Source: an uncultured Candidatus Binatia bacterium
Lineage (GTDB): Bacteria > Desulfobacterota > Binatia > UBA9968 > CAXXLF01
DNA length: 64,000 nucleotides
Direction: 5' to 3'
Assembly (NCBI GenBank): GCA_965218425.1
Contig: OZ244621.1
Span: 3,936,001-4,000,000 of the forward strand
The translations under genes and the position numbers were made by a program. Below, one piece after another: positions 1-64,000 of the stretch. The stretch's first letter is position 1. Each line of letters opens with the position of its first letter. Below the pieces are notes generated by a model, which saw nothing but the letters and a program-made list of their open reading frames with translations, did no database searches and had not been told where the DNA came from.

Positions 1-915
1 ACTCTCATACTGATCGCCCTTGTGATTCCCCTGCAGCGTTGGTTGCTCCAAAGGCGACGCTACACGACGGTTTCGGGTCAGTTCAAGCCGGGGTTGATCG
101 CCCTCGGGCAATGGCGGTGGTTTGTGTTCGGACTCGTTGTTTCCTTGGTGATCTTTCTCACCCTAGTCCCTCTCATCACCCTCGTTGGCGGGACTCTCAT
201 GACGCGGGTTGGCTTCTTTCAGGTGGACCCGTTGTTCACACTGCAGCACTGGACGGCGGTATTCAAATCCCGATTGTTCCTGAACGCGGTGAAAACCACG
301 TTTATTTTGGCGCTGTCCACGGCCGTGGTGAGCCCCGTGCTGTTCTCGGTGGTTGCATACGTGCTCGTGCGAACACGATGGCATGGAAGAGTCCTCCTCG
401 ACTCGCTGTTCTGGCTATCGGCTGCCGTGCCCGGCATTCTTTCCGGTCTGGGGTTGTTGTGGCTCTTTCTCGGAACACCGCTGCTGGTGACCATTTATGG
501 CACGATCTATGCGCTGGTTTTAGTGGTGATCCTACAAGGCAAACTTCTGAGCACGCAAATGATCAAAAGCGTGTTCCTCCAGATGGGGGCGGACCTGGAG
601 GAAAGCGCCCTCGTATCAGGGGCAGGTTGGCTGTACACCTACTTCAGGATCTGGTTGCCCCTGTTAATGCCCACTTTGGTGTTGATCGGAATTTTCAACT
701 TTGTGATTGCGGCCGGAGCCACTTCGAGCATCGTGCTGCTGGCGAGCAGGGGTACCGCTACCCTCTCTCTGTTGATTTTGGACATGATGGGCGGGACCCA
801 CACGGTGGAACTGGAAAGGGCGGGTGTTATTTCGCTGGTGATGGTCGGAATGACAACCCTGATCGCACTGGTGGCAAGACCCTTCGGATTCCGCGTCGGG
901 GTTCGGCATATCTAA
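1..915 (+). CDS. ABC transporter permease (FbpB/iron(III)-type), 5' end outside window
   Basis: Multiple TM segments; EAA-like loop LEESALVSGA; frame open from base 1; followed by an ABC ATPase. Confidence 0.88.
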   Translation, partial: TLILIALVIPLQRWLLQRRRYTTVSGQFKPGLIALGQWRWFVFGLVVSLVIFLTLVPLITLVGGTLMTRVGFFQVDPLFTLQHWTAVFKSRLFLNAVKTTFILALSTAVVSPVLFSVVAYVLVRTRWHGRVLLDSLFWLSAAVPGILSGLGLLWLFLGTPLLVTIYGTIYALVLVVILQGKLLSTQMIKSVFLQMGADLEESALVSGAGWLYTYFRIWLPLLMPTLVLIGIFNFVIAAGATSSIVLLASRGTATLSLLILDMMGGTHTVELERAGVISLVMVGMTTLIALVARPFGFRVGVRHI

Positions 916-969
916 AGGATCTGATCTTGTTAAAGCGGCATTTGGCCAAGGACATCGAAGGTTGATCAA

Positions 970-2148
970 ATGTTAAAACCCAATATGGGCGAGGTAACCA
1001 AACCCAACGGCAGCGGCGTACGAGCCGTCCGACTAGAGCACCTTTCCAAGACCTACGCGGGCAACCCTATACCGGCAGTGAATGACCTTTCGCTGGAAAT
1101 TTACGACGGCCAGATTTTCACCCTTTTGGGTCCCAGCGGTTGCGGCAAGAGTACCACCCTGCGCATGGTTGCCGGCCTTGAGGTACCTGACAGCGGGGAC
1201 ATTTATTTTGGCGACCGGCCCGTGGTCATGACTTCCAAGAGCCATTTCCTTCCACCCTTTAAACGAGACGTGGGAATGGTGTTCCAGTCCTACGCCATCT
1301 GGCCGCATATGACGGTGGAACAGAACGTGGCCTTTCCTCTAAAGGCCCGGCGTTTTCCCAGCAAGGAAATCCGTGAGCGAGTTGCCCATGCTTTGGAACT
1401 TGTGGGTATGGAGGGAATGGAGGATCGCCCGGGGCCGCTGTTGAGCGGCGGCCAGCAGCAGCGAGTGGCATTGGCGCGAGCGCTGGTGAACGAGCCACGG
1501 GTGCTGCTTTTAGACGAGCCCTTCAGTAATCTGGACGCCAAGCTACGCGAGCAAATGCGCCTAGAGGTGAAGCGGATTCAGCGTCGGCTGGCGGTGGCCA
1601 TTCTTTTCGTCACCCATGACCAGATCGAAGCGCTGAGCCTGTCAAATCACATCGCGCTGATCAACCAGGGCGTGGTGCAGCAACAGGGCCACCCACAACT
1701 GCTCTACGAGGAACCAACCAACGAATTTGTCCGCGATTTTGTTGGCAGGACGATCCTGTTCAAGGGCAAGGTCCAACTCACCAATCCTTCCGGACATATC
1801 GCCGTGGCCGTGGACGGGGCGCCGGACTGTACGGTGTTTGGACGCGGGTATGACCCTGACGGGATGGAGATCCACCAACGCGTATACATCGGTGTCCGGC
1901 CGGAGGATGTGGAAATTGTGCCGGCCAATGGCTCTCGACCACCGTCAGGTACCGTGCCGGGCATGGTGGAGACCGCTCTATTCATTGGGGAGCGATACGA
2001 GTATCAGGTGGAGGTGGAGGGCCAAGGCAGCATGCTGGTCTATGGGCCAAGGCACGGCTCTGTTTCCGAGGGAAGTAAGGTATGGCTGAAGTTGCGCCCG
2101 GATGGCCACAGCATGTGGAGCACCGACTGGTCTAAAAAACAGGATTAG
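970..2148 (+). CDS. ABC transporter ATP-binding protein (PotA/FbpC-like, TOBE C-terminus)
   Basis: Walker A GPSGCGKS, signature LSGGQQQR, Walker B LLLDEP, H-loop VTHD. Confidence 0.95.
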   Translation: MLKPNMGEVTKPNGSGVRAVRLEHLSKTYAGNPIPAVNDLSLEIYDGQIFTLLGPSGCGKSTTLRMVAGLEVPDSGDIYFGDRPVVMTSKSHFLPPFKRDVGMVFQSYAIWPHMTVEQNVAFPLKARRFPSKEIRERVAHALELVGMEGMEDRPGPLLSGGQQQRVALARALVNEPRVLLLDEPFSNLDAKLREQMRLEVKRIQRRLAVAILFVTHDQIEALSLSNHIALINQGVVQQQGHPQLLYEEPTNEFVRDFVGRTILFKGKVQLTNPSGHIAVAVDGAPDCTVFGRGYDPDGMEIHQRVYIGVRPEDVEIVPANGSRPPSGTVPGMVETALFIGERYEYQVEVEGQGSMLVYGPRHGSVSEGSKVWLKLRPDGHSMWSTDWSKKQD

Positions 2149-2196
2149 GTATCTCCTTTCATCGGCGCCCAGGACCAGCCCAACTGAATCATTGCT

Positions 2197-2439
2197 TCAT
2201 AAGACTCTTGAGTACTTGAATCCCTCACGCCTATCCATGCCCGCACCCGGTCCGCCCGCATAGGCGGTCGTCTCTCCCTCTTGCTTCGCTGCTGAAACTA
2301 CCTGATCCCATTTGGATTCTCACGTTTGCGCTGCGGTTAAAGAGCACAACGCAAGCATGCACATGATTCCAAGTAATAATCCTAGAACAGATTTTGTCGT
2401 ATCCCGTTCCTCATTTTGATCAGCCTTTATTACCCTCAC
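2197..2439 (-). pseudogene. Truncated N-terminal remnant of an ABC solute-binding protein
   Basis: Manual translation: signal-like SVLGLLLGIMCMLALCSLTAAQT*ESKWDQVVSAAKQEG. In-frame TGA at 2320-2322 where paralogs have Trp; frame ends after ~80 codons. Confidence 0.7.
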
Positions 2440-3260
2440 TACCGGGTCCGGCTTTTCGTCGCTCGCATAAGCAGAGGTCTAATTTTGGTATCGAGTTTCC
2501 AGTACTTCTCCAGACTCACAACCATGTAATCGGCGTCCTGTTTGGGCACCGTAAATTCCCGCAGCTTTTTCTTCGATGGAGTATCGATCCGAAGCGACGG
2601 ATAGCCGATGACCTCCTCCACTGCGGTCTGCCCGTCTCGAGAAAGCAGCCGGTTCATGAATACCTGCGCGGCGTTGGGATGGGGAGCCGGGTTCATCATC
2701 AAGGCTTGCCGGCCTCCTGAGGTCACTCCATAGCCTTCTTTCATTTGCTTCGGATTCACAATCTCCACAGGCAAACCCTGTTCCCGTGCGCGGTCGACGT
2801 CTCTCAAGGTGGGAAATAGCAGGATTGCATACCGACCTCGCCCCAGCCAGTCGATCATTTGTCGCATATCACGCGAGAAAGTGATGTCCATCTCACCGTA
2901 GAGTTGTTTCAGAAACGGGGGGGCCTAGCTGTTTGTTAACATACAGATACTTCACGTTCCCCGAGCCGGGTCCACTGCCCCTGATATCGCGGCTGACGAT
3001 CTTCCCGCGCCATTTAGGGTTCAGTAAGTCGCGGTAAGACGTCAACTTTGTTGGATCGACCAAATCGGTATTGACGGCGATGTTCGTGGTGGTGGCCATG
3101 GCAAACATGAGAAGGTACTTTTCCCCCTTGTCCGCAAACCAGTGCTTGCCTTCGAACCATTGACTTGTGTTTTTGACTTCTGGAAGCACCAAAGCCGACT
3201 TTAGGGATTGGAAGGCGCTCTGTGCTCTCAGGCTTCGAAAGAGGCGCCCACCTGACATTA

Positions 3261-4349
3261 TTGATCCTCGTATAATATAATGACATCAGAAAAGGCTGGA
3301 CTGTTTCCAGAAGGCGGTAACGAGACGAGGCCTGCGGCGCATTCGGCAAAGGGCGCGACGAGCATGGTGGCTGAGTTGAGCGAAGTCCTTGGCACAGAAG
3401 TTGGGCAGTTCATGATGCTTCCAGTATCCCCAGAGGTATTCGACGGGATTCAGTTCCGGTGCATAGGCCGGCAACCGTTCCAGCACCAACGCGCCTTCGG
3501 TAGCGGCAACAAAGTCCCGAACCAACCGGCTCTGGTGGCTGGGCAGTCCGTCCCACACTACCAGCAGCGGCCCGGAAACATGACGCATCAAGTGCTTCAG
3601 GAATTCGATGATCTGGGGGCTCTTGATGGCTCCCGGATACACTCGAAAGTACAAGCGCCACCAGGTGACTCCGGCGATGGCCGACAGACTCTTCCAGTTG
3701 AAGTGATATTGCAGCACTGGCGTCTGTCCTCGGGGCGACCACGTACGATACCGATTCGGCCGCTCGCTCAGCCCGCTTTCGTCCACGAACACTATGGTTC
3801 GCCCCTCGTTTCGGGCTTTTTTTTAATCTCCGGCCAGCGCTTCTTCTTCCACTGCCGGATCGCCTCTTCATCTCGTTCCAAGGCACGTCCCGTCGGCCGC
3901 TGGCAACTCCACCCCAACTGCCGCAATATCCGCCAAACATGGCCCGGATGGTATGTGACTCCGCAGGCTTCCCCAATCAAGTGGGCCACTCGCCTTGCGG
4001 TCCACAGGCTCGTGTCGTACCCCAGCGCTTCGGGTCCCCGTTTCAAACCGCCCTCGATCTTCTTCAGATCCGCCGGGCTCAGTCGCGGCTTGCGTCCGGC
4101 ACGCCCCGCCTGCTTGAGCCCGGCTCTGCCGCTCTCGGCCAACTGCCGCGCCCATCGATTCACCGACTGGCGGTGCACTCCCACCCAACGCGCCACCTCC
4201 GCCTCCGACAGCCCTCGCTTCAACAGCCTCCCCGCCTCCATCCACCGCCGCTCCAATGCTTCAAAGTCCCGTCGCACTCCAAGTGGGTTTCCCATACCAC
4301 CACTACACATTAGTTCTTATCCAATGTTACTATATTATGCGGCTCTCAA
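3261..4349 (-). mobile_element. IS630-family insertion sequence, copy 1 (1089 bp)
   Basis: TA duplication at 3259-60 and 4350-51; imperfect IRs ttgatcctcgtataatataatgacat / ttgagagccgcataatatagtaacat; HTH + DDE ORFs. Confidence 0.93.
3286..4310 (-). CDS. IS630 transposase (HTH ORF 3792-4310 + DDE ORF 3286-3792, joined by probable -1 frameshift)
   Basis: FVDESG, VVWDG, LPAYAPELNPVEYLW motifs; A8G slippery run (T-run 3817-3824) gives KKKARNEGRTIVFVDES in the -1 frame. Confidence 0.88.
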
Positions 4350-4770
4350 TAGAAACAGATCCGGAAAGTATTTGCCCGCCCTGCGTTCCGCAGTAAGCCG
4401 ATGGGCAAGATCGCTCCTTCCCCCTACATAGTTCACTTTTATGCGGGGGAAGGCCTTTTGAAAGTAGTCCCTGTAGACTTTCACATACTCTGGGCACCCC
4501 GGCCGTAGATCACGACCTTGCCTTCCTTGTTCGCTGCGGCAACGAACTTAACCCATTGCTTGCCGGGAGAGGCGCCTTCATTGATTGAATAAACCCCAAA
4601 TATCAGCCACAGAGCACCGACCAGTATTCGTAGGCGTCTCATGGGTTCCTCCTGTTCGTGTTCGCTCCACCAAAATAAGATAAGGTCATGAAACTAGGCG
4701 AATCGTCAAAGCAAGGGTAGAGCTCATCTATGATCAGTTCGGGCTTTTATTAGAGTCGGTATTTATTTTA

Positions 4771-4844
4771 TGTCAAGGCTCCAAATTTGACTGATTATAA
4801 TTTTGCACTTCATGTTGACACCCAAGCTCCTTGTGGCATAGGAT
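4771..4844. promoter_or_regulatory. Probable divergent sigma70 promoters
   Basis: TGTCAA 4771-76 (minus-strand TTGACA) and TTGACA 4815-20 N18 TAGGAT, lying between divergent genes. Confidence 0.45.
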
Positions 4845-4882
4845 CGGCCGGAATCATGGCAGTCCAGCAAGGAGGCTATTGA

Positions 4883-6064
4883 ATGGGTTCCCCACCTCTT
4901 ATCCCGCAGCAAATCTCCACCGCCATCAATGACATGTTGGACCACTGCGCCGAGCTCAAAGAAGGCCAGCAGGTTCTGATCGTTGCGGCCAAGGACGGCC
5001 TGTACGGCGGGATCAATCTGGTTGACGAGGTGACCGTTGCATGGACAGAGGCGGCGGTACAGCAGAAGGGCGGGCACCCCCAAGTCCTGTGGATGGATTT
5101 CCCTTCCAAGCCGGGGGTGATTTGGGGTGAGGGAAAGGATTCCGTCCACTCCTGGCAGCTCCCCTCGGTGTTAAAAAGAGCGGTTCAAGAGTCCGACCTG
5201 GTGATAACCCATTGCGTGGACCTGAGCTTTGAAGAGGAGTTGAAGGAGACACAGGAACTCTTTCAAAAGGCCGGGGTCCCTATGGTTCGGAACATGGCAA
5301 CCACGGCGCCCCTGCTCATGAGCCCATGGGGCCAAACTCCCTACGAACTGGTATCGGAGATACGTATTAAAACCGCGGCAGCCATTCGCCCCGGCCTACC
5401 TTGGACCATTACCCATCCCAACGGCACCCATATCCAGGGCATGGTTGGTAAACCATCAAGACCGCAAGGCTATGCCCAACGACGGCAGCCAGGGATCTAT
5501 CGACCTTTTCCCGAGGGTGTCTTTCCTTCCATTTCCACCCAGGGCGCTGAGGGGGTGGCCATCATTCACGAAACAGGAATACTGGGAGCCCGTCATATCG
5601 GTATCCCCTCCAAGTTTAGCGAACCCGTGCGCTTCACCATCGAAAAAGGTTTCATCTGCAACATTGAGGGCGGAGATGAAGCAAAAAGGCTACGGGAATT
5701 TTATCAATTTGTATCTAAGCACCTGGGAGAGTCGGCTTACGAAGTCAGAGGCTTCCACGGCGGTGTCCATCCGAGCGCGCACATTGCCCCGCATATGTGT
5801 CCAGACCAACTGTATCGTAGTTTTATTGAGCATCACCATTGGAGCAGTTTCCATGTCCATCTTGGTAACAGCCACCACTCCACTGAGTTTCCCTATAATC
5901 TGCATATCTCAGGAGAACTTCGCGGCGGGAACCTCCAGGTGGGCGATCAGTCTATTTACCAGGGAAGTCGGCTGACGGCGGCGGATGATCCCGCTGTACG
6001 CGCCATCGCCGAACGCTATGCCGACCGCCCAGGTATAGAGCCCCAACTGTGGGAGTCGCACTAG
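4883..6064 (+). CDS. Peptidase M29/NicX-like fold protein; possible non-heme iron ring-cleavage enzyme
   Basis: RBS aaggagg; pattern FPEG..., EPVRFTIEKGFICNIEGG, GGVHP, His-rich HHHWSSFHVHLGN...HISG resembles the M29/NicX C-terminal domain. Confidence 0.55.
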   Translation: MGSPPLIPQQISTAINDMLDHCAELKEGQQVLIVAAKDGLYGGINLVDEVTVAWTEAAVQQKGGHPQVLWMDFPSKPGVIWGEGKDSVHSWQLPSVLKRAVQESDLVITHCVDLSFEEELKETQELFQKAGVPMVRNMATTAPLLMSPWGQTPYELVSEIRIKTAAAIRPGLPWTITHPNGTHIQGMVGKPSRPQGYAQRRQPGIYRPFPEGVFPSISTQGAEGVAIIHETGILGARHIGIPSKFSEPVRFTIEKGFICNIEGGDEAKRLREFYQFVSKHLGESAYEVRGFHGGVHPSAHIAPHMCPDQLYRSFIEHHHWSSFHVHLGNSHHSTEFPYNLHISGELRGGNLQVGDQSIYQGSRLTAADDPAVRAIAERYADRPGIEPQLWESH

Positions 6065-6150
6065 GACACGGAGAGGTGCGACTCGCCTATGTGCCGCAAG
6101 GGCGAGAAGTGGCGCAAAATTTGGAATCTGGAGAAAGGATCACGGAGCAC

Positions 6151-7311
6151 ATGAACAACGCCACAAAAAGGAATTCTCTTAACGGTCGTTCGATCATGAT
6201 TATTTCGGCTTTCTTGCTGCCTTTCCAACTTCTGCACCAGGTGCAGGACTTGCGGGCGCAGGCCAAGGATAACTGGAAAGGCAGGTGGGAACAGACCGTA
6301 GAGGCAGCCAAAAAGGAAGGGCGGGTCAACATTTACTACTGGGGCGTCCCCAATGTCCTGAATAGCGGGGTTTTCCAGAAGGCCTTTCCTGGCATCAAAG
6401 TCGTCACCACCGTCGGCGTCGGGGGTCAACTCATGCAACGCATCCTGACGGAAAAGAGGGCTGACAAGCATTTGGCGGATATTTACATCGCGGGCATCAC
6501 CACTATGCCCGTACTGCAGAAAGCAAAGGCTTTGGATCCCATCAAGCCTGGTCTGATATTGCCCGAGGTTTTGGATGAGTCGAAATGGTGGGGCGGAAAG
6601 CACCATTACGGTGATCCGGAAAGGACTTACATCCTCTCCTTTGCACTGAGCCCTACCTATGGAGGGGTTAGTTATAACACAAACCTTGTCAATCCTAAGG
6701 AATTCAAATCCTATTGGGATCTTTTGAAACCCAAGTGGAAGGGAAAAATCGGCGCCAGGGATTTGCAAAGGGGTGGTCCGGGAACGACCTCGCTCCGTTT
6801 CTTCTACTACAACAAGCTGCTTGGACCTAAATACGTCAAGCGTCTTTTCGGCGAAATGAATATTACCTTATTTCGGAATAACCGTCAGGCGCTGGACTGG
6901 CTTGGCACCGGCAGATTCGCCCTTGCCTTCTTTCCTCTAAGGGTCGCAGAAGCCAAGGCCACCGGTCTCCCGGTGGATTCACTAAAATCGGTCATGAAAG
7001 AAGGAGTAGGGCTCTCTTCACGAGTCGGTTACATTAACATTTTGAATAAAGCCCCGCATCCCAATGCGGCCAAGGTTTTTCTCAACTGGTTCCTTTCCCG
7101 GAAAGGGCAGGCTGCCTATCAACGGGCAGAGGCAAAAGCCGGTAGTCCTTCAGATTCCCTGCGAATTGACATTACAAAAGATTATATTCCCCTGGAAGAC
7201 CGACGCACCGCTGGAATTGACTATCTCGACCTTGGGGCCCCGGAGGTGTCAGATCCAGTGCCGGTTCGTAATCTTCTAAAGAAGATCCTAGCAAAACCAA
7301 AAATGAGATGA
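6151..7311 (+). CDS. ABC extracellular solute-binding protein (cluster D/FbpA-like)
   Basis: WEQTVEAAKKEG, ILPEV, YNTNLV, SYWDLLKPKWKGKI, APHPNAAKVFLNWFLSRKGQ. Confidence 0.88.
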   Translation: MNNATKRNSLNGRSIMIISAFLLPFQLLHQVQDLRAQAKDNWKGRWEQTVEAAKKEGRVNIYYWGVPNVLNSGVFQKAFPGIKVVTTVGVGGQLMQRILTEKRADKHLADIYIAGITTMPVLQKAKALDPIKPGLILPEVLDESKWWGGKHHYGDPERTYILSFALSPTYGGVSYNTNLVNPKEFKSYWDLLKPKWKGKIGARDLQRGGPGTTSLRFFYYNKLLGPKYVKRLFGEMNITLFRNNRQALDWLGTGRFALAFFPLRVAEAKATGLPVDSLKSVMKEGVGLSSRVGYINILNKAPHPNAAKVFLNWFLSRKGQAAYQRAEAKAGSPSDSLRIDITKDYIPLEDRRTAGIDYLDLGAPEVSDPVPVRNLLKKILAKPKMR

Positions 7312-7385
7312 GGAGAGAGTGCGGAATATTCTCCGAGTATCACGCCACCAAAGGAAAAATACACAAATTTTAAGGAGCCAAACCC

Positions 7386-8417
7386 ATGTCGCGTCCCGCT
7401 ACCGGCCCGCAATACAGCCGGCTCGAAGCATTGCATGAGAAGTACTCCCGCCACAACTTGAGGGGGATGTGGCAGCGGGGAGGTGGAAGCATCACCGGAT
7501 CGAGCTCGCCCATTTGGCGATGGACAGAAATCCTGCCAATCCTTGAGGAATCCCTAGAGGTTGTACGCCTTCCGGAAGACACCGACCAGCGCGTCGTGGG
7601 GTTGGTCAGCCCTGGAAAGGATGGAGCCGATCGCGCTCTGTCCATGGCATTTCAGCTCTTGAATCCCGGAGAAACGGTACGTTCCCACCGGCACACCCCG
7701 ACACAGATGAGGTTTATTGTGCAGGGGTGCGGGGCCTATACGACGTCGGAAGGCGAGCGGATGTCCATGGAGCCCGGCGATCTACTCGTCCAGACCAATT
7801 GGAGTTGGCACGGCAGTGCCAATTTCGGTGAAGAACCTGTGCTCTGGCTCGACCTCCAGGACCGCAGCTTGGTCAATTACCTGGGGGCCTTTCTGCGGGA
7901 ATTTTGGCCCGAAGACGCCGTCCAACCAACCACCAGGCCGGAGGAATACCACCGCAGGTTGTCAGGCGGTTTGCGTCCGTCAAAATCCATGAGTCAAAAC
8001 GATTCGCTTCCACCTTTCCAGTACAAGTGGAAGGACACTTTACGAGCCTTGGAAGACCAGCTAGAATCCCATGAAGATGATCCTTACGATGCCATTCTAT
8101 TCGATTATAGAAACCCCTTCACCGGGGGGCATACCGCCCCCACCATGAGCGCGCAAATCCAGGTCCTTCGCCCCGGGCAGACGACTCGTCTCCATAGGCA
8201 TACGGGGGCAACCATGCATCATGTGGTGGAGGGTCAAGGAAGCAGCACCGTCGGCGAGGAGGACTTAAGCTGGCAGGAGCGGGATAGTTTTTTTATTCCA
8301 CCGCTTCAATGGCATCGCCACCACAATCGCTCAAAGGATAAGCGGGCGATGCTTTTTTCCATAAGCGATCGACCCATACTGGAAGCTCTAGGATTGTATC
8401 GTGAGGAAGGCAAATAG
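7386..8417 (+). CDS. Cupin ring-cleaving dioxygenase, gentisate/1-hydroxy-2-naphthoate 1,2-dioxygenase family
   Basis: Bicupin with HRH..RF...WSWH and C-terminal HRH...WHRH; Y.NP.TGG motif. Confidence 0.85.
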   Translation: MSRPATGPQYSRLEALHEKYSRHNLRGMWQRGGGSITGSSSPIWRWTEILPILEESLEVVRLPEDTDQRVVGLVSPGKDGADRALSMAFQLLNPGETVRSHRHTPTQMRFIVQGCGAYTTSEGERMSMEPGDLLVQTNWSWHGSANFGEEPVLWLDLQDRSLVNYLGAFLREFWPEDAVQPTTRPEEYHRRLSGGLRPSKSMSQNDSLPPFQYKWKDTLRALEDQLESHEDDPYDAILFDYRNPFTGGHTAPTMSAQIQVLRPGQTTRLHRHTGATMHHVVEGQGSSTVGEEDLSWQERDSFFIPPLQWHRHHNRSKDKRAMLFSISDRPILEALGLYREEGK

Positions 8418-8510
8418 AGTTTGTGTTTCTCGACCAAACGATTCCATAAACCTGGGCAAAGATATTGGAAATTTTCGGTTGAATTATGGATTACGGATTG
8501 GGGGAAAGAA

Positions 8511-8724
8511 AACTCGCGCAAAGACGCAAAGCACGCCATGTATAGGTAGAATAACGAATTCAAAACTCGAAATCCGAAATTCGAAACAAATCCAAATGAT
8601 CAAAAAACAAAACATTCCAAACGGTCTCCTTTTGGATTTCGATTCTTTAGTTTTGAGTATTTTGGTTTGTTCGAGATTTCGAGCTTGGGATTTCGGATTT
8701 TAAGTCTGGGGAGTCTTGGCACGA
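8511..8724. repeat. Intergenic heptamer-based imperfect palindrome (REP/MITE-like)
   Basis: Arms aaaactcgaaatccgaaattcgaaacaaatccaaa (~8562-8596) and tttggtttgttcgagatttcgagcttgggatttcggatttt (~8661-8701); outer cgcgcaaagacgcaaagcacgcc. Confidence 0.6.
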
Positions 8725-8791
8725 TACACGTTGTTGAAGTCGTTCCGTTGAACGTTTGAAAGATAAGAATTAATCAAGTAGGAGGATCACT

Positions 8792-9763
8792 ATGCTAACA
8801 GTGAAAGATGTGAAAGGCGTCATGGCGATGATGCCAGCGTTTGGCACGGCGGATGCCGCAGACCTCCAAGCACCGTCCACTGTGGATGTGGACAACCTCA
8901 AAGACGGCGTGGATCGGATGGTCCAGGATGGAGCCGATATCATCACCACCACCGGCAGCTTTGGCGAGTGCTACAACCTGTTTTGGGATGAGTTTCAAAC
9001 TCTGGCCAAGGCCACTGTTGAGACAGTCAAAAAACGTGTCCCATTGTTCATAGGCACAACGAGCCCGAATCCCCGGGACGTCGTACGGAAAATGAAGTTC
9101 GTCCAAGAAATCAAAGGGGATGGAGTCCTGCTTGGCATTCCCTACTATGACCCGCAGTCGCCAGATTTTATTGCCGACTTCTACAGTCAAATAGCCGAGA
9201 TGTTCCCAAACCTTGCAATCCTAATCTATCATAATCCCGTAAACCATAAGGTTAAAATCCCTCTTCAGGTGTTTCCAAAGATAGTCAAACATCCGAATAT
9301 CGTGGGAATGAAGGATAGCCACCGCGACACCAGAGAGTTTGTGCGGCTGCAAAATATCATTGAGGGTAAAATCAGCGTCCTGGTGAATCAGGCTCAGCTT
9401 TTCCCCTTTGCGCGCATGGGAGCTGCGGGTTGTTGGTCCATTGATTCTTGGATGGGGCCCTGGCCCGTGCTGCATCTCAGGAATCTTGTCCGGCAAGGCA
9501 AAGACAGGGAAGCCCAACAGGTGGTGGGTGAGTTGATGGGCGGTAGCGGTGGTGGAAGACCCGACCCCGGCGAAGGAAGCACTGGGCAGTTACCCCTTGA
9601 ATTTGCGGGCTACTGTAAGCCCGGTCCCACACGGACCCCTATCGTTAAGTTCTCACCCGCAATGATCGAACGCGCCAAAAAGAAAGCAGAACACTGGAAG
9701 GCCCTCTGTGAAAAGTATCGCCCCCTCGTGGAGGCTCAAGGACCCGTCGCGGCTGCAAGATGA
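8792..9763 (+). CDS. NahE/PhdJ-like hydratase-aldolase (DHDPS/NAL family)
   Basis: N-terminus LTVKDVKG..MP...DAAD...TVD, GSFGEC, YHNP, Schiff-base GMKDS; resembles benzylidenepyruvate hydratase-aldolases. Confidence 0.8.
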   Translation: MLTVKDVKGVMAMMPAFGTADAADLQAPSTVDVDNLKDGVDRMVQDGADIITTTGSFGECYNLFWDEFQTLAKATVETVKKRVPLFIGTTSPNPRDVVRKMKFVQEIKGDGVLLGIPYYDPQSPDFIADFYSQIAEMFPNLAILIYHNPVNHKVKIPLQVFPKIVKHPNIVGMKDSHRDTREFVRLQNIIEGKISVLVNQAQLFPFARMGAAGCWSIDSWMGPWPVLHLRNLVRQGKDREAQQVVGELMGGSGGGRPDPGEGSTGQLPLEFAGYCKPGPTRTPIVKFSPAMIERAKKKAEHWKALCEKYRPLVEAQGPVAAAR

Positions 9764-9834
9764 AAACTTCTCCGGGTTCGAATACGCATCACGCTTGAAA
9801 TATTATGAATCAGTTCCAATAAGAGGAGAATCCC

Positions 9835-11046
9835 ATGGCTCGTAAGATAAAGATGATCTCTGGAGACTCGCATCTCGATATACCTCCCGAACGTTGGACC
9901 CACCGTGTGCCGGCCCGCTGGCAGGAACGAGCTCCACGTCTGATCAAACTGGCCAACGGGGATGACGCCTTCATCGTAGAGAACCGTCGCCCCCACGCAC
10001 CGGGGCTCCAGGTGACAGGCGTGTCCTACGATCAGCATGATCTCCATGGCATCAGCTATTTTGGCGCAGGCACCGGCACACCTGAGCAACGGCTAAAGGA
10101 ACAGGACGAGGACGGTGTGGACGCCGAGATCCTCTATACCCATCCGGTTTATCTCAACTCCTGGCGGGGCATCACCGATGACGAACCGTACAAAGCAATG
10201 ATACGCGCCTACAATGGTTGGCTTGCCGAAGAATACTGCTCCTACGCGCCGGACCGACTCATCGGTATGGGGATGATTCCCGATACTGGAATTGATGATG
10301 CTATCGAGGAATTGAATTACTGTGCCCGCATGGGACTCAAAGGAGTCTGCATTTACAAGTTCCCTAACGGAAAAGGGTATCCCCAACCCGAAGATGACCG
10401 TTTTTGGGCGGCTGTATTAGACCACAATATTCCAGTGACTGCCCACACGAATGGGGGCACGACCCGATTCTCCCGCGAGGGGCCGGTATTTCAATATAGC
10501 CGCGGCCCAGGCAAAGGAGGCGCGCCGATTCCAGGACGGGACCCGGTGAACCTGATGGTCCGATTCGCCAGCGATAACGCCCTGGCCCCCTTGCAGATGG
10601 CATTTGCTGGTGTGTTCGACCGTTTTCCGGGACTACGTATCTATTGGTCGGAAACACAAATCGGTTGGTTACCCTATTGCCTTTCCCAGATTGACGACAA
10701 CTACGAACGCAACCGTCACTGGGCCTACCGGCAGTGGGGCTTGGAAAGGCTAAAACGACAACCCAGCGAGTACCTTCGGGAGTGCAATCTCTGGGGCTTC
10801 ATGAAGGACCCCTTTGGGGTGAAGCTGCGTCACGAAATCGGGGTCAAAACTCTCCTATGGGGTAGCGACTTTGCCCATGCCACGGGCGATTGGCCCCATT
10901 CGAAAAGCGTGATCGATAAAACCCTCGTGGGAGTCCCCGATGACGAGCGTTATGCTATGCTTGCTGGAAACGCCATAGGGTTCTTCAGGCTAAAGGATTC
11001 CGTACCTGAGGTACAAGAGATCAGAGGCGCATCCACCGCTGCATAA
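9835..11046 (+). CDS. Amidohydrolase 2 family protein
   Basis: ISGDSH, DGVDAEILY, AYNGWLAEEYC, GVFDRFP, WGSDFAH. Confidence 0.88.
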   Translation: MARKIKMISGDSHLDIPPERWTHRVPARWQERAPRLIKLANGDDAFIVENRRPHAPGLQVTGVSYDQHDLHGISYFGAGTGTPEQRLKEQDEDGVDAEILYTHPVYLNSWRGITDDEPYKAMIRAYNGWLAEEYCSYAPDRLIGMGMIPDTGIDDAIEELNYCARMGLKGVCIYKFPNGKGYPQPEDDRFWAAVLDHNIPVTAHTNGGTTRFSREGPVFQYSRGPGKGGAPIPGRDPVNLMVRFASDNALAPLQMAFAGVFDRFPGLRIYWSETQIGWLPYCLSQIDDNYERNRHWAYRQWGLERLKRQPSEYLRECNLWGFMKDPFGVKLRHEIGVKTLLWGSDFAHATGDWPHSKSVIDKTLVGVPDDERYAMLAGNAIGFFRLKDSVPEVQEIRGASTAA

Positions 11047-11104
11047 GCGGCTGGGGCTCATATTCCATAGATCTCTCGTTTACCGGCCATAAGATGGCCG
11101 GGCT

Positions 11105-12151
11105 TCAGAAGGGCCCAAACCAATGGTCCCGGTCGCGGCGTACCTCTTCACCTTCTATCTCCTCGCGATACCAACCAAAAGGCTGGAGAAGCGGCGCATC
11201 GCTCATGGAGAAGAGGACCGCGTCCTCGGAACCCAAGTTTTCATGGCTATGCCATGACCACGGGGGGACAACGAAAAAATCCCTTCTCCCCCATTGGAGC
11301 TCCACGTCTCTGACACGGGTAACCCCGTTTCCTTGGACCACGTGATAGTCACCTATGGAAGTATGCCGGTGAGCCTTGGTTTTCATGCCTGGTCGCAACA
11401 ATTGAACGGCACAGGAAATGACGGGTAAGGTGGCCCCAGCGGTCCGGGGATTTGTATAATGAAGGATCACACCGTCACATGGGTCTCCCTCCGAAAGCTT
11501 CAGGGCATTGAGGGTTTCTTCCGTATCAGACCATTTGTAGCGATAGGGAGCACCCGGGATTGAGGGGGCGGGTTCGAGCCAGTTGGGTCGGGTTAGGGAT
11601 GCCCGGTGCTTGCTAAATTCAGGCAACGACTCAACGGGCTGGTTGGGAGTAGGGAAATCCTCGCGAAAAGCCATCTGCAAGTGCCCCATGATGGCGGCAT
11701 TCAAACCGTCGATCCATATGGCCGGCTCTGAGGAGTCATTCACATGGTCATGCCAACTCCAGTTGGGGGTAAGGACCAAATCGCCGGATTCCATGGTGGT
11801 GGCCTCCCCATCTACGGTGCTCCAAATTTTAGGGTTCCCCTGGATGATGAATCGAATGGCCTCGGCGGTGTGGCGGTGGGCACGGGCTTTCTCCCCAGGA
11901 AGTACAAGCTGTAGACCCATGTTGATGGTCCTCGATTGTCCGGTTGGGTTTTCCAGTCCTATATTTCGTCTAAAGGCATGACTAATGTCAACGTATTTTC
12001 CGGCTCCATCCAGCGCCTCTTCGATATCCGCCCATTTCCATACATAGGGAGTAATCTCCGATGTTGGCTCGTATGATTGCGGCTCACCCCGGGTCCAGTA
12101 ACCCCGCATACGTTTTTCCTTCATGAAGCGGTTGAGTTCTTCTAAACCCAT
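11105..12151 (-). CDS. Cupin, gentisate 1,2-dioxygenase-like
   Basis: AHRHTAEAIRF, WSWHDH, C-terminal AHRH...WHSH. Confidence 0.85.
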   Translation of the reverse strand: MGLEELNRFMKEKRMRGYWTRGEPQSYEPTSEITPYVWKWADIEEALDGAGKYVDISHAFRRNIGLENPTGQSRTINMGLQLVLPGEKARAHRHTAEAIRFIIQGNPKIWSTVDGEATTMESGDLVLTPNWSWHDHVNDSSEPAIWIDGLNAAIMGHLQMAFREDFPTPNQPVESLPEFSKHRASLTRPNWLEPAPSIPGAPYRYKWSDTEETLNALKLSEGDPCDGVILHYTNPRTAGATLPVISCAVQLLRPGMKTKAHRHTSIGDYHVVQGNGVTRVRDVELQWGRRDFFVVPPWSWHSHENLGSEDAVLFSMSDAPLLQPFGWYREEIEGEEVRRDRDHWFGPF

Positions 12152-12181
12152 ATAGGCATCCTCCTCTCCGGGTATTACGGC

Positions 12182-13234
12182 TTACGATGATTCCTGGCGA
12201 TAGAGCCCCGTGGATTCAGCAAGGGGTCGATCGCTAACCGAAAATAGAAGCACAGGCTGGGTATGAGACTTATTACGGTGCGAATGCCATTGCCAGGACG
12301 GGATATGAAAACAATCACGCTCACCCCATTCCAGTAATTCCATTTTTCCGGTCTCTTTGCCAGCTCGAGACGCCCCATTTCCACTCACTACATAATAGAT
12401 GGTATTGGCAAGATACCTGCTGGGTGGAGTTTCTTCGTTAGGCAGGAGCCTTCGAATCTCACAGGACATGGTTTTCGTTGCTGCTCCCCCCGTCAGCGGA
12501 TTAACGTACTCCAGAATGCTACGGTGAACTGCGTCCCGTCCACCTTGGCCAGTACGCTCTTCAAAGCCGCTCATGGTATCCGCCCATCTATACTTGATGG
12601 GGTATCGAGGAGCCTCAACTTGTCCCTCCCCCTTCCACTCCTTCGGGCGAACAGGACCCAGGGTTCGAAGAAACGATCCGTCCGGTCTGGTGACAGGTTG
12701 AAGGCGTCCTTCGGCGTATCTGTCCCGGAACTCGGCGTCCAGGCTATTGACGATACCCGTGTCCTGTACGGTTAGCCAAATGGCGGGCTCGTCACCTTTA
12801 TTAATGGTACCGTGCCAGGTCCAGCCGGGTTGGATCAAGAGGTCACCCGCCTCCATTGATTGCTCCTCGCCTTCCGCGATCGTATAGGTGTTCGTTCCTT
12901 GAATCATGAAATAGAGCGATGTTCTCGTGTGGCGATGAGACTCAGTGGTTTCCCCGGGGCCCAGATGTTGAACTGACACGGTGAATGTCCGGGTGGTTCC
13001 ATAGGGGCTCGGGCGGGAACGATTCACCAGACCAACCGTACGCATCCTCATGGTGTCGTCAATGGGCACAAGGTCCCCAGCTTCCAATAGGCACGATGAA
13101 ATATCCCGCCAGCACCAGAGCCATGGTCGAATCTCGGCCTCTTTAGAATCCTGAGGCCTCATCCAGGCCCCCTTTAAAGAAGCCTTCTCCAAATTCCCGG
13201 CCAATTCCGCCAACCGATCTCTAGATGACTGCAT
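12182..13234 (-). CDS. Cupin, gentisate 1,2-dioxygenase-like
   Basis: SHRH...WTWHG in the N-terminal cupin; YVNPLTGG; C-terminal HRH replaced by SRY. Confidence 0.82.
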   Translation of the reverse strand: MQSSRDRLAELAGNLEKASLKGAWMRPQDSKEAEIRPWLWCWRDISSCLLEAGDLVPIDDTMRMRTVGLVNRSRPSPYGTTRTFTVSVQHLGPGETTESHRHTRTSLYFMIQGTNTYTIAEGEEQSMEAGDLLIQPGWTWHGTINKGDEPAIWLTVQDTGIVNSLDAEFRDRYAEGRLQPVTRPDGSFLRTLGPVRPKEWKGEGQVEAPRYPIKYRWADTMSGFEERTGQGGRDAVHRSILEYVNPLTGGAATKTMSCEIRRLLPNEETPPSRYLANTIYYVVSGNGASRAGKETGKMELLEWGERDCFHIPSWQWHSHRNKSHTQPVLLFSVSDRPLAESTGLYRQESS

Positions 13235-13388
13235 TTCTGGCTCCTCATTGGTCTATGAACCTATCCAAATTTAAATCTCCAACGTATCCATTTGATGAGT
13301 CCACGGATTGGAATACTAACGAGGCACGCCCATTTAGACACCCGCCAATGTACCACCGGTTTTGGCTTGTAGTAAAGTCCTCAATAAG

Positions 13389-13454
13389 TGTCAAGCCGTG
13401 CCGAGTTGCTGACCTGTTTGCCACTTGACAACCCATATAACCATGGAATAGGAG
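13389..13454. promoter_or_regulatory. Probable divergent sigma70 promoters
   Basis: TGTCAA 13389-94 and TTGACA 13425-30 back to back in a divergent intergenic region. Confidence 0.4.
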
Positions 13455-13553
13455 AACTACTTGGGATCAACGCGGCTAGCTCTACGAGTCTAATCCCCTA
13501 CTAAAGCTGATTGAATGGCTGAGGAGAACCAAAAACGTAAAAGGAGACATGCT

Positions 13554-14498
13554 ATGGCAAATTATGAACCTCTTGAGATACACGGATACTACCGGTCCCA
13601 TACCCACCTTCCGGTTTGGGAGATCGTGGAAGAGACCGGCATATGGAAAGAGTTGGGTATCAAGGCAAGTTTTGAATATTGCGACAGTTCCTCCGAAGCA
13701 GAGGCGGCCCTGTTTGAAGGGAGAGTCGACTTCATTTCGGGAAATCATATCTCCCCCTATGCCCTTGTGGCCCGTGGAAAACCCATCGTCTCCCTCGCTT
13801 CCCCCAGTAACAGCGTTAGCGACAAACTCATTTCAAAGCAGCCCATTAAGTCCATTGCCGAGTTGCGCGGGAAGCGAATCGCCGACACCACCGTCACTGA
13901 CCAGGGCGGGGGGTACAACCATATCCGCGGCAACCACATGCTCTACGTCAAGCATGCGGGGATCAGCCTCGACGATGTAGAGTGGGTGGAGATTACAGAC
14001 AAGATGTCGGAAAAATTCCGTAAGACACAGTTCGAAGCCATGAAGGACAACAAGGCGGATGCCACCATGGTTACGGGAGGAGCGGCGGAGTACGAAAAGG
14101 CGGGCTTCCATGTCCTACAGCTCGAGCGTCTTCCTATGATCAACGGGCCCACGCTCACCACCACAATGGACTGCCTCAAACAGAAAGACCGGATCGGCGA
14201 GCGGCTGGTGAAGGCGCTGCTGTTGGGTATCCACTACGCCCGAACCAACCAGACCGAAACAGAGAAGATCCTGGAAAGGCTCAGGAAACGAGTACCAGAG
14301 GCTGCTTCAGTCACCTACAATAGCGTTGCTAAACTCCTGGCGAAACCTTACCCGGATATGCAAGCCATAGCCAATGCCTATGAGCTTTGTTGCATGAAGG
14401 CCCCGGAGGCCCGGGAGTTAAGCCCCATAGCCATGTGGGACATTCATTATCTGCGCGACCTGGACAACGCAGGGTTTATCGACGGACTGTACCGATAA
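13554..14498 (+). CDS. SsuA/NMT1-like periplasmic-binding-fold protein lacking a signal peptide
   Basis: RBS aaggag before ATG 13554; GIWKELG, AALFEGRVDF, IKSIAELRGKRIA, L.DLDNAGFIDGLY; no hydrophobic N-terminus. Confidence 0.7.
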   Translation: MANYEPLEIHGYYRSHTHLPVWEIVEETGIWKELGIKASFEYCDSSSEAEAALFEGRVDFISGNHISPYALVARGKPIVSLASPSNSVSDKLISKQPIKSIAELRGKRIADTTVTDQGGGYNHIRGNHMLYVKHAGISLDDVEWVEITDKMSEKFRKTQFEAMKDNKADATMVTGGAAEYEKAGFHVLQLERLPMINGPTLTTTMDCLKQKDRIGERLVKALLLGIHYARTNQTETEKILERLRKRVPEAASVTYNSVAKLLAKPYPDMQAIANAYELCCMKAPEARELSPIAMWDIHYLRDLDNAGFIDGLYR

Positions 14499-14579
14499 CG
14501 GGAAGGATCTTCGTAATAGTCGCCAAGACTCCGCCGCAGGACGGCTCAGCCTTGGGCCGAGCCAAACCCGCAAAGAAGC

Positions 14580-14810
14580 TCAACCGCGGATTTACGCGGA
14601 TTATCGCAGACGAAAAACAGCAAAGAGCAGAGCACAAGGGCATAGCGTCCTAGTGGATTCGGGACCACTGACTACCGACTACTGACCTTTGACCCGGATC
14701 CGGGATTACCGACCGGGAGCGTATGGTCCATGGTCCGTTGGCTCTTTACTTTTTTCGCTCAGCACTCGTTACTCGTTACTGATGAGTCGTCTAGCGCTAT
14801 GCGCTTTGCA
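14580..14810. repeat. Cluster of short tandem/inverted motifs between convergent genes
   Basis: ccgcggatttacgcggattatcgcaga; gcaaagagcagagcacaagggcatagcg with cgctatgcgctttgc; actgactaccgactactgac; actcgttactcgttact. Confidence 0.55.
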
Positions 14811-14811
14811 C

Positions 14812-16370
14812 CTAGCGCATTTTATCCAGCCACGCGTGGTTTAATCCTGCGCCCCAGGGGCGGAACGCTCCTCCGGAATCCGTCGTGAATCCCTTGACGT
14901 AAGTCCGCAGGGTAAAAAACCGTGGCACATAACCCACAGGAATGAAAGGCAGATCCTCACCGACTTGGGTCAAGATCTGTTTGAATTGGGCTTTGCGTTT
15001 CGTAGGATTCAGCTCAGTCTCCGCCTTTTTTACCAGGTCCTCCACTTCTCTGTCACAGTATGCAGCCACATTGGCGATCCGCCTTTGGGGGTTTACGCAT
15101 GTCAGGTCTGGCCCGTAAACCATGGTGGGATCCGGATCATAGCCGCCGCCGAAAAACATAAAAGAGTAGTCACCTTTACGCTGGCGATCGGTGTAGCTTC
15201 CATAGTCCAACACATCGAGAGTGACCTTCAATCCAATCTTTTTGAGCTGGGCTTGGAGCACGGTTGCCTCAATTGCCTGGTCCTCCCCCTGCCGGAGCAT
15301 GATCGTGAGAGTTTTTCCCTTATAACCTGACTTCTGGACAAGGGATTTCGCTTTTTTGAGATCGCAAGAGGGTGACGGTACTCCTTCAATATACCAGGTA
15401 TGATCCTTTGGATACTTCTGATCGGTGGTCTCGCCAAACCCGAAGTAGGCGGCGCGCAGAATCTCCTTCTTGTTCATGGCGTGGGCCACTGCCTGGCGTA
15501 GCTCCTTACTGTTGAAGGGAGGATCCGCCACGTTAAAATAGAGACGCCGGAAGCCCGCGTAGGGAGCCTTCACAATGTCGATGCCTTTGATCTTCCCATT
15601 GGAAACAGCCCTGACCCACTCGTAGGGGGACCGCTCCACGATGTCCACATCACCTGAGCGAAGTGCCGTGAAACGCACCGTGGAATTGGCAATGGGCCGC
15701 AGAATCACCCTGTCCACATAGGCTTTATGGCCCCAGTAGTCGTCAAAACGGTCAAAGACCATCCGCTGTTTTGACTTCCATTCCACGAATTTGAAGGGTC
15801 CCGTCCCCGGAGGAAATGTGTCGGGTCTCATGACACCCTCCTTGAGAGATTCCTTGGGGATCACCGAAAATGCTGAGATGTTAGTGAGAGTGGTAAGGAA
15901 TGCCGGACTGGCCTTTTTGAGAGAGAGCTTTAGGGTGTATTTGTCAGGTGTTTCCACTGATTCAACTAGACTTAGCGGGTTAATCCGTGGACCCCATTTT
16001 TCGGATTCAGAGAGTAGTCGATGGCATACTTTGCGTCCTCGGCCGCCATCTCCCGGCCATCGTGGAACTTGACCCCCTTACGCAGGTGAAAGGTGATTTG
16101 CCTGCCATCCTTGGACACATCCCAGGACTCCGCCAGATAGGGTTGAATGTTTCCCTTCAAATCGATTCCGAGGAGCGGCTCGAACATTAAGTCACGTATG
16201 GATCTATCAGTGGACCTGGTCCGCACCAAAGGATTCATTAACGTCAAATCCTTCCTGGTGGCCATGGCAAGGGTACCACCCCGCTTGGGTTGATCGGCGG
16301 CGCTTGTAACTGGCAGTACCATCCCCCCCAACAAGGCGATGGCCAGCGTAATAGTCAGTACGCGTTTCAT
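14812..16370 (-). pseudogene. Family 5 (peptide/nickel-type) ABC solute-binding protein, frameshifted ~15975
   Basis: ORF 15972-16370 (signal peptide, PKRGGTL, LAESW, LRKGVKFHDG) continues in ORF 14812-15957 (GTGPFKF, FDDYWG, LRQAVAHA) after a 1-bp shift. Confidence 0.85.
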
Positions 16371-16447
16371 CCTATCTCCTGAAAATCATCGTACGTTATG
16401 CTCAGCGAGATTTAGACGCTCTCATTTGACTCGGCTATCGCTCTTTT

Positions 16448-17617
16448 TTAGCCGTCTCCCAGTTGGAAAAATTCGACGGCATTTCCAGCCACCATCTTGT
16501 ACTTCTCATCATCCGGTACATCCGCCATTTGTGATCCCATCACTTTTAAAGAGTTGGGCCATCGGCTCACGATGTGTGGAAAGTCGGTGGACTACATAAT
16601 CCGATTCACGCCAATCTCATGGCGTAGATGCACCCCGATGAAATCCTCAAAGAATCCCCAGTAAGCGTGTTCTCTTAGGTATTCACTGGGCAAACGAGAT
16701 AGAGGTTTGAGTCCCAGGAGTTGTTCCGCCCAGTGCCGGTTGGTTTTGTACTCCTGATCCATCTGCTCAAAGCAGTAGGGAATCCACCCCAGGTTGTTCT
16801 CCGCCCAATAGATCTTCAGCTTTGGAAAGCGATCGAATACCCCTGAGAGAATGAGCTGGACGGCCTCCAGGGCCCCACAATGAAAAATCGCCTGGCGTGC
16901 AAGCCGTTGGACGAAATCCGTGGGAGCCCTCTCCTCACCTTGCAACTCAAGGGGGTACTTCAACTGGTAGACATCACGTCCCTGAACTTGGTGATGGAAA
17001 GAAGTGTGAATTGTTATGGGCATGTTCATGTCCAGCGCGGCGGCCCAAAAATTATCGTCCTCGGGGGTAGGGTAACGTTGTCCACTAGGAAAGGTCTCCA
17101 GTAAGACCGCCTTGAAGCCCATTCGGGCACATCGCTCCATTTCAGCGATATCCTCCTCAGCTCCGCAATTGGGGAGGCCCCCCCCACACCGACAAGTCGA
17201 TCCGGTGCAACCGCGCAGTACTCCTGCGCCATAAAGTCATTGAAACCCTGGACGATGACGAGACGGGCATCCCTGTCTTTGATCGAAGGTTGACGAACAC
17301 CCAGCGAATAGAGCACCTCCGCATCAATACCGTCTTTATCCTGTTCCAAAAGCCGTTGCTCCGACGTGCCGCATCCAGGAGTTCCATCAAAATCAATTTT
17401 GCTTGGATTGATCTCTTCAGGGGGCCTTCCCCCCAACCCAGCTGGTCCCCCCGTAGGTGACGGATCGGTCTTCGGTTACGATCGCATCTCTACCGTCGGA
17501 GAGCTTGATACGACGAGGCGCCCGGTCCCGGTATTTCTTCGGAACTCGATGGGTCCATCGGTCAGGGGGACATTCGAAGTGGGAGTCAGCCGAAATGCAA
17601 CGGTAACTTTTTGCCAG
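16448..17617 (-). pseudogene. Amidohydrolase 2 family pseudogene (paralog of 9835-11046)
   Basis: CTG at the expected start after GGAGG; ISADSH; frameshifts at C6 17429-34 and C8 17178-85; TAG at 16592 in place of Trp (IM*STDFPH); natural stop at 16448. Confidence 0.85.
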
Positions 17618-17692
17618 AGGAACCTCCAGTTCCCTTCAATGTACAAAGCCGACCGTCCTGTGTCGGGCACCCATATTAACGTAGGTTATGAG

Positions 17693-17749
17693 TGTCAACA
17701 GGCGTAGGGTATGAATATCTTGACAACCACGGGGTCTCCATACTACTAA
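17693..17749. promoter_or_regulatory. Probable divergent sigma70 promoters
   Basis: TGTCAA 17693-98 and TTGACA 17720-25 followed by TACTAC/TACTAA. Confidence 0.4.
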
Positions 17750-17776
17750 ACGATTCAAAGGGGGGAATTCCTACCA

Positions 17777-18601
17777 ATGGCCTTGCAGGAAACGGAAAAA
17801 GAAAAAAAGTTAAGTCGTGAGGAATGCTGGAAGCTGGTCAATGAAGCCGTGGATTCTGCACTCAAGCTCGCCCACGAACGTATCTTTAACCATCCCTTTA
17901 CCCAGGAACTCAAGGCCGGGACTCTACCCATAGAGTGCATTAAAGCCTGGCTGCTCAATTCCTACGCCTGGGCGCTGGAGATCAACATGTCGCTTCCCTA
18001 CCGGTATTATCTCTTCCATAACATGTTGAGCCAGCGGCCGGACCTCTTCGAGCTCCTAGCGGATCGCTACGCAGACGAGTTCGTAACCCCCGTGCGGGGA
18101 GGCCATCAACGAACCATGGACATCCTGGGCAAGGCTCTTGGCATAGAGGAGAAAGAGCTGAACGAGTTTCAACAGATTCCTGCCATGAGGGGCATGCTGG
18201 ATGCCAACGTCTGGAATCTGGAGGTTAACACCCAGTTTGGAATTGCCAATACCACCGAAGAGTGGTTCGGCAAGTGGTGTGCACTCTGGTTTGACAGCTT
18301 GACGAAAAACTATGGCATCAGCGGAGAGAACGCCAACTATTTCGCGTTGCACGCCGAGGCGGATAACTATGGCGACCACGAGGCAGGACAGGCCATTGGC
18401 CATGAGGTGATGGGTCACGCCGAGGGGAATCGTTATATCACCGTTCGTCTTCTGGAAGACGGATTGGTACGCCCCGAAGGATTGCGAGAGACAGTCGTCC
18501 GGATGAGTAGCGTGGAACCCTATCTAAACTTCCTCGACGCCATCTACTACACCTACCACCCCGATAAAAAGGTGAGCGACCTGGAACAAACGCGACGCTA
18601 G
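17777..18601 (+). CDS. Heme-oxygenase-like (TenA/PqqC/CADD) fold protein, putative diiron oxidase
   Basis: HPF...L.AGTL N-terminus; ligand-like motifs DEF......GH, TEE, YFALHAEAD....H. Confidence 0.72.
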   Translation: MALQETEKEKKLSREECWKLVNEAVDSALKLAHERIFNHPFTQELKAGTLPIECIKAWLLNSYAWALEINMSLPYRYYLFHNMLSQRPDLFELLADRYADEFVTPVRGGHQRTMDILGKALGIEEKELNEFQQIPAMRGMLDANVWNLEVNTQFGIANTTEEWFGKWCALWFDSLTKNYGISGENANYFALHAEADNYGDHEAGQAIGHEVMGHAEGNRYITVRLLEDGLVRPEGLRETVVRMSSVEPYLNFLDAIYYTYHPDKKVSDLEQTRR

Positions 18602-18609
18602 ACTTTCTC

Positions 18610-18875
18610 CCTCCGCCGAGCCTGCCGATCTAATTCCATATCGTCCCGAGATGTGTCTCACCGCAAGCCAGATCCAAAGGAAGCTGGCGCACCTGAGCGA
18701 AAGTTTGGTTCCGAGGCGTTGGAAGCCTCTGCGAAGCTGAGGTTAAGCAGCATCGACTGTTTGAGCGCAGCGAGTTTCGAGGCTCGCCGAAGCGAGCGGC
18801 TAGGGCTTCCCGCCGAGGGGTCACTGAAGCGTGGTTCGACTCCCGAGCCTGTCGAGGGAAAGGGACGGCAGCCAC
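18610..18875. repeat. Degenerate REP-like intergenic element
   Basis: ttcgactcccgagcctgtcgaggg, ccgagcctgccga, gagcgcagcgag, gccgaagcgagcg. Confidence 0.4.
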
Positions 18876-19064
18876 AGTAAATGCACTCTCAGCGCAGCAC
18901 TAGGTCCGTGGGTTCCCAGTTCAACGAACGACACCTTTCGTAGGTGAGTCTCACCCGGGTTGACATCGAAGGTTGTTTTTCACATACTCTCCGCGCTGAA
19001 GGGTTTGTCCTCAAGGCTCCACGGATGAACCGTCTGGGTCGTTATCTACAGAAAGGGTATCGCT

Positions 19065-19598
19065 ATGGAAGGTGCAGGGATTGTTTTAGACGCCATGGGA
19101 AGGATCAAGGAAACATTGCACGGAACTCTGACGGGCCTGACGGCAGAGGAACTCGCTCGGGAACCCAATCCTCCAATCGGCTGGCTTGCCTGGCGTCTTA
19201 CGCGATCTGACGACAGCCAGCTATCACGTTTGGCAGGATTGGATCAAGCCTGGATCGCCGGGGGTTGGCACGCAAAGTTTAACATGCCGCCCAATCCCAC
19301 GGACTTCGGCCCTAACCTTAGCCATACCCGGGAGCAGGTGGCTGCCTTCAAGGCACCCAATACGCAAACATTACTGGACTATTACGACACGGTTTACGAA
19401 CGGTCCAAGACCTATATCGCTACGGTAACGCCTCAAGAGCTGGACCGTGAACTCAACGAGCCCCGTTACCAGCCCTTGCCCACTCTTGCGGTGAGGCTGG
19501 TTAGCATCATCACCTCTGATATCCACATCTGCGGGCAGATTCTCTATTTACGAAGCCTCCACCGTCACGGTGGATGGTTCCCGAGAGAAGACCCCTGA
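19065..19598 (+). CDS. DinB-family protein
   Basis: GLTAEEL...PPIGWLAWRL, SDIHICGQI; TTGACA-N17-CATACT upstream from 18960. Confidence 0.75.
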   Translation: MEGAGIVLDAMGRIKETLHGTLTGLTAEELAREPNPPIGWLAWRLTRSDDSQLSRLAGLDQAWIAGGWHAKFNMPPNPTDFGPNLSHTREQVAAFKAPNTQTLLDYYDTVYERSKTYIATVTPQELDRELNEPRYQPLPTLAVRLVSIITSDIHICGQILYLRSLHRHGGWFPREDP

Positions 19599-19662
19599 AC
19601 CGCAGTTCTCCATAGTCTTCCAGGATCTCGATAACCGGGTCACTTTAACGAAGGTCTCCACC

Positions 19663-20469
19663 CTATCCCGTGGGTGGATTTTGCCGCGATCGCACCGGTT
19701 TGCCCGCACGGACATCTTCGCAGAAACTACGAACCGCTTCGTAGAAGGGTACTGCAACCGGGCCGTAGTTGGCCCGGGGCCGGTCCAACTGCTCGACACT
19801 GAAGCCGATGGTGCCATGGGTGACTCCGATATTGCCACTGCAGTCATCACCCGAGCCAAAGCCGCTGATGGTGGGGACAGTGACTTCCTCTGTGATACGC
19901 TTTGCTAAATCCGGGGGTACCCGCGTTAGCAACAGAGAAAAGGATCCCGCCGCTTGCAAGGCGCGGGCATCGTTCCAAACTTTTTCTTCTGCGACACTCG
20001 CCCCTTCCGAGCGATACCCCCCACTACCCATTGACGTCATGGGTGTCAGACCCATATGGGCCATCACGGGGATACCTGCCTTCACGATGGCTTCAACGGT
20101 GGGCGCGTACTCCGCTCCCACCTCTAACTTCACTGCCTGGCACTCACCCTCCTGAATGAGCCGGCCGGCGTTCCGGATCGCCTCCTCTTTGTTGACCTGA
20201 TAGGACATGAAGGGCATGTCTCCTATGACCAACGCGTGTTTGCTGCCCCGGCTCACGGACCGGGTCATCAGAACCATTTCATCCATGGTCACCGAATTAT
20301 TGTCGTCATGGCCCAACAGGTTCCTCCCGCCGCTGTCTCCCACAAGGATCATATCCACTTCAGCGCGGTCGATGATTTGAGCCATGGAAAAATCATAAGC
20401 GGTCATGACCACAATCTTTTTCTTTTCAGCCCTCATTCGATTTAAATCCGGAATAGTAACTCGTGCCAT
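19663..20469 (-). CDS. panB: PanB-like (ketopantoate hydroxymethyltransferase family) protein with a divergent active site
   Basis: TAYD, LVGDS, GDMPFMSY, VKLE, HMGLTP; LECVP motif replaced by LTRVP. Confidence 0.75.
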   Translation of the reverse strand: MARVTIPDLNRMRAEKKKIVVMTAYDFSMAQIIDRAEVDMILVGDSGGRNLLGHDDNNSVTMDEMVLMTRSVSRGSKHALVIGDMPFMSYQVNKEEAIRNAGRLIQEGECQAVKLEVGAEYAPTVEAIVKAGIPVMAHMGLTPMTSMGSGGYRSEGASVAEEKVWNDARALQAAGSFSLLLTRVPPDLAKRITEEVTVPTISGFGSGDDCSGNIGVTHGTIGFSVEQLDRPRANYGPVAVPFYEAVRSFCEDVRAGKPVRSRQNPPTG

Positions 20470-20569
20470 GAGAACTCCTTTCCTTCTCAACCGTCCAAAT
20501 ATTCTAAGATCGATACCCGTTGCCTTTTGTCATGAGCACAATGAACGTACATTCATACTGTTGTCCAAC

Positions 20570-22012
20570 TCAACCCTTCGGCAACCACCCCGCCATATCC
20601 CACTTTTCCCAAACCTCTTTTCGTCGTTCCTTGCTAAACACATTGACGGGTGGAAAGTCCTTGATCCGATCGAAGGTCCGGCATCCGTTAAGAATCAGCC
20701 GTTTGTGCAGGATGTCTCTCTCGTTTATTCTATCCTCCATAGTGCGTAGCGGGTTAAAAAACCAATCACTCTGAGTCACGCTGACTCGCACACCGGTGGT
20801 AGGATCAAATCGCGTCCCAACCGCCCAAAGCACTTCGGAAGGATCCTCCGCGTTCACATCGTCGTCCACGAGGATAAGTAAACGACTCGGCAAATTAGTC
20901 TTGTCGAGGAATCTCATGATACGGTCCGCGTCATCCTCACTTTGCTGATCAACGGAAATGACCGTGGCCCCTAACACGGCAAGGCTCGCGATCCGTTTTA
21001 CGGGGAGTCCCAATTTTTGCATACGGGCGAGCATACCCGTGGCGGTACGCATGGAAAGGCCAAAGTGGTAAGAGCCCTTAATCGGCGCAAAGGGGGGCGC
21101 ACCGGTCAGAATTGGGTTGTTTCGGTAGTAGAGCGCCTTGACCCGAATGACTGGCTCTGCAATGGCTGTGGCCATATAGTATCCCGTCCACTCTCCAAAT
21201 GGACCCTCGGTCCTTGATTCCTCTTCAGGCGGAGGAATCTCTCCTTCAATGGCGATTTCGGAGCTTGCGGAGATGGGTAGACCGGTAACGGGACCCGCAA
21301 CGACAGGCACCGCCTCTCCGGCGAGGAATCCCACGTACTCGTACTCGGGTATATTTGATGGGCAGCCTGTTGCTCCCGACGCCGTGTGAAAGATGAGGGG
21401 TTCGGGACCGAAGGATACGGCCACGGGGCAATTCTTTCCCTCTTTCCAGTATTTGCGCATGATTTTCCAGCCGTCCTTGCCTGTACCGGGCAAGATACCG
21501 GTCGTATTGCGATCGTGGAGTTGCGCACGATAGGTCCCTACATTGGTAAAACCGGTTTCCGGATCCTTCTGGATCACGGCATGGGCGGTGCCGATGAAGG
21601 GACCTCCGTCTAGCTCATGCCAGGTGGGGACAGGGAATTGCAGCAGGTCCACATCGCTGCCCGTTTTCACGTTTTCGAAGATGGGTCCTCTGTCGACCCA
21701 AACCGGCGGAATCGGCTTGTAGGCTTCCCAGCGTTTCTGCCAGGTTGATATGAAATCGGCTTCCGGCAAATCTGGGTCGGCGCCAAGCAACAGCAGGGAC
21801 CGGCGTCTTGTGGAGCAAAGGTTGACGGCAAGCTTGTAATCAGGAGGATGACCGGCTACCCGATCAAACAGTAAGGCTGGACCTTGGTTCTCAAAGGACA
21901 GCTCGCAGATGGCACCGATCTCATGTTTTGGATTCGCCCCGCTGATACGATGGAGTTCGCCGTGCTCTTCGAGCTGTTGAAGGAACATTCTTAGATCTCT
22001 CATGGTACTCAT
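20570..22012 (-). CDS. UbiD-family prFMN decarboxylase
   Basis: DLR.FL..LE..GEL, GPALLFD, DGGPFIGT, NVGTYR, EGPFGEWTGYY. Confidence 0.92.
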   Translation of the reverse strand: MSTMRDLRMFLQQLEEHGELHRISGANPKHEIGAICELSFENQGPALLFDRVAGHPPDYKLAVNLCSTRRRSLLLLGADPDLPEADFISTWQKRWEAYKPIPPVWVDRGPIFENVKTGSDVDLLQFPVPTWHELDGGPFIGTAHAVIQKDPETGFTNVGTYRAQLHDRNTTGILPGTGKDGWKIMRKYWKEGKNCPVAVSFGPEPLIFHTASGATGCPSNIPEYEYVGFLAGEAVPVVAGPVTGLPISASSEIAIEGEIPPPEEESRTEGPFGEWTGYYMATAIAEPVIRVKALYYRNNPILTGAPPFAPIKGSYHFGLSMRTATGMLARMQKLGLPVKRIASLAVLGATVISVDQQSEDDADRIMRFLDKTNLPSRLLILVDDDVNAEDPSEVLWAVGTRFDPTTGVRVSVTQSDWFFNPLRTMEDRINERDILHKRLILNGCRTFDRIKDFPPVNVFSKERRKEVWEKWDMAGWLPKG

Positions 22013-22069
22013 CCCTTCCATTTATTATCAGTCTGTTTGAAGTGACCGTGCAAATGCAGACATCCGTTC

Positions 22070-23050
22070 TCACGATGACCCACTCGACGTGGGAGACCGT
22101 TCCGCCTCCCAATACGCCACACCCATTCCCATAATGCCGCTGTAAAAAGGTTCATAGGCCAGAACTCTGGCCGGTTGATCTCCAACCGCGCCTAGCAGGA
22201 CAATCCAACTCCTCATCTCAATATCCCCGTTATCGAGGAGATCCTTAGAGGTAAGCTCGGCAAGTTTTCCGCCCTGTCCACTGGACATTAGGTCTAGGCA
22301 TTTCCGATCAAACTCCTCGCTGATGGACCCATAGGTATAGGGGCCTGTGTAGTGCTTATAAGGATACCCCCCGGTGAAATGGGAAAGGCCGCCGGAGGCA
22401 TAAATAGCCACCCGCTCTCCCGAGGGCCGCCCCACGATAATTTGTTGCATCGCCTGACCCAACCGGTAGCACCGCGAAGGACTGGGCGCTGGCACATGAA
22501 TGGCGTTTACGAAGATAGGAACAACTGGAATATCCGCATCAGGGACAACTGTCCGCATAATGGGCGCGTGGGCATGGGCCAGGAGTTCATCGTTGGGAAA
22601 GGACCGGCAAAAGGACACATCAAACTCACGCTCGACGAGGCCGCTCAAAAGGTCTTGCGCCAATTCAGAATGGCAGCGATAACCGGGGCCTTTCTCGCGT
22701 CGCCCGTCGATTCGCTCCGTAGTATACAGGGAGTCGCCCGTGTAGATGGCAATCTGTGGCACGTTGTCGTCCTTGAAGTGTTCGTTCTGATCGTCTCCTA
22801 TAACCAGGAGCACATCCGGTTTCTTCGCCTTCAATGTCTCCCGGAGAAAGGTTAGCCCATCCCTCACCCGCTTGTACCTGGTGAGCCTCTCATCCGGAAT
22901 TTCCTGGGCAACCTTGGGATGAATGGGTGGCTCCTGGCCGTACCGGCGGGCATACATGGCCATGTTCATGTTCCGCCTCTGGTCCCAACTGCTGGGTTCA
23001 GACAAAGCAAAAGCATGAGAAGACGCCATACCCGCGACAATCTTTCCCAT
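22070..23050 (-). CDS. LigB/DesZ-like (class III) extradiol ring-cleavage dioxygenase
   Basis: MGKIVAGMASSH, GDDQNEHF, HAH, IYASGGLSHF, EEFDR, EMRSWI. Confidence 0.85.
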   Translation of the reverse strand: MGKIVAGMASSHAFALSEPSSWDQRRNMNMAMYARRYGQEPPIHPKVAQEIPDERLTRYKRVRDGLTFLRETLKAKKPDVLLVIGDDQNEHFKDDNVPQIAIYTGDSLYTTERIDGRREKGPGYRCHSELAQDLLSGLVEREFDVSFCRSFPNDELLAHAHAPIMRTVVPDADIPVVPIFVNAIHVPAPSPSRCYRLGQAMQQIIVGRPSGERVAIYASGGLSHFTGGYPYKHYTGPYTYGSISEEFDRKCLDLMSSGQGGKLAELTSKDLLDNGDIEMRSWIVLLGAVGDQPARVLAYEPFYSGIMGMGVAYWEAERSPTSSGSS

Positions 23051-23063
23051 TTTTTTCTCCTTT

Positions 23064-24305
23064 TTAATCTCGTTCCGACACCTGATGAGACATATATATT
23101 TCTTTTCTTTGCTCCGACGACTGTAAAATTCCCAAACACACCTCCAGGGTCGCCTCTCCCCATCGTCCGTCGTGGAGCATGGGCTTACCCAACACCACTC
23201 CGTTGTAAAGCTCTTCGATTTCGGCTTCCCGTCCGCGAACGCCAGGCTCGAGGGGAACCTCCTTTTTCTCATTGCCATAGATAAAAACGCCATCAGGAGA
23301 CTGCCTCATGTCTCCCTTCGTACAGGTCACCACGGTCAAGCCAAAAAACTGCTGGTGTCTTGTCTGGGACTCCGGACCGCCGCGCCCCCCGCCCTTCTCC
23401 CACCCATCGGGCATCTCTGGCCTTTCACCCACTTTGACGCTGCCGTAACGCATCTTTTCCTTCATCTCATCGAGGACTCGTTCTCTCTCACTACCGTCTG
23501 TTTCTTTTAATCTGTTGTAATTCTGCCTGGCTCTCATGTTTTTCTCGGGATATCTCGCTTGGCCCCCTTCTCCGATCCACCAAAAGAGTTCAGCCGTGTC
23601 AAAAAACCCATAGCCGTTAAATACGAGAGTCGCCGACACCCCGTCTTCAAACTCGAGGTAGCATGAGTAGCCTCCCTCACCAGGACGGGTAAGGTCCCAC
23701 CGACCCGCCATGGCACGAACGCTACGGACCTTGCCGCCGCCCAGCACCCGCACGAGGTCTACTTGATGCGGACCCTGGTTTAGAACCACTCCCCTGCTCA
23801 TTCTCAATGCATGATCGGGATAAGGCCGTACCATAAAATCGTTAAAATTCCACGTTTGGATCATGCAAAGGTCACCCAGTTCCCCGCTCCTGATGATCTC
23901 CCTCATCTTTCGAATTGGGCTATCATATCCGTGGCTGTGCCCGCACAGCAGCTTAACACCGTATTTCTCCGCGGCCGCATTCATTCGTTCACAGTCCTCA
24001 ACGGTGAGGGCCATGGGCTTTTCCACAACCACATGCTTGCGGTTTTCCAGAGCGACGAGGGCGTGCTGGGCGTGCAGTTCGTGGGGTGTAGCGATGTAGA
24101 CCACATCCACATCCGAGCATTGGCAGAGATCTTCCACGCTGTGATAGACTTTTGCCTCCAGTTCCTGCTGGACCAGTTTGAGGGAGCTCTCTCTAGTATC
24201 CGCTGCCGCAGTAATTTTAATCCTGGGACTATTGATATAAGCAGGCAGGATTTCGGTGGCCGCTTCTCCAAGGCCCAGGAGACCCAATTTCAAAACCCCA
24301 GACAT
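23064..24305 (-). CDS. Gfo/Idh/MocA oxidoreductase, phthalate 4,5-cis-dihydrodiol dehydrogenase-like
   Basis: GLG, YIATPH, VEKPMA, NQGPHQVD, GYGFFD, HQQFFG, HDGRWG; directly downstream of a Rieske oxygenase. Confidence 0.82.
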   Translation of the reverse strand: MSGVLKLGLLGLGEAATEILPAYINSPRIKITAAADTRESSLKLVQQELEAKVYHSVEDLCQCSDVDVVYIATPHELHAQHALVALENRKHVVVEKPMALTVEDCERMNAAAEKYGVKLLCGHSHGYDSPIRKMREIIRSGELGDLCMIQTWNFNDFMVRPYPDHALRMSRGVVLNQGPHQVDLVRVLGGGKVRSVRAMAGRWDLTRPGEGGYSCYLEFEDGVSATLVFNGYGFFDTAELFWWIGEGGQARYPEKNMRARQNYNRLKETDGSERERVLDEMKEKMRYGSVKVGERPEMPDGWEKGGGRGGPESQTRHQQFFGLTVVTCTKGDMRQSPDGVFIYGNEKKEVPLEPGVRGREAEIEELYNGVVLGKPMLHDGRWGEATLEVCLGILQSSEQRKEIYMSHQVSERD

Positions 24306-24329
24306 AATCTTCCCTTTGCGGCGGCCTTT

Positions 24330-25610
24330 CTACAGGCGGACCTCAGCCTCCAAGTCCTTGGAGTGATCCTTCCACTCTTTGGAATTGGGTAGGACTCCGT
24401 TATAGGCAACGATCCGAAACCGATTGGCGTTAGGCTCGCGTACGACATTGCCGGGTTCCCGGCCCTCCATGAGGTCGTTGATTGCTTTAACCATAACCTT
24501 GCGTGCCGCTACGATCGCCATATCCATGGATGTGAGATGTTCCATGCAACGGTCCTGTACAGGACCCTGCCCTTCTGTGGCACAGAGATCCTGGATTACA
24601 AAGTCTATGCCGATGCCGGTGTAGCTCTGATTCTTCATGGCCTCTCTATCCTGCTGATACCGATTGGCCTTGTTGCGCGCCGGCTTATAATCCCGCGTTC
24701 GGTCACTAGAGCCGCGACTTGACCACGCTACGTCAACAGGTTTGTCACGGTTGAAAATGAAGGTATATTTCCAATGGTTCGTATCATCGATGGGCACGTG
24801 CCAATTGACCATGTAACCGTCTATCCCGCGTGGTACTCCCGGGAAGGCAGTAAAGTTAGGCATCACAAAGTCGGTCAAGTAGAGTTGATACTTGTCGTCT
24901 CCCATATCACGGCGAATTTTATAGCTCCTGACACCAATCCCGGTCAGTTCGGCGTCTGCCGCCTCATACTCTGCTGCCGATCCACGACCCCTAATCTGTT
25001 CCTCGGCGGGAAGCACGGCAGCGCCGACGTTCCCTCCAATGCCCCGGTTCATGCGGTTATAGTGCAAAAATGACAGATGAGATAGATCGATGTTGCCTTC
25101 GTTGGCCTGCAAATAGTTGCACTGGTGCAAGAGCTTTGTAGCAGAACGGAATTTCCCGGGACCGATCAGAAATTCATAGTTGGGGAACAGAGGAGGCTCC
25201 CCAGGCCCCAGGTATGCGAATATGGTCCCTGCCCGCTCCTCACAGGGATAGGCCGGGTGACGGATGGCCTCACGGTGTTCCCCCCCTCCAGGCTCGCCGG
25301 GCTGATCCAGACAACGCCCGTGAATGTCATAGAGCCAACCATGATAAATGCACCTCAACCCACCGTCTTGCACCCGACCGTAACTCAAATCCGCGCCCCT
25401 GTGGGAGCAGTGAATATCCAACAAACCCGGCCGACCCTGGTCATCCCGGAATAGGACTAGATCCTCCCCTAGGAGCCGAATGGGCAAGGGAGCCCCACCC
25501 GGAGGCAGTTCCTCTGAGAGAGCCGCGGGCTGCCAGTAGCGCCGCATTAGCTCCCCACAAGGTGTCCCGCGATCCGTTTGAGTTAGTAGCTCGGTCTCGT
25601 GCGTGGTCAT
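24330..25610 (-). CDS. Rieske non-heme iron oxygenase, phthalate 4,5-dioxygenase-like (copy 1)
   Basis: GELMRRYWQP, CSH...CIYH, NYLQANEGNIDLSHLSFLH, VPIDD, QD. Confidence 0.92.
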   Translation of the reverse strand: MTTHETELLTQTDRGTPCGELMRRYWQPAALSEELPPGGAPLPIRLLGEDLVLFRDDQGRPGLLDIHCSHRGADLSYGRVQDGGLRCIYHGWLYDIHGRCLDQPGEPGGGEHREAIRHPAYPCEERAGTIFAYLGPGEPPLFPNYEFLIGPGKFRSATKLLHQCNYLQANEGNIDLSHLSFLHYNRMNRGIGGNVGAAVLPAEEQIRGRGSAAEYEAADAELTGIGVRSYKIRRDMGDDKYQLYLTDFVMPNFTAFPGVPRGIDGYMVNWHVPIDDTNHWKYTFIFNRDKPVDVAWSSRGSSDRTRDYKPARNKANRYQQDREAMKNQSYTGIGIDFVIQDLCATEGQGPVQDRCMEHLTSMDMAIVAARKVMVKAINDLMEGREPGNVVREPNANRFRIVAYNGVLPNSKEWKDHSKDLEAEVRL

Positions 25611-25625
25611 AGCTCACCTCTTGGA

Positions 25626-27260
25626 TTATGAAACTTGACGCTTCCGCTTTTCAGCCTGGAACTTATCTCCTACCTCTGTGTATTTCCCTTGGCGAATCAA
25701 ATCCGCCTCTTCCTGCAAATCCGGGCTCCAATACCCCATCATGTAACCATGCCAAGGCTCCTGTAGTCTGGGAGTAGGCAGGTCATTCCGACTGCCCCAA
25801 ATCTGCAAGGCCCTCTCCATGTACTCTTTGCGGGGCAAAGCTAAAGGGGGGAATGGATACTTGCGCGTAGCATTGATCAGCGTGAGATAAAACTCCTTGC
25901 GGCCACCGGCACCTTCTTCCTCGTCACCCTTTCTTATGGGGGTAGCCGAAGGGTCAAGGCGTCCGCTTCTGTGAATCGCCGAAGGGTCAAATCGACGCTT
26001 TCCCCCAGGAACCACAAAGACATCGTCATTGGGCTGGGTACGAAAGCTCAAGGCCCACACCAAAAGCTCCGGGTCACGCAAATTAATGTCAGAGTTCACT
26101 GCAACCACATACTTGGCATCGGCATTGAGCGCGGCCTCTTGCAAAATTTCCGGTATAATCCCCTGAGGAGTTCCATCCCCGACGCGAATCAAACAAAAAT
26201 TGCTACCCCCTCCCATCTGGGGAAAATAAACCTCTTCAATGGGGAATTCGCATTCATACTTCAACCGATGGTACAGCTGGCCACTGTAGCAAAACCCAAA
26301 TACCAAATTACAATCGTTTGGTGCAAACCCCACAGGTATGGGCGTAAACATGGCGTTTTTCCGGTGCGTCACCGCCGTCACCTGCATCACAGGACACGGG
26401 TTACGGTCCACGTTGAGATGACCTGGGTACTCACCAAACGCACCCCGTGGCTCCAACTGTTCCGTTGACAGGACTCCTTCAATAACTGCTTCCGCATTGG
26501 CCGGAACCTCCAGGGGCACCGTGCGGCAACGAACCAGCTCCTCTGGCCTCCCAACGATTCCTCCCGCCACCCCCAGTTCATCCACACCGTAAGGAATCCT
26601 CGCCGAGCCCACCAACATCACAGCAGGGCTGGACCCTATCACAATGGCGATTGGCAGTCCCTCTCCGACCTTACGCGCCGCCTCCCTATGATAAAACATG
26701 GCATGCTTATTCGGACCAATGCCAGCCGCAATGCGATCCCTGCCGCGAAAAAACCCATTATAGGTCCCCACGTTTCGAACACCACTCCCGGGTTCTTTTG
26801 TGATCATCGGCAATCCCGTACGTATCATGCCACTAAACCCAGGTTCCTCCACGGGAACGGGCAACTCATCCAAACCTAACTCCTTAAGCTCGTCCCCCAC
26901 ATGGACCACCTCCTGAACCGGGCCATGGTCCACCACCACCGGAGACACCGGACGCCTGAGGCCGTCATGCCACTTCTCAAGCATCTCCACATAGGTCTCA
27001 CAACCGACTCCCAGGGCCAACACCTCCTCGGATACTCCGTATACACCCGACAGCACCGACATCTCATACTTTTTTCCGCTGGCCCCGACCACGTTGTCAA
27101 ACAAAAATATCTTCCGCTCCGATTCAGGGACACCCCTCATCTGTATTCGATAGAAGGGCATAAGTTCGGTGTCTTTGTTGATGGGCTCACGAAATCGATA
27201 GAGCTTTCCCCGCGCTTCAAGCAGTTCAACAAGTTCGCGCAGATCCCGACAGTATGCCAT
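25626..27260 (-). CDS. UbiD-family protein (long type) with atypical catalytic motifs
   Basis: DLRELV.LLE, VRCRTVPLEVPANAEAVIEG; NVGTYN and RGAFGEYPG instead of N.GTYR and EGPFGE. Confidence 0.88.
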   Translation of the reverse strand: MAYCRDLRELVELLEARGKLYRFREPINKDTELMPFYRIQMRGVPESERKIFLFDNVVGASGKKYEMSVLSGVYGVSEEVLALGVGCETYVEMLEKWHDGLRRPVSPVVVDHGPVQEVVHVGDELKELGLDELPVPVEEPGFSGMIRTGLPMITKEPGSGVRNVGTYNGFFRGRDRIAAGIGPNKHAMFYHREAARKVGEGLPIAIVIGSSPAVMLVGSARIPYGVDELGVAGGIVGRPEELVRCRTVPLEVPANAEAVIEGVLSTEQLEPRGAFGEYPGHLNVDRNPCPVMQVTAVTHRKNAMFTPIPVGFAPNDCNLVFGFCYSGQLYHRLKYECEFPIEEVYFPQMGGGSNFCLIRVGDGTPQGIIPEILQEAALNADAKYVVAVNSDINLRDPELLVWALSFRTQPNDDVFVVPGGKRRFDPSAIHRSGRLDPSATPIRKGDEEEGAGGRKEFYLTLINATRKYPFPPLALPRKEYMERALQIWGSRNDLPTPRLQEPWHGYMMGYWSPDLQEEADLIRQGKYTEVGDKFQAEKRKRQVS

Positions 27261-27278
27261 ATAACCCCCTCCTATGAC

Positions 27279-28429
27279 TTACTTACCCCCCCTTCTCAAC
27301 GCCTCTTTGACTAATTTGTGGGCAGCAACGGCCGTCACCTCTGCTGAAGCCTCCAGGTATTTGACCCCCTTGATACGCCGATACTCCACCGGGATAACAT
27401 CTTTTGAAATGTCCGTTCCCATGGAGTTTCCAGAAGACGGGCTGTATGCAACAGAAATTCTCTGAAGGACCTCCTGTCCCTCACGCGAAAGCACCCAATT
27501 GATAAAAACCTTTGCCGCATTGGGGTGCGGCGCCCGATTGAGCAGGGCGATCACGCCGCGAATCGGCGTCAGGACCCCTCCTTCTTTAAATTGAGTTGGG
27601 TGAAACCCATTGACTGGGAGCCCTTGCGCCACAGCATCATCCGCACCCCGTGAGAAGAAATAAATGCCAAATTTTCCTACAGCCAGCCAATCCATCATCT
27701 GTCTATAATCCCGGCTTAACGCAACATCCATCTCGCCAAACAGTCGCCTTATAAACTTGGGTCCAAGGTTAGGGTGATGATAAAAGAGGAGAAGCCCGCT
27801 GCCACTAATGCCACGAACACGGGGATCCCTGGGATCGGGAACTATAATCTTTCCTTTCCATTTCGAGTCCACCAAGTCCCAGTAAGACTCGATTTCACCC
27901 GGATTCACGAGATTTGTGTTGTAGGCAATGTCCGCTGCCCGTACCGCCCCTTCAAAGACAAAGAAATATTTACCCTCGGCATCCGTATAGTGGTGTTTGC
28001 TCTTCCACCATTTGGACTGGTCCAAAACCTCCGGCAGGATGAAAGCAGGAGGCATGGGGTCCAGGATGCCCTTGTTCACGAAAAAACTGATTTGGGTATG
28101 ATCCTGTTGACCAAAAGAGATGTCCTTGATAAATTTGTTGGCCCGTCTTTCACTCAGCAGAACTTGAGTTCTTTGATGGACAGGACCGACGGTTCCTTCG
28201 ACGACCTTTATTCCAGGATATTTTTTTGAAATTCCCTATAGTACGCCGAAAACCCTCGCACAGTTGAAAGCACCACCCGCCCCTCTCTTGTCGCAGCTTC
28301 GACTGTTTTCCGCCATTGCGCTTGCCAGCCGGGTCTGCCCACACCCATTTGCGCACGGGACGCAGCCGGGAGCAAGTTGAATGTCGCGACTACTGCAAAC
28401 AGAAAGGAAAACTTTATAGCCTTCGTCAT
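27279..28429 (-). pseudogene. ABC solute-binding protein with a single frameshift at T7 28221-28227
   Basis: Signal peptide + WRKTVEAATREG; adding one A restores FQKKYPGIKV... continuous into ORF 27279-28079. Confidence 0.85.
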
Positions 28430-28504
28430 TGGGCACCTCACCTGATTTCTACAACCACTTGTCGGCGGCATGCGCAAATCGTAAATTTGCAAAGCGAGTG
28501 ATAT

Positions 28505-29797
28505 CTAATCTCTTACGTCGGCTTCCAACTCTTTCGCGCGAACTTTCCAATGTTTTGTCATGGGAACAAGCTCGTGTGTGGCGATGATCCGAAAACGCTT
28601 GCGCACACGCTCCCCAATCACATTTGCCGGTTCTCCACCTTCCTGGACATCTCTAATTGCCTTCAACATGACCTGCCGCGCGACGCTAATGGCCCTATCC
28701 ATAGAGACAAGGTGCTCCTTCGACCGATCTTGAATAGGACCCATCCCTTCTACAGCGCAAAGGTCCTGCGCCTGGAAGTTCATACCTATACCCGTATAAC
28801 TCTCGCTAATCATCGAATCCCTATCCTGTTGGTAGCGATTGGCTTTGTTGCGGATTGGCTTATAATCCGGCGTCATATCAGCACGACTTCTTCTTAGACG
28901 GTCCTTATCGATGGCATTTTTTCTACCGAATAGAAAGGTATACTTCCAATGGTGTGTATCGTCGATCGGCACGTGCCAATTGACCGAGTACCCGCCCATC
29001 GCGTATCCGCTTCCGGGAAAGGCTGTGAAGTTGGGAAGGACAAAGTCCGTGATATACAAGTGGTATTGGTCTGGTCCCATGTCACGCCGAATCTTGTAAC
29101 TCCTCACTCCGAAACCCGTCAATTCCGCATCGTAGGTTTCGACTGTTGGGGCGGCACCCCGACCGCACAAACCTTCGACGCGCTTTCCTTCAGCGTCTCT
29201 ATGACGTTCCTCGCCGTCGCCAATTCCTCTGTTTCTGGAATTATAATGTAGAAAAGTTAAATGAGAGAGATCGATATTGCCCTCATTGCCCTGCAAATAG
29301 TTGCATTCATGAAAGAGCTTGATGGCAAAGACATGGTCTTGCGGTACACTAAGAAATTCATAGTTGGGAAACACCGTCGGCTCTCCAGGACCCAGATACG
29401 CAAAAATGACTCCTGCTCGCTCCACACAAGGATACGCCGGATGACGAATGGACTCCCGGTGTTCGCCTCCTCGAGGCTCGCCCGGCTGATCCAGACAACG
29501 CCCGTGAATGTCATAGAGCCAACCATGATAAATGCACCTCAACCCACCGTCTTCCACCCGACCGTAGCTCAGATCAGCACCCCGGTGAGAACAGTGAAGC
29601 TCCAGAAGCCCGGGACGCCCCTGATCGTCTCGAAACAGAACGAGATCCTCACCCAGAAGCCGAACGGGCAACGGGGCCCCTCCCAAAGCAAGCTCCTCGG
29701 AAAGCGCCGCGGGCTGCCAGTACTGCCGCATCAACTCCCCACACGGGGTCCCACGATCCGTACGGGTCAAAAGCTCGCTCTCCTGTCTGGTCATCAT
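28505..29797 (-). CDS. Rieske oxygenase, phthalate 4,5-dioxygenase-like (copy 2)
   Basis: CSH...CIYH; NEGNIDLSHLTFLH; QD. Confidence 0.92.
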   Translation of the reverse strand: MMTRQESELLTRTDRGTPCGELMRQYWQPAALSEELALGGAPLPVRLLGEDLVLFRDDQGRPGLLELHCSHRGADLSYGRVEDGGLRCIYHGWLYDIHGRCLDQPGEPRGGEHRESIRHPAYPCVERAGVIFAYLGPGEPTVFPNYEFLSVPQDHVFAIKLFHECNYLQGNEGNIDLSHLTFLHYNSRNRGIGDGEERHRDAEGKRVEGLCGRGAAPTVETYDAELTGFGVRSYKIRRDMGPDQYHLYITDFVLPNFTAFPGSGYAMGGYSVNWHVPIDDTHHWKYTFLFGRKNAIDKDRLRRSRADMTPDYKPIRNKANRYQQDRDSMISESYTGIGMNFQAQDLCAVEGMGPIQDRSKEHLVSMDRAISVARQVMLKAIRDVQEGGEPANVIGERVRKRFRIIATHELVPMTKHWKVRAKELEADVRD

Positions 29798-29865
29798 TCC
29801 TCTATCATGGATTATTGCTTTTCCCTACCTTTACCCTCCTGTATTGAGCCTGAAACGAAGGTGTC

Positions 29866-31029
29866 TTACTTCCCACGCTCACGGAGTATTTTTTTCACAA
29901 TCTCGAGGATGGCCGGTCTGGTTTTATAGATCTGATCCGTCGCTTGCAGATAATTGACCCCTTTAACACGCCGATACTCCAGAGGGATCATGTCTTTCGA
30001 GATGTCTTCCCTCATGGAGTTACCCGAGCTGGGATTGTCTGCGGCGGATATTCGCTGGAAGGCTAGCTGGCCCTCCCGTGAAAGAACCCAGTTGATAAAA
30101 ACCTTGGCAGCATTGGGATGAGGGGCTCGATTGATCCGCGCGAGAACTCCCCGGGATGGACCCAAGAGGCCTGTTTCTTTAAACTGCGAAGGAGTAAATT
30201 CATCAACAGGAAGTCCTTGCTTTTTCGCGTCATCGGAACCGCGATTGAAAAAGTAGAGGGCAAACTTCCCTACCGCAAGCCAATCCATGGTCTGGGCGTA
30301 ACTCCTAGTGAGGGCAATATCCATTTCGCCGAATAGCCGTCTAACGTATTTGGGGCCAATGTCTGACTTATTGTAGAAAAACAGCCCCCGATACCTCCTG
30401 TCCTTGGATTTCTAGGATCAGGGATTACGATCTTTTTTTTCCACTTGGGCTTGAGAAGGTCCCAATATGACTTTATTTCACGTGGGTCCACCAGTTTGGT
30501 ATTGTAAGCAATATCCCCAGCGCGAATCGTCCCCTCAAAAGAAAAAAAGTACTGACGGTGGAAGTCAAGATACTGGTGTTTTCCGTTCCACCACTTGGAC
30601 TGATCTTTCACCTCGGGCAGAATGAATTCCGTGTCGATGGTACCCACGATTCTGCGTTTAACAAAAAATTGGATCAGTGTACCTAAGGGAGATCCAAAGT
30701 GAACATCAAATCTGTATTTACCAGCTCGCCGTTCGGTTAGAATGATCTGATTGCGTTGAGAAACCGGACAGGCGAATCCTTCGATAACCTTGATTTTGGG
30801 AAATCTTTTCTCAAACTCGGTATAAATAAGGTGAAAACCCTCTGACGGTTAGGACCACCAGTTTCCCTTCTTTTTCGGCCGCCTCTACGGTCTTTTTCCA
30901 TTGCATCTGCCCGCCAAACTCAGCCGCGCCAACCCGGATGGCAAACGGTATACACAAAATCACGGAGAATAGAAGTCCGGCGCCCACCAGCTTCCGCCAC
31001 CGTGGACATCGGTTTTTCGGATTGCGCAT
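29866..31029 (-). pseudogene. ABC solute-binding protein with two frameshifts (~30822 and C5 30385-89)
   Basis: Three ORF pieces (30811-31029, 30270-30647, 29866-30324) rebuild one SBP, a close paralog of 27279-28429. Confidence 0.85.
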
Positions 31030-31081
31030 CCTCGCAGGGCCCCACGTAACTCTTATTATCATGCTGCACCCCCTGTCAGGC

Positions 31082-32182
31082 TCAGCTCCCGCCTTGGTCC
31101 ACCGGATCCAGCCGAAGCGTGACACCCTTTTTCTCCAGTTCGCTATAGTATTCCTCTTTGATGGCCGGGTTTTCTTTGTCGTAACGGATCATAAACGAAT
31201 ACGCGTGCGGATTATCCGATCGCGCCGTTCCCACCGGATCGTATGTCCGCCCTGTACCGTATCTCGCGGGCCCGGAGTGGATTGCAAGCTGAGTGAGGCG
31301 CCCTTTACCCGTATTGAAATGTTGGTGAAATTCATTGTGCTCCGGCGCAATGACTGCATAAGGTTTTGTGAGAACTTTACGCCGATTCTTTTCCTCACCC
31401 GGCATAAAGAGCAGCTCGTATCCTTCCCCCTCCACAACGATCACGTGAGCCCCGGCGCCATGTCTGTGGGCTGTGGCGTAGGTTCCTGGCGAGACGTCCA
31501 GAATGTGAAGTCCTATGGAGCAGCTGGCCATGGAAATGCGCATAATCGAGGTCCGAACCCCCCGTTCCTCCCAGGCATCCAGGGAAAACCGTCTAATGTC
31601 CGGTATAAAGTTTGTTTCGAAGAGTCTCTTATTCCAGTGTTTTCCCTCGTCGGCAAAAAAGCTCGGCATAAAATAGGAATACCTGTCCTTCAGTGAAAAC
31701 GGGTTGTTATAAACAAACTCTTCGTTATGATACAGATTGAGTACATGAGCCATATTGGATAGGAAAACCATTCGACATGGCTGTTCAGCGGAACTGTTGA
31801 ACTCCTGATGCCATGCATTCAGAGGAACGGCTAGCATTGATCCCTCTTCCCATTCCACCGTTTGCTTGGGCTCACCTTCCTGCCATATGGTGGATGCTCC
31901 CCGTCCTTTCATGACATACATAATCGCTTCGAAGATGTGACGCTCCGGTTTCAACTCTCCCCTTGGAGGTATTTCAACGATTTGAAGGTTGTAAGTCTCC
32001 TGGTTCCCCATACGGGTGTATGCGGCTTTTCCTCCTCTTCGTTCCCAGTCCGCCAGTTGCAGGGTGGTCAGGTCTTCCAGGGCGCTGCCTTCATACAGCG
32101 GCACTCCTTCGCGACGAACAAAATTCTGATAGGAGCTTCTTACATACCACTCATCAAAAGTCATCGATTTCTCGGTCGCCAT
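31082..32182 (-). CDS. Bicupin protein of unknown function
   Basis: ERHIFE...PLNAWHQ and AHRHGAGA...FHQHFN cupin motifs; ETNFIPD. Confidence 0.8.
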   Translation of the reverse strand: MATEKSMTFDEWYVRSSYQNFVRREGVPLYEGSALEDLTTLQLADWERRGGKAAYTRMGNQETYNLQIVEIPPRGELKPERHIFEAIMYVMKGRGASTIWQEGEPKQTVEWEEGSMLAVPLNAWHQEFNSSAEQPCRMVFLSNMAHVLNLYHNEEFVYNNPFSLKDRYSYFMPSFFADEGKHWNKRLFETNFIPDIRRFSLDAWEERGVRTSIMRISMASCSIGLHILDVSPGTYATAHRHGAGAHVIVVEGEGYELLFMPGEEKNRRKVLTKPYAVIAPEHNEFHQHFNTGKGRLTQLAIHSGPARYGTGRTYDPVGTARSDNPHAYSFMIRYDKENPAIKEEYYSELEKKGVTLRLDPVDQGGS

Positions 32183-32208
32183 TTTCTCCTCACTTCCTTG
32201 ACTGCTCG

Positions 32209-33174
32209 CTACCTACCGTTCTCCGTTTCCCAATAGGCAACCCCCATACCCATCACCGCACTGTAAAAGGGCTCGTAGGCAAGGACCTTGGCGGGGACTT
32301 CCCCCACGGCCCCCACTAGAGTGATCCAACTCCGCATCTCGATGCCCCCATTGTCGAGCAGGTCCCTCGAGCTCAGTTCCGTAAGCTTCTCCCCATGGCC
32401 TCTTTCCATGTGTGCTACGGCTCTGCGGTCGAATTCCTCACTGATGGAGCCCACGCTGTAAGGCCCCTTATAATGTTTCCAGGGATAGCCGGCGGTAAAA
32501 TGAGAAAGTCCCCCCGAAGCATAGATGGCAACCCGTTCCCCCGCAGGCCGACTCTCAACGATCTCCTTAATCGTGCGGCCAAGCCCGTAACACCTTGCGG
32601 GGCTCGGAGCAGGCACGTGGATCGCGTTGACAAAGATAAGAACCACCGGGATATCCGCCTCGGGCACCACCATTTTCAAGATAGGACCGTGGGCGTGGGA
32701 GATGAGCTCCGAATTGGGGAAAGACCTGCAAAACGACATGTCAAAATCCCGGTCCACCAAACCATCCAGTATGCTTTGAGCGAGCGTGGAATGTGAATCA
32801 TACCTGGCCCCCCGCTTTCTCGCTCCACCCCCACTACGTTCCGTGTTGAAAAATTCGTCTCCGACGTAGATGGCAAATTGCGGTACGTTTTGTTCTGTGA
32901 AATGCTCGTCCTGATCGTCTCCGATAAGAATCAAAGCATCGGGTTTTTTCGCTTTCAACGTCTCGCGGAAAAAGTCGAAACCGCCGCTCACCCGACTGTA
33001 CCTCTTCTGGTTGCCTTCCAGGGTCTCCTCCGCAATCTTTGGGTCCAGCGGCGGTTCCACCCCGTACCGGCGTTTATAGTTTGCCTTGGTCCGCTGCCGC
33101 ATGGTCTCCCAGCCCGCTGGATTCACCAAAGCATAGGCATGCGACGACGCCATGCCTGCCACGATTTTACCCAT
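32209..33174 (-). CDS. LigB/DesZ-like extradiol dioxygenase (paralog of 22070-23050)
   Basis: Identical N-terminus MGKIVAGMASSHA; GDDQDEHF, SGGLSHF. Confidence 0.85.
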   Translation of the reverse strand: MGKIVAGMASSHAYALVNPAGWETMRQRTKANYKRRYGVEPPLDPKIAEETLEGNQKRYSRVSGGFDFFRETLKAKKPDALILIGDDQDEHFTEQNVPQFAIYVGDEFFNTERSGGGARKRGARYDSHSTLAQSILDGLVDRDFDMSFCRSFPNSELISHAHGPILKMVVPEADIPVVLIFVNAIHVPAPSPARCYGLGRTIKEIVESRPAGERVAIYASGGLSHFTAGYPWKHYKGPYSVGSISEEFDRRAVAHMERGHGEKLTELSSRDLLDNGGIEMRSWITLVGAVGEVPAKVLAYEPFYSAVMGMGVAYWETENGR

Positions 33175-33234
33175 AACACACTCCTTTCCTCATGAAAAAA
33201 GAACCAATCCGTCTCTAAACTTGCCCATACACCA

Positions 33235-34362
33235 TCACTTTCTTTTGGCCTGTGCAAGGGCTCGATTAACAATCTTATAGATAGGTGTCATATCAGAGGT
33301 CCGATCCAACTCGATATAATCGTTTCCCTCTTTCCATCTGACCTCAGGTAGGACGATATCTTTTGGTATATCAATGCGGCGTGACTCGGCATCCTGAACA
33401 TCTCTTAATACTTGTTGCAGTTTGCTCTGGCCTTCTCGAGAAAGAAGCCAGTTAATAAATACCTTGGCCGCATTGGGATGGGGGGCATTCTTCATGAGCA
33501 CCAGATTGCCCGAGTGAGAAACTATCCCGCTTCCCTCCCCCCAACCCTCAGTTTGAAATGAACCCACCGGTAACCCTTGCCGTTTTGCCGCGTCCACCTT
33601 CGAACAGAAAAAACATATGGGATACTTTCCAACGGCGAGCCAATCCGTCCCTTGGCGGGTGTCCCGATACAGGGTCAAATCCATGTCCTCAAATAGACGC
33701 CTGATGAACTTCGGTCCTAGCTTGGAGTTGTGATAAAAGAACAGCATCGCACCATTCCCCGGTCCTGGGCTCCTGATATCCCGCGCCATGAGTTCGCCCT
33801 TCCTCTTGGGGTCCACAAAGTCCCAAAAGGAATCAAAATCCTTAGGATTGATCTTTTTGGAATTGTAATGCACGCCGCCTTGTTGAACCACGCTCAGGTA
33901 AGTGAAGATATATCGCTCCTCAGGATCCGGGTAGAAGTGTCCCCCGCGCCACTTGGACGTATCCTCAACTTCAGGGAGCATGATAGCAGGGCGGATCGGA
34001 TCAAGGACTCCAGCCTTACGCAGATCGTTGACGGACCTCACCCCCGCACTGTACACATCCGCAATGTGCTTGCCGGCCCGCCGTTCGGTTAGTATGCGTT
34101 GCGTGATATGACGGGTTTGGCCGGCAACGGAGACCAGCTTGACGTTCGGATATCGCTTCTGAAAGGCACGAAACACCCCGTCGTAACCCGTCTTGATGTA
34201 AACGTTAACCCGGCCTTCCTTCTTGGCGGCAGACAAAGTCTTCTCCCACTCTGCCTGGTCGGCCCGTGCCATGTGCACCAGGCTTACCAAAGCAAAGAAA
34301 AAGACGATCATTGCAAATAAGACTCTCAGGCTTGTACTGTTTTTCTGATCGCAATACATCAT
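33235..34362 (-). CDS. ABC solute-binding protein
   Basis: Signal peptide, WEKTLSAAKKEG, ERRAGK, APHPNAAKVFINW. Confidence 0.88.
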   Translation of the reverse strand: MMYCDQKNSTSLRVLFAMIVFFFALVSLVHMARADQAEWEKTLSAAKKEGRVNVYIKTGYDGVFRAFQKRYPNVKLVSVAGQTRHITQRILTERRAGKHIADVYSAGVRSVNDLRKAGVLDPIRPAIMLPEVEDTSKWRGGHFYPDPEERYIFTYLSVVQQGGVHYNSKKINPKDFDSFWDFVDPKRKGELMARDIRSPGPGNGAMLFFYHNSKLGPKFIRRLFEDMDLTLYRDTRQGTDWLAVGKYPICFFCSKVDAAKRQGLPVGSFQTEGWGEGSGIVSHSGNLVLMKNAPHPNAAKVFINWLLSREGQSKLQQVLRDVQDAESRRIDIPKDIVLPEVRWKEGNDYIELDRTSDMTPIYKIVNRALAQAKRK

Positions 34363-34531
34363 TAGTTTACCTCCACTTCAAATTTCAGTAGCCTGTCCGG
34401 TGGACGCTAAAGCTTCCCGAACCGATCAACCTATTCCACTTATTCAATCGAAATATCTGCCATGTCCGATGGTGTCGTCCATCCTACTCTGACCTGGCAC
34501 CGTTCTGCCGTTACCCTGAGAACAAAAATCT

Positions 34532-35659
34532 TTACCTCCTACGGCGGCTCTGCTTGATGATCTTCTTGATGAAGTTTTCCAGTGAGGTCATGTCGGCATA
34601 TTGCGGCTGATCTACATCGAAATAAGTTGCCCCCTTAACTAGCCTGTATTCCACGGGAACGTCATCCTTGGGTATATCGATCCTCCGTGAGTTGGGCGGG
34701 GTACCTCTGCTCAACCTTTGCATCTCTATCTGTCCCCTACGGGATAGAAACCAGTTGATGAAGACCTTCGCCGCATTGGGATTGGGGCCTCGGTTGACGA
34801 GGCTCATCATGGAGCCACCGCCACTAATATAGGCCCCATCTTTCTTCCACGTGTTGCCGGTGAAGGAGTCCACTGGGAGGCCTTGATTTTTGGCTGTTCG
34901 CAACCTCTTACACCCCAGACAAAAAGAGAATTTTCCATGACCCAGCCAGTCGATCATCTGACGCACGCTCTTGCTTAAGGTCACATCCATGGTCCCGTAA
35001 AACTTCTGGATATATTCAGGACCAAGGTGCGGGGTGTGGTAAAAAAACATCAGAGGCTGCCCGATACCTACCTCTCTGGGATCTAGCGACACAATTTTAC
35101 CCTTCCACCTTGGTTTTAAAACGTCCCAGTACGAGCTAAACTCCTTTGGATTCACGAGGTTCACGTTATAAGCAAAGGCACCCGATGGTCGTGCGGCGTA
35201 AAGAAAAATATACTTACCCCCAGCGTCGAGAAATCCGTGTTTGCCTCCCAGCCATTTGGTCTCATCCTCGACCTCGGGTAGTATAAATGCGTTCTTGATG
35301 GAATCTAAGGCCCCGTGCTTGCGAAAGTAAGTCTGCGTTCCAGGACCCACGATGAGCACATCGGGAATGTATTTACCGGCTCTCCTTTCAGCTGTGATCC
35401 TCCCCATTAGCCCGGCCGGTCTAGCGGTAACCGACAACACTTTGATACCGGGATACTCTTTCTTAAAGACCTCGATGGACTGCTTGTAGCTGCTCATGTA
35501 AACCGCGACTTGCCCTTCTTTTCTTGCAGCTGCCACTGTCCTTTCCCATTCCGTTTGCCAACTGGCCCAAGCGGTGCAGGTTAGCCAAAATAAGCAGACA
35601 AAAAAGGTTGCCGTATGAAAAAGGCACACCTGCCTTGCAGCTTTATAAAGCCTATCCAT
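34532..35659 (-). CDS. ABC solute-binding protein
   Basis: Same family motifs; start after aggagg. Confidence 0.88.
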   Translation of the reverse strand: MDRLYKAARQVCLFHTATFFVCLFWLTCTAWASWQTEWERTVAAARKEGQVAVYMSSYKQSIEVFKKEYPGIKVLSVTARPAGLMGRITAERRAGKYIPDVLIVGPGTQTYFRKHGALDSIKNAFILPEVEDETKWLGGKHGFLDAGGKYIFLYAARPSGAFAYNVNLVNPKEFSSYWDVLKPRWKGKIVSLDPREVGIGQPLMFFYHTPHLGPEYIQKFYGTMDVTLSKSVRQMIDWLGHGKFSFCLGCKRLRTAKNQGLPVDSFTGNTWKKDGAYISGGGSMMSLVNRGPNPNAAKVFINWFLSRRGQIEMQRLSRGTPPNSRRIDIPKDDVPVEYRLVKGATYFDVDQPQYADMTSLENFIKKIIKQSRRRR

Positions 35660-35799
35660 CTTTAATGACCTCCTACAAAATTTTGTTGTGCACTTGCACA
35701 AAGACCAATCCCTAGCCTGCCAATCCACTCATAGCCAATTTTGCATCCCCATTTTTGCCCGTTCTCACTAATTGAAATCGATTCCTGGTGCAATTGATT

Positions 35800-36918
35800 T
35801 TACCCAGAATGTTCCAATGCTTTTTTGAAGACCTTCAATATAGGTCCCATCTGAATCCATTCAGATTGGCCGTCCAAATCCAGATACTCAACCCCTTCCA
35901 TTCGCCGTACCTCTGGCAGGACACCGTCTTTTGGTATATCGATTCTACGAGACTCCGCATCCTGGACATCCCTTAGAACTCTCTGCAACTCCATCTGCCC
36001 TTCACGAGATAGTATCCAGTTTACAAAGACTTTAGCAGCATTGGGGTGCGGGGCATTTTTCATCAGCGCCATGCTGCCCGAATGAGAAACGAGTCCCACC
36101 CCTTCTTTCCAATCGACCCTGAAGCTATCCACAGGGAGCCCTTGTTCCTTGGCCTTCCTTATACGCGAACAGAAGAAGCAAATGGCAAACTTGCCTTTGG
36201 CCAACCAATCCGGTCCCTGACGAAAATCTCGAAACAACGTAACATTCGTTTCTCCAAATAGCCGCCTAATAAACTTTGGGCCGAGCTTTGGATTGTGATA
36301 AAAAAACCTCATGGCACCACTTCCCGGGCCGGCAACTCTTATATCACGGGCCTCAATTTTTCCTTTCCATTTGGGTTTCACAAAGTCCCAGAGGGATTTA
36401 AACTCACTTGGGTTCACGAGGTTCACGTTGTAATGTGCCCCGCCGCGCTGAGTTACACTAAGAAAAATAAAAACATATTTTCCCTCGGGATCTGCATACC
36501 GGTGCCCCCTGTACCATGCAGACTCATCCAACACCTCCGGTAATAGAAGAAGTGGACGGATGGGAGCTAAATGCTTGGCACGATATAGCTGAGGATAGGG
36601 AAATGGAACACCTTGAATAAAGACATCAGCAAGGTGCTTGTGAGCCCTACGCTCGGCAAGAATACGCTGTGTTACTTGGAACGACTGCCCTGTAACACCG
36701 ACAACTTTGATTTCGGGAAATCGTTTCTGAAAAAGAGGGAAAACACCATTGTAACCAACCTTTATATAAACCGTGACCTGCCCTTCTCTTTTAGCCGCGG
36801 CTAGGGTCTTCTCCCATTCCGCCTGCCAGCCGGCCCAGGCACCTTGGGGCAAGCAGATCAGCGATACGATGAAGGTCAATATCCCTGAACAAATGTGTCT
36901 GCGTTTGTCATTGCCCAT
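35800..36918 (-). CDS. ABC solute-binding protein
   Basis: WQAEWEKTLAAAKREG, LPEV, APHPNAA. Confidence 0.88.
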   Translation of the reverse strand: MGNDKRRHICSGILTFIVSLICLPQGAWAGWQAEWEKTLAAAKREGQVTVYIKVGYNGVFPLFQKRFPEIKVVGVTGQSFQVTQRILAERRAHKHLADVFIQGVPFPYPQLYRAKHLAPIRPLLLLPEVLDESAWYRGHRYADPEGKYVFIFLSVTQRGGAHYNVNLVNPSEFKSLWDFVKPKWKGKIEARDIRVAGPGSGAMRFFYHNPKLGPKFIRRLFGETNVTLFRDFRQGPDWLAKGKFAICFFCSRIRKAKEQGLPVDSFRVDWKEGVGLVSHSGSMALMKNAPHPNAAKVFVNWILSREGQMELQRVLRDVQDAESRRIDIPKDGVLPEVRRMEGVEYLDLDGQSEWIQMGPILKVFKKALEHSG

Positions 36919-36976
36919 GGCATCCCTTCCTTTTAGAAGCATTGTTGCGCGCCAGTTGGGGCACCGCCACGGTTTT

Positions 36977-38086
36977 CTACCTCTTCTGCATACCCGTCCC
37001 AATAATTTCTTTCGCAAACTCTATGAGGTACGTGGGGTCGGAGTATTTCGGCTGATCCACTTCGAAATACTTCCTCCCCTCAATAAGCTGGTATTCCGGC
37101 GCAATATAGTCTTTCGGTACATCGATCCTGCGCGAGTTCTTTGGAGTTCCTCTGCTGTCCAGTTTCTGCATGGCGATTTGTCCTTTGCGGGAGAGATACC
37201 AGTTTACAAACACCTTAGCCGCATTGGGATGGGGATGTCTATTGAACATCCCGATGGAATCACCACCCGCCGCGAAGTACGTCCCTTCTTTCCATTGGTT
37301 ACTGGGGAAATTTTTCAGCGGCAAACCCTGGTCGATCGCGGATTGAATCCTTTTGCAGCCCATGCAAAAGGAGAATTTTCCATGACCCAGCCAGTCGATC
37401 ATCTGGCGCGTGCTCTTGCTCAAGGTAACCTCCATCTCCGTATAGAGTTTCCTGATGTACTTACGACCCAGCGTGGGTGTATGATAGAAAAACGTCAAAG
37501 GCTGACCGATACCTGTTTCTCTAGGATCCAGGGAGACGATTTTACCCTTCCATTTGGGTTTGAGGACGTCCCAATAAGAGGAAAACTCTTTTGGATCGAC
37601 GAGGTTCACGTTATAAGCGTACACGCCCGAGGGTCGTCCCATGTAAAGAAAGATATACTTCCCTTCATGGTCAATATAGCCGTGTTTACCGCCGAACCAT
37701 TTCGAGGTATCCAAAACTTCGGGAAGGATGAGAGCCGGCTTTATCGGCGTTAACGTGTTTCTCTTGTGAAGGAGGACAATGGCGGTGGGTCCCATGATGA
37801 TCAAATCAGGGATGTATTTGCCTGCTCTCCGTTCCGCCATGATCCTCGCGATCACGCCCGCTGGCCTACCCGTAACGGTGACTACCTTTATGTCCGGATA
37901 CTCCCGCTTGAAGGCGTTTAGAGAGGCTTTAGCCGAACTCAGATAGACGTTGACCTGTCCCTCTTTCCTTGCCTCCGACAGGGTTCGTTCCCACTCGCCA
38001 CTCCAGCCAGCTTGGGCATTGCACAGGAAAAAGGTTCCCAGGCAAAAGGCGAAAGCGATGGTTAGCATCTGTCTTGTTCTCAACAT
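36977..38086 (-). CDS. ABC solute-binding protein (close paralog of 34532-35659)
   Basis: Shared AERRAGKYIPD, GIGQPL.FFYHTP, RQMIDWLGHGKFSFC. Confidence 0.88.
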   Translation of the reverse strand: MLRTRQMLTIAFAFCLGTFFLCNAQAGWSGEWERTLSEARKEGQVNVYLSSAKASLNAFKREYPDIKVVTVTGRPAGVIARIMAERRAGKYIPDLIIMGPTAIVLLHKRNTLTPIKPALILPEVLDTSKWFGGKHGYIDHEGKYIFLYMGRPSGVYAYNVNLVDPKEFSSYWDVLKPKWKGKIVSLDPRETGIGQPLTFFYHTPTLGRKYIRKLYTEMEVTLSKSTRQMIDWLGHGKFSFCMGCKRIQSAIDQGLPLKNFPSNQWKEGTYFAAGGDSIGMFNRHPHPNAAKVFVNWYLSRKGQIAMQKLDSRGTPKNSRRIDVPKDYIAPEYQLIEGRKYFEVDQPKYSDPTYLIEFAKEIIGTGMQKR

Positions 38087-38122
38087 GGGATCACCTCCAT
38101 CGTCTTGTTTTAAACTCGTTCC

Positions 38123-39573
38123 TTATCTTCCCATGGCCGGGTGCCCTGATGAAGCCCCGATATCCTGTATCAACCCGGCCCATCGTTCCATGACTTGTCG
38201 TCTTTCTTCATCAGAGAAAATGTTTGTCTTGGGAAACGATTCCCGCCAGGAATAGGGCTTACAGGCGTCGATCAGCATCCGTCCCATGGTATATTCGTGA
38301 GAGGTCTTTTGCGTTGGGGTCAACCTAGGATCGAGATCGCTGGTCCACGCCGAGTGGATGATGTCCACGGAACTTGACGGGTCCACCCTTGTGCACAGCG
38401 CCCAGAGGAGATCTCGCATATTAGACGGGTCGATGTCTTCGTCCACGGCAACATAGTAACGGAACATGCTTCCGCCCGCCGTTATTCCATTGGCCGTGAG
38501 CAGTGCCTGCTTTGCATGGCCTGCATAGCGTGGCCGAAGCGCAATCACCAGCATGAGCCCCTGGCAATATCCCCACACACCCGTGATATCCGAAACCCCT
38601 GACCGTTCAAGGTGGTCCCAGACCCGCGCAGCGACTCCCGGCAAATCGTCATACCATCCCAGCAACGGCCGCAGCGGTGGGCTGCCGTAGACAATGGGTG
38701 CCGTCCGGTAGGAGATGTGCTTAACCCGTACGACACACTCTTGACCCGAATGGGAATAGTAGCCCGGCCACTCGCCAAAGGGGCCCTCAAACGCCGTCTC
38801 CTCATTCGGCGACGGCATTTCTCCTTCAAAAACAATTTCGGCATGGGCAGGTATCGGGAGACCGGTTCGTGGACCGTTCAGCACTTCCACTGGCGCATCT
38901 CGCAGGGCACCCGCCTCTTCGTATTTTGCTCGACTTGTGGCAGCCATAAAGGTCAACGGATCACATCCAAGCACCAGGGCCACTGGGCAGGGCAACCCCT
39001 TTGACCAGTATTTTTCCGCAATGATCCTGTCGCGCTTGTGCCCGATGACCCACAAACTCACGCGGTCTCGGCCCTGCACACATGCACGGTAGGTACCAAA
39101 GTTGATCCATCCCGTATCCGGGTCCCGAACCACCACAATGTCGCCGGTCCCAATATAGCGGCCACCGTCACCCGAATGCCATTTGGGAGCGGGAAACATA
39201 GAGATATCGACGTCCTGGCCCCCTAGTTGATGTTCGAGCACGGGACCATCATCAACCGGCACCGGTGGGTGCGGCTTTTGCTTTTGACGCCTCTCCCTTA
39301 GTAATTTTACGAGTTCTATGGGGTGTGCATCTTTGGGCAGGCCCAAAGCCAAGGCGTATCGGCGCAGGCTCTTTGCATAGACATTACTAGCAACGCGGAA
39401 ATCTTGCGGAAATCCCTGAAAGCGATCGAAGAGAAGCAAGGGTCCATCGCGCTCGGCTGATAACTCGGTCAAACAGCCCACCTCAAGCTCTAAATCGGCA
39501 CCGTGGACAATTTTCACGTCCCAAACTCTTCAGCCGTCTTTATGAATTCCCCCAAGGATTTATGAGCCATCAT
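38123..39573 (-). CDS. UbiD-family decarboxylase with a frameshift ~39521 near the N-terminus (possible pseudogene)
   Basis: MMAHKSLGEFIKTAEEFG is out of frame with VKIVHGAD...; NFGTYR, EGPFGEWPGYY. Confidence 0.85.
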
Positions 39574-39702
39574 GATCCTCACCTTCCGGCTATCTAGAAG
39601 TAGAGACAGCAACGACCGGGCCCGAAGCCTAATCGGACCTCACAAACGAAGCTTCAAGGTAACTTACCCGTCAGCGGCGCGAAGTTCCCACGACGCCCCA
39701 AA

Positions 39703-41007
39703 CTACGACCGACCTTCATAGGACGGCCTGCCAATCCAGCCGCGACCCTCAGCAACCAACCGGCGGCAGTAATCTCTCCAATCGACGGAAGCGGGGATGA
39801 TTCCGTAAGTGGCCACGATGGGCGGCAGAGTGCCCGATGGGTCTCGCAGCACGCCTGGCGGGTCACGCTCCTCCTGGACATCCTTGATAGCGCTCACGAG
39901 AAGCTTACGTCCCACCACGATGGGCGCATCAGAGGGCATGAGATGCTCCTGGGTCCGGTCCTGGATGGGGCCTGCTCCCTCTGTTGCGCAAAGATCCTGG
40001 GCCGCAAAATACTTCATGTCGATACCGCTATAGCTTTCCGATTTCATGGCCTCCCGTTTCTGCAGGTAACGGTTAGCCTTGTGCGGAATTGCCCTGTAGT
40101 CCGGCGGAGGAGTAAAGCTGTCACGGCTTCGCCTAAGCTCCTCCTTGTTGTAGGGCTTATCCTTATCGAATGAAATGACGTACTTCCAATGATGCGTGTC
40201 GTCAATTGGCACATGCCAGTTGAGTCCTCCGGCAGGGAATGCATAGTAATTTGGCAGAATCAGCGTCCCAACTCGTATGTACCGTTTGTCGGGTGCGATC
40301 TTACGGATCTTGCAAACCCTGAGTCCAAGACCCTCCACCACTTCCGCTTCACAGGTTTCCAGGTATGGAGCTGAGCCTCCTGAGCACAATTGCTCCGCGG
40401 AACCTGCGCCAGGGGGACGATTGGCTCCGGCGCTCACCTGCAAGTCTCGCGCGCTGTAGTGCAGAAATGAAACATGCAGGAGATCGATGTTACCCTCATT
40501 GCCTTGGAGGTAATTGCATTCGCTATAGATCTTTGTGGCGAATACATGTTCTTCCGGGTGAGCCAAGAAATCGTATTTGGGAAGTACCGGCGGCTCGCCA
40601 TGTCCAAGGTAGGCCAAGACAACCCCGTTACGTTCCACACAAGGATAAGCTGGATGACGGATGGAGCCCCGATGCTCACCCCCTCCCGGTTCCCCCGGTT
40701 GATCCAGGCAGCGACCGTTGATATCGTAAAGCCAGCCGTGGTAGATACACCGGAGTCCTCCATCTTCCACACGGCCATAACTCAAATCCGCCCCCCGATG
40801 TGAGCAGTGAATTCCAAGCAACCCCGGACGCCCCTTATCATCTCGAAACAAGACGAGATCTTCTCCCAGGAGCCGAACGGGCAGTGGAGCCCCACCTGGA
40901 GGCAACTCTTCTGAGAGTGCCGCGGGCTGCCAGTAACAGCGCAGCAACTCTCCGCAGGGAGTGCCGGGACCCGTTTGTGTCAACAATGCGTTTTCTTCTT
41001 TTGTCAT
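39703..41007 (-). CDS. Rieske oxygenase, phthalate 4,5-dioxygenase-like (copy 3)
   Basis: CSH...CIYH; NEGNIDLLHVSFLH; AQD. Confidence 0.92.
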   Translation of the reverse strand: MTKEENALLTQTGPGTPCGELLRCYWQPAALSEELPPGGAPLPVRLLGEDLVLFRDDKGRPGLLGIHCSHRGADLSYGRVEDGGLRCIYHGWLYDINGRCLDQPGEPGGGEHRGSIRHPAYPCVERNGVVLAYLGHGEPPVLPKYDFLAHPEEHVFATKIYSECNYLQGNEGNIDLLHVSFLHYSARDLQVSAGANRPPGAGSAEQLCSGGSAPYLETCEAEVVEGLGLRVCKIRKIAPDKRYIRVGTLILPNYYAFPAGGLNWHVPIDDTHHWKYVISFDKDKPYNKEELRRSRDSFTPPPDYRAIPHKANRYLQKREAMKSESYSGIDMKYFAAQDLCATEGAGPIQDRTQEHLMPSDAPIVVGRKLLVSAIKDVQEERDPPGVLRDPSGTLPPIVATYGIIPASVDWRDYCRRLVAEGRGWIGRPSYEGRS

Positions 41008-41087
41008 AGGCCCAATCCCTCTTTATTATTAATTAAATGGAAAACCAATAGAGTTTGATGAAGTTTTTGGAATACATGATCCATTGC

Positions 41088-42217
41088 TTACCGTCGAGCT
41101 TTCTTAGCCTCCGCTAGTGCCTTATTAACAACCTTATAGACCGGTCTCATATCAGGGTTCCTATCCATCTCAATATAATCAACTCCATCTACCCATCTAA
41201 TTTCGGGCAGAACATTGTCTTTTGGAATATCCAATCTGCGGGACTCCGCATCTTGTACGCCCTTCAACACTCTCTGCAACTCCATCTGGCCGTCTCTGGA
41301 AAGAAGCCAGTTAATAAAGACTCTGGCCGCATTGGGATGGGAGGTATTCTTCATGAGCACCAGATTGCCAGAGTGAGAAGAAACTCCAGCTCCCTCTCCC
41401 CAATCTTTGGAATTAAAGGAATCCACTGGCAGTCCTTGTGCTTTAGCTTGATCAATTCGCGAACAGAAAAAACATAGGGGAAATTTTCCCACCGCTAGCC
41501 AATCGGCCCCCTGACGGGTTTCCCGGAACAGCGTGAGGTCCATCTGTCCGAATAGACGCCTTATAAACTTTGGCCCAAGCTTCGGATTGTAGTAAAAAAA
41601 AGCATATTCGCATTGCCTGGACCAGGTGTCCTGATGTCCCGAGCTTCTATTTTTCCCTTCCACTTGGGCTCCAAGAAGTCCCAATAGGAATCGAACTCCT
41701 TCGGATTGACAAGATTGACGTTAAAATGAGCGCTTCCCGAGGAAACCGCACTCAAATAATTAAAAATATGTTTTCTCTCAGGATCAGAAAAAAAGTGACC
41801 CCTACGCCATTTGGATTTGTCCGTTACCTCCGGCAGGATTAAAGCGGGCTTGATGGTATTCAGCGCCTTGGCTTTATAAAGACTGTTGGTGGACCTCACG
41901 CCCGCACTGTAGACGTTAGGAATGTTCTTTCCGGCACGTCGCTCCGCTAAAATACGCTGGGTGATATGACGGGTTTGGCCGGCGACTGAGACGATCTTGA
42001 TATCTGGATACTGCTTCCGAAAGGCACGAAGAACCGCATCGTAGCCGACCTTCATGTAAACTGTAACCTGGCCTTCCATTTTTGCCGCTGATAAGGTTTT
42101 CTCCCATTCAGTCTTCCAGTTGGCCCGAGTCACCGTGCTTAGTCCCCGCAAAGCTACAATTAAAGTGAGACACCTCACCACGCTCACTTGGAAAGCAACC
42201 TTGCGAAGGGGGCGCAT
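41088..42217 (-). pseudogene. ABC solute-binding protein with a frameshift at A8 41594-41601 (close paralog of 33235-34362)
   Basis: ORFs 41561-42217 and 41088-41684 join at MLFF|YYNPKLG. Confidence 0.85.
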
Positions 42218-42302
42218 CTTTGACTACCTCCCATGCATCAAAATTTCTTTTGCAAAAGACGAGCCTTTGCGGAAAAATCCCTCGCCTGCCAGGTCACTAT
42301 TC

Positions 42303-43727
42303 TTATAACCACTCCGCCATCTTCCACTTATCCCATGATTCGGTGCGCGCCGCGTCGCTAAAAAGATTGACAGGCGGAAAATCCTTGAGGCGCTCAAACG
42401 GCCTGCAACCATTTATGATGAGACGTTTGTACGGCAATGGACCCCGCCGACCCCTGTCCTCTACAGTTCGAAGAGGATCGAGGAGCCAGCGGGTTTGCGT
42501 GACGCTTACCCGGAGCCCGTTGGTGGGATCGAAACGCGTCCCCACAGCCCAAAGGACGTCCAAGGGATCTTCCGGATTGATGTCGTCATCCACTAGGATA
42601 AACAGCCGATTGGGGCCCTGCATCTTGTCCAGCGCTTTGATGATGTGATCCACGTCGTCTCCCTCTTCCTGGTGAACGGAAATAACTGTGGCCCCCATCT
42701 TGACCAAGCCGGTCACGCGGCGAACCGGAAGCCCCTGCCGTTCCAACCGACTCCACATACCCGTGACAGAACTCATGGGAAGCGAGAAAGAGTAGGCGTC
42801 GACGTGAGGCTTGAGCGGGGACGCACCAAACAGAATAGGATCTGTACGATGATACATGGCCCTCACATGAATGACCGGTTCAGGGACGGAGCCACCCATG
42901 TAATAGCCGGTCCATTCCCCAAAGGGACCTTCAGGCCTTGCCTCTGATTCGGGTGGTGGTATTTCCCCCTCAATGGCGATCTCGGAGTGTGCCGAAATGG
43001 GTATGCCCGTGAGGGGCCCTTCGATGATGGGAATCGGCTCATCCAAAATGAATCCTGCATAGTCATATTCAGGCACGCGCTTGGGACAACCCGTAGAACC
43101 CGAAGCGGTAAGAAAGATGATGGGTTCTGGTCCCAGAGAGATAGCCACTGGGCATGGCTTACCCGCCCGCCAGTATTTTTCCATAATGGCCCTACCGTCA
43201 TTGGCGGGCTCACAGAAAAGACCCGTGGTGTAGCGGTCGTGGAGTTGCAGCCGGTAGCTGCCCAGATTGACCCAGCCGGTGTCGGGGTCCTTCACCATAA
43301 CGGCAAGACCCGTTCCGATGTAAGGGCCACCATCCAGTTCATGCCAGACGGGCACCGGTATTTTTAACAGATCCACTTCTTCCCCATTGAGGACATTTTC
43401 CATGAGCGGACCGTTGTCTACTTTCACCGGCGCAATTGGTTTATACGCGTCCCATCGCTTCTTGAAACGTGACATGGCTTCGGCTTCAGACAGCTCGGGG
43501 TCCATGCCGATGCCGAGGAGAGATCGTCTCCTGGTGCTGCACACGTTCGAAGCCACGCGGTAATTTGGCGAGTACCCCTCAAATTTGTCGAACAGGAGAG
43601 CTGGTCCCTGACGTTGAAACGCCAGTTCTGAAATCACGCCAACCTCAAATTTTAGATTGGCGCCACTAATCTTTCGAAGCTCTCCAATGGTCTCAAGTTT
43701 GTCGAGAAACGTTCGTAAATCGAGCAT
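42303..43727 (-). CDS. UbiD-family decarboxylase (close paralog of 20570-22012)
   Basis: NLGSYR, EGPFGEWTGYY, NLCSTRRRSL-like segment shared with the paralog. Confidence 0.92.
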   Translation of the reverse strand: MLDLRTFLDKLETIGELRKISGANLKFEVGVISELAFQRQGPALLFDKFEGYSPNYRVASNVCSTRRRSLLGIGMDPELSEAEAMSRFKKRWDAYKPIAPVKVDNGPLMENVLNGEEVDLLKIPVPVWHELDGGPYIGTGLAVMVKDPDTGWVNLGSYRLQLHDRYTTGLFCEPANDGRAIMEKYWRAGKPCPVAISLGPEPIIFLTASGSTGCPKRVPEYDYAGFILDEPIPIIEGPLTGIPISAHSEIAIEGEIPPPESEARPEGPFGEWTGYYMGGSVPEPVIHVRAMYHRTDPILFGASPLKPHVDAYSFSLPMSSVTGMWSRLERQGLPVRRVTGLVKMGATVISVHQEEGDDVDHIIKALDKMQGPNRLFILVDDDINPEDPLDVLWAVGTRFDPTNGLRVSVTQTRWLLDPLRTVEDRGRRGPLPYKRLIINGCRPFERLKDFPPVNLFSDAARTESWDKWKMAEWL

Positions 43728-43745
43728 GAACTTAACCCCCTTTGG

Positions 43746-44846
43746 TTAGCCTTTCTCACGTTGCTTTCGAGCAACGGCATCATCAAACATACGGCGAATT
43801 TCAGGATCCTCGTCCTCATATTCGATCTGTGTTCCTCCCTCTTTGGTCGATTTCGAGACCCCTTCTCTCGTGGCCGCTTTCCTCACACCAAAAGGGTACT
43901 TCGCACTTCCGTTACGTAATGCCAATTGCCGGACCGGCCCTGGTCCGATATTGAAATGCTGATGAAACCAGCCAGTGGGTGGACTGAAGACGCTACCCAC
44001 CTTCCAGTCCACTCTTTCTACCCGATCTCCTCTCCCATCAGAGAATGGATGGATTCCAAGCTCATTGGGCCACATCAAGCTGTAACCTTCGGAACGGAGA
44101 ATAACCAATATGGCTCCCCCTCCATGGTGATGGGCTTTGGCATAGCGCCCACTGGGGAAATCAGTGAAATGACCGATAAGGCTGTTTTCGCAGATCTCGA
44201 ACTGTATATTCTGGTAACCGGAACCGCGCCTTTCATTCTCAGGAAGCGAAAGCTCTTTGGTGTCGGGAATAAAATTGGTTTCCCAGATCCACCCTGAGCG
44301 GTAAACTGATTGCGTCCTACGGTCCAAGGAAAAATAGTCCGCTTGTCCGCCATACCGGTCGGTAAACTTAAAGTCACAGTCAAAAACAAACTCTTCATTG
44401 TGAAACAGGTCAAAAACCAGCGGGGCGGAGGTGGTGGCCATGAAAAATGCAGGTTTTTTTCCTGTATTGACCATTCGATACTGGACGTTCAAAGGAAGGG
44501 CGAAGAGACTCCCCTCCCTCCAGTTAATTCGATTGGCCGCCTCCCCTGGACCAAGAATTTCGGTCTTTCCGACTCCCTCCGTGACGTAGACGATCTGTTC
44601 AAAAAGATGCTTCATAGGTTTGGTGGACTCTCCAGGAGGAATCTCACCCGCATAGATACCGGTAATTCCTTCCATTCCCTTCAGGTGTATGAAAGTAGCC
44701 TCGCAACCCAACCTTTCCCAATACCGCAAAGGGTGCTTGCGTAGGTCCGTTACACCCAGTCCATCTATGATGGGTATCCTCTGGGCCTCCATCCAATTTT
44801 CGTAAGGAGTCAAGTTCTTGGGCCTTTTTTTCTGTTCGGCGCTCAT
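43746..44846 (-). CDS. Bicupin protein (same family as 31082-32182)
   Basis: KHLFE, ETNFIPD, AHHHGGGA...WFHQHFN. Confidence 0.8.
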   Translation of the reverse strand: MSAEQKKRPKNLTPYENWMEAQRIPIIDGLGVTDLRKHPLRYWERLGCEATFIHLKGMEGITGIYAGEIPPGESTKPMKHLFEQIVYVTEGVGKTEILGPGEAANRINWREGSLFALPLNVQYRMVNTGKKPAFFMATTSAPLVFDLFHNEEFVFDCDFKFTDRYGGQADYFSLDRRTQSVYRSGWIWETNFIPDTKELSLPENERRGSGYQNIQFEICENSLIGHFTDFPSGRYAKAHHHGGGAILVILRSEGYSLMWPNELGIHPFSDGRGDRVERVDWKVGSVFSPPTGWFHQHFNIGPGPVRQLALRNGSAKYPFGVRKAATREGVSKSTKEGGTQIEYEDEDPEIRRMFDDAVARKQREKG

Positions 44847-46081
44847 GGCTGATGGTCGCCCCTTTCAACCTCTAACGTCTTGCAGTAACTTTTCCAGTTT
44901 GTACCCTCTGGAATGACACCGTTAGTTCCAATGATGCTGGGAAACCGATTCTTGCCGGGATCTCTGACCACTCCCGGGGGATCATGTCCCTCCTGGACGT
45001 CTTGAATGGCTTTCAAGAGAACCTTCCTCGAGACCACGATGGGCGCGTCCGATGCCTCCATATGCTCTTGGGTCCTGTCCTGAATCGCACCCATGCCCTC
45101 TGTGGCGCACACATCCTGTATTTGGAAATTAACACCGATGCCGCTGTAACTCTCCGCCTTCATGGACGCGCGGTCCTGCATATACCGATTGGTCATATTT
45201 CGAACGGGCTTATAGTCATCGGTCATCTGGGAACGGCGCTCCTGAATCATTTTCATATCCAGGGGCTTTTCTCGATCGATGGTGAACGTATACTTCCAAT
45301 GATGAGTGTCATCCATAGGCACATGCCAGTTGGGGTATCCTCCAGGAACCACCGTAAAGTCCGGAAGAACGAAAGTAGCAACACGGATATAAGTTTTACC
45401 TGAATCCAGCTTGCGAATCCTGCCAATCCTCAGGCCCACGTCCACCAGTTCCGCTTCGCAGGTTTCCATACCCGGGAACGCACCCCTGCCGGACAACTCG
45501 GTTTGCCCTTCGGCCAAGTCCCTCTTGCTGTAATGTAAGAAAGGAACGTGAATGAGATCGATGTTTCCTTCGTTGCCCTGCAGGTAGTTACACTCGTGGT
45601 AAAGTTTGTTCACGGCCACCTGATTGTCAGGCAGTGTAAGAAAATCGTATTGGGGAAGTAGCGGCGGTTCTCCGGGTCCGAGATACGCAAAGATGACCCC
45701 GGCTTGCTCCTCGCAGGGATAGGCGGTGTGGCGGATGGAATCCTTATGTTCTCCTCCGCCAGGCTCTCCGGGCTGATCCAGGCACCGGCCCTGTCGGTCG
45801 TAGAGCCATCCGTGATAAATGCATCTCAACCCGCCATCCTCAACCCGGCCATAGCTCAGATCAGCACCCCTATGGGAGCAATGGATATCCAGCAATCCCG
45901 GACGCCCCTGATCATCACGGAAGAGCACGAGATCCTCCCCCAGCAACCTGACAGGTACAGGGGCTCCACCTTGAGGCAGCTCTTCGGACAGCGAAGCGGG
46001 CTGCCAATAGCGCCGCATGAGGGACCCGCAGGGTGTTCCAGGTCCCACCTGAGTCAGCAGATCGTTTTCTTCCTCTGTCAT
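44843..46081 (-). CDS. Rieske oxygenase, phthalate 4,5-dioxygenase-like (copy 4)
   Basis: CSH...CIYH; NEGNIDLIHVPFLH; QD. Confidence 0.92.
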   Translation of the reverse strand: MTEEENDLLTQVGPGTPCGSLMRRYWQPASLSEELPQGGAPVPVRLLGEDLVLFRDDQGRPGLLDIHCSHRGADLSYGRVEDGGLRCIYHGWLYDRQGRCLDQPGEPGGGEHKDSIRHTAYPCEEQAGVIFAYLGPGEPPLLPQYDFLTLPDNQVAVNKLYHECNYLQGNEGNIDLIHVPFLHYSKRDLAEGQTELSGRGAFPGMETCEAELVDVGLRIGRIRKLDSGKTYIRVATFVLPDFTVVPGGYPNWHVPMDDTHHWKYTFTIDREKPLDMKMIQERRSQMTDDYKPVRNMTNRYMQDRASMKAESYSGIGVNFQIQDVCATEGMGAIQDRTQEHMEASDAPIVVSRKVLLKAIQDVQEGHDPPGVVRDPGKNRFPSIIGTNGVIPEGTNWKSYCKTLEVERGDHQP

Positions 46082-46105
46082 CGCATCACGTGAGCGTCAA
46101 GGGAA

Positions 46106-46333
46106 TCATTCATCGTGGCGCGGCCGGCTATTTTCCTTAAGAATGCCAACCTCCGAAGCCCCGTGCACCACCAACCTACCCTCCTTTTTGGCAGCCTCCA
46201 CGGTCTCGGACCAACCTCCCGCCTGGGCGGATGCGAAGCCAGCCAAACTGACGCACAAGAAAACCAAAGAGATAACACCCAACCGCATCACCCGAGAGGC
46301 ATTCCAGGCGTTATTCATTGGCTTAAAGATCAT
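46106..46333 (-). pseudogene. Truncated SBP (signal peptide plus first helix only)
   Basis: ...ASAQAGGWSETVEAAKKEGRLVVHG, then stop at 75 aa. Confidence 0.75.
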
Positions 46334-46354
46334 GGTTCACCCTCTTTCGTACCC

Positions 46355-47812
46355 TTAATCGAATAGGTCTTTCCATTTTTTCATTATGTTCTCTCGGAAC
46401 TCGCGGCTATTGGCGCAAACGGGTGGAAAATCCTTGATCCATTCAAAGGGCCTGCAAGCATTGATCACAAGATTGTGAGCGTTGTAATGCTTTCTCCCCT
46501 CGTCCTTGTTCGGATCGGAACGCTCCTGCGGACGTAACCGAGGATCCAATTGCCAGACCGCCGTTCCAGGTATCACCCGAACCCCATGCTCCGGCAAACA
46601 CCTGCTGGCAATCGCCCAAAGAACCTCGTCGCTGTTTGAAACGTCGATATCGTCGTCCACTACGATCCAGGTTTGGTTTCCGTTGTACTGTTCGCCACCC
46701 GGAACGAGAAGCCGGATTACATCGCTGACATGCTCCGCATACATTTGCTTGATTGCCACCACATTCAGATGAGGCTTCGATAGGCCAAAGACCCTAGTCA
46801 CCCCCGGTATCGCTGCCCTATTCAGTTTTTCTATGGCCCGCATGTTGTCACCACCCAGGCTGGCAAAATACTCGCAGCCCACTGGCCGCGTAGGGGGCGC
46901 TCCAAAAATGACGGGGTCGTTACGGTGATAAATGGCCTTGACCTCGATGATAGTCTCCGGTCGCCTCCCGTGAGCATAGTAGCCTGTCCATTCACCAAAT
47001 GGACCTTCCGGCACAAGGGTATCCTGAGGCGATGGGATAAAACCTTCGATGGCTATCTCACCCCAGGCGGGCATTGGCAAACCGGTAAACTCCCCCTTGA
47101 TCACAGGATAAGGCGATTGATGAATGAATCCCGCCACCTCAAATTCGGAAACCCCTTGTGCAGCATAGTGGACTCTGGACCCGGAGAGCGAAGTGAGGAC
47201 CGGTTCTTGGCCCACGGATACCATGACCGGGCATTTCTCTCCCCGGTCCCAGTGCTTTCTCCGAATCATATCTCCATGCTTGCCATGCTCAATAAAAATC
47301 GCACAGGTTTTACGATCATGAACAGAAACACGGTAGGCGCCACAATTCACGAAGCCTGTGTCGGGATCTTTTTGAATGACACAAACGCCGGTGCCGATAT
47401 AACGGCCCCCGTCATTCTCGTGCCATTTGGGAGTGGGGAATTTGAACAGATCGATGTCGTCACCTTTGAGAACATTTTCGAGTATGGGGCCCGAGGTCAC
47501 CGTCTCCGGCGCCACCGGACGAAAGTTCCGCATCGTGGCTGCACTCCGTTCGGCCAATGCCTGTGGTGAGAGATCAGGGGGAAGCCCGAAGGCGATGGCC
47601 GTTCGTTTGGACGTATTGAATAGATTCGAAGCCACCCGATAGCCTTTGGGATAGCCCTTGATCTCGTCAAACAGCAGGGCCGACCCCCGCTTCTCTGTTA
47701 AAAGCTCCGTGATACCGCCGATGTCATCCTCCCAATCGGCCCCCACAACCTTTTTGAGTTCCTCCGCCTCCTCTAGTTTCTCCAAAAATTCACGCAGATC
47801 ATTCCACAGCAT
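46355..47812 (-). CDS. UbiD-family decarboxylase
   Basis: DLREFL, DGGRYIGT, NCGAYR, EGPFGEWTGYY. Confidence 0.92.
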   Translation of the reverse strand: MLWNDLREFLEKLEEAEELKKVVGADWEDDIGGITELLTEKRGSALLFDEIKGYPKGYRVASNLFNTSKRTAIAFGLPPDLSPQALAERSAATMRNFRPVAPETVTSGPILENVLKGDDIDLFKFPTPKWHENDGGRYIGTGVCVIQKDPDTGFVNCGAYRVSVHDRKTCAIFIEHGKHGDMIRRKHWDRGEKCPVMVSVGQEPVLTSLSGSRVHYAAQGVSEFEVAGFIHQSPYPVIKGEFTGLPMPAWGEIAIEGFIPSPQDTLVPEGPFGEWTGYYAHGRRPETIIEVKAIYHRNDPVIFGAPPTRPVGCEYFASLGGDNMRAIEKLNRAAIPGVTRVFGLSKPHLNVVAIKQMYAEHVSDVIRLLVPGGEQYNGNQTWIVVDDDIDVSNSDEVLWAIASRCLPEHGVRVIPGTAVWQLDPRLRPQERSDPNKDEGRKHYNAHNLVINACRPFEWIKDFPPVCANSREFRENIMKKWKDLFD

Positions 47813-47874
47813 TTTCAGTTTCCTTCTTTTGTGCGACCTTTTTGATTTCTATCCGTCCACGCTTCAAAACTGAT

Positions 47875-49173
47875 TCACCGGGCTGCCCTGGTATGCCATC
47901 CGGTCCCTTCCTGCTCCAGCTGATTGCAGTACTCTTTCCAATTCATGGAATCAGGCAGGACGCCATTGGTGGCTACAATCTCTGGAAATCGATTCGACTT
48001 CGGATCCCTGATCACATGGGCTGGGTCGCGCCCCTCCTTCACATCCTGTATGGCTTTTTGAATGACCTTACGGCACATAACAATGGGAGCGTCCGATACC
48101 ACGAGGTTCTCCTTGGTCCGATCTTGGACGATACCCGCCCCCTCAACGACGCATAGGTCCTGTGCGGCAAAATACTTCGGAGAGATGCCGCTATAAATGG
48201 TAGTTTTCATTGTCTCACGGTCCTGCAGATAGCGATTGGAATGATTGGCCACTGGCTTGTAGCCGGGAGCCAGCGCCAATTCGTTTCTCCGGTTCTCTCC
48301 CCGTCCGATGGCTTTCTCCCTGCTAAAGGCAATAATGTATTTCCAGTGATGAGTATCATCGATGGGGACATGCCAGTTCACTCCGCCACCGGGTATGACG
48401 GTAAAGTTCGGAAGCACAAATGTGGCGATCCGGATATATGTCCTACCCTCTCCCATGTCCCGTAGCTTGCAGATCCTGACTCCAAGGTCCAGCAATTGAG
48501 CATCGGTGGATTCCATGCCCGGATCCGGGCCCCTCCCCGTCAATGTTCCAGGGTTGCCGAATCGCTCCATGATCTGTTGGTACTCTTCGGGGTTCAACCT
48601 CTCCAGGTCTCTCTTGACAAAATGGACAAAGTTGTTGTGAATCAGGTCGATGTTGCCTTCGTTTCCCTGTAGGTAGTTGCATTCGGAGTAAAGCTTGTGG
48701 GCGGTTCGATGATCGTCGGGTACGTTAAAAAACTCATAGTTGGGAAGTAGAGGCGGGTCTCCGGGTCCCATGTAGGCAAAGACGATCCCTCCCCGCTCTT
48801 CGCAGGAGTAGGCAGGATGCCGAATAAAGCCTTTGTGTTCTCCCCCGCCGGGCTCACCTGGCTGATCGAGGCAGCGACCGTGAATGTCGTAGAGCCAGCC
48901 ATGGTAGATGCAACGCAACCCCCCGTCCTCCACACGGCCATAGCTCAAATCCGCCCCCCGGTGAGAGCAATGAATGCCTAATAATCCCGGCCGACCCTGA
49001 CCATCACGGAAAAGGACAAGATCTTCTCCCAGCAGCCGTACCGGTAAAGGAGCCCCCCCTTTAGGCAGTTCCTCCGAAAGGGCCGCCGGTTGCCAGTAGC
49101 GTCGCATGAGCTCCCCGCAGGGAGTCCCAGCTCCGGTCTGAGTCAGCAATTCATTCTCTTCTCTTGGAATCAC
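47875..49173 (-). CDS. Rieske oxygenase, phthalate 4,5-dioxygenase-like (copy 5; first gene of the array)
   Basis: GTG start after GGAGG; CSH...CIYH; NEGNIDLIHNNFVH; AQD. Confidence 0.92.
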   Translation of the reverse strand: MIPREENELLTQTGAGTPCGELMRRYWQPAALSEELPKGGAPLPVRLLGEDLVLFRDGQGRPGLLGIHCSHRGADLSYGRVEDGGLRCIYHGWLYDIHGRCLDQPGEPGGGEHKGFIRHPAYSCEERGGIVFAYMGPGDPPLLPNYEFFNVPDDHRTAHKLYSECNYLQGNEGNIDLIHNNFVHFVKRDLERLNPEEYQQIMERFGNPGTLTGRGPDPGMESTDAQLLDLGVRICKLRDMGEGRTYIRIATFVLPNFTVIPGGGVNWHVPIDDTHHWKYIIAFSREKAIGRGENRRNELALAPGYKPVANHSNRYLQDRETMKTTIYSGISPKYFAAQDLCVVEGAGIVQDRTKENLVVSDAPIVMCRKVIQKAIQDVKEGRDPAHVIRDPKSNRFPEIVATNGVLPDSMNWKEYCNQLEQEGTGWHTRAAR

Positions 49174-49218
49174 TTCGTTGTACCTCCAAACTTGATCCCG
49201 ACGTTCCTCTCTAGGGAT

Positions 49219-49247
49219 TCAGTAGCTTGAGTAAACAGAAAAAGCAA
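49219..49247 (-). promoter_or_regulatory. Candidate promoter for the Rieske/UbiD array
   Basis: TTGCTT-N17-TACTGA; weak match to sigma70. Confidence 0.2.
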
Positions 49248-49485
49248 CTTCCAAATAGGCGGGGGGGAGGGACAGCATTTGCGCCCCGGCTAAGCCTCGC
49301 TACTTATAGCGAAAAAGGAAGACCAGGACACGAGTTCCAAGGGGGCCTCGAGGCATGAGGCAAGGTATTTGTGGCCGGGACCGCTGAAGGTTATTGCCGC
49401 GTGGCGGGCGTTATCGCTGCTCAGTGGACAGCTTAACTCGTAGCAGGGGTCACCTTGAAGCGACCCGGGTTTCACGGACAGTTAA

Positions 49486-50304
49486 TTAAGCCACACGTTT
49501 GATCGAGTCATATGCCATTGGGGTGTGGTATCCCAACGACTCATGCTTTCTTCTTCGGTTATAAAACAGTTCAATGTAGTCGAAGATATCCGACCTAGCG
49601 TCCTGCCTCGTCTTATAATCCTGATGGTGTACAAGTTCATTCTTTAGTGAGCTGAACAAACTCTCGACCACTGCATTGTCGTAGCAATTCCCTTTGCGGC
49701 TCATGCTGCGCACCACCCCATGGCGTTTGAGCAACTCAACGTAGTGATTGCTAGCGTATTGGATTCCTTGGTCGCTATGGTGAATCAGCCCCGCCATAGG
49801 CTGGCGCTGTTCGATAGCCATCAGTAAAGCTTCACTGACCAACTCCTGTGTGGGACGTTGCTTCATTGACCATCCCACCACCAGCCGAGAGTAAAGGTCC
49901 ACCACTACCGCCAGGTATAACCACCCAGATCGGGTACCAATGAAGGTAATATCGGCCATCCATACCTGGTCGGGGCCTGACGCTTCGAAGCGTTGACGCA
50001 ACAAGTTCGGTGCCGGTGGCGCACTGTGACGAGCCTTGTAGGCCAATCGAAACCTTTGCACCCGACGCGTCTCTATCCCCACTAAACTCCTCAGCCTCGC
50101 CACCCCATGCTTCCCACATGTCACCCCCGCCTCCTTCAGCGTCAGCCATGTCTTGACTGCCCCGTACGCTTCCTTGTAGCTCTCGTGCACCTTGCGGATC
50201 TCTTTGATCACAACCTTATCCTGTGCTCTACGCCGAGACTCCCCTCGACCGCTCCAGTCGTAGTACCCACTACGACTGACCTCTAATACCTCGCACATCC
50301 TCAC
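49486..50304 (-). CDS. IS3 transposase OrfB (DDE integrase core)
   Basis: W..DITFI, HHSDQG.QY, GNCYDNAVVES, YNRRR.H. Confidence 0.92.
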   Translation of the reverse strand: MRMCEVLEVSRSGYYDWSGRGESRRRAQDKVVIKEIRKVHESYKEAYGAVKTWLTLKEAGVTCGKHGVARLRSLVGIETRRVQRFRLAYKARHSAPPAPNLLRQRFEASGPDQVWMADITFIGTRSGWLYLAVVVDLYSRLVVGWSMKQRPTQELVSEALLMAIEQRQPMAGLIHHSDQGIQYASNHYVELLKRHGVVRSMSRKGNCYDNAVVESLFSSLKNELVHHQDYKTRQDARSDIFDYIELFYNRRRKHESLGYHTPMAYDSIKRVA

Positions 50305-50345
50305 TACCCTAAACTCTGTCCTGTGAGCTCGTATAAACGCGTACT

Positions 50346-50636
50346 TTACTTGAGCTCCTTGGCAAAGTACGCTGCGGCCTTTTTTAATATATCTCGTTGT
50401 TCCGTTACCCGCTCCAGCTCTCGCCTTAACCGTGCTACCTCATCGTTGTCTCTACCTCGACCTGTGCCGGGAAACGCAGCCGCCCCTTTCCTCGTCACTT
50501 GCTCCTGCCACTTGTACAGTCGATTGCGAGGTACTCCCAGTTCCCGTGCAATCTCCGCTGCTGGCCGAGCGCCCGCCTCCAGCAGTCGAACAGCTTCCAA
50601 CTTAAACTCTTGGGTGAAACGCCTTCGCTTGCCCAT
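50346..50636 (-). CDS. IS3 transposase OrfA
   Basis: RRFTQEFKLEAV HTH; ILKKAAAYFAKE with A-AAA-AAG frameshift site. Confidence 0.92.
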   Translation of the reverse strand: MGKRRRFTQEFKLEAVRLLEAGARPAAEIARELGVPRNRLYKWQEQVTRKGAAAFPGTGRGRDNDEVARLRRELERVTEQRDILKKAAAYFAKELK

Positions 50637-50698
50637 CGAACACCTCCTGCGGGGATCTTGTCCCCTTTTTAGGTGTCCGTCAAACCTGGGCTACCTCA

Positions 50699-51078
50699 CC
50701 TTTGGCGGAGTGAATGCGGGGCCACCATCTGCTTCGGTGGTAATGTTTCCAACCCGGAGGCCAAGCCGGCCAAGATAGTAAAGCCCAACCAAGGTGACTG
50801 GAATATATTGAGCGAGGTGGAAGTAGACCGAAGGGCCCAGAACGCCTACCTCTTCAGCGCCGAAGAAGCTCAAACTCACCTAGAAACAAAGCTGCACAAC
50901 CCCGAAAAATCCAGGGGCGGAAAGAGAAACGCCAAGAACACGGGTAGAGACGCATAGTTCGCCCGTTGGAAACTGACACGGATCTCATTCAGAACGATCC
51001 CCCACAAAACTCTACAACCAGACAGGTGAGCGTGACGGTAATGCCGATTCCGATCTTGAGTGTGCGGCTACGAGCGAT
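50699..51078 (-). pseudogene. Heavily deleted remnant of a lysylphosphatidylglycerol-synthase-TM (flippase-like) gene; 3' tail cut by IS3
   Basis: Fragments KIGIGITVTLTCL, LWGIVLNEIRVSFQRANYASLP and FHLAQYIPVTLVGLYYL resemble the N- and C-termini of the family; broken frames. Confidence 0.5.
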
Positions 51079-51311
51079 GGTAGTTTCTCCTATAGAATCA
51101 GCGGATCATAACGATTTCGGATGCCGTGGACCGCCAGCAGGCTGCCCTGAGTGATTCCGGCAAAACTAAATTCATGAACTTAATAATACGCTCATCTTAG
51201 CACAAGGAAAACCGGTTTACCCCCGAACCTCTGGACGAAACTCTCGCCCTTGGCGGAAACAGCAATCAAGGTACGAGGTTAGGATTGAACAGAGAAGATG
51301 AGTTCGGCGTA

Positions 51312-52124
51312 CTAATCGGAGAAATGTAGAAATACACCATCAGGATCAGCGGTGGCATAACAACCCATGCGACAAGTCTCCAAGTTCTTTTGCTTCCGTG
51401 CCCCCTCTCTTCCAATGGCTATCTTTCTAGGGCTCGACCCTGGTGAAGACACCGCAATTTCTTCCAGGTCCTTTTTAGCGCTTTCCAGGTTTTCCACCTT
51501 GAATCCAATGTGATCCATTCCTTCCCTCATGCCTCTGTATGCCACCATGTTCCAGGGTCGTATGACAAGGGACACCGTACCATCGGAGAGGTAAAAGTTC
51601 TCCTCATCGGTGAGATCCTCTCTAACCGTAAGCTCGTAAACCCGCCGATAGTAATTAGCCAAAACCCGAGGTTTAGCAGCCCGAATGGCGATGTGGTCGA
51701 GGTGGCGCGGTTGTTCCCAACTCTTTTCGGTGTATCCTTCTCTTACGTTGGCCATTCCCTTTTGAGAAAGGTCGAATTGATTACCGGCGGGATCATGGGT
51801 CCTCAATCCGGCAAAGGGCACGTGTTCCTGACTTTTGGCCACAAAGATTTCCGGATAACTCTCCTTTAGCCGATCCAATACTGTCTGGACATCCTCCACC
51901 TCGAGACCAAAGTGATCGAGCCCCGCAACGGAACCGGGCTGCCTCTGCAACAGTGCCAGTCCTATGACGCCGTCGCTGATATGGCCGCGATTGGGGTTGT
52001 AACTGCCGGTTTCATCGGTCATGCCGGTTGTGATCTTCTTCATTCCAAGGATAGTCTGGTAAAACTTCGCCATTCGGTCGTAGTTTTCGGTATGGATCGC
52101 AACATGTCTGATTTTTGTAAACAT
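51312..52124 (-). CDS. Two-domain VOC/glyoxalase-family protein
   Basis: IRHVAI...FYQ..LG, LDHFGLEVED, DPAGNQFDL, LDHIAI, MDHIGFKVE, DPDG; RBS ggagg. Confidence 0.82.
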   Translation of the reverse strand: MFTKIRHVAIHTENYDRMAKFYQTILGMKKITTGMTDETGSYNPNRGHISDGVIGLALLQRQPGSVAGLDHFGLEVEDVQTVLDRLKESYPEIFVAKSQEHVPFAGLRTHDPAGNQFDLSQKGMANVREGYTEKSWEQPRHLDHIAIRAAKPRVLANYYRRVYELTVREDLTDEENFYLSDGTVSLVIRPWNMVAYRGMREGMDHIGFKVENLESAKKDLEEIAVSSPGSSPRKIAIGREGARKQKNLETCRMGCYATADPDGVFLHFSD

Positions 52125-52314
52125 CGTTATTGACCCTCCTATTTGCCATGAGACGGACGCCAACGGCTGCCTCCCTGTCCCGTTCGGGCGCATCCCGCAT
52201 CTACGGGAAACTACTTCCAAGCACCCTGGAGAAAAGGCTGAATTGCAAACCGATCCATCCTGCCCGTATACCCGGAACTCTGTTAAAATGCTATCCTTCC
52301 GGCATCCGCCCCTA

Positions 52315-53403
52315 TTGATCCTCGTATAATATAATGACATCAGAAAAGGCTGGACTGTTTCCAGAAGGCGGTAACGAGACGAGGCCTGCGGCGCATTCGG
52401 CAAAGGGCGCGACGAGCATGGTGGCTGAGTTGAGCGAAGTCCTTGGCACAGAAGTTGGGCAGTTCATGATGCTTCCAGTATCCCCAGAGGTATTCGACGG
52501 GATTCAGTTCCGGTGCATAGGCCGGCAACCGTTCCAGCACCAACGCGCCTTCGGTAGCGGCAACAAAGTCCCGAACCAACCGGCTCCGGTGGCTGGGCAG
52601 TCCGTCCCACACTACCAGCAGCGGCCCGGAAACATGACGCATCAAGTGCTTCAGGAATTCGATGATCTGGGGGCTCTTGATGGCTCCCGGATACACTCGA
52701 AAGTACAAGCGCCACCAGGTGACTCCGGCGATGGCCGACAGACTCTTCCAGTTGAAGTGATATTGCAGCACTGGCGTCTGTCCTCGGGGCGACCACGTAC
52801 GATACCGATTCGGCCGCTCGCTCAGCCCGCTTTCGTCCACGAACACTATGGTTCGCCCCTCGTTTCGGGCTTTTTTTTAATCTCCGGCCAGCGCTTCTTC
52901 TTCCACTGCCGGATCGCCTCTTCATCTCGTTCCAAGGCACGTCCCGTCGGCCGCTGGCAACTCCACCCCAACTGCCGCAATATCCGCCAAACATAGCCCG
53001 GATGGTATGTGACTCCGCAGGCTTCCCCAATCAAGTGGGCCACTCGCCTTGCGGTCCACAGGCTCGTGTCGTACCCCAGCGCTTCGGGTCCCCGTTTCAA
53101 ACCGCCCTCGATCTTCTTCAGATCCGCCGGGCTCAGTCGCGGCTTGCGTCCGGCACGCCCCGCCTGCTTGAGCCCGGCTCTGCCGCTCTCGGCCAACTGC
53201 CGCGCCCATCGATTCACCGACTGGCGGTGCACTCCCACCCAACGCGCCACCTCCGCCTCCGACAGCCCTCGCTTCAACAGCCTCCCCGCCTCCATCCACC
53301 GTCGCTCCAATGCTTCAAAGTCCCGTCGCACTCCAAGTGGGTTTCCCATACCACCACTACACATTAGTTCTTATCCAATGTTACTATATTATGCGCCTCT
53401 CCA
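52315..53403 (-). mobile_element. IS630-family insertion sequence, copy 2 (1089 bp)
   Basis: Near-identical to copy 1; TA duplication at 52313-14 and 53404-05; empty site would read CTAG. Confidence 0.93.
52340..53364 (-). CDS. IS630 transposase (two ORFs, probable -1 frameshift)
   Basis: Same motifs as copy 1. Confidence 0.88.
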
Positions 53404-53634
53404 TAGATGACGTTTAACGCCACTGGTTAGGTGAGCGATAATTGGCACCCTTACGTAGTCTTTCCCCTATGGGGACTCCAAGACCTGGCCACCCTATGGG
53501 ACCATGGTTGGATCTACGCATTCCACTGGCTCAGCCCCCGGAGACAATCTAGAGATGGTAGGTAATAAATGATTTATAGCGTGACGCCTGATAAAGGGAG
53601 GTTTTGAAAATTGCTTAACTTGCGATGCAGGTGA

Positions 53635-54264
53635 TTAGTAAATTAAGTCACCGATACGTTCCCAACGAATCCAACGGTCGCTCCCGTCCCAGGACCAGTA
53701 AACCACGAAGGCCTTTCCTTTCACGTCCTTCAGATTAACAAATCCCCAGAATCGACTGTCATAACTTCTATCTCGGTTGTCCCCCATAACGAATATGTGA
53801 CCTTTGGGTACGCTTCTTGGCCCATAGTGGTCCCTGAGATGAACGCCGCCGCCAGCATTTTCAGTTTCCTGAAAACTCGCATGCGCATCCTCAATGGGTT
53901 TGCCGTTGATGTGGACTTTCTTGTTTCGAATCTCCACCCGATCTCCCTCCACCCCAATGACGCGCTTGATAAAATCCTTGGATCGATCCACGGGATAGAT
54001 AAACACCACCACGTCACCCCCCTTGGGTTGTCCGAATCGCATCATATAGCGATCCCAAAAGGGTATGCGGATCCCGTAGGCCAACTTGTTGACCAGGATG
54101 TGGTCTCCGATCTGCAGAGTCGGGAGCATGGACCCCGAGGGAATTTTAAAGGCCTGCACGATAAACGTCCGAATGAAAAGGGCGGCAATCAAGGCAATTC
54201 CGATGGCCTCAATATACTCCCTAACTACCGATTTCGATTTTTTTGGTGTCCCTTCTTCGTCCAC
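53635..54264 (-). CDS. lepB: Signal peptidase I
   Basis: IPSGSMLPTL, FIKRVIG, GDNRDRSYDSRFWG; downstream of lepA. Confidence 0.95.
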   Translation of the reverse strand: MDEEGTPKKSKSVVREYIEAIGIALIAALFIRTFIVQAFKIPSGSMLPTLQIGDHILVNKLAYGIRIPFWDRYMMRFGQPKGGDVVVFIYPVDRSKDFIKRVIGVEGDRVEIRNKKVHINGKPIEDAHASFQETENAGGGVHLRDHYGPRSVPKGHIFVMGDNRDRSYDSRFWGFVNLKDVKGKAFVVYWSWDGSDRWIRWERIGDLIY

Positions 54265-54314
54265 GACGAATCCTTCCTCGCTAGTGTCCGCCTAAACGAC
54301 GCCCTCTTCTAAAT

Positions 54315-56108
54315 CTACACCTTCAATGCCGCTAGAAAGGCCTCCTGGGGGATCTCCACCTGGCCTACCTGTTTCATCCTCTTCTTGCCTTCCTTCTGTC
54401 TCTCCAGAAGCTTGCGCTTTCGCGTGATATCACCACCATAGCATTTTGCAGTCACATTTTTTCTGAGTGGCTTCACCACCTCACGGGCAACGATCTTGCT
54501 GCCAATGGCCGCCTGAATGACCACCTCAAAGAGTTGGCGCGGAATCAATTCGCGCAAGCGTTGAATCAGGTCACGACCCCGATAGTAGGCTTTGTCTCGA
54601 TGGATAATCATGGACATGGCGTCCACCACCTGACCATTGATGCGGACATCGAGTTTCACCAGACGGGAGGGCCGCATCCCAATCATCTCGTAATCCATAG
54701 ACGCGTAACCATGGCTCAGGGATTTCAAGCGATCATAAAAATCAAAAACAATTTCGTTCAAGGGCAATTCATACGAGAGCATCACCCTTTTGGGCCCTAG
54801 ATATCGGATTTCCTTTTGAGTCCCCCTCTTTCCCTCGCAGAGTTTGAGCATATTGCCCAGGTACTCGTTTGGAACATGAATCGTGGTAAGGATATTGGGC
54901 TCCTCGATATGGTCGATCTCTGATTCTGCCGGGAGTTTGACAGGGTTGTCAATCATTATTGTCTTTCCGCCGTTTGTTACCACCCCATAAACAACAGTAG
55001 GTGCCGTGGTGATCAAATCAAGAGAGAATTCCCGCTCGAGCCTTTCCCGGACAATGTCCAGGTGCAATAGTCCCAGAAACCCACAGCGAAAACCGAACCC
55101 CAGGGCTTGAGATGTTTCGCCTTCGAAGGTAAATGAAGAGTCATTCAAACTTAACTTCTCCAAGGCTACCCTCAATGCCTGGTATTGCCCCGAGTCCGCG
55201 GGATAGATACCGCTGAATACCATGGGCTTCATGGGCTTGAAACCAGGCAGTGGATGTTGCGAAGGTTTCTCTTCGGTGGTGACTGTGTCACCGATGCGCG
55301 TGTCCGTGATTTCTTTGATGGCGGCCATCAAAAAGCCCACTTCTCCCGGCCCCATTTCCTTCACTTCCACCGGACCGGGAGAAAAAACACCCAGGCGCGT
55401 CACTTCAAAGACCTTCCCGCTCGACATGAGGCGAATGCGTGATCCAGTCTTGACCCGCCCGTCGAAGATACGGACCAGCACCACCGAGCCATGGTAGGGA
55501 TCAAACCAGCTATCAAAGATCAACGCCCTTAAGGGAGCATGGGAATCACCCTTTGCGGGAGGAAAGGTGTTGGCAATTCCTTCTAATATCTCCTCGGTGC
55601 CAATTCCCTCCTTGGCGCTGGCCAGGATCGCCTGAGATCCGTCGAGGCCGATGACGTTTTCTAGTTCCCCTTTAACCCGTTGCGGATCCGCGCTGGGTAG
55701 GTCGATCTTATTGATCACCGGTAAAATGGCCAGATCATGGTCCAAGGCGAGATAGACATTGGCCACCGTTTGGGCCTCCACTCCTTGAGCCGCGTCTACC
55801 ACCAGGATCGCACCGTCACAGGCGGCCAGGCTTCGGGAGACCTCGTAGGTAAAATCCACATGGCCCGGGGTATCGATGAGGTTCAAGGTGTATTCAATTC
55901 CGCTTTTGGCCCGGTAACGCAGTCGCACCGGACTGGCCTTGATGGTTATCCCCCTCTCCCTCTCCAAGTCCATGCTGTCGAGGAACTGTTCTTGCAACTG
56001 CCTTCCAGTCACCGTTCCGGTGTATTCGAGCAGCCGGTCCGCCAGAGTAGACTTCCCGTGATCGATATGCGCAATGATACAAAAATTCTTGATGTGATCC
56101 ACTGTCAT
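54315..56108 (-). CDS. lepA: Elongation factor 4
   Basis: [45 protein letters not shown]. Confidence 0.97.
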
Positions 56109-57030
56109 TAAGGATTTCGCTCTCGATAAAATGACAGGGTTTGGTCTAAACCCGCATTGAAGGAAACCTTTGGAAGCCATCCCAGGGTCTGGTGAGCGCC
56201 TGAGACATCCAGACAACTACGTTTCTGCTCCCCGGGCTTGGCGGGGCCAAAGACCGCTTCCTTTTTTGCTCCTATTTTTTTATTGAGGAGATTGAAGATG
56301 GTTACCACGTCCGTCTCCTTGCCCGTTGCGATGTTGATGGGGCCGGTGATGTCGGAATCCAACGCCATCAGATTCGCCCGCACCACATCACCAATATATA
56401 CATAATCCCGGGTCTGTTTCCCATCGCCGTTAATGATAGGGACTCGCCGCCGAGGAATGTTCCGATAAAGATCGCTACCACCCCTGCCTCGCCGATGGCC
56501 AGCTGTCTGGGTCCATAGACATTGCCGTAACGAAAGGCCACGTAGGGGATACCGGCAGTCTGCTGGCAAAAGGAAAGATAATATTCTCCGGTTATCTTGC
56601 TCACGCCGTATGGACCTGCGGGGTGAGTGGGATGGTTCTCCGGCACGGGGAACTTCTCCTGCTCTGCGTAAACGGCACCACCTGAGGAGGCAAAGATGAC
56701 CTTCTTAACCCCTGCGACCTTGCACCCTTCCAGCAAATGGAGGAGTCCCAGAATATTGATCCGTGCATCCAACTTTGGATCCGCCACGGAACGCCTTACA
56801 TCCATCCGGGCAGCGTAGTGGCACAGCACATAGGGAGAGATATCGGAGAGCAGCCCGGGTATCTTGGGATCGAGGATGTCCATTGAGCAGAACGTTGCCT
56901 GCTTGTTGAGGTTTCTTTCATTTCCCTTGGACAGATCGTTGATGACTGATACCTGGTGTCCCTGTTCGAGGTAGGCGCCAACGATATGGGAGCCAATGAA
57001 ACCGGCCCCACCTGTCACGACGATTTTCAT
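56108..57030 (-). pseudogene. NAD-dependent epimerase/dehydratase (GalE-like), frameshifted ~56440
   Basis: GGAGFIG, YGVSK, RYGNVYGPRQ in one frame; NGDGKQTRDYVY in another. Confidence 0.85.
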
Positions 57031-57035
57031 GGAGG

Positions 57036-57974
57036 CTAATTCCTCAGCCGTTCGCGGAAATACCGGATAGTCCTGGTCAGTCCTTCGTCCAACGCAACCC
57101 CGGGTTCCCAACCCAGGATCTCTTTGGCCTTGGAGATTTCCGGTTGGCGAACCTGAGGATCGTCCTGTGGCGATGGTCGGAAAACAATGGAGCTTTTAGA
57201 TCCAGTGAGTTCCAAGACCTTCTTGGCAAAATCCAATACGGTCATCTCGTGGGGACTACCAAGATTCACTGGTAGGTGGTGATTGGAATTCAGCAGTTTT
57301 CGAAGCCCATCAATTAGGTCATCGATGTACTGGAAACTCCTGGTCTGCTGTCCCTTTCCATATACCGTCAAATTCTCCCCCTTCAGGGCTTGAATAATGA
57401 AATTGGGAACCACCCGACCATCATTCATCCGCATCCTTGGTCCATAGGTATTAAAGATCCGAGCAATTCGCGTGTCCAGGGCATGATACTGGTGATAGGC
57501 CATGGTCATGGCCTCCGCAAATCGCTTTGCCTCATCGTAGACCCCCCGCGGGCCGATTGGATTCACGTTCCCCCAGTAGTCTTCCCTCTGAGGCCGTACC
57601 ATGGGATCGCCATATACCTCTGAAGTTGATGCCAAAAGAAAGATCACCTTCTTAGCCTTGGCGAGTCCCAGGGCGTTGTGGGTGCCCAACGACCCCACCT
57701 TCAGGGTTTGAATGGGCATAACCAGGTAATCTTCCGGGCTTGCAGGGGAAGCGAAATGCAACACCATATCCAGGGGACCATCCACCTTAATAAAACGGGT
57801 CACGTCCTGCTCGACGTAGGTAAACCGGGGATGAGAGGCAAAGGGGGCAATGTTCTCTTGACTACCGGTTGAAATGTTATCCACACAGACCACTTCGTCC
57901 CCATGGGTTAAAAAGCTCTCGCATAGATAGGAGCCAATAAATCCTGCTCCCCCGGTGATCAATACCCTAGCCAT
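57036..57974 (-). CDS. UDP-glucuronate decarboxylase (UXS-like)
   Basis: [43 protein letters not shown]. Confidence 0.9.
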
Positions 57975-59271
57975 CTCGTCTTCCAACGGAATAATAGGTG
58001 AAGCCCATTTTCTTCATCTCCGCAGGATCGTAAATGTTACGTCCGTCGAAGACAACAGGGTTTTTGAGTAACTCTTTGACGCGTTCAAAATTTGGCCGAC
58101 GGAACTCATTCCACTCGGTGACCACGATCAAGGCGTCCGCACCACGAAGGGCATCATAGTTCCGCTTAGCGTAGTGAATACGGTCGCCAAAGATCCTTTT
58201 GCATTCCCCGTCGGCCTCAGGGTCATACGCTTGAACTTGAGCACCGTCTTTCAGCAGAGACTCCATCACAATGATGGAGGGGGCCTCTCTCATGTCGTCG
58301 GTGCGGGGCTTAAAGGAAAGACCCCAAAGGGCAAAGGTAAGACCGGAAAGGTCCAATCCGAAATGGCCCCGGACCTTTTCCCCCACAAGCCGCTTCTGCC
58401 CTTCGTTTACCTGCTCCACGGCTCTCAGCAAAGGCATGTCAAGCTCCTGTTCTCCCATACTGACCATGGCACGCAGATCCTTGGGAAGACAGGACCCCCC
58501 ATATCCCACACCGGGAAAAATGAAATGAGGACCAATCCGTTGGTCCAAGCCAAGCACACGGCGGACCTGATTGATGTCCGCTCCCATCTTTTCACAGAGC
58601 CTGGAAACCTCATTGATAAATGAGATCTTCGTCGCCAACATGGCATTGGAGCCATACTTACTCATTTCGGCGCTACGGGAGTCCATAACGACGATGGGAT
58701 TTCCCGTTTGAACAAAAGGATCGTAGAGTTCCTTGACAACCTCCACCGCCTCGGCGTCGTCGCCTCCCAAGACCACCCGATCGGGCTTCATGAAGTCGTC
58801 CACCGCCGCACCTTCTTTGAGAAACTCAGGGTTGGAAAGCACCGCAACCGGGTGGGAGGTCTCGGCTTTCATGCCGGCGGCCACCTGCTCGGCGGTGCCC
58901 ACCGGCACGGTACTTTTATTAACTATAATTTTACTTCCGTTCATGGCCCTAGCAACAGACTTTGCTGTATTGATGACCTGGTCGATGTTGGGGCTTCCAT
59001 CCTCCCCCTGCGGAGTACCTACCGCAATAAAAATAACTTTGGACCGCTTCACTGCAGAATTGACATCCGTAGTAAAAGTAAGCCTCTGTTCTTCCACATT
59101 CCTTTGCACCAGCTCGCCCAATCCCGGTTCGTAGAAAGGGATGGTTCCTTCCATCAAAGCAGCAACCTTTGCCTTGTCGATGTCCACGCATATGACTTCG
59201 TTGCCACTCTCGGCAAAGCATGTGCCCGCCACCAGACCCACGTATCCCGTGCCAATAACGGCGATGTTCAT
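57967..59271 (-). CDS. ugd: UDP-glucose 6-dehydrogenase
   Basis: [34 protein letters not shown]. Confidence 0.93.
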
Positions 59272-60220
59272 AGGGCTTTCCCTTCGTCCAAGATCTCTTT
59301 TATGGAGTAGATGGGCTTATTTTGAGATTCGTGGTAGGTCCATGCCAATATCTCTCCCAGCAACCCCATGATGATGAATTGACAACCGATTACGACCAAA
59401 AGAACCGCCAGCAGGGGCAGCGGGCGTCCGCCGATGTCTACACCGTAGAGGACTTTCTGGGCCGTAAGGTAAACGGCGAATAAAAACCCAATGGCGCCGC
59501 TCAACAGTCCCGCAAACCCAAAGATGTGCAGGGGACAAGTGGCGTAGCTCAAAAGAAATCTTACCGTCAACAGGTCCACGATCACGCGAAAGGTGCGCAC
59601 CAATCCGTATTTGGATCTCCCCCCTGACGTGTTCGGTGATGCACCCGAAGCTCGGCAATCCGTGCCCTCCGCTCATAGGCAATGGCGGGTATAAAGCGAT
59701 GCATCTCTCCATAGAGTTTGATCTCATGGGCCACCTCCCTACGGATGGCCTTCAGGCTGCAGCCATAATCGTGCAGCTTCACCTGGGTCATCCAGGATAT
59801 CAGTAGGTTGGCCATCTGAGACGGCAAGCGTCGACGCCAAAAGGGATCCCGGCGGGGCGAGCGCCAGCCCGCCACCAAATCGAAACCTTCCTCCAGTTTC
59901 TTCAATGGGGCCGGGATATCTTTGGGATCGTTCTGCCCATCTCCATCCATGAAGATGATGATCTCACCCTTGGCATGGGCGATCCCTGCGGCCGGGGCCG
60001 CGGTTTGTCCGAAATGGCGTCTCAGACTCAGGACCTTGATCCCAGGGTCTTCACGATGCAATGCGGAAAGAGTCGAATAGGTTTTGTCTATGCTACCGTC
60101 GTTGACGATAATGATCTCGTATTTTTTGTTCAACCCTCCCACAACGCAGACCAATTCTCGTGCCGCTGGTTCCACGGTCTCCTCCTCGTTGTAAACCGGG
60201 ACTACAATCGAAAGGTCCAT
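59268..60220 (-). pseudogene. GT2 polyprenol-phosphate glycosyltransferase (ArnC-like), frameshift at C6 59619-24
   Basis: VVPVYNEE, DGS.D, MDGDGQNDP, HDYGCSLKA, GEMHRFIP; C-terminal TM part lies in another frame. Confidence 0.85.
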
Positions 60221-60351
60221 ACCATCAACCCCGAACCGATCCCCAGCCATAGAAGAACAGTACCCTCAGACCCATATCTTCAGCACACCACCTCTAGTGT
60301 ACTTGAAATCACGAGGGATCGCACGTGGTTTCCTAATCGTCTGGGTTCGGA

Positions 60352-61257
60352 TCAGGTATGAAAGTCTGTCAATGCGAGGAACCGACGGTACCGATCCTCA
60401 ATTTCCTGAAGGTTAAGGGGAATCATCCTTCTCATGCCGAAATCTTCCACGGCAAAGGATGCAGACACGCTTCCGTAGGCGATGGCACGGCGCAGCCCTC
60501 TCTCACTGTGGTCTCCGGTGCGCGCCAGGTAACCCACGAACCCACCGGCAAAAGAGTCCCCTGCCCCCGTCGGGTCGAAAACCTCCTCCAGCGGATAGGC
60601 CGGGGTGGCAAAAACGGTTGAATCGGTGAACTGAAGAACCCCGTATTCGCCTCTCTTGATAAGCAAGACCCTGGGTCCCATCTTCAGGATGGAGCGGGCG
60701 GCTCGAACGATGTTGTGCTGTCCACTGAGCATCTTTGCCTCTGAGTCGTTGATGACGAGAATCTCCACGCGACTCAGGACCTTTTGCAGTTCTGCAGGGT
60801 TCCCCTGAATCCAGTGGTCCATGGTATCACAGGCAACCAGACGGCTGTTGGTGAGCTGATCAAGGACTTTCAATTGCATATTGGGGTCAATGTTACCGAG
60901 AAACACGTACTGCGAATTACGGTAGCTTTGCGGGAGTTGGGGGACATAGCCCTCTAGAACATTGAGGTGAAGCTCCAGGGTGTCACGAACGTTTAGGTCT
61001 TCATGATAACGGCCACGCCAGTGAAAGGTATCTCCCTTTTCCTTCTTGAGGCCCTCCAGGTCGACTCCTCGTCCGGCGAGGAGATCCAGGTATTGCTGTG
61101 GAAAATCCGCCCCAATGACCCCCACCAGTTGTACCGGTGAGAAAAAGCTTGCGGTCATAGCGAAATAGGCCGCCGATCCCCCCAGTATCCTCTCCGCAGA
61201 GGCATGGGGAGTCTCCACAGAATCAAAGGCTACAGTTCCAACCACTAGTACGCCCAT
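60352..61257 (-). CDS. PfkB-family carbohydrate/nucleoside kinase
   Basis: GGSA, DPTGAGDSFAGG. Confidence 0.9.
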   Translation of the reverse strand: MGVLVVGTVAFDSVETPHASAERILGGSAAYFAMTASFFSPVQLVGVIGADFPQQYLDLLAGRGVDLEGLKKEKGDTFHWRGRYHEDLNVRDTLELHLNVLEGYVPQLPQSYRNSQYVFLGNIDPNMQLKVLDQLTNSRLVACDTMDHWIQGNPAELQKVLSRVEILVINDSEAKMLSGQHNIVRAARSILKMGPRVLLIKRGEYGVLQFTDSTVFATPAYPLEEVFDPTGAGDSFAGGFVGYLARTGDHSERGLRRAIAYGSVSASFAVEDFGMRRMIPLNLQEIEDRYRRFLALTDFHT

Positions 61258-61293
61258 GTTAGTCTTCCATCCATGTCGTTAATTTTAATTGCT

Positions 61294-62163
61294 TCATAGA
61301 TATCTTCCAATTAACAAATTTAGATCCTTACGAATCTTTTTGGGAATTTTTTTACGTTCGGTCACCAGTGCATCCTTTAAGGAAGTCGCACAAGGGCAGG
61401 ATCTGTCGTGTGGGAAGTATTGAATGGCTTTCCTGATGACCCGCTGCGCCAATCGCGCATTCCTCTGCAACACGGCAAAGACCTGATCGATCTGAACGTC
61501 CCCAGCGGCCTCATTCCAGCAGTCATAATCCGTGGCCATGGCCAGTGTTACGAAACAGATCTCAGCCTCCCGTGCCAGCTTAGCCTCCTGGAGACTGGTC
61601 ATACCGATTACGGCGGCGCCCCAGCTCCGGTAGAGGTGGGACTCGGCACGGGTGGAGAACTGCGGGCCCTCCATACAAACATAGGTGCCCTTGGGATGCA
61701 CCGGTGCCCCTTCATCGCCGGCTGCGCGATTGACCGCACCACAAAGGTCGGCACAGACGGGATCGGCAAAACCCACGTGGGCAACCAGACCGCCGCCGAA
61801 AAAAGTGCTTGGCCGTTTTGTGGTGCGGTCAATGAATTGATCCGGAACCACCACGTGACCGGGAGCAATTTCTTCCTTGAGGCTCCCCACGCTCGCCACC
61901 GAGATGATCTGCTCCACTCCGAGCTTTTTCATGCCATAAATGTTGGCACGAAAATTGAGCTCCGATGGCATCAACCGGTGACTCTTGCCATGGCGCGGCA
62001 GGAACACCAACTGGGTGCCATCAAGGGTTCCCCGGACATAGGCATCGGAAGGCCTTCCGAATGGGGTGTCTACCCTCTGCTCGCGAACCTTCTCCAGCCC
62101 TTCCATCTCGTAGAGACCGGTACCACCAATGATCCCAACTACTTTTGCCTTGCTCGCCTTCAC
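61294..62163 (-). CDS. mtnP: S-methyl-5'-thioadenosine phosphorylase
   Basis: GIIGGTG, TPFG.PS, RHG, EGPQFSTRAES, ATDYDCW; start uncertain (62163 or 62181). Confidence 0.92.
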   Translation of the reverse strand: MKASKAKVVGIIGGTGLYEMEGLEKVREQRVDTPFGRPSDAYVRGTLDGTQLVFLPRHGKSHRLMPSELNFRANIYGMKKLGVEQIISVASVGSLKEEIAPGHVVVPDQFIDRTTKRPSTFFGGGLVAHVGFADPVCADLCGAVNRAAGDEGAPVHPKGTYVCMEGPQFSTRAESHLYRSWGAAVIGMTSLQEAKLAREAEICFVTLAMATDYDCWNEAAGDVQIDQVFAVLQRNARLAQRVIRKAIQYFPHDRSCPCATSLKDALVTERKKIPKKIRKDLNLLIGRYL

Positions 62164-62257
62164 CCCGCGCTCCACATCCACACACCGGCGCCGGAATCAA
62201 CAACGAACCCAGCTCGGAATCTCTCTCGATGGTTACCGCGAAAAAGACGGATGGAGA

Positions 62258-62689
62258 TCATTTGGCTGATGAATGGATCTCGTCGGGTTTAAAGAAAAAG
62301 GTAATTTCCTGAGCTGCCGTTTCCGGCGCATCCGAGCCATGGACGGCGTTTCTCTCCACATCCAATCCCCATTGTTGACGAATGGTTCCGGGCGCGGCCT
62401 TGGCCGGGTCCGTCGCGCCCATGAGCTCTCTGTTTTTTGCGACGGCCCCATCCCCTTCCAATACGGATACCAGCACAGCACCTGAAGACATGTATTGGGT
62501 CAGGCTTGCAAAGAAGGGCCGTTCTTTGTGCACGGCGTAAAAACCCTCAGCCTTTGTTTTGTCGAGGCGCAGCAGTCTTGCGGCGACGATCTTAAGGCCA
62601 GCCTTTTCAAATTTTTGCAGTATATCGCCGATGAGACCCTGGGCAACCGCTTCCGGTTTAATAATGGACAGTGTTCTTTCAATGGCCAA
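62258..62689 (-). CDS. ndk: Nucleoside diphosphate kinase
   Basis: [23 protein letters not shown]. Confidence 0.97.
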
Positions 62690-63560
62690 TTCGCTTCATT
62701 ACCTCCTGCGTGGTTTGACCGATCTGTGCAGGGGATGGCGCCAAACGCACCCCAGCATTTTTCAGTGCCTCGATTTTATCCTGCGCGGTTCCCTTGCCTC
62801 CGGCGATGATGGCACCCGCATGCCCCATGCGTTTACCTGAAGGAGCGGTTTGCCCCACGATAAACCCCACCACGGGCTTACGCACATTCTCTTTTATCCA
62901 TTGGGCTGCCTCCTCCTCGGAGCTGCCCCCGATCTCGCCGATCATCACCACTCCCTGGGTGTCGGAGTCTTCATTGAACAGCTCGAGTACGTCGATGAAT
63001 CCCAATCCCCGCACGGGGTCGCCGCCGATGCCGATGCAGGTCGATTGTCCCATACCCAAGCGGGTCAGTTGATCCACAGCCTCATAGGTCAGAGTACCGC
63101 TACGGGAGACCACACCGATGGACCCCGGATTATGAATGTGACCCGGCATGATCCCAATCTTACACTGTCCCGGGGTGATGATTCCAGGACAATTGGGTCC
63201 GATGAGACGAGCCTTCTTATCTTTCAGAAACCTCTTCACCCGCACCATATCAATGACCGGAATCCCTTCGGTAATACAGATCACAAGCTCGATTCCCGCG
63301 TCCACCGCTTCCAGAATGGCATCCTGTGCAAAGGAAGGCGGGACATAGATGACGCTTGTATTAGCTCCGGTGGAGGACACAGCCTCTTCAACGGTATTAA
63401 AAATCGGAATCCCCTCAAAGGTGGTTCCACCCTTCGAAGGGGTGACTCCCGCCACCATTTGAGTTCCATATTCCTTACAGGTACGGGTGTGAAACTGCCC
63501 CGTGGCTCCCGTGATACCTTGGGTTACGACTCTCGTTTCTTTGTTTACTAGGATCGCCAT
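62679..63560 (-). CDS. sucD: Succinyl-CoA synthetase alpha subunit
   Basis: [27 protein letters not shown]. Confidence 0.97.
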
Positions 63561-63607
63561 CGGGCTTATGTGCGTCCTCGAGAATTCCGCCTCCTTGAGC
63601 CAATTGG

Positions 63608-64000
63608 CTAGGAGGACCTCGTACCTGATTGCTTGGCGGCTGCCACTACCTTTTCGGCAGCCTCGTTCATGGTGTCCGCGGAAATAATGGCAAGACTCGA
63701 TTCGAAAATGATCTTTTTCCCCTGTTCGACGTTGGTTCCCTGAAGCCGCACCACCAAAGGCACCTTCACCCCAATTTTTGATGCCGCATCCACGATCCCC
63801 TCGGCGATGATATCGCACTTCATGATGCCGCCGAAAATATTCACCAGCACTCCCTGTACCCTTTCGTCGGCGAGGATGATACGGAAGGCCTGAGCGACCC
63901 TTTCCCGGTCGGCTCCTCCTCCCACGTCCAGGAAGTTGGCCGGCTCACCACCATAGAGCTTGATAATGTCCATGGTGGCCATGGCCAATCCCGCCCCGTT
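63608..64000 (-). CDS. sucC: Succinyl-CoA synthetase beta subunit (C-terminal part)
   Basis: [39 protein letters not shown]. Confidence 0.96.

Follow-up and report, generated by a model that had tools for sequence, protein, structure and literature searches.

A partly decaying array of Rieske oxygenase and UbiD decarboxylase genes in a Binatia genome suggests a variant of the phthalate route

Introduction

The pht/oph systems of Comamonas testosteroni KF1 and Burkholderia cepacia DB01 combine a single-subunit Rieske oxygenase of the phthalate-4,5-dioxygenase (PDO) family (7FJL), a Pht4-like dehydrogenase (7WZD), a decarboxylase step and LigB-type cleavage. The same elements recur in a gene array from an uncultured Binatia bacterium, located in a window (the whole stretch of DNA that was analysed) of 64,000 nucleotides. 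The array departs from these systems in several ways: UbiD decarboxylases stand in the place of Pht5/OphC, a PDR reductase is absent, the SBPs are of the ABC type, paralogues are numerous and several phthalate-binding residues are replaced. It also contains bicupins, a PanB paralogue and LigB proteins of a single-chain clade. The DDVA pathway of Sphingobium SYK-6 (LigXa-LigZ-LigY-LigW) similarly joins a LigXa_C Rieske protein to an extradiol dioxygenase, a hydrolase and a decarboxylase, but its decarboxylase and hydrolase families differ from those considered here and the array has a dihydrodiol dehydrogenase.

Three described UbiD enzymes are also relevant. The protocatechuate decarboxylase AroY carries out the prFMN-dependent decarboxylation of a catechol acid that is proposed for the array, whose UbiDs are distant from it in sequence (E about 1e-30); we know of no AroY within a Rieske/dihydrodiol operon. 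PhdA of Mycolicibacterium fortuitum (7PDA) has an Arg and a catalytic Glu that align with those of array protein 46355, yet the likeness is only ~40%, and 46355 lacks an adjacent UbiX and is linked to PDO-family Rieskes. The anaerobic phthaloyl-CoA decarboxylase (UbiD/UbiX) places a UbiD in phthalate catabolism, but within a CoA route without oxygenases; the array match to 8OZ5 was weak (E 1e-18), and a Pfam search of the array found no CoA transferase or ligase. The architecture was not known to have been characterised, and we likewise found no paper describing it. A genome survey of the Binatota (PMC8262859) uses none of the words "aromatic", "UbiD" and "Rieske" in its main text.

Results and Discussion

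Gene content

A Pfam search placed 24 loci at 19663-49173, all on the minus strand. The census of the initial annotation was upheld by Pfam, with five Rieske genes carrying LigXa_C, five UbiD genes, eight SBP loci (also checked by translation), two bicupins, two LigB genes, one Gfo/Idh/MocA gene and one PanB-like gene, as were its short intergenic gaps (−4 to 273 bp, the 273-bp gap containing an SBP remnant). An IS3 element (49486..50636, minus strand) adjoins the array on its upstream side. It sits in the 3' end of a gene whose counterpart in relative G001 is uninterrupted.

Rieske oxygenases

All five Rieske genes were assigned to the PDO family. The two core genes are 47875..49173 (alpha subunit; PF00355 plus PF19301; 7FJL, E 3e-59; dN/dS 0.05 versus G001) and 44843..46081 (Pfam, metal ligands and relatives). 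The tree sister of 39703..41007 is a paralogue at C1:4343953; the others are 28505..29797, in an accessory block, and 24330..25610 (7FJL, E 3.5e-68). In a profile search the array Rieskes matched 7FJL with E 7e-83. The Rieske domains are not near-identical, as previously described, but strongly conserved (83-89% identity), and the divergence noted for the catalytic domains was confirmed (47-61%). The Rieske Cys/His ligands, the bridging Asp and the 2-His-1-Asp iron site are kept in all five.

When the pocket was compared with PDO, for which residue roles are described in PMC8649396, equivalents of Arg231, Phe339 and an invariant Lys were retained. The Arg244 equivalent is Arg in 47875, 44843 and 39703 and Tyr in 28505 and 24330; an Arg aligned with Arg207 in one of two alignments, and 39703 has Gly there. 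Throughout the five, Ser179 is replaced by Leu, Ser182 by Leu, Val or Asn, Phe278 by Lys, and Phe280 by Thr, Val or Ile. In view of these replacements an o-phthalate-type specificity is not supported, and o-phthalate is probably not the substrate of the core pathway.

UbiD decarboxylases

All five UbiDs scored above the PF01977 cut-off. The RXnEX4(E/D) motif of the family (PMC5818171) is present in four: 46355..47812 (core gene, PhdA-related subclade A1, reading R..E....E), 42303..43727 (core gene, subclade A2), 20570..22021 (subclade A2, 61% identical to 42303) and 38123..39570 (subclade C). Among solved structures, PhdA (7PDA, E 1e-104) is nearest to 46355. The fifth protein, 25626..27260 (subclade B), lacks the motif and reads N..R....E, with Asn at the Arg173 position, Arg at the Glu277 position and Glu282 kept. 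Among its 120 best homologues the canonical Arg occurs in none and an Arg at the Glu277 position in 94; 25626 belongs to a UbiD subfamily without the canonical Arg. The genome has a single UbiX gene (C1:1270269).

Dehydrogenase, ring-cleavage and PanB-like genes

The gene previously called dihydrodiol-dehydrogenase-like (23064..24305) matched phthalate dihydrodiol dehydrogenase (7WZD, E 6e-86) and is Pht4/OphB-like. The idea that all routes share this one dehydrogenase was not supported: for Rieske 47875, the partner found in relatives clusters with a gene at a distance of 360 kb. A further dehydrogenase gene lies at C1:4345322. The two LigB-type (class III) extradiol dioxygenase genes, 32209..33174 (core gene; PF02900; 1B4U, E 5e-15) and 22070..23050, share a clade of eight members (support 1.0), all eight of which sit only in Rieske-UbiD clusters. 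Bicupin 43746..44846 belongs to an uncharacterised family, with three invariant His in its C-terminal cupin. It had no sequence match in the PDB, and its model (pLDDT 89.8) resembled other bicupins no further than in the general fold (TM 0.40-0.49), the matches to GDO/SDO (0.46-0.47) being similar to those to OxdC and seed proteins. The orthologue of the second bicupin (31082..32182) adjoins a PanB-like gene in G024 and G030.

The PanB-like core gene (19663..20469; dN/dS 0.03) scored 228.6 with TIGR00222 (cut-off 207.55). In an alignment, the position of the active-site Glu of PanB (Glu181 in E. coli) is Thr in all six paralogues and Glu only in the housekeeping copy (C1:2533489), which lies just before an ORF that, judging from a motif, is presumably panC-like. 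The array gene has neither the active-site Glu nor a pan context.

Genome-wide expansion

The array is the densest cluster within a genome-wide Rieske/UbiD expansion, holding five plus five such genes in 30 kb (the runner-up window has three plus six). The genome encodes 79 Rieske and 72 UbiD proteins in total, so the 1:1 ratio of the array, once taken as evidence for parallel routes, equals the background. The proposal of a module reused about five times was not supported either. In trees the array paralogues are not monophyletic, and adjacent genes showed no co-divergence (Mantel r about −0.1 to −0.2, p 0.6-0.8), unlike copies of a tandemly duplicated module. A same-genus genome has only three Rieske and two UbiD genes at this locus. 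The array is better described as about two conserved routes, 47875 with 46355 and 44843 with 42303 and LigB 32209, plus accessory cassettes, than as five parallel modules.

Conservation of the core

The link between Rieske and UbiD genes did hold at the subclade level and outlasts changes of gene order in other families. Two PhdA-related UbiD subclades, the LigB subclade and PDO-family Rieskes are kept together across three Binatia families despite shuffling. A PDO-family Rieske lies within 3 kb of the UbiD in 13 of 13 tree members of subclade A1 (one of which was found via its Rieske), a pairing that spans the three families, with reversed gene order in one, and a Chloroflexota contig. For subclade A2 the figure is 10 of 12, with one member lacking such a neighbour and one at a contig end. 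Outside the array in genome G000, an array-clade Rieske lies within 6 kb of seven of eight clade A and B UbiDs versus seven of 59 others (Fisher p 3e-5, with kin not independent). From the Rieske side, the proximity of a UbiD (within 5 kb) did not differ significantly between PDO-clade and other Rieskes (7/14 versus 16/60, p 0.11). Core clusters in relatives often include a Pht4-like dehydrogenase and never Pht5.

Proposed pathway and alternatives

We consider it somewhat better than an even bet (about 0.55) that the array consists of shuffled, partly decaying catabolic cassettes whose conserved core degrades carboxylated (hetero)aromatics along a modified phthalate route, with a prFMN UbiD in place of Pht5/OphC. 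The analysis shows which genes are present, that metal ligands and UbiD motifs are intact, that the subclades are linked and that selection is purifying; we infer each reaction, the sequence of steps, co-transcription and the electron donor. The SBPs would bind substrates and pass them to an ABC transporter whose genes lie elsewhere, and the single-subunit Rieske dioxygenase would form a cis-dihydrodiol on the carboxylated ring. The Pht4-like dehydrogenase (23064 or an in-trans paralogue) would rearomatise this product, after which UbiD, armed by UbiX, would remove a carboxylate from the dihydroxylated ring. Ring opening may then fall to a LigB-type dioxygenase or a bicupin, and an HsaD/BphD-like hydrolase together with the PanB paralogue may trim the product; this hydrolase is encoded in-cluster in G002, G024 and G030 and in trans in the array genome. 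AroY offers a precedent for UbiD action on catechol acids (PMC6644310). The genome's single UbiX gene and two haem-copper oxidase genes also count in favour of the pathway.

Counting against the proposed pathway are the Mantel result, the replaced PDO pocket residues, the missing reductase, one broken UbiD and four broken SBP loci, the lack of significant proximity of PDO-clade Rieskes to UbiDs, and relatives' loci without a Rieske (one in G001, with a dehydrogenase and two UbiDs) or without a dehydrogenase (G001, G002 and L169). As for the reductase, searches of the genome, which is 97% complete, turned up no FNR-type or glutathione-reductase-type Rieske reductase, no cognate FMN/[2Fe-2S] PDR and no match to PF00175 or PF00970. 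The genome does encode two ferredoxins (C1:2004189 and C1:3101947) and 2-oxoacid:ferredoxin oxidoreductases. A further point against the pathway is that PhdA acts on unhydroxylated substrates, phenazine-1-carboxylate and a quinoxaline acid (PMC10850782).

That substrate range, in the closest solved relative of 46355, is also what favours a different order, in which an unhydroxylated polycyclic or N-heteroaromatic polycarboxylate first loses one carboxylate to a PhdA-related UbiD, leaving an acid for the Rieske to attack. Two UbiDs frequently accompany one Rieske, and the HsaD/BphD-like hydrolases hint at multi-ring substrates. We nevertheless regard this order as unlikely. A likeness of ~40% to PhdA tells little about substrate, and UbiD and Pht5-like genes appear mutually exclusive beside PDO-family Rieskes: among 30 of these, 14 have a UbiD within 3 kb, five a Pht5-like gene and no Rieske has the two together (p 0.03, rising to 0.08 once the array is left out), which fits a common post-hydroxylation role. 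The genome holds 27 Pht5-like ORF matches, the nearest 38 kb from the array.

It is more doubtful still that the array follows a LigXa-like route. There the Rieskes would act on methoxylated acids of the lignin type as O-demethylases or monooxygenases, LigZ-like cleavage, a hydrolase and a UbiD replacing LigW would come next, and the PanB paralogue would handle a one-carbon unit. The catalytic domain of the Rieskes is Pfam LigXa_C, LigXa draws its electrons from a shared ferredoxin, not from a fused reductase, and clusters in G001, G002 and L169 keep the Rieske-UbiD-LigB(-hydrolase)-PanB core without a dehydrogenase. However, PF19301 takes in PDO-like proteins too, and a Pht4-like dehydrogenase gene directly follows the orthologous Rieskes in L022-L024 and each Rieske in G024 and G030 (directly 3'), which implies a dihydrodiol. 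Least probable is a recombination hot spot where unrelated catabolic paralogues have gathered behind a single promoter, with no substrate passed directly between neighbours: the genome-wide expansion, the strongly different content in G000 and G001, nearby IS elements and pseudogenes and the absent mirror-tree signal would suit it, but the Rieske clade retains its UbiD, LigB and dehydrogenase subclades over three families, after order inversion and in a second phylum.

If the phthalate-route variant is correct, an aerobic route has prFMN chemistry standing in for Pht5, Binatia have an overlooked role, and the cluster offers a natural Rieske/UbiD/LigB panel for (hetero)aromatic (poly)carboxylates, of use in plastic-monomer and lignin chemistry and in carboxylation biocatalysis. 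The Arg-relocated subfamily probes whether RXnEX4(E/D) is truly required, and the missing Rieske reductase poses a clear, testable question. More speculatively, and with the odds against it, Binatia might hold a library of O2-dependent prFMN pathways. In these, UbiDs of the 25626 type would perform non-canonical chemistry beside Rieskes without Arg244, for example by decarboxylating a non-aromatic cis-dihydrodiol or by partnering a canonical UbiD, and some 90 Rieske proteins would be fed by a common ferredoxin reduced without a standard reductase.

Decay of the array

Four of the eight SBP loci are intact (36977..38086, 35800..36915, 34532..35659 and 33235..34362, the last with an orthologue in G001). 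Translation revealed one frameshift in 41088..42217 (near 41573-41600), one in 27279..28429 (near 28226-28262) and two in 29866..31029; the eighth locus is a 5' remnant (~46140..46333) with ~940 bp deleted relative to G001, an SBP gene being intact at the equivalent place in G001 and G002. Four of the five UbiDs are intact, and 38123 carries a frameshift near 39520, ~18 codons past its likely start at 39570, making it a likely pseudogene or an N-terminally shortened gene. Contigs from two sequencing runs (X1 and X2) span 27200-47000 without gaps relative to the window, so the gene breaks are not consensus slips, although both runs may derive from the source sample. Over eight shared genes, dN/dS values of 0.03-0.11 revealed purifying selection.

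Composition of the array and proposed pathway

Pfam and NCBIfam scans of the minus-strand array (window 19663..49173) in the source genome G000, a single 4.46-Mb contig (C1) of which the window occupies C1:3936001-4000000, revealed five Rieske genes with a LigXa_C domain, five UbiD, two LigB, two bicupin, one Gfo/Idh/MocA and one PanB-like gene; with eight SBP loci, these counts agree with the initial annotation. Four SBP loci are intact, three are frameshifted, and one is reduced to a 5' remnant, while UbiD 38123 (genes are named by window start) is frameshifted ∼18 codons past its probable start. Contigs from sequencing runs X1 and X2, possibly the source sample, matched window 27200-47000 without gaps, and the break at 28240 was spanned by one contig from run X7. 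The array is real and is proposed to encode a new variant of a phthalate-type pathway; we found no account of this architecture in the literature, including parts of PMC9535955, PMC8262859, and PMC8988006, supplements aside.

We favor, with a probability of roughly 55%, a route in which an aromatic substrate would be dihydroxylated, the product rearomatized, a carboxylate removed by prFMN-dependent UbiD, the ring opened by extradiol cleavage, and the cleavage product hydrolyzed. The known 4,5-phthalate route has this step order, according to part of PMC13040137, and AroY offers a precedent for the UbiD step (PMC6644310, in part). A reversed order with decarboxylation preceding oxygenation appears unlikely.

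Properties of the array enzymes

The array Rieskes match phthalate 4,5-dioxygenase (PDO; structure 7FJL), and in alignments to PDO all five retain every metal ligand, Arg231, and Phe339. Arg244 is present in three of the five, the Arg207 alignment is ambiguous, and Ser179, Ser182, Phe278, and Phe280 are substituted, with an invariant Lys at the Phe278 site (roles of the pocket residues are described in part of PMC8649396). Judged by these residues, the array Rieskes likely bind carboxylated rings and are predicted not to be phthalate dioxygenases proper. A LigXa-type demethylation route is somewhat less probable than the reversed order. The array dehydrogenase (23064) matches 7WZD. In relatives, the dehydrogenase adjoining Rieske 47875 clusters with C1:4345322 and one adjoining a 44843-like Rieske clusters with 23064; because these partners group separately, the suggestion that one dehydrogenase serves all routes is doubtful. 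The bicupin at window 43746-44846 belongs to a family with ∼80 matches in G000 and 1509 homologues, among which no solved relative was found by sequence; the bicupin structure model (pLDDT 89.8) matches only a generic bicupin fold. At a position occupied by Glu in the housekeeping PanB, the array paralogue carries Thr.

The sharpest points are the missing reductase and a non-canonical UbiD subfamily, the 25626 type. The closest structure to UbiD 46355 is 7PDA, identified as PhdA in part of PMC10850782, and four array UbiDs possess the RXnEX4E motif, which efficient catalysis requires according to part of PMC5818171. The corresponding triad of UbiD 25626 is Asn, Arg, Glu; among the best 120 of its 657 homologues, none has Arg at the first position, 94 have Arg at the second, and 118 keep the final Glu. 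Purifying selection acts on paralogues of this type (dN/dS 0.05-0.07), three of which adjoin Rieskes that carry Tyr in place of Arg244. A second non-canonical type (Asn, Asp, Glu) occurs at C1:3775850, with orthologues in G024, G030, L023, and L024; in family f3 these sit inside the Rieske-UbiD cluster. At C1:252765, a subclade B UbiD with triad His, Arg, Lys lies in an IS-damaged cluster that also carries a Pht5-like gene.

Conservation of gene linkage

HMMs built from window proteins and searched across G000 matched 84 Rieske, 73 UbiD, 112 SBP, 83 cupin, 24 LigB, 19 Gfo, and 7 PanB ORFs, fragments included; 79 Rieskes and 72 UbiDs were near full length, and Pfam gave 93 Rieske-domain matches. 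The array is the densest Rieske and UbiD cluster in G000, but its 1:1 ratio, previously taken as pathway evidence, is background because the genome-wide counts are nearly equal (79 versus 72). Nor did reuse of an SBP/Rieske/UbiD module about five times hold up: the five Rieskes lie in one clade of 19, intermixed with paralogues from other loci, and the UbiDs are spread over three clades (24-61% identity), every UbiD having a near relative elsewhere in G000. The Rieske catalytic domains diverge as described (47-61% identity), whereas the Rieske domains, at 83-89%, are not near-identical. When each Rieske was paired with the first UbiD downstream, mirror-tree analysis yielded no co-divergence signal (r = -0.23, p = 0.81 for 8 pairs; r = -0.09, p = 0.61 for 10 pairs; r = -0.17, p = 0.74 within the array's five pairs alone).

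Orthologues of Rieske 47875 and UbiD 46355 adjoin in the same-genus relative G001 and in G002, G024, G030, L022-L024, and L169; in the G024/G030 family their order is inverted and followed by dehydrogenase, PanB-like, and cupin genes. This pair belongs to a conserved core, and the conserved part of the array is smaller than initially supposed. The G001 order is PanB-LigB-SBP-Rieske39703-UbiD42303-Rieske44843-SBP-UbiD46355-Rieske47875, without the 20570-32182 block, three SBPs, UbiD 38123, and both cupins; the G002 version is shorter still and includes a hydrolase. The eight array genes common to G000 and G001 have dN/dS of 0.03-0.11. Counter to the linkage, a dehydrogenase-UbiD-UbiD locus persists in G001 although its Rieske is missing.

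Each of the 13 members that the 46355 subclade has in the tree lies ≤3 kb from a PDO-family Rieske, including one on a Chloroflexota contig and one in G011 (a third family) that was located via its Rieske, itself of a neighboring subclade; the same holds for 10/12 members of the 42303/20570 subclade. Among 72 more distant UbiD loci, many of them short, any Rieske match occurred in six, two of which are these same clusters. Outside the array in G000, an array-clade Rieske lies ≤6 kb from 7/8 clade A and B UbiDs versus 7/59 others, these kin not being independent. Against the linkage, array-clade Rieskes were not significantly closer to UbiDs than other Rieskes were (7/14 versus 16/60, p = 0.11). 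All eight members of the array LigB clade are in Rieske-UbiD clusters. A warehouse of catabolic genes without hand-over is the least probable reading. A similar array exists in another phylum: the Chloroflexota locus L033:148-15600 combines UbiD-Rieske-dehydrogenase-Rieske with one further UbiD, one further Rieske, a cupin, and five SBPs.

G000 has 27 ORF matches to the Pht5-like family; the Atlas calls the seed's neighbors 4,5-dihydroxyphthalate decarboxylase. Within 3 kb of 30 PDO-family Rieskes, UbiD was found in 14, a Pht5-like gene in 5, and both in none (p = 0.03; 0.08 with the array excluded). This apparent mutual exclusion is suggestive, though not strong, evidence that UbiD replaces Pht5. 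An NMT1-like protein without a signal (window 13515-14498; one of ∼10 strong paralogues, 17 matches) is distinct from the Pht5-like family and had no match among PDB entries.

Cofactor and electron supply

G000 encodes one UbiX. Despite its 93 Rieske-domain matches, no FNR-type or glutathione-reductase-type ferredoxin reductase was found genome-wide: PF00175, PF00970, and PF14759 had zero matches, and tblastn searches that used FNR-domain ORFs taken from 13 loci in relatives were also negative. PF00175 was found in 10/31 genomes but not in G024 or G030, and most family f3 genomes lack it. A stand-alone Rieske ferredoxin is encoded last in the suf operon (L132:7947-8255), and the sole stand-alone plant-type [2Fe-2S] ferredoxin (L111:6189-6476; C1:2004189) follows ispH; both are candidate electron carriers. 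The latter has Asp at what we take to be the usual position of the third Cys ligand. Two 2-oxoacid:ferredoxin oxidoreductase genes are present.

Insertion sequences and gene decay

Split or truncated genes at window 14812-17140 and 56108-57111 (family 5 SBP, amidohydrolase, and sugar epimerase) are signs of general decay. Two 1095-bp IS copies, IS630-like judging by a motif, flank the entire 49-kb catabolic region (window 3259-4353 and 52313-53407; 99.5% identical, same orientation). An IS3 at window 49486-50879 has inserted at the 3' end of a gene for a membrane protein, which G001 retains intact, and an identically scoring IS3 transposase splits the dehydrogenase gene at C1:249953-251857.
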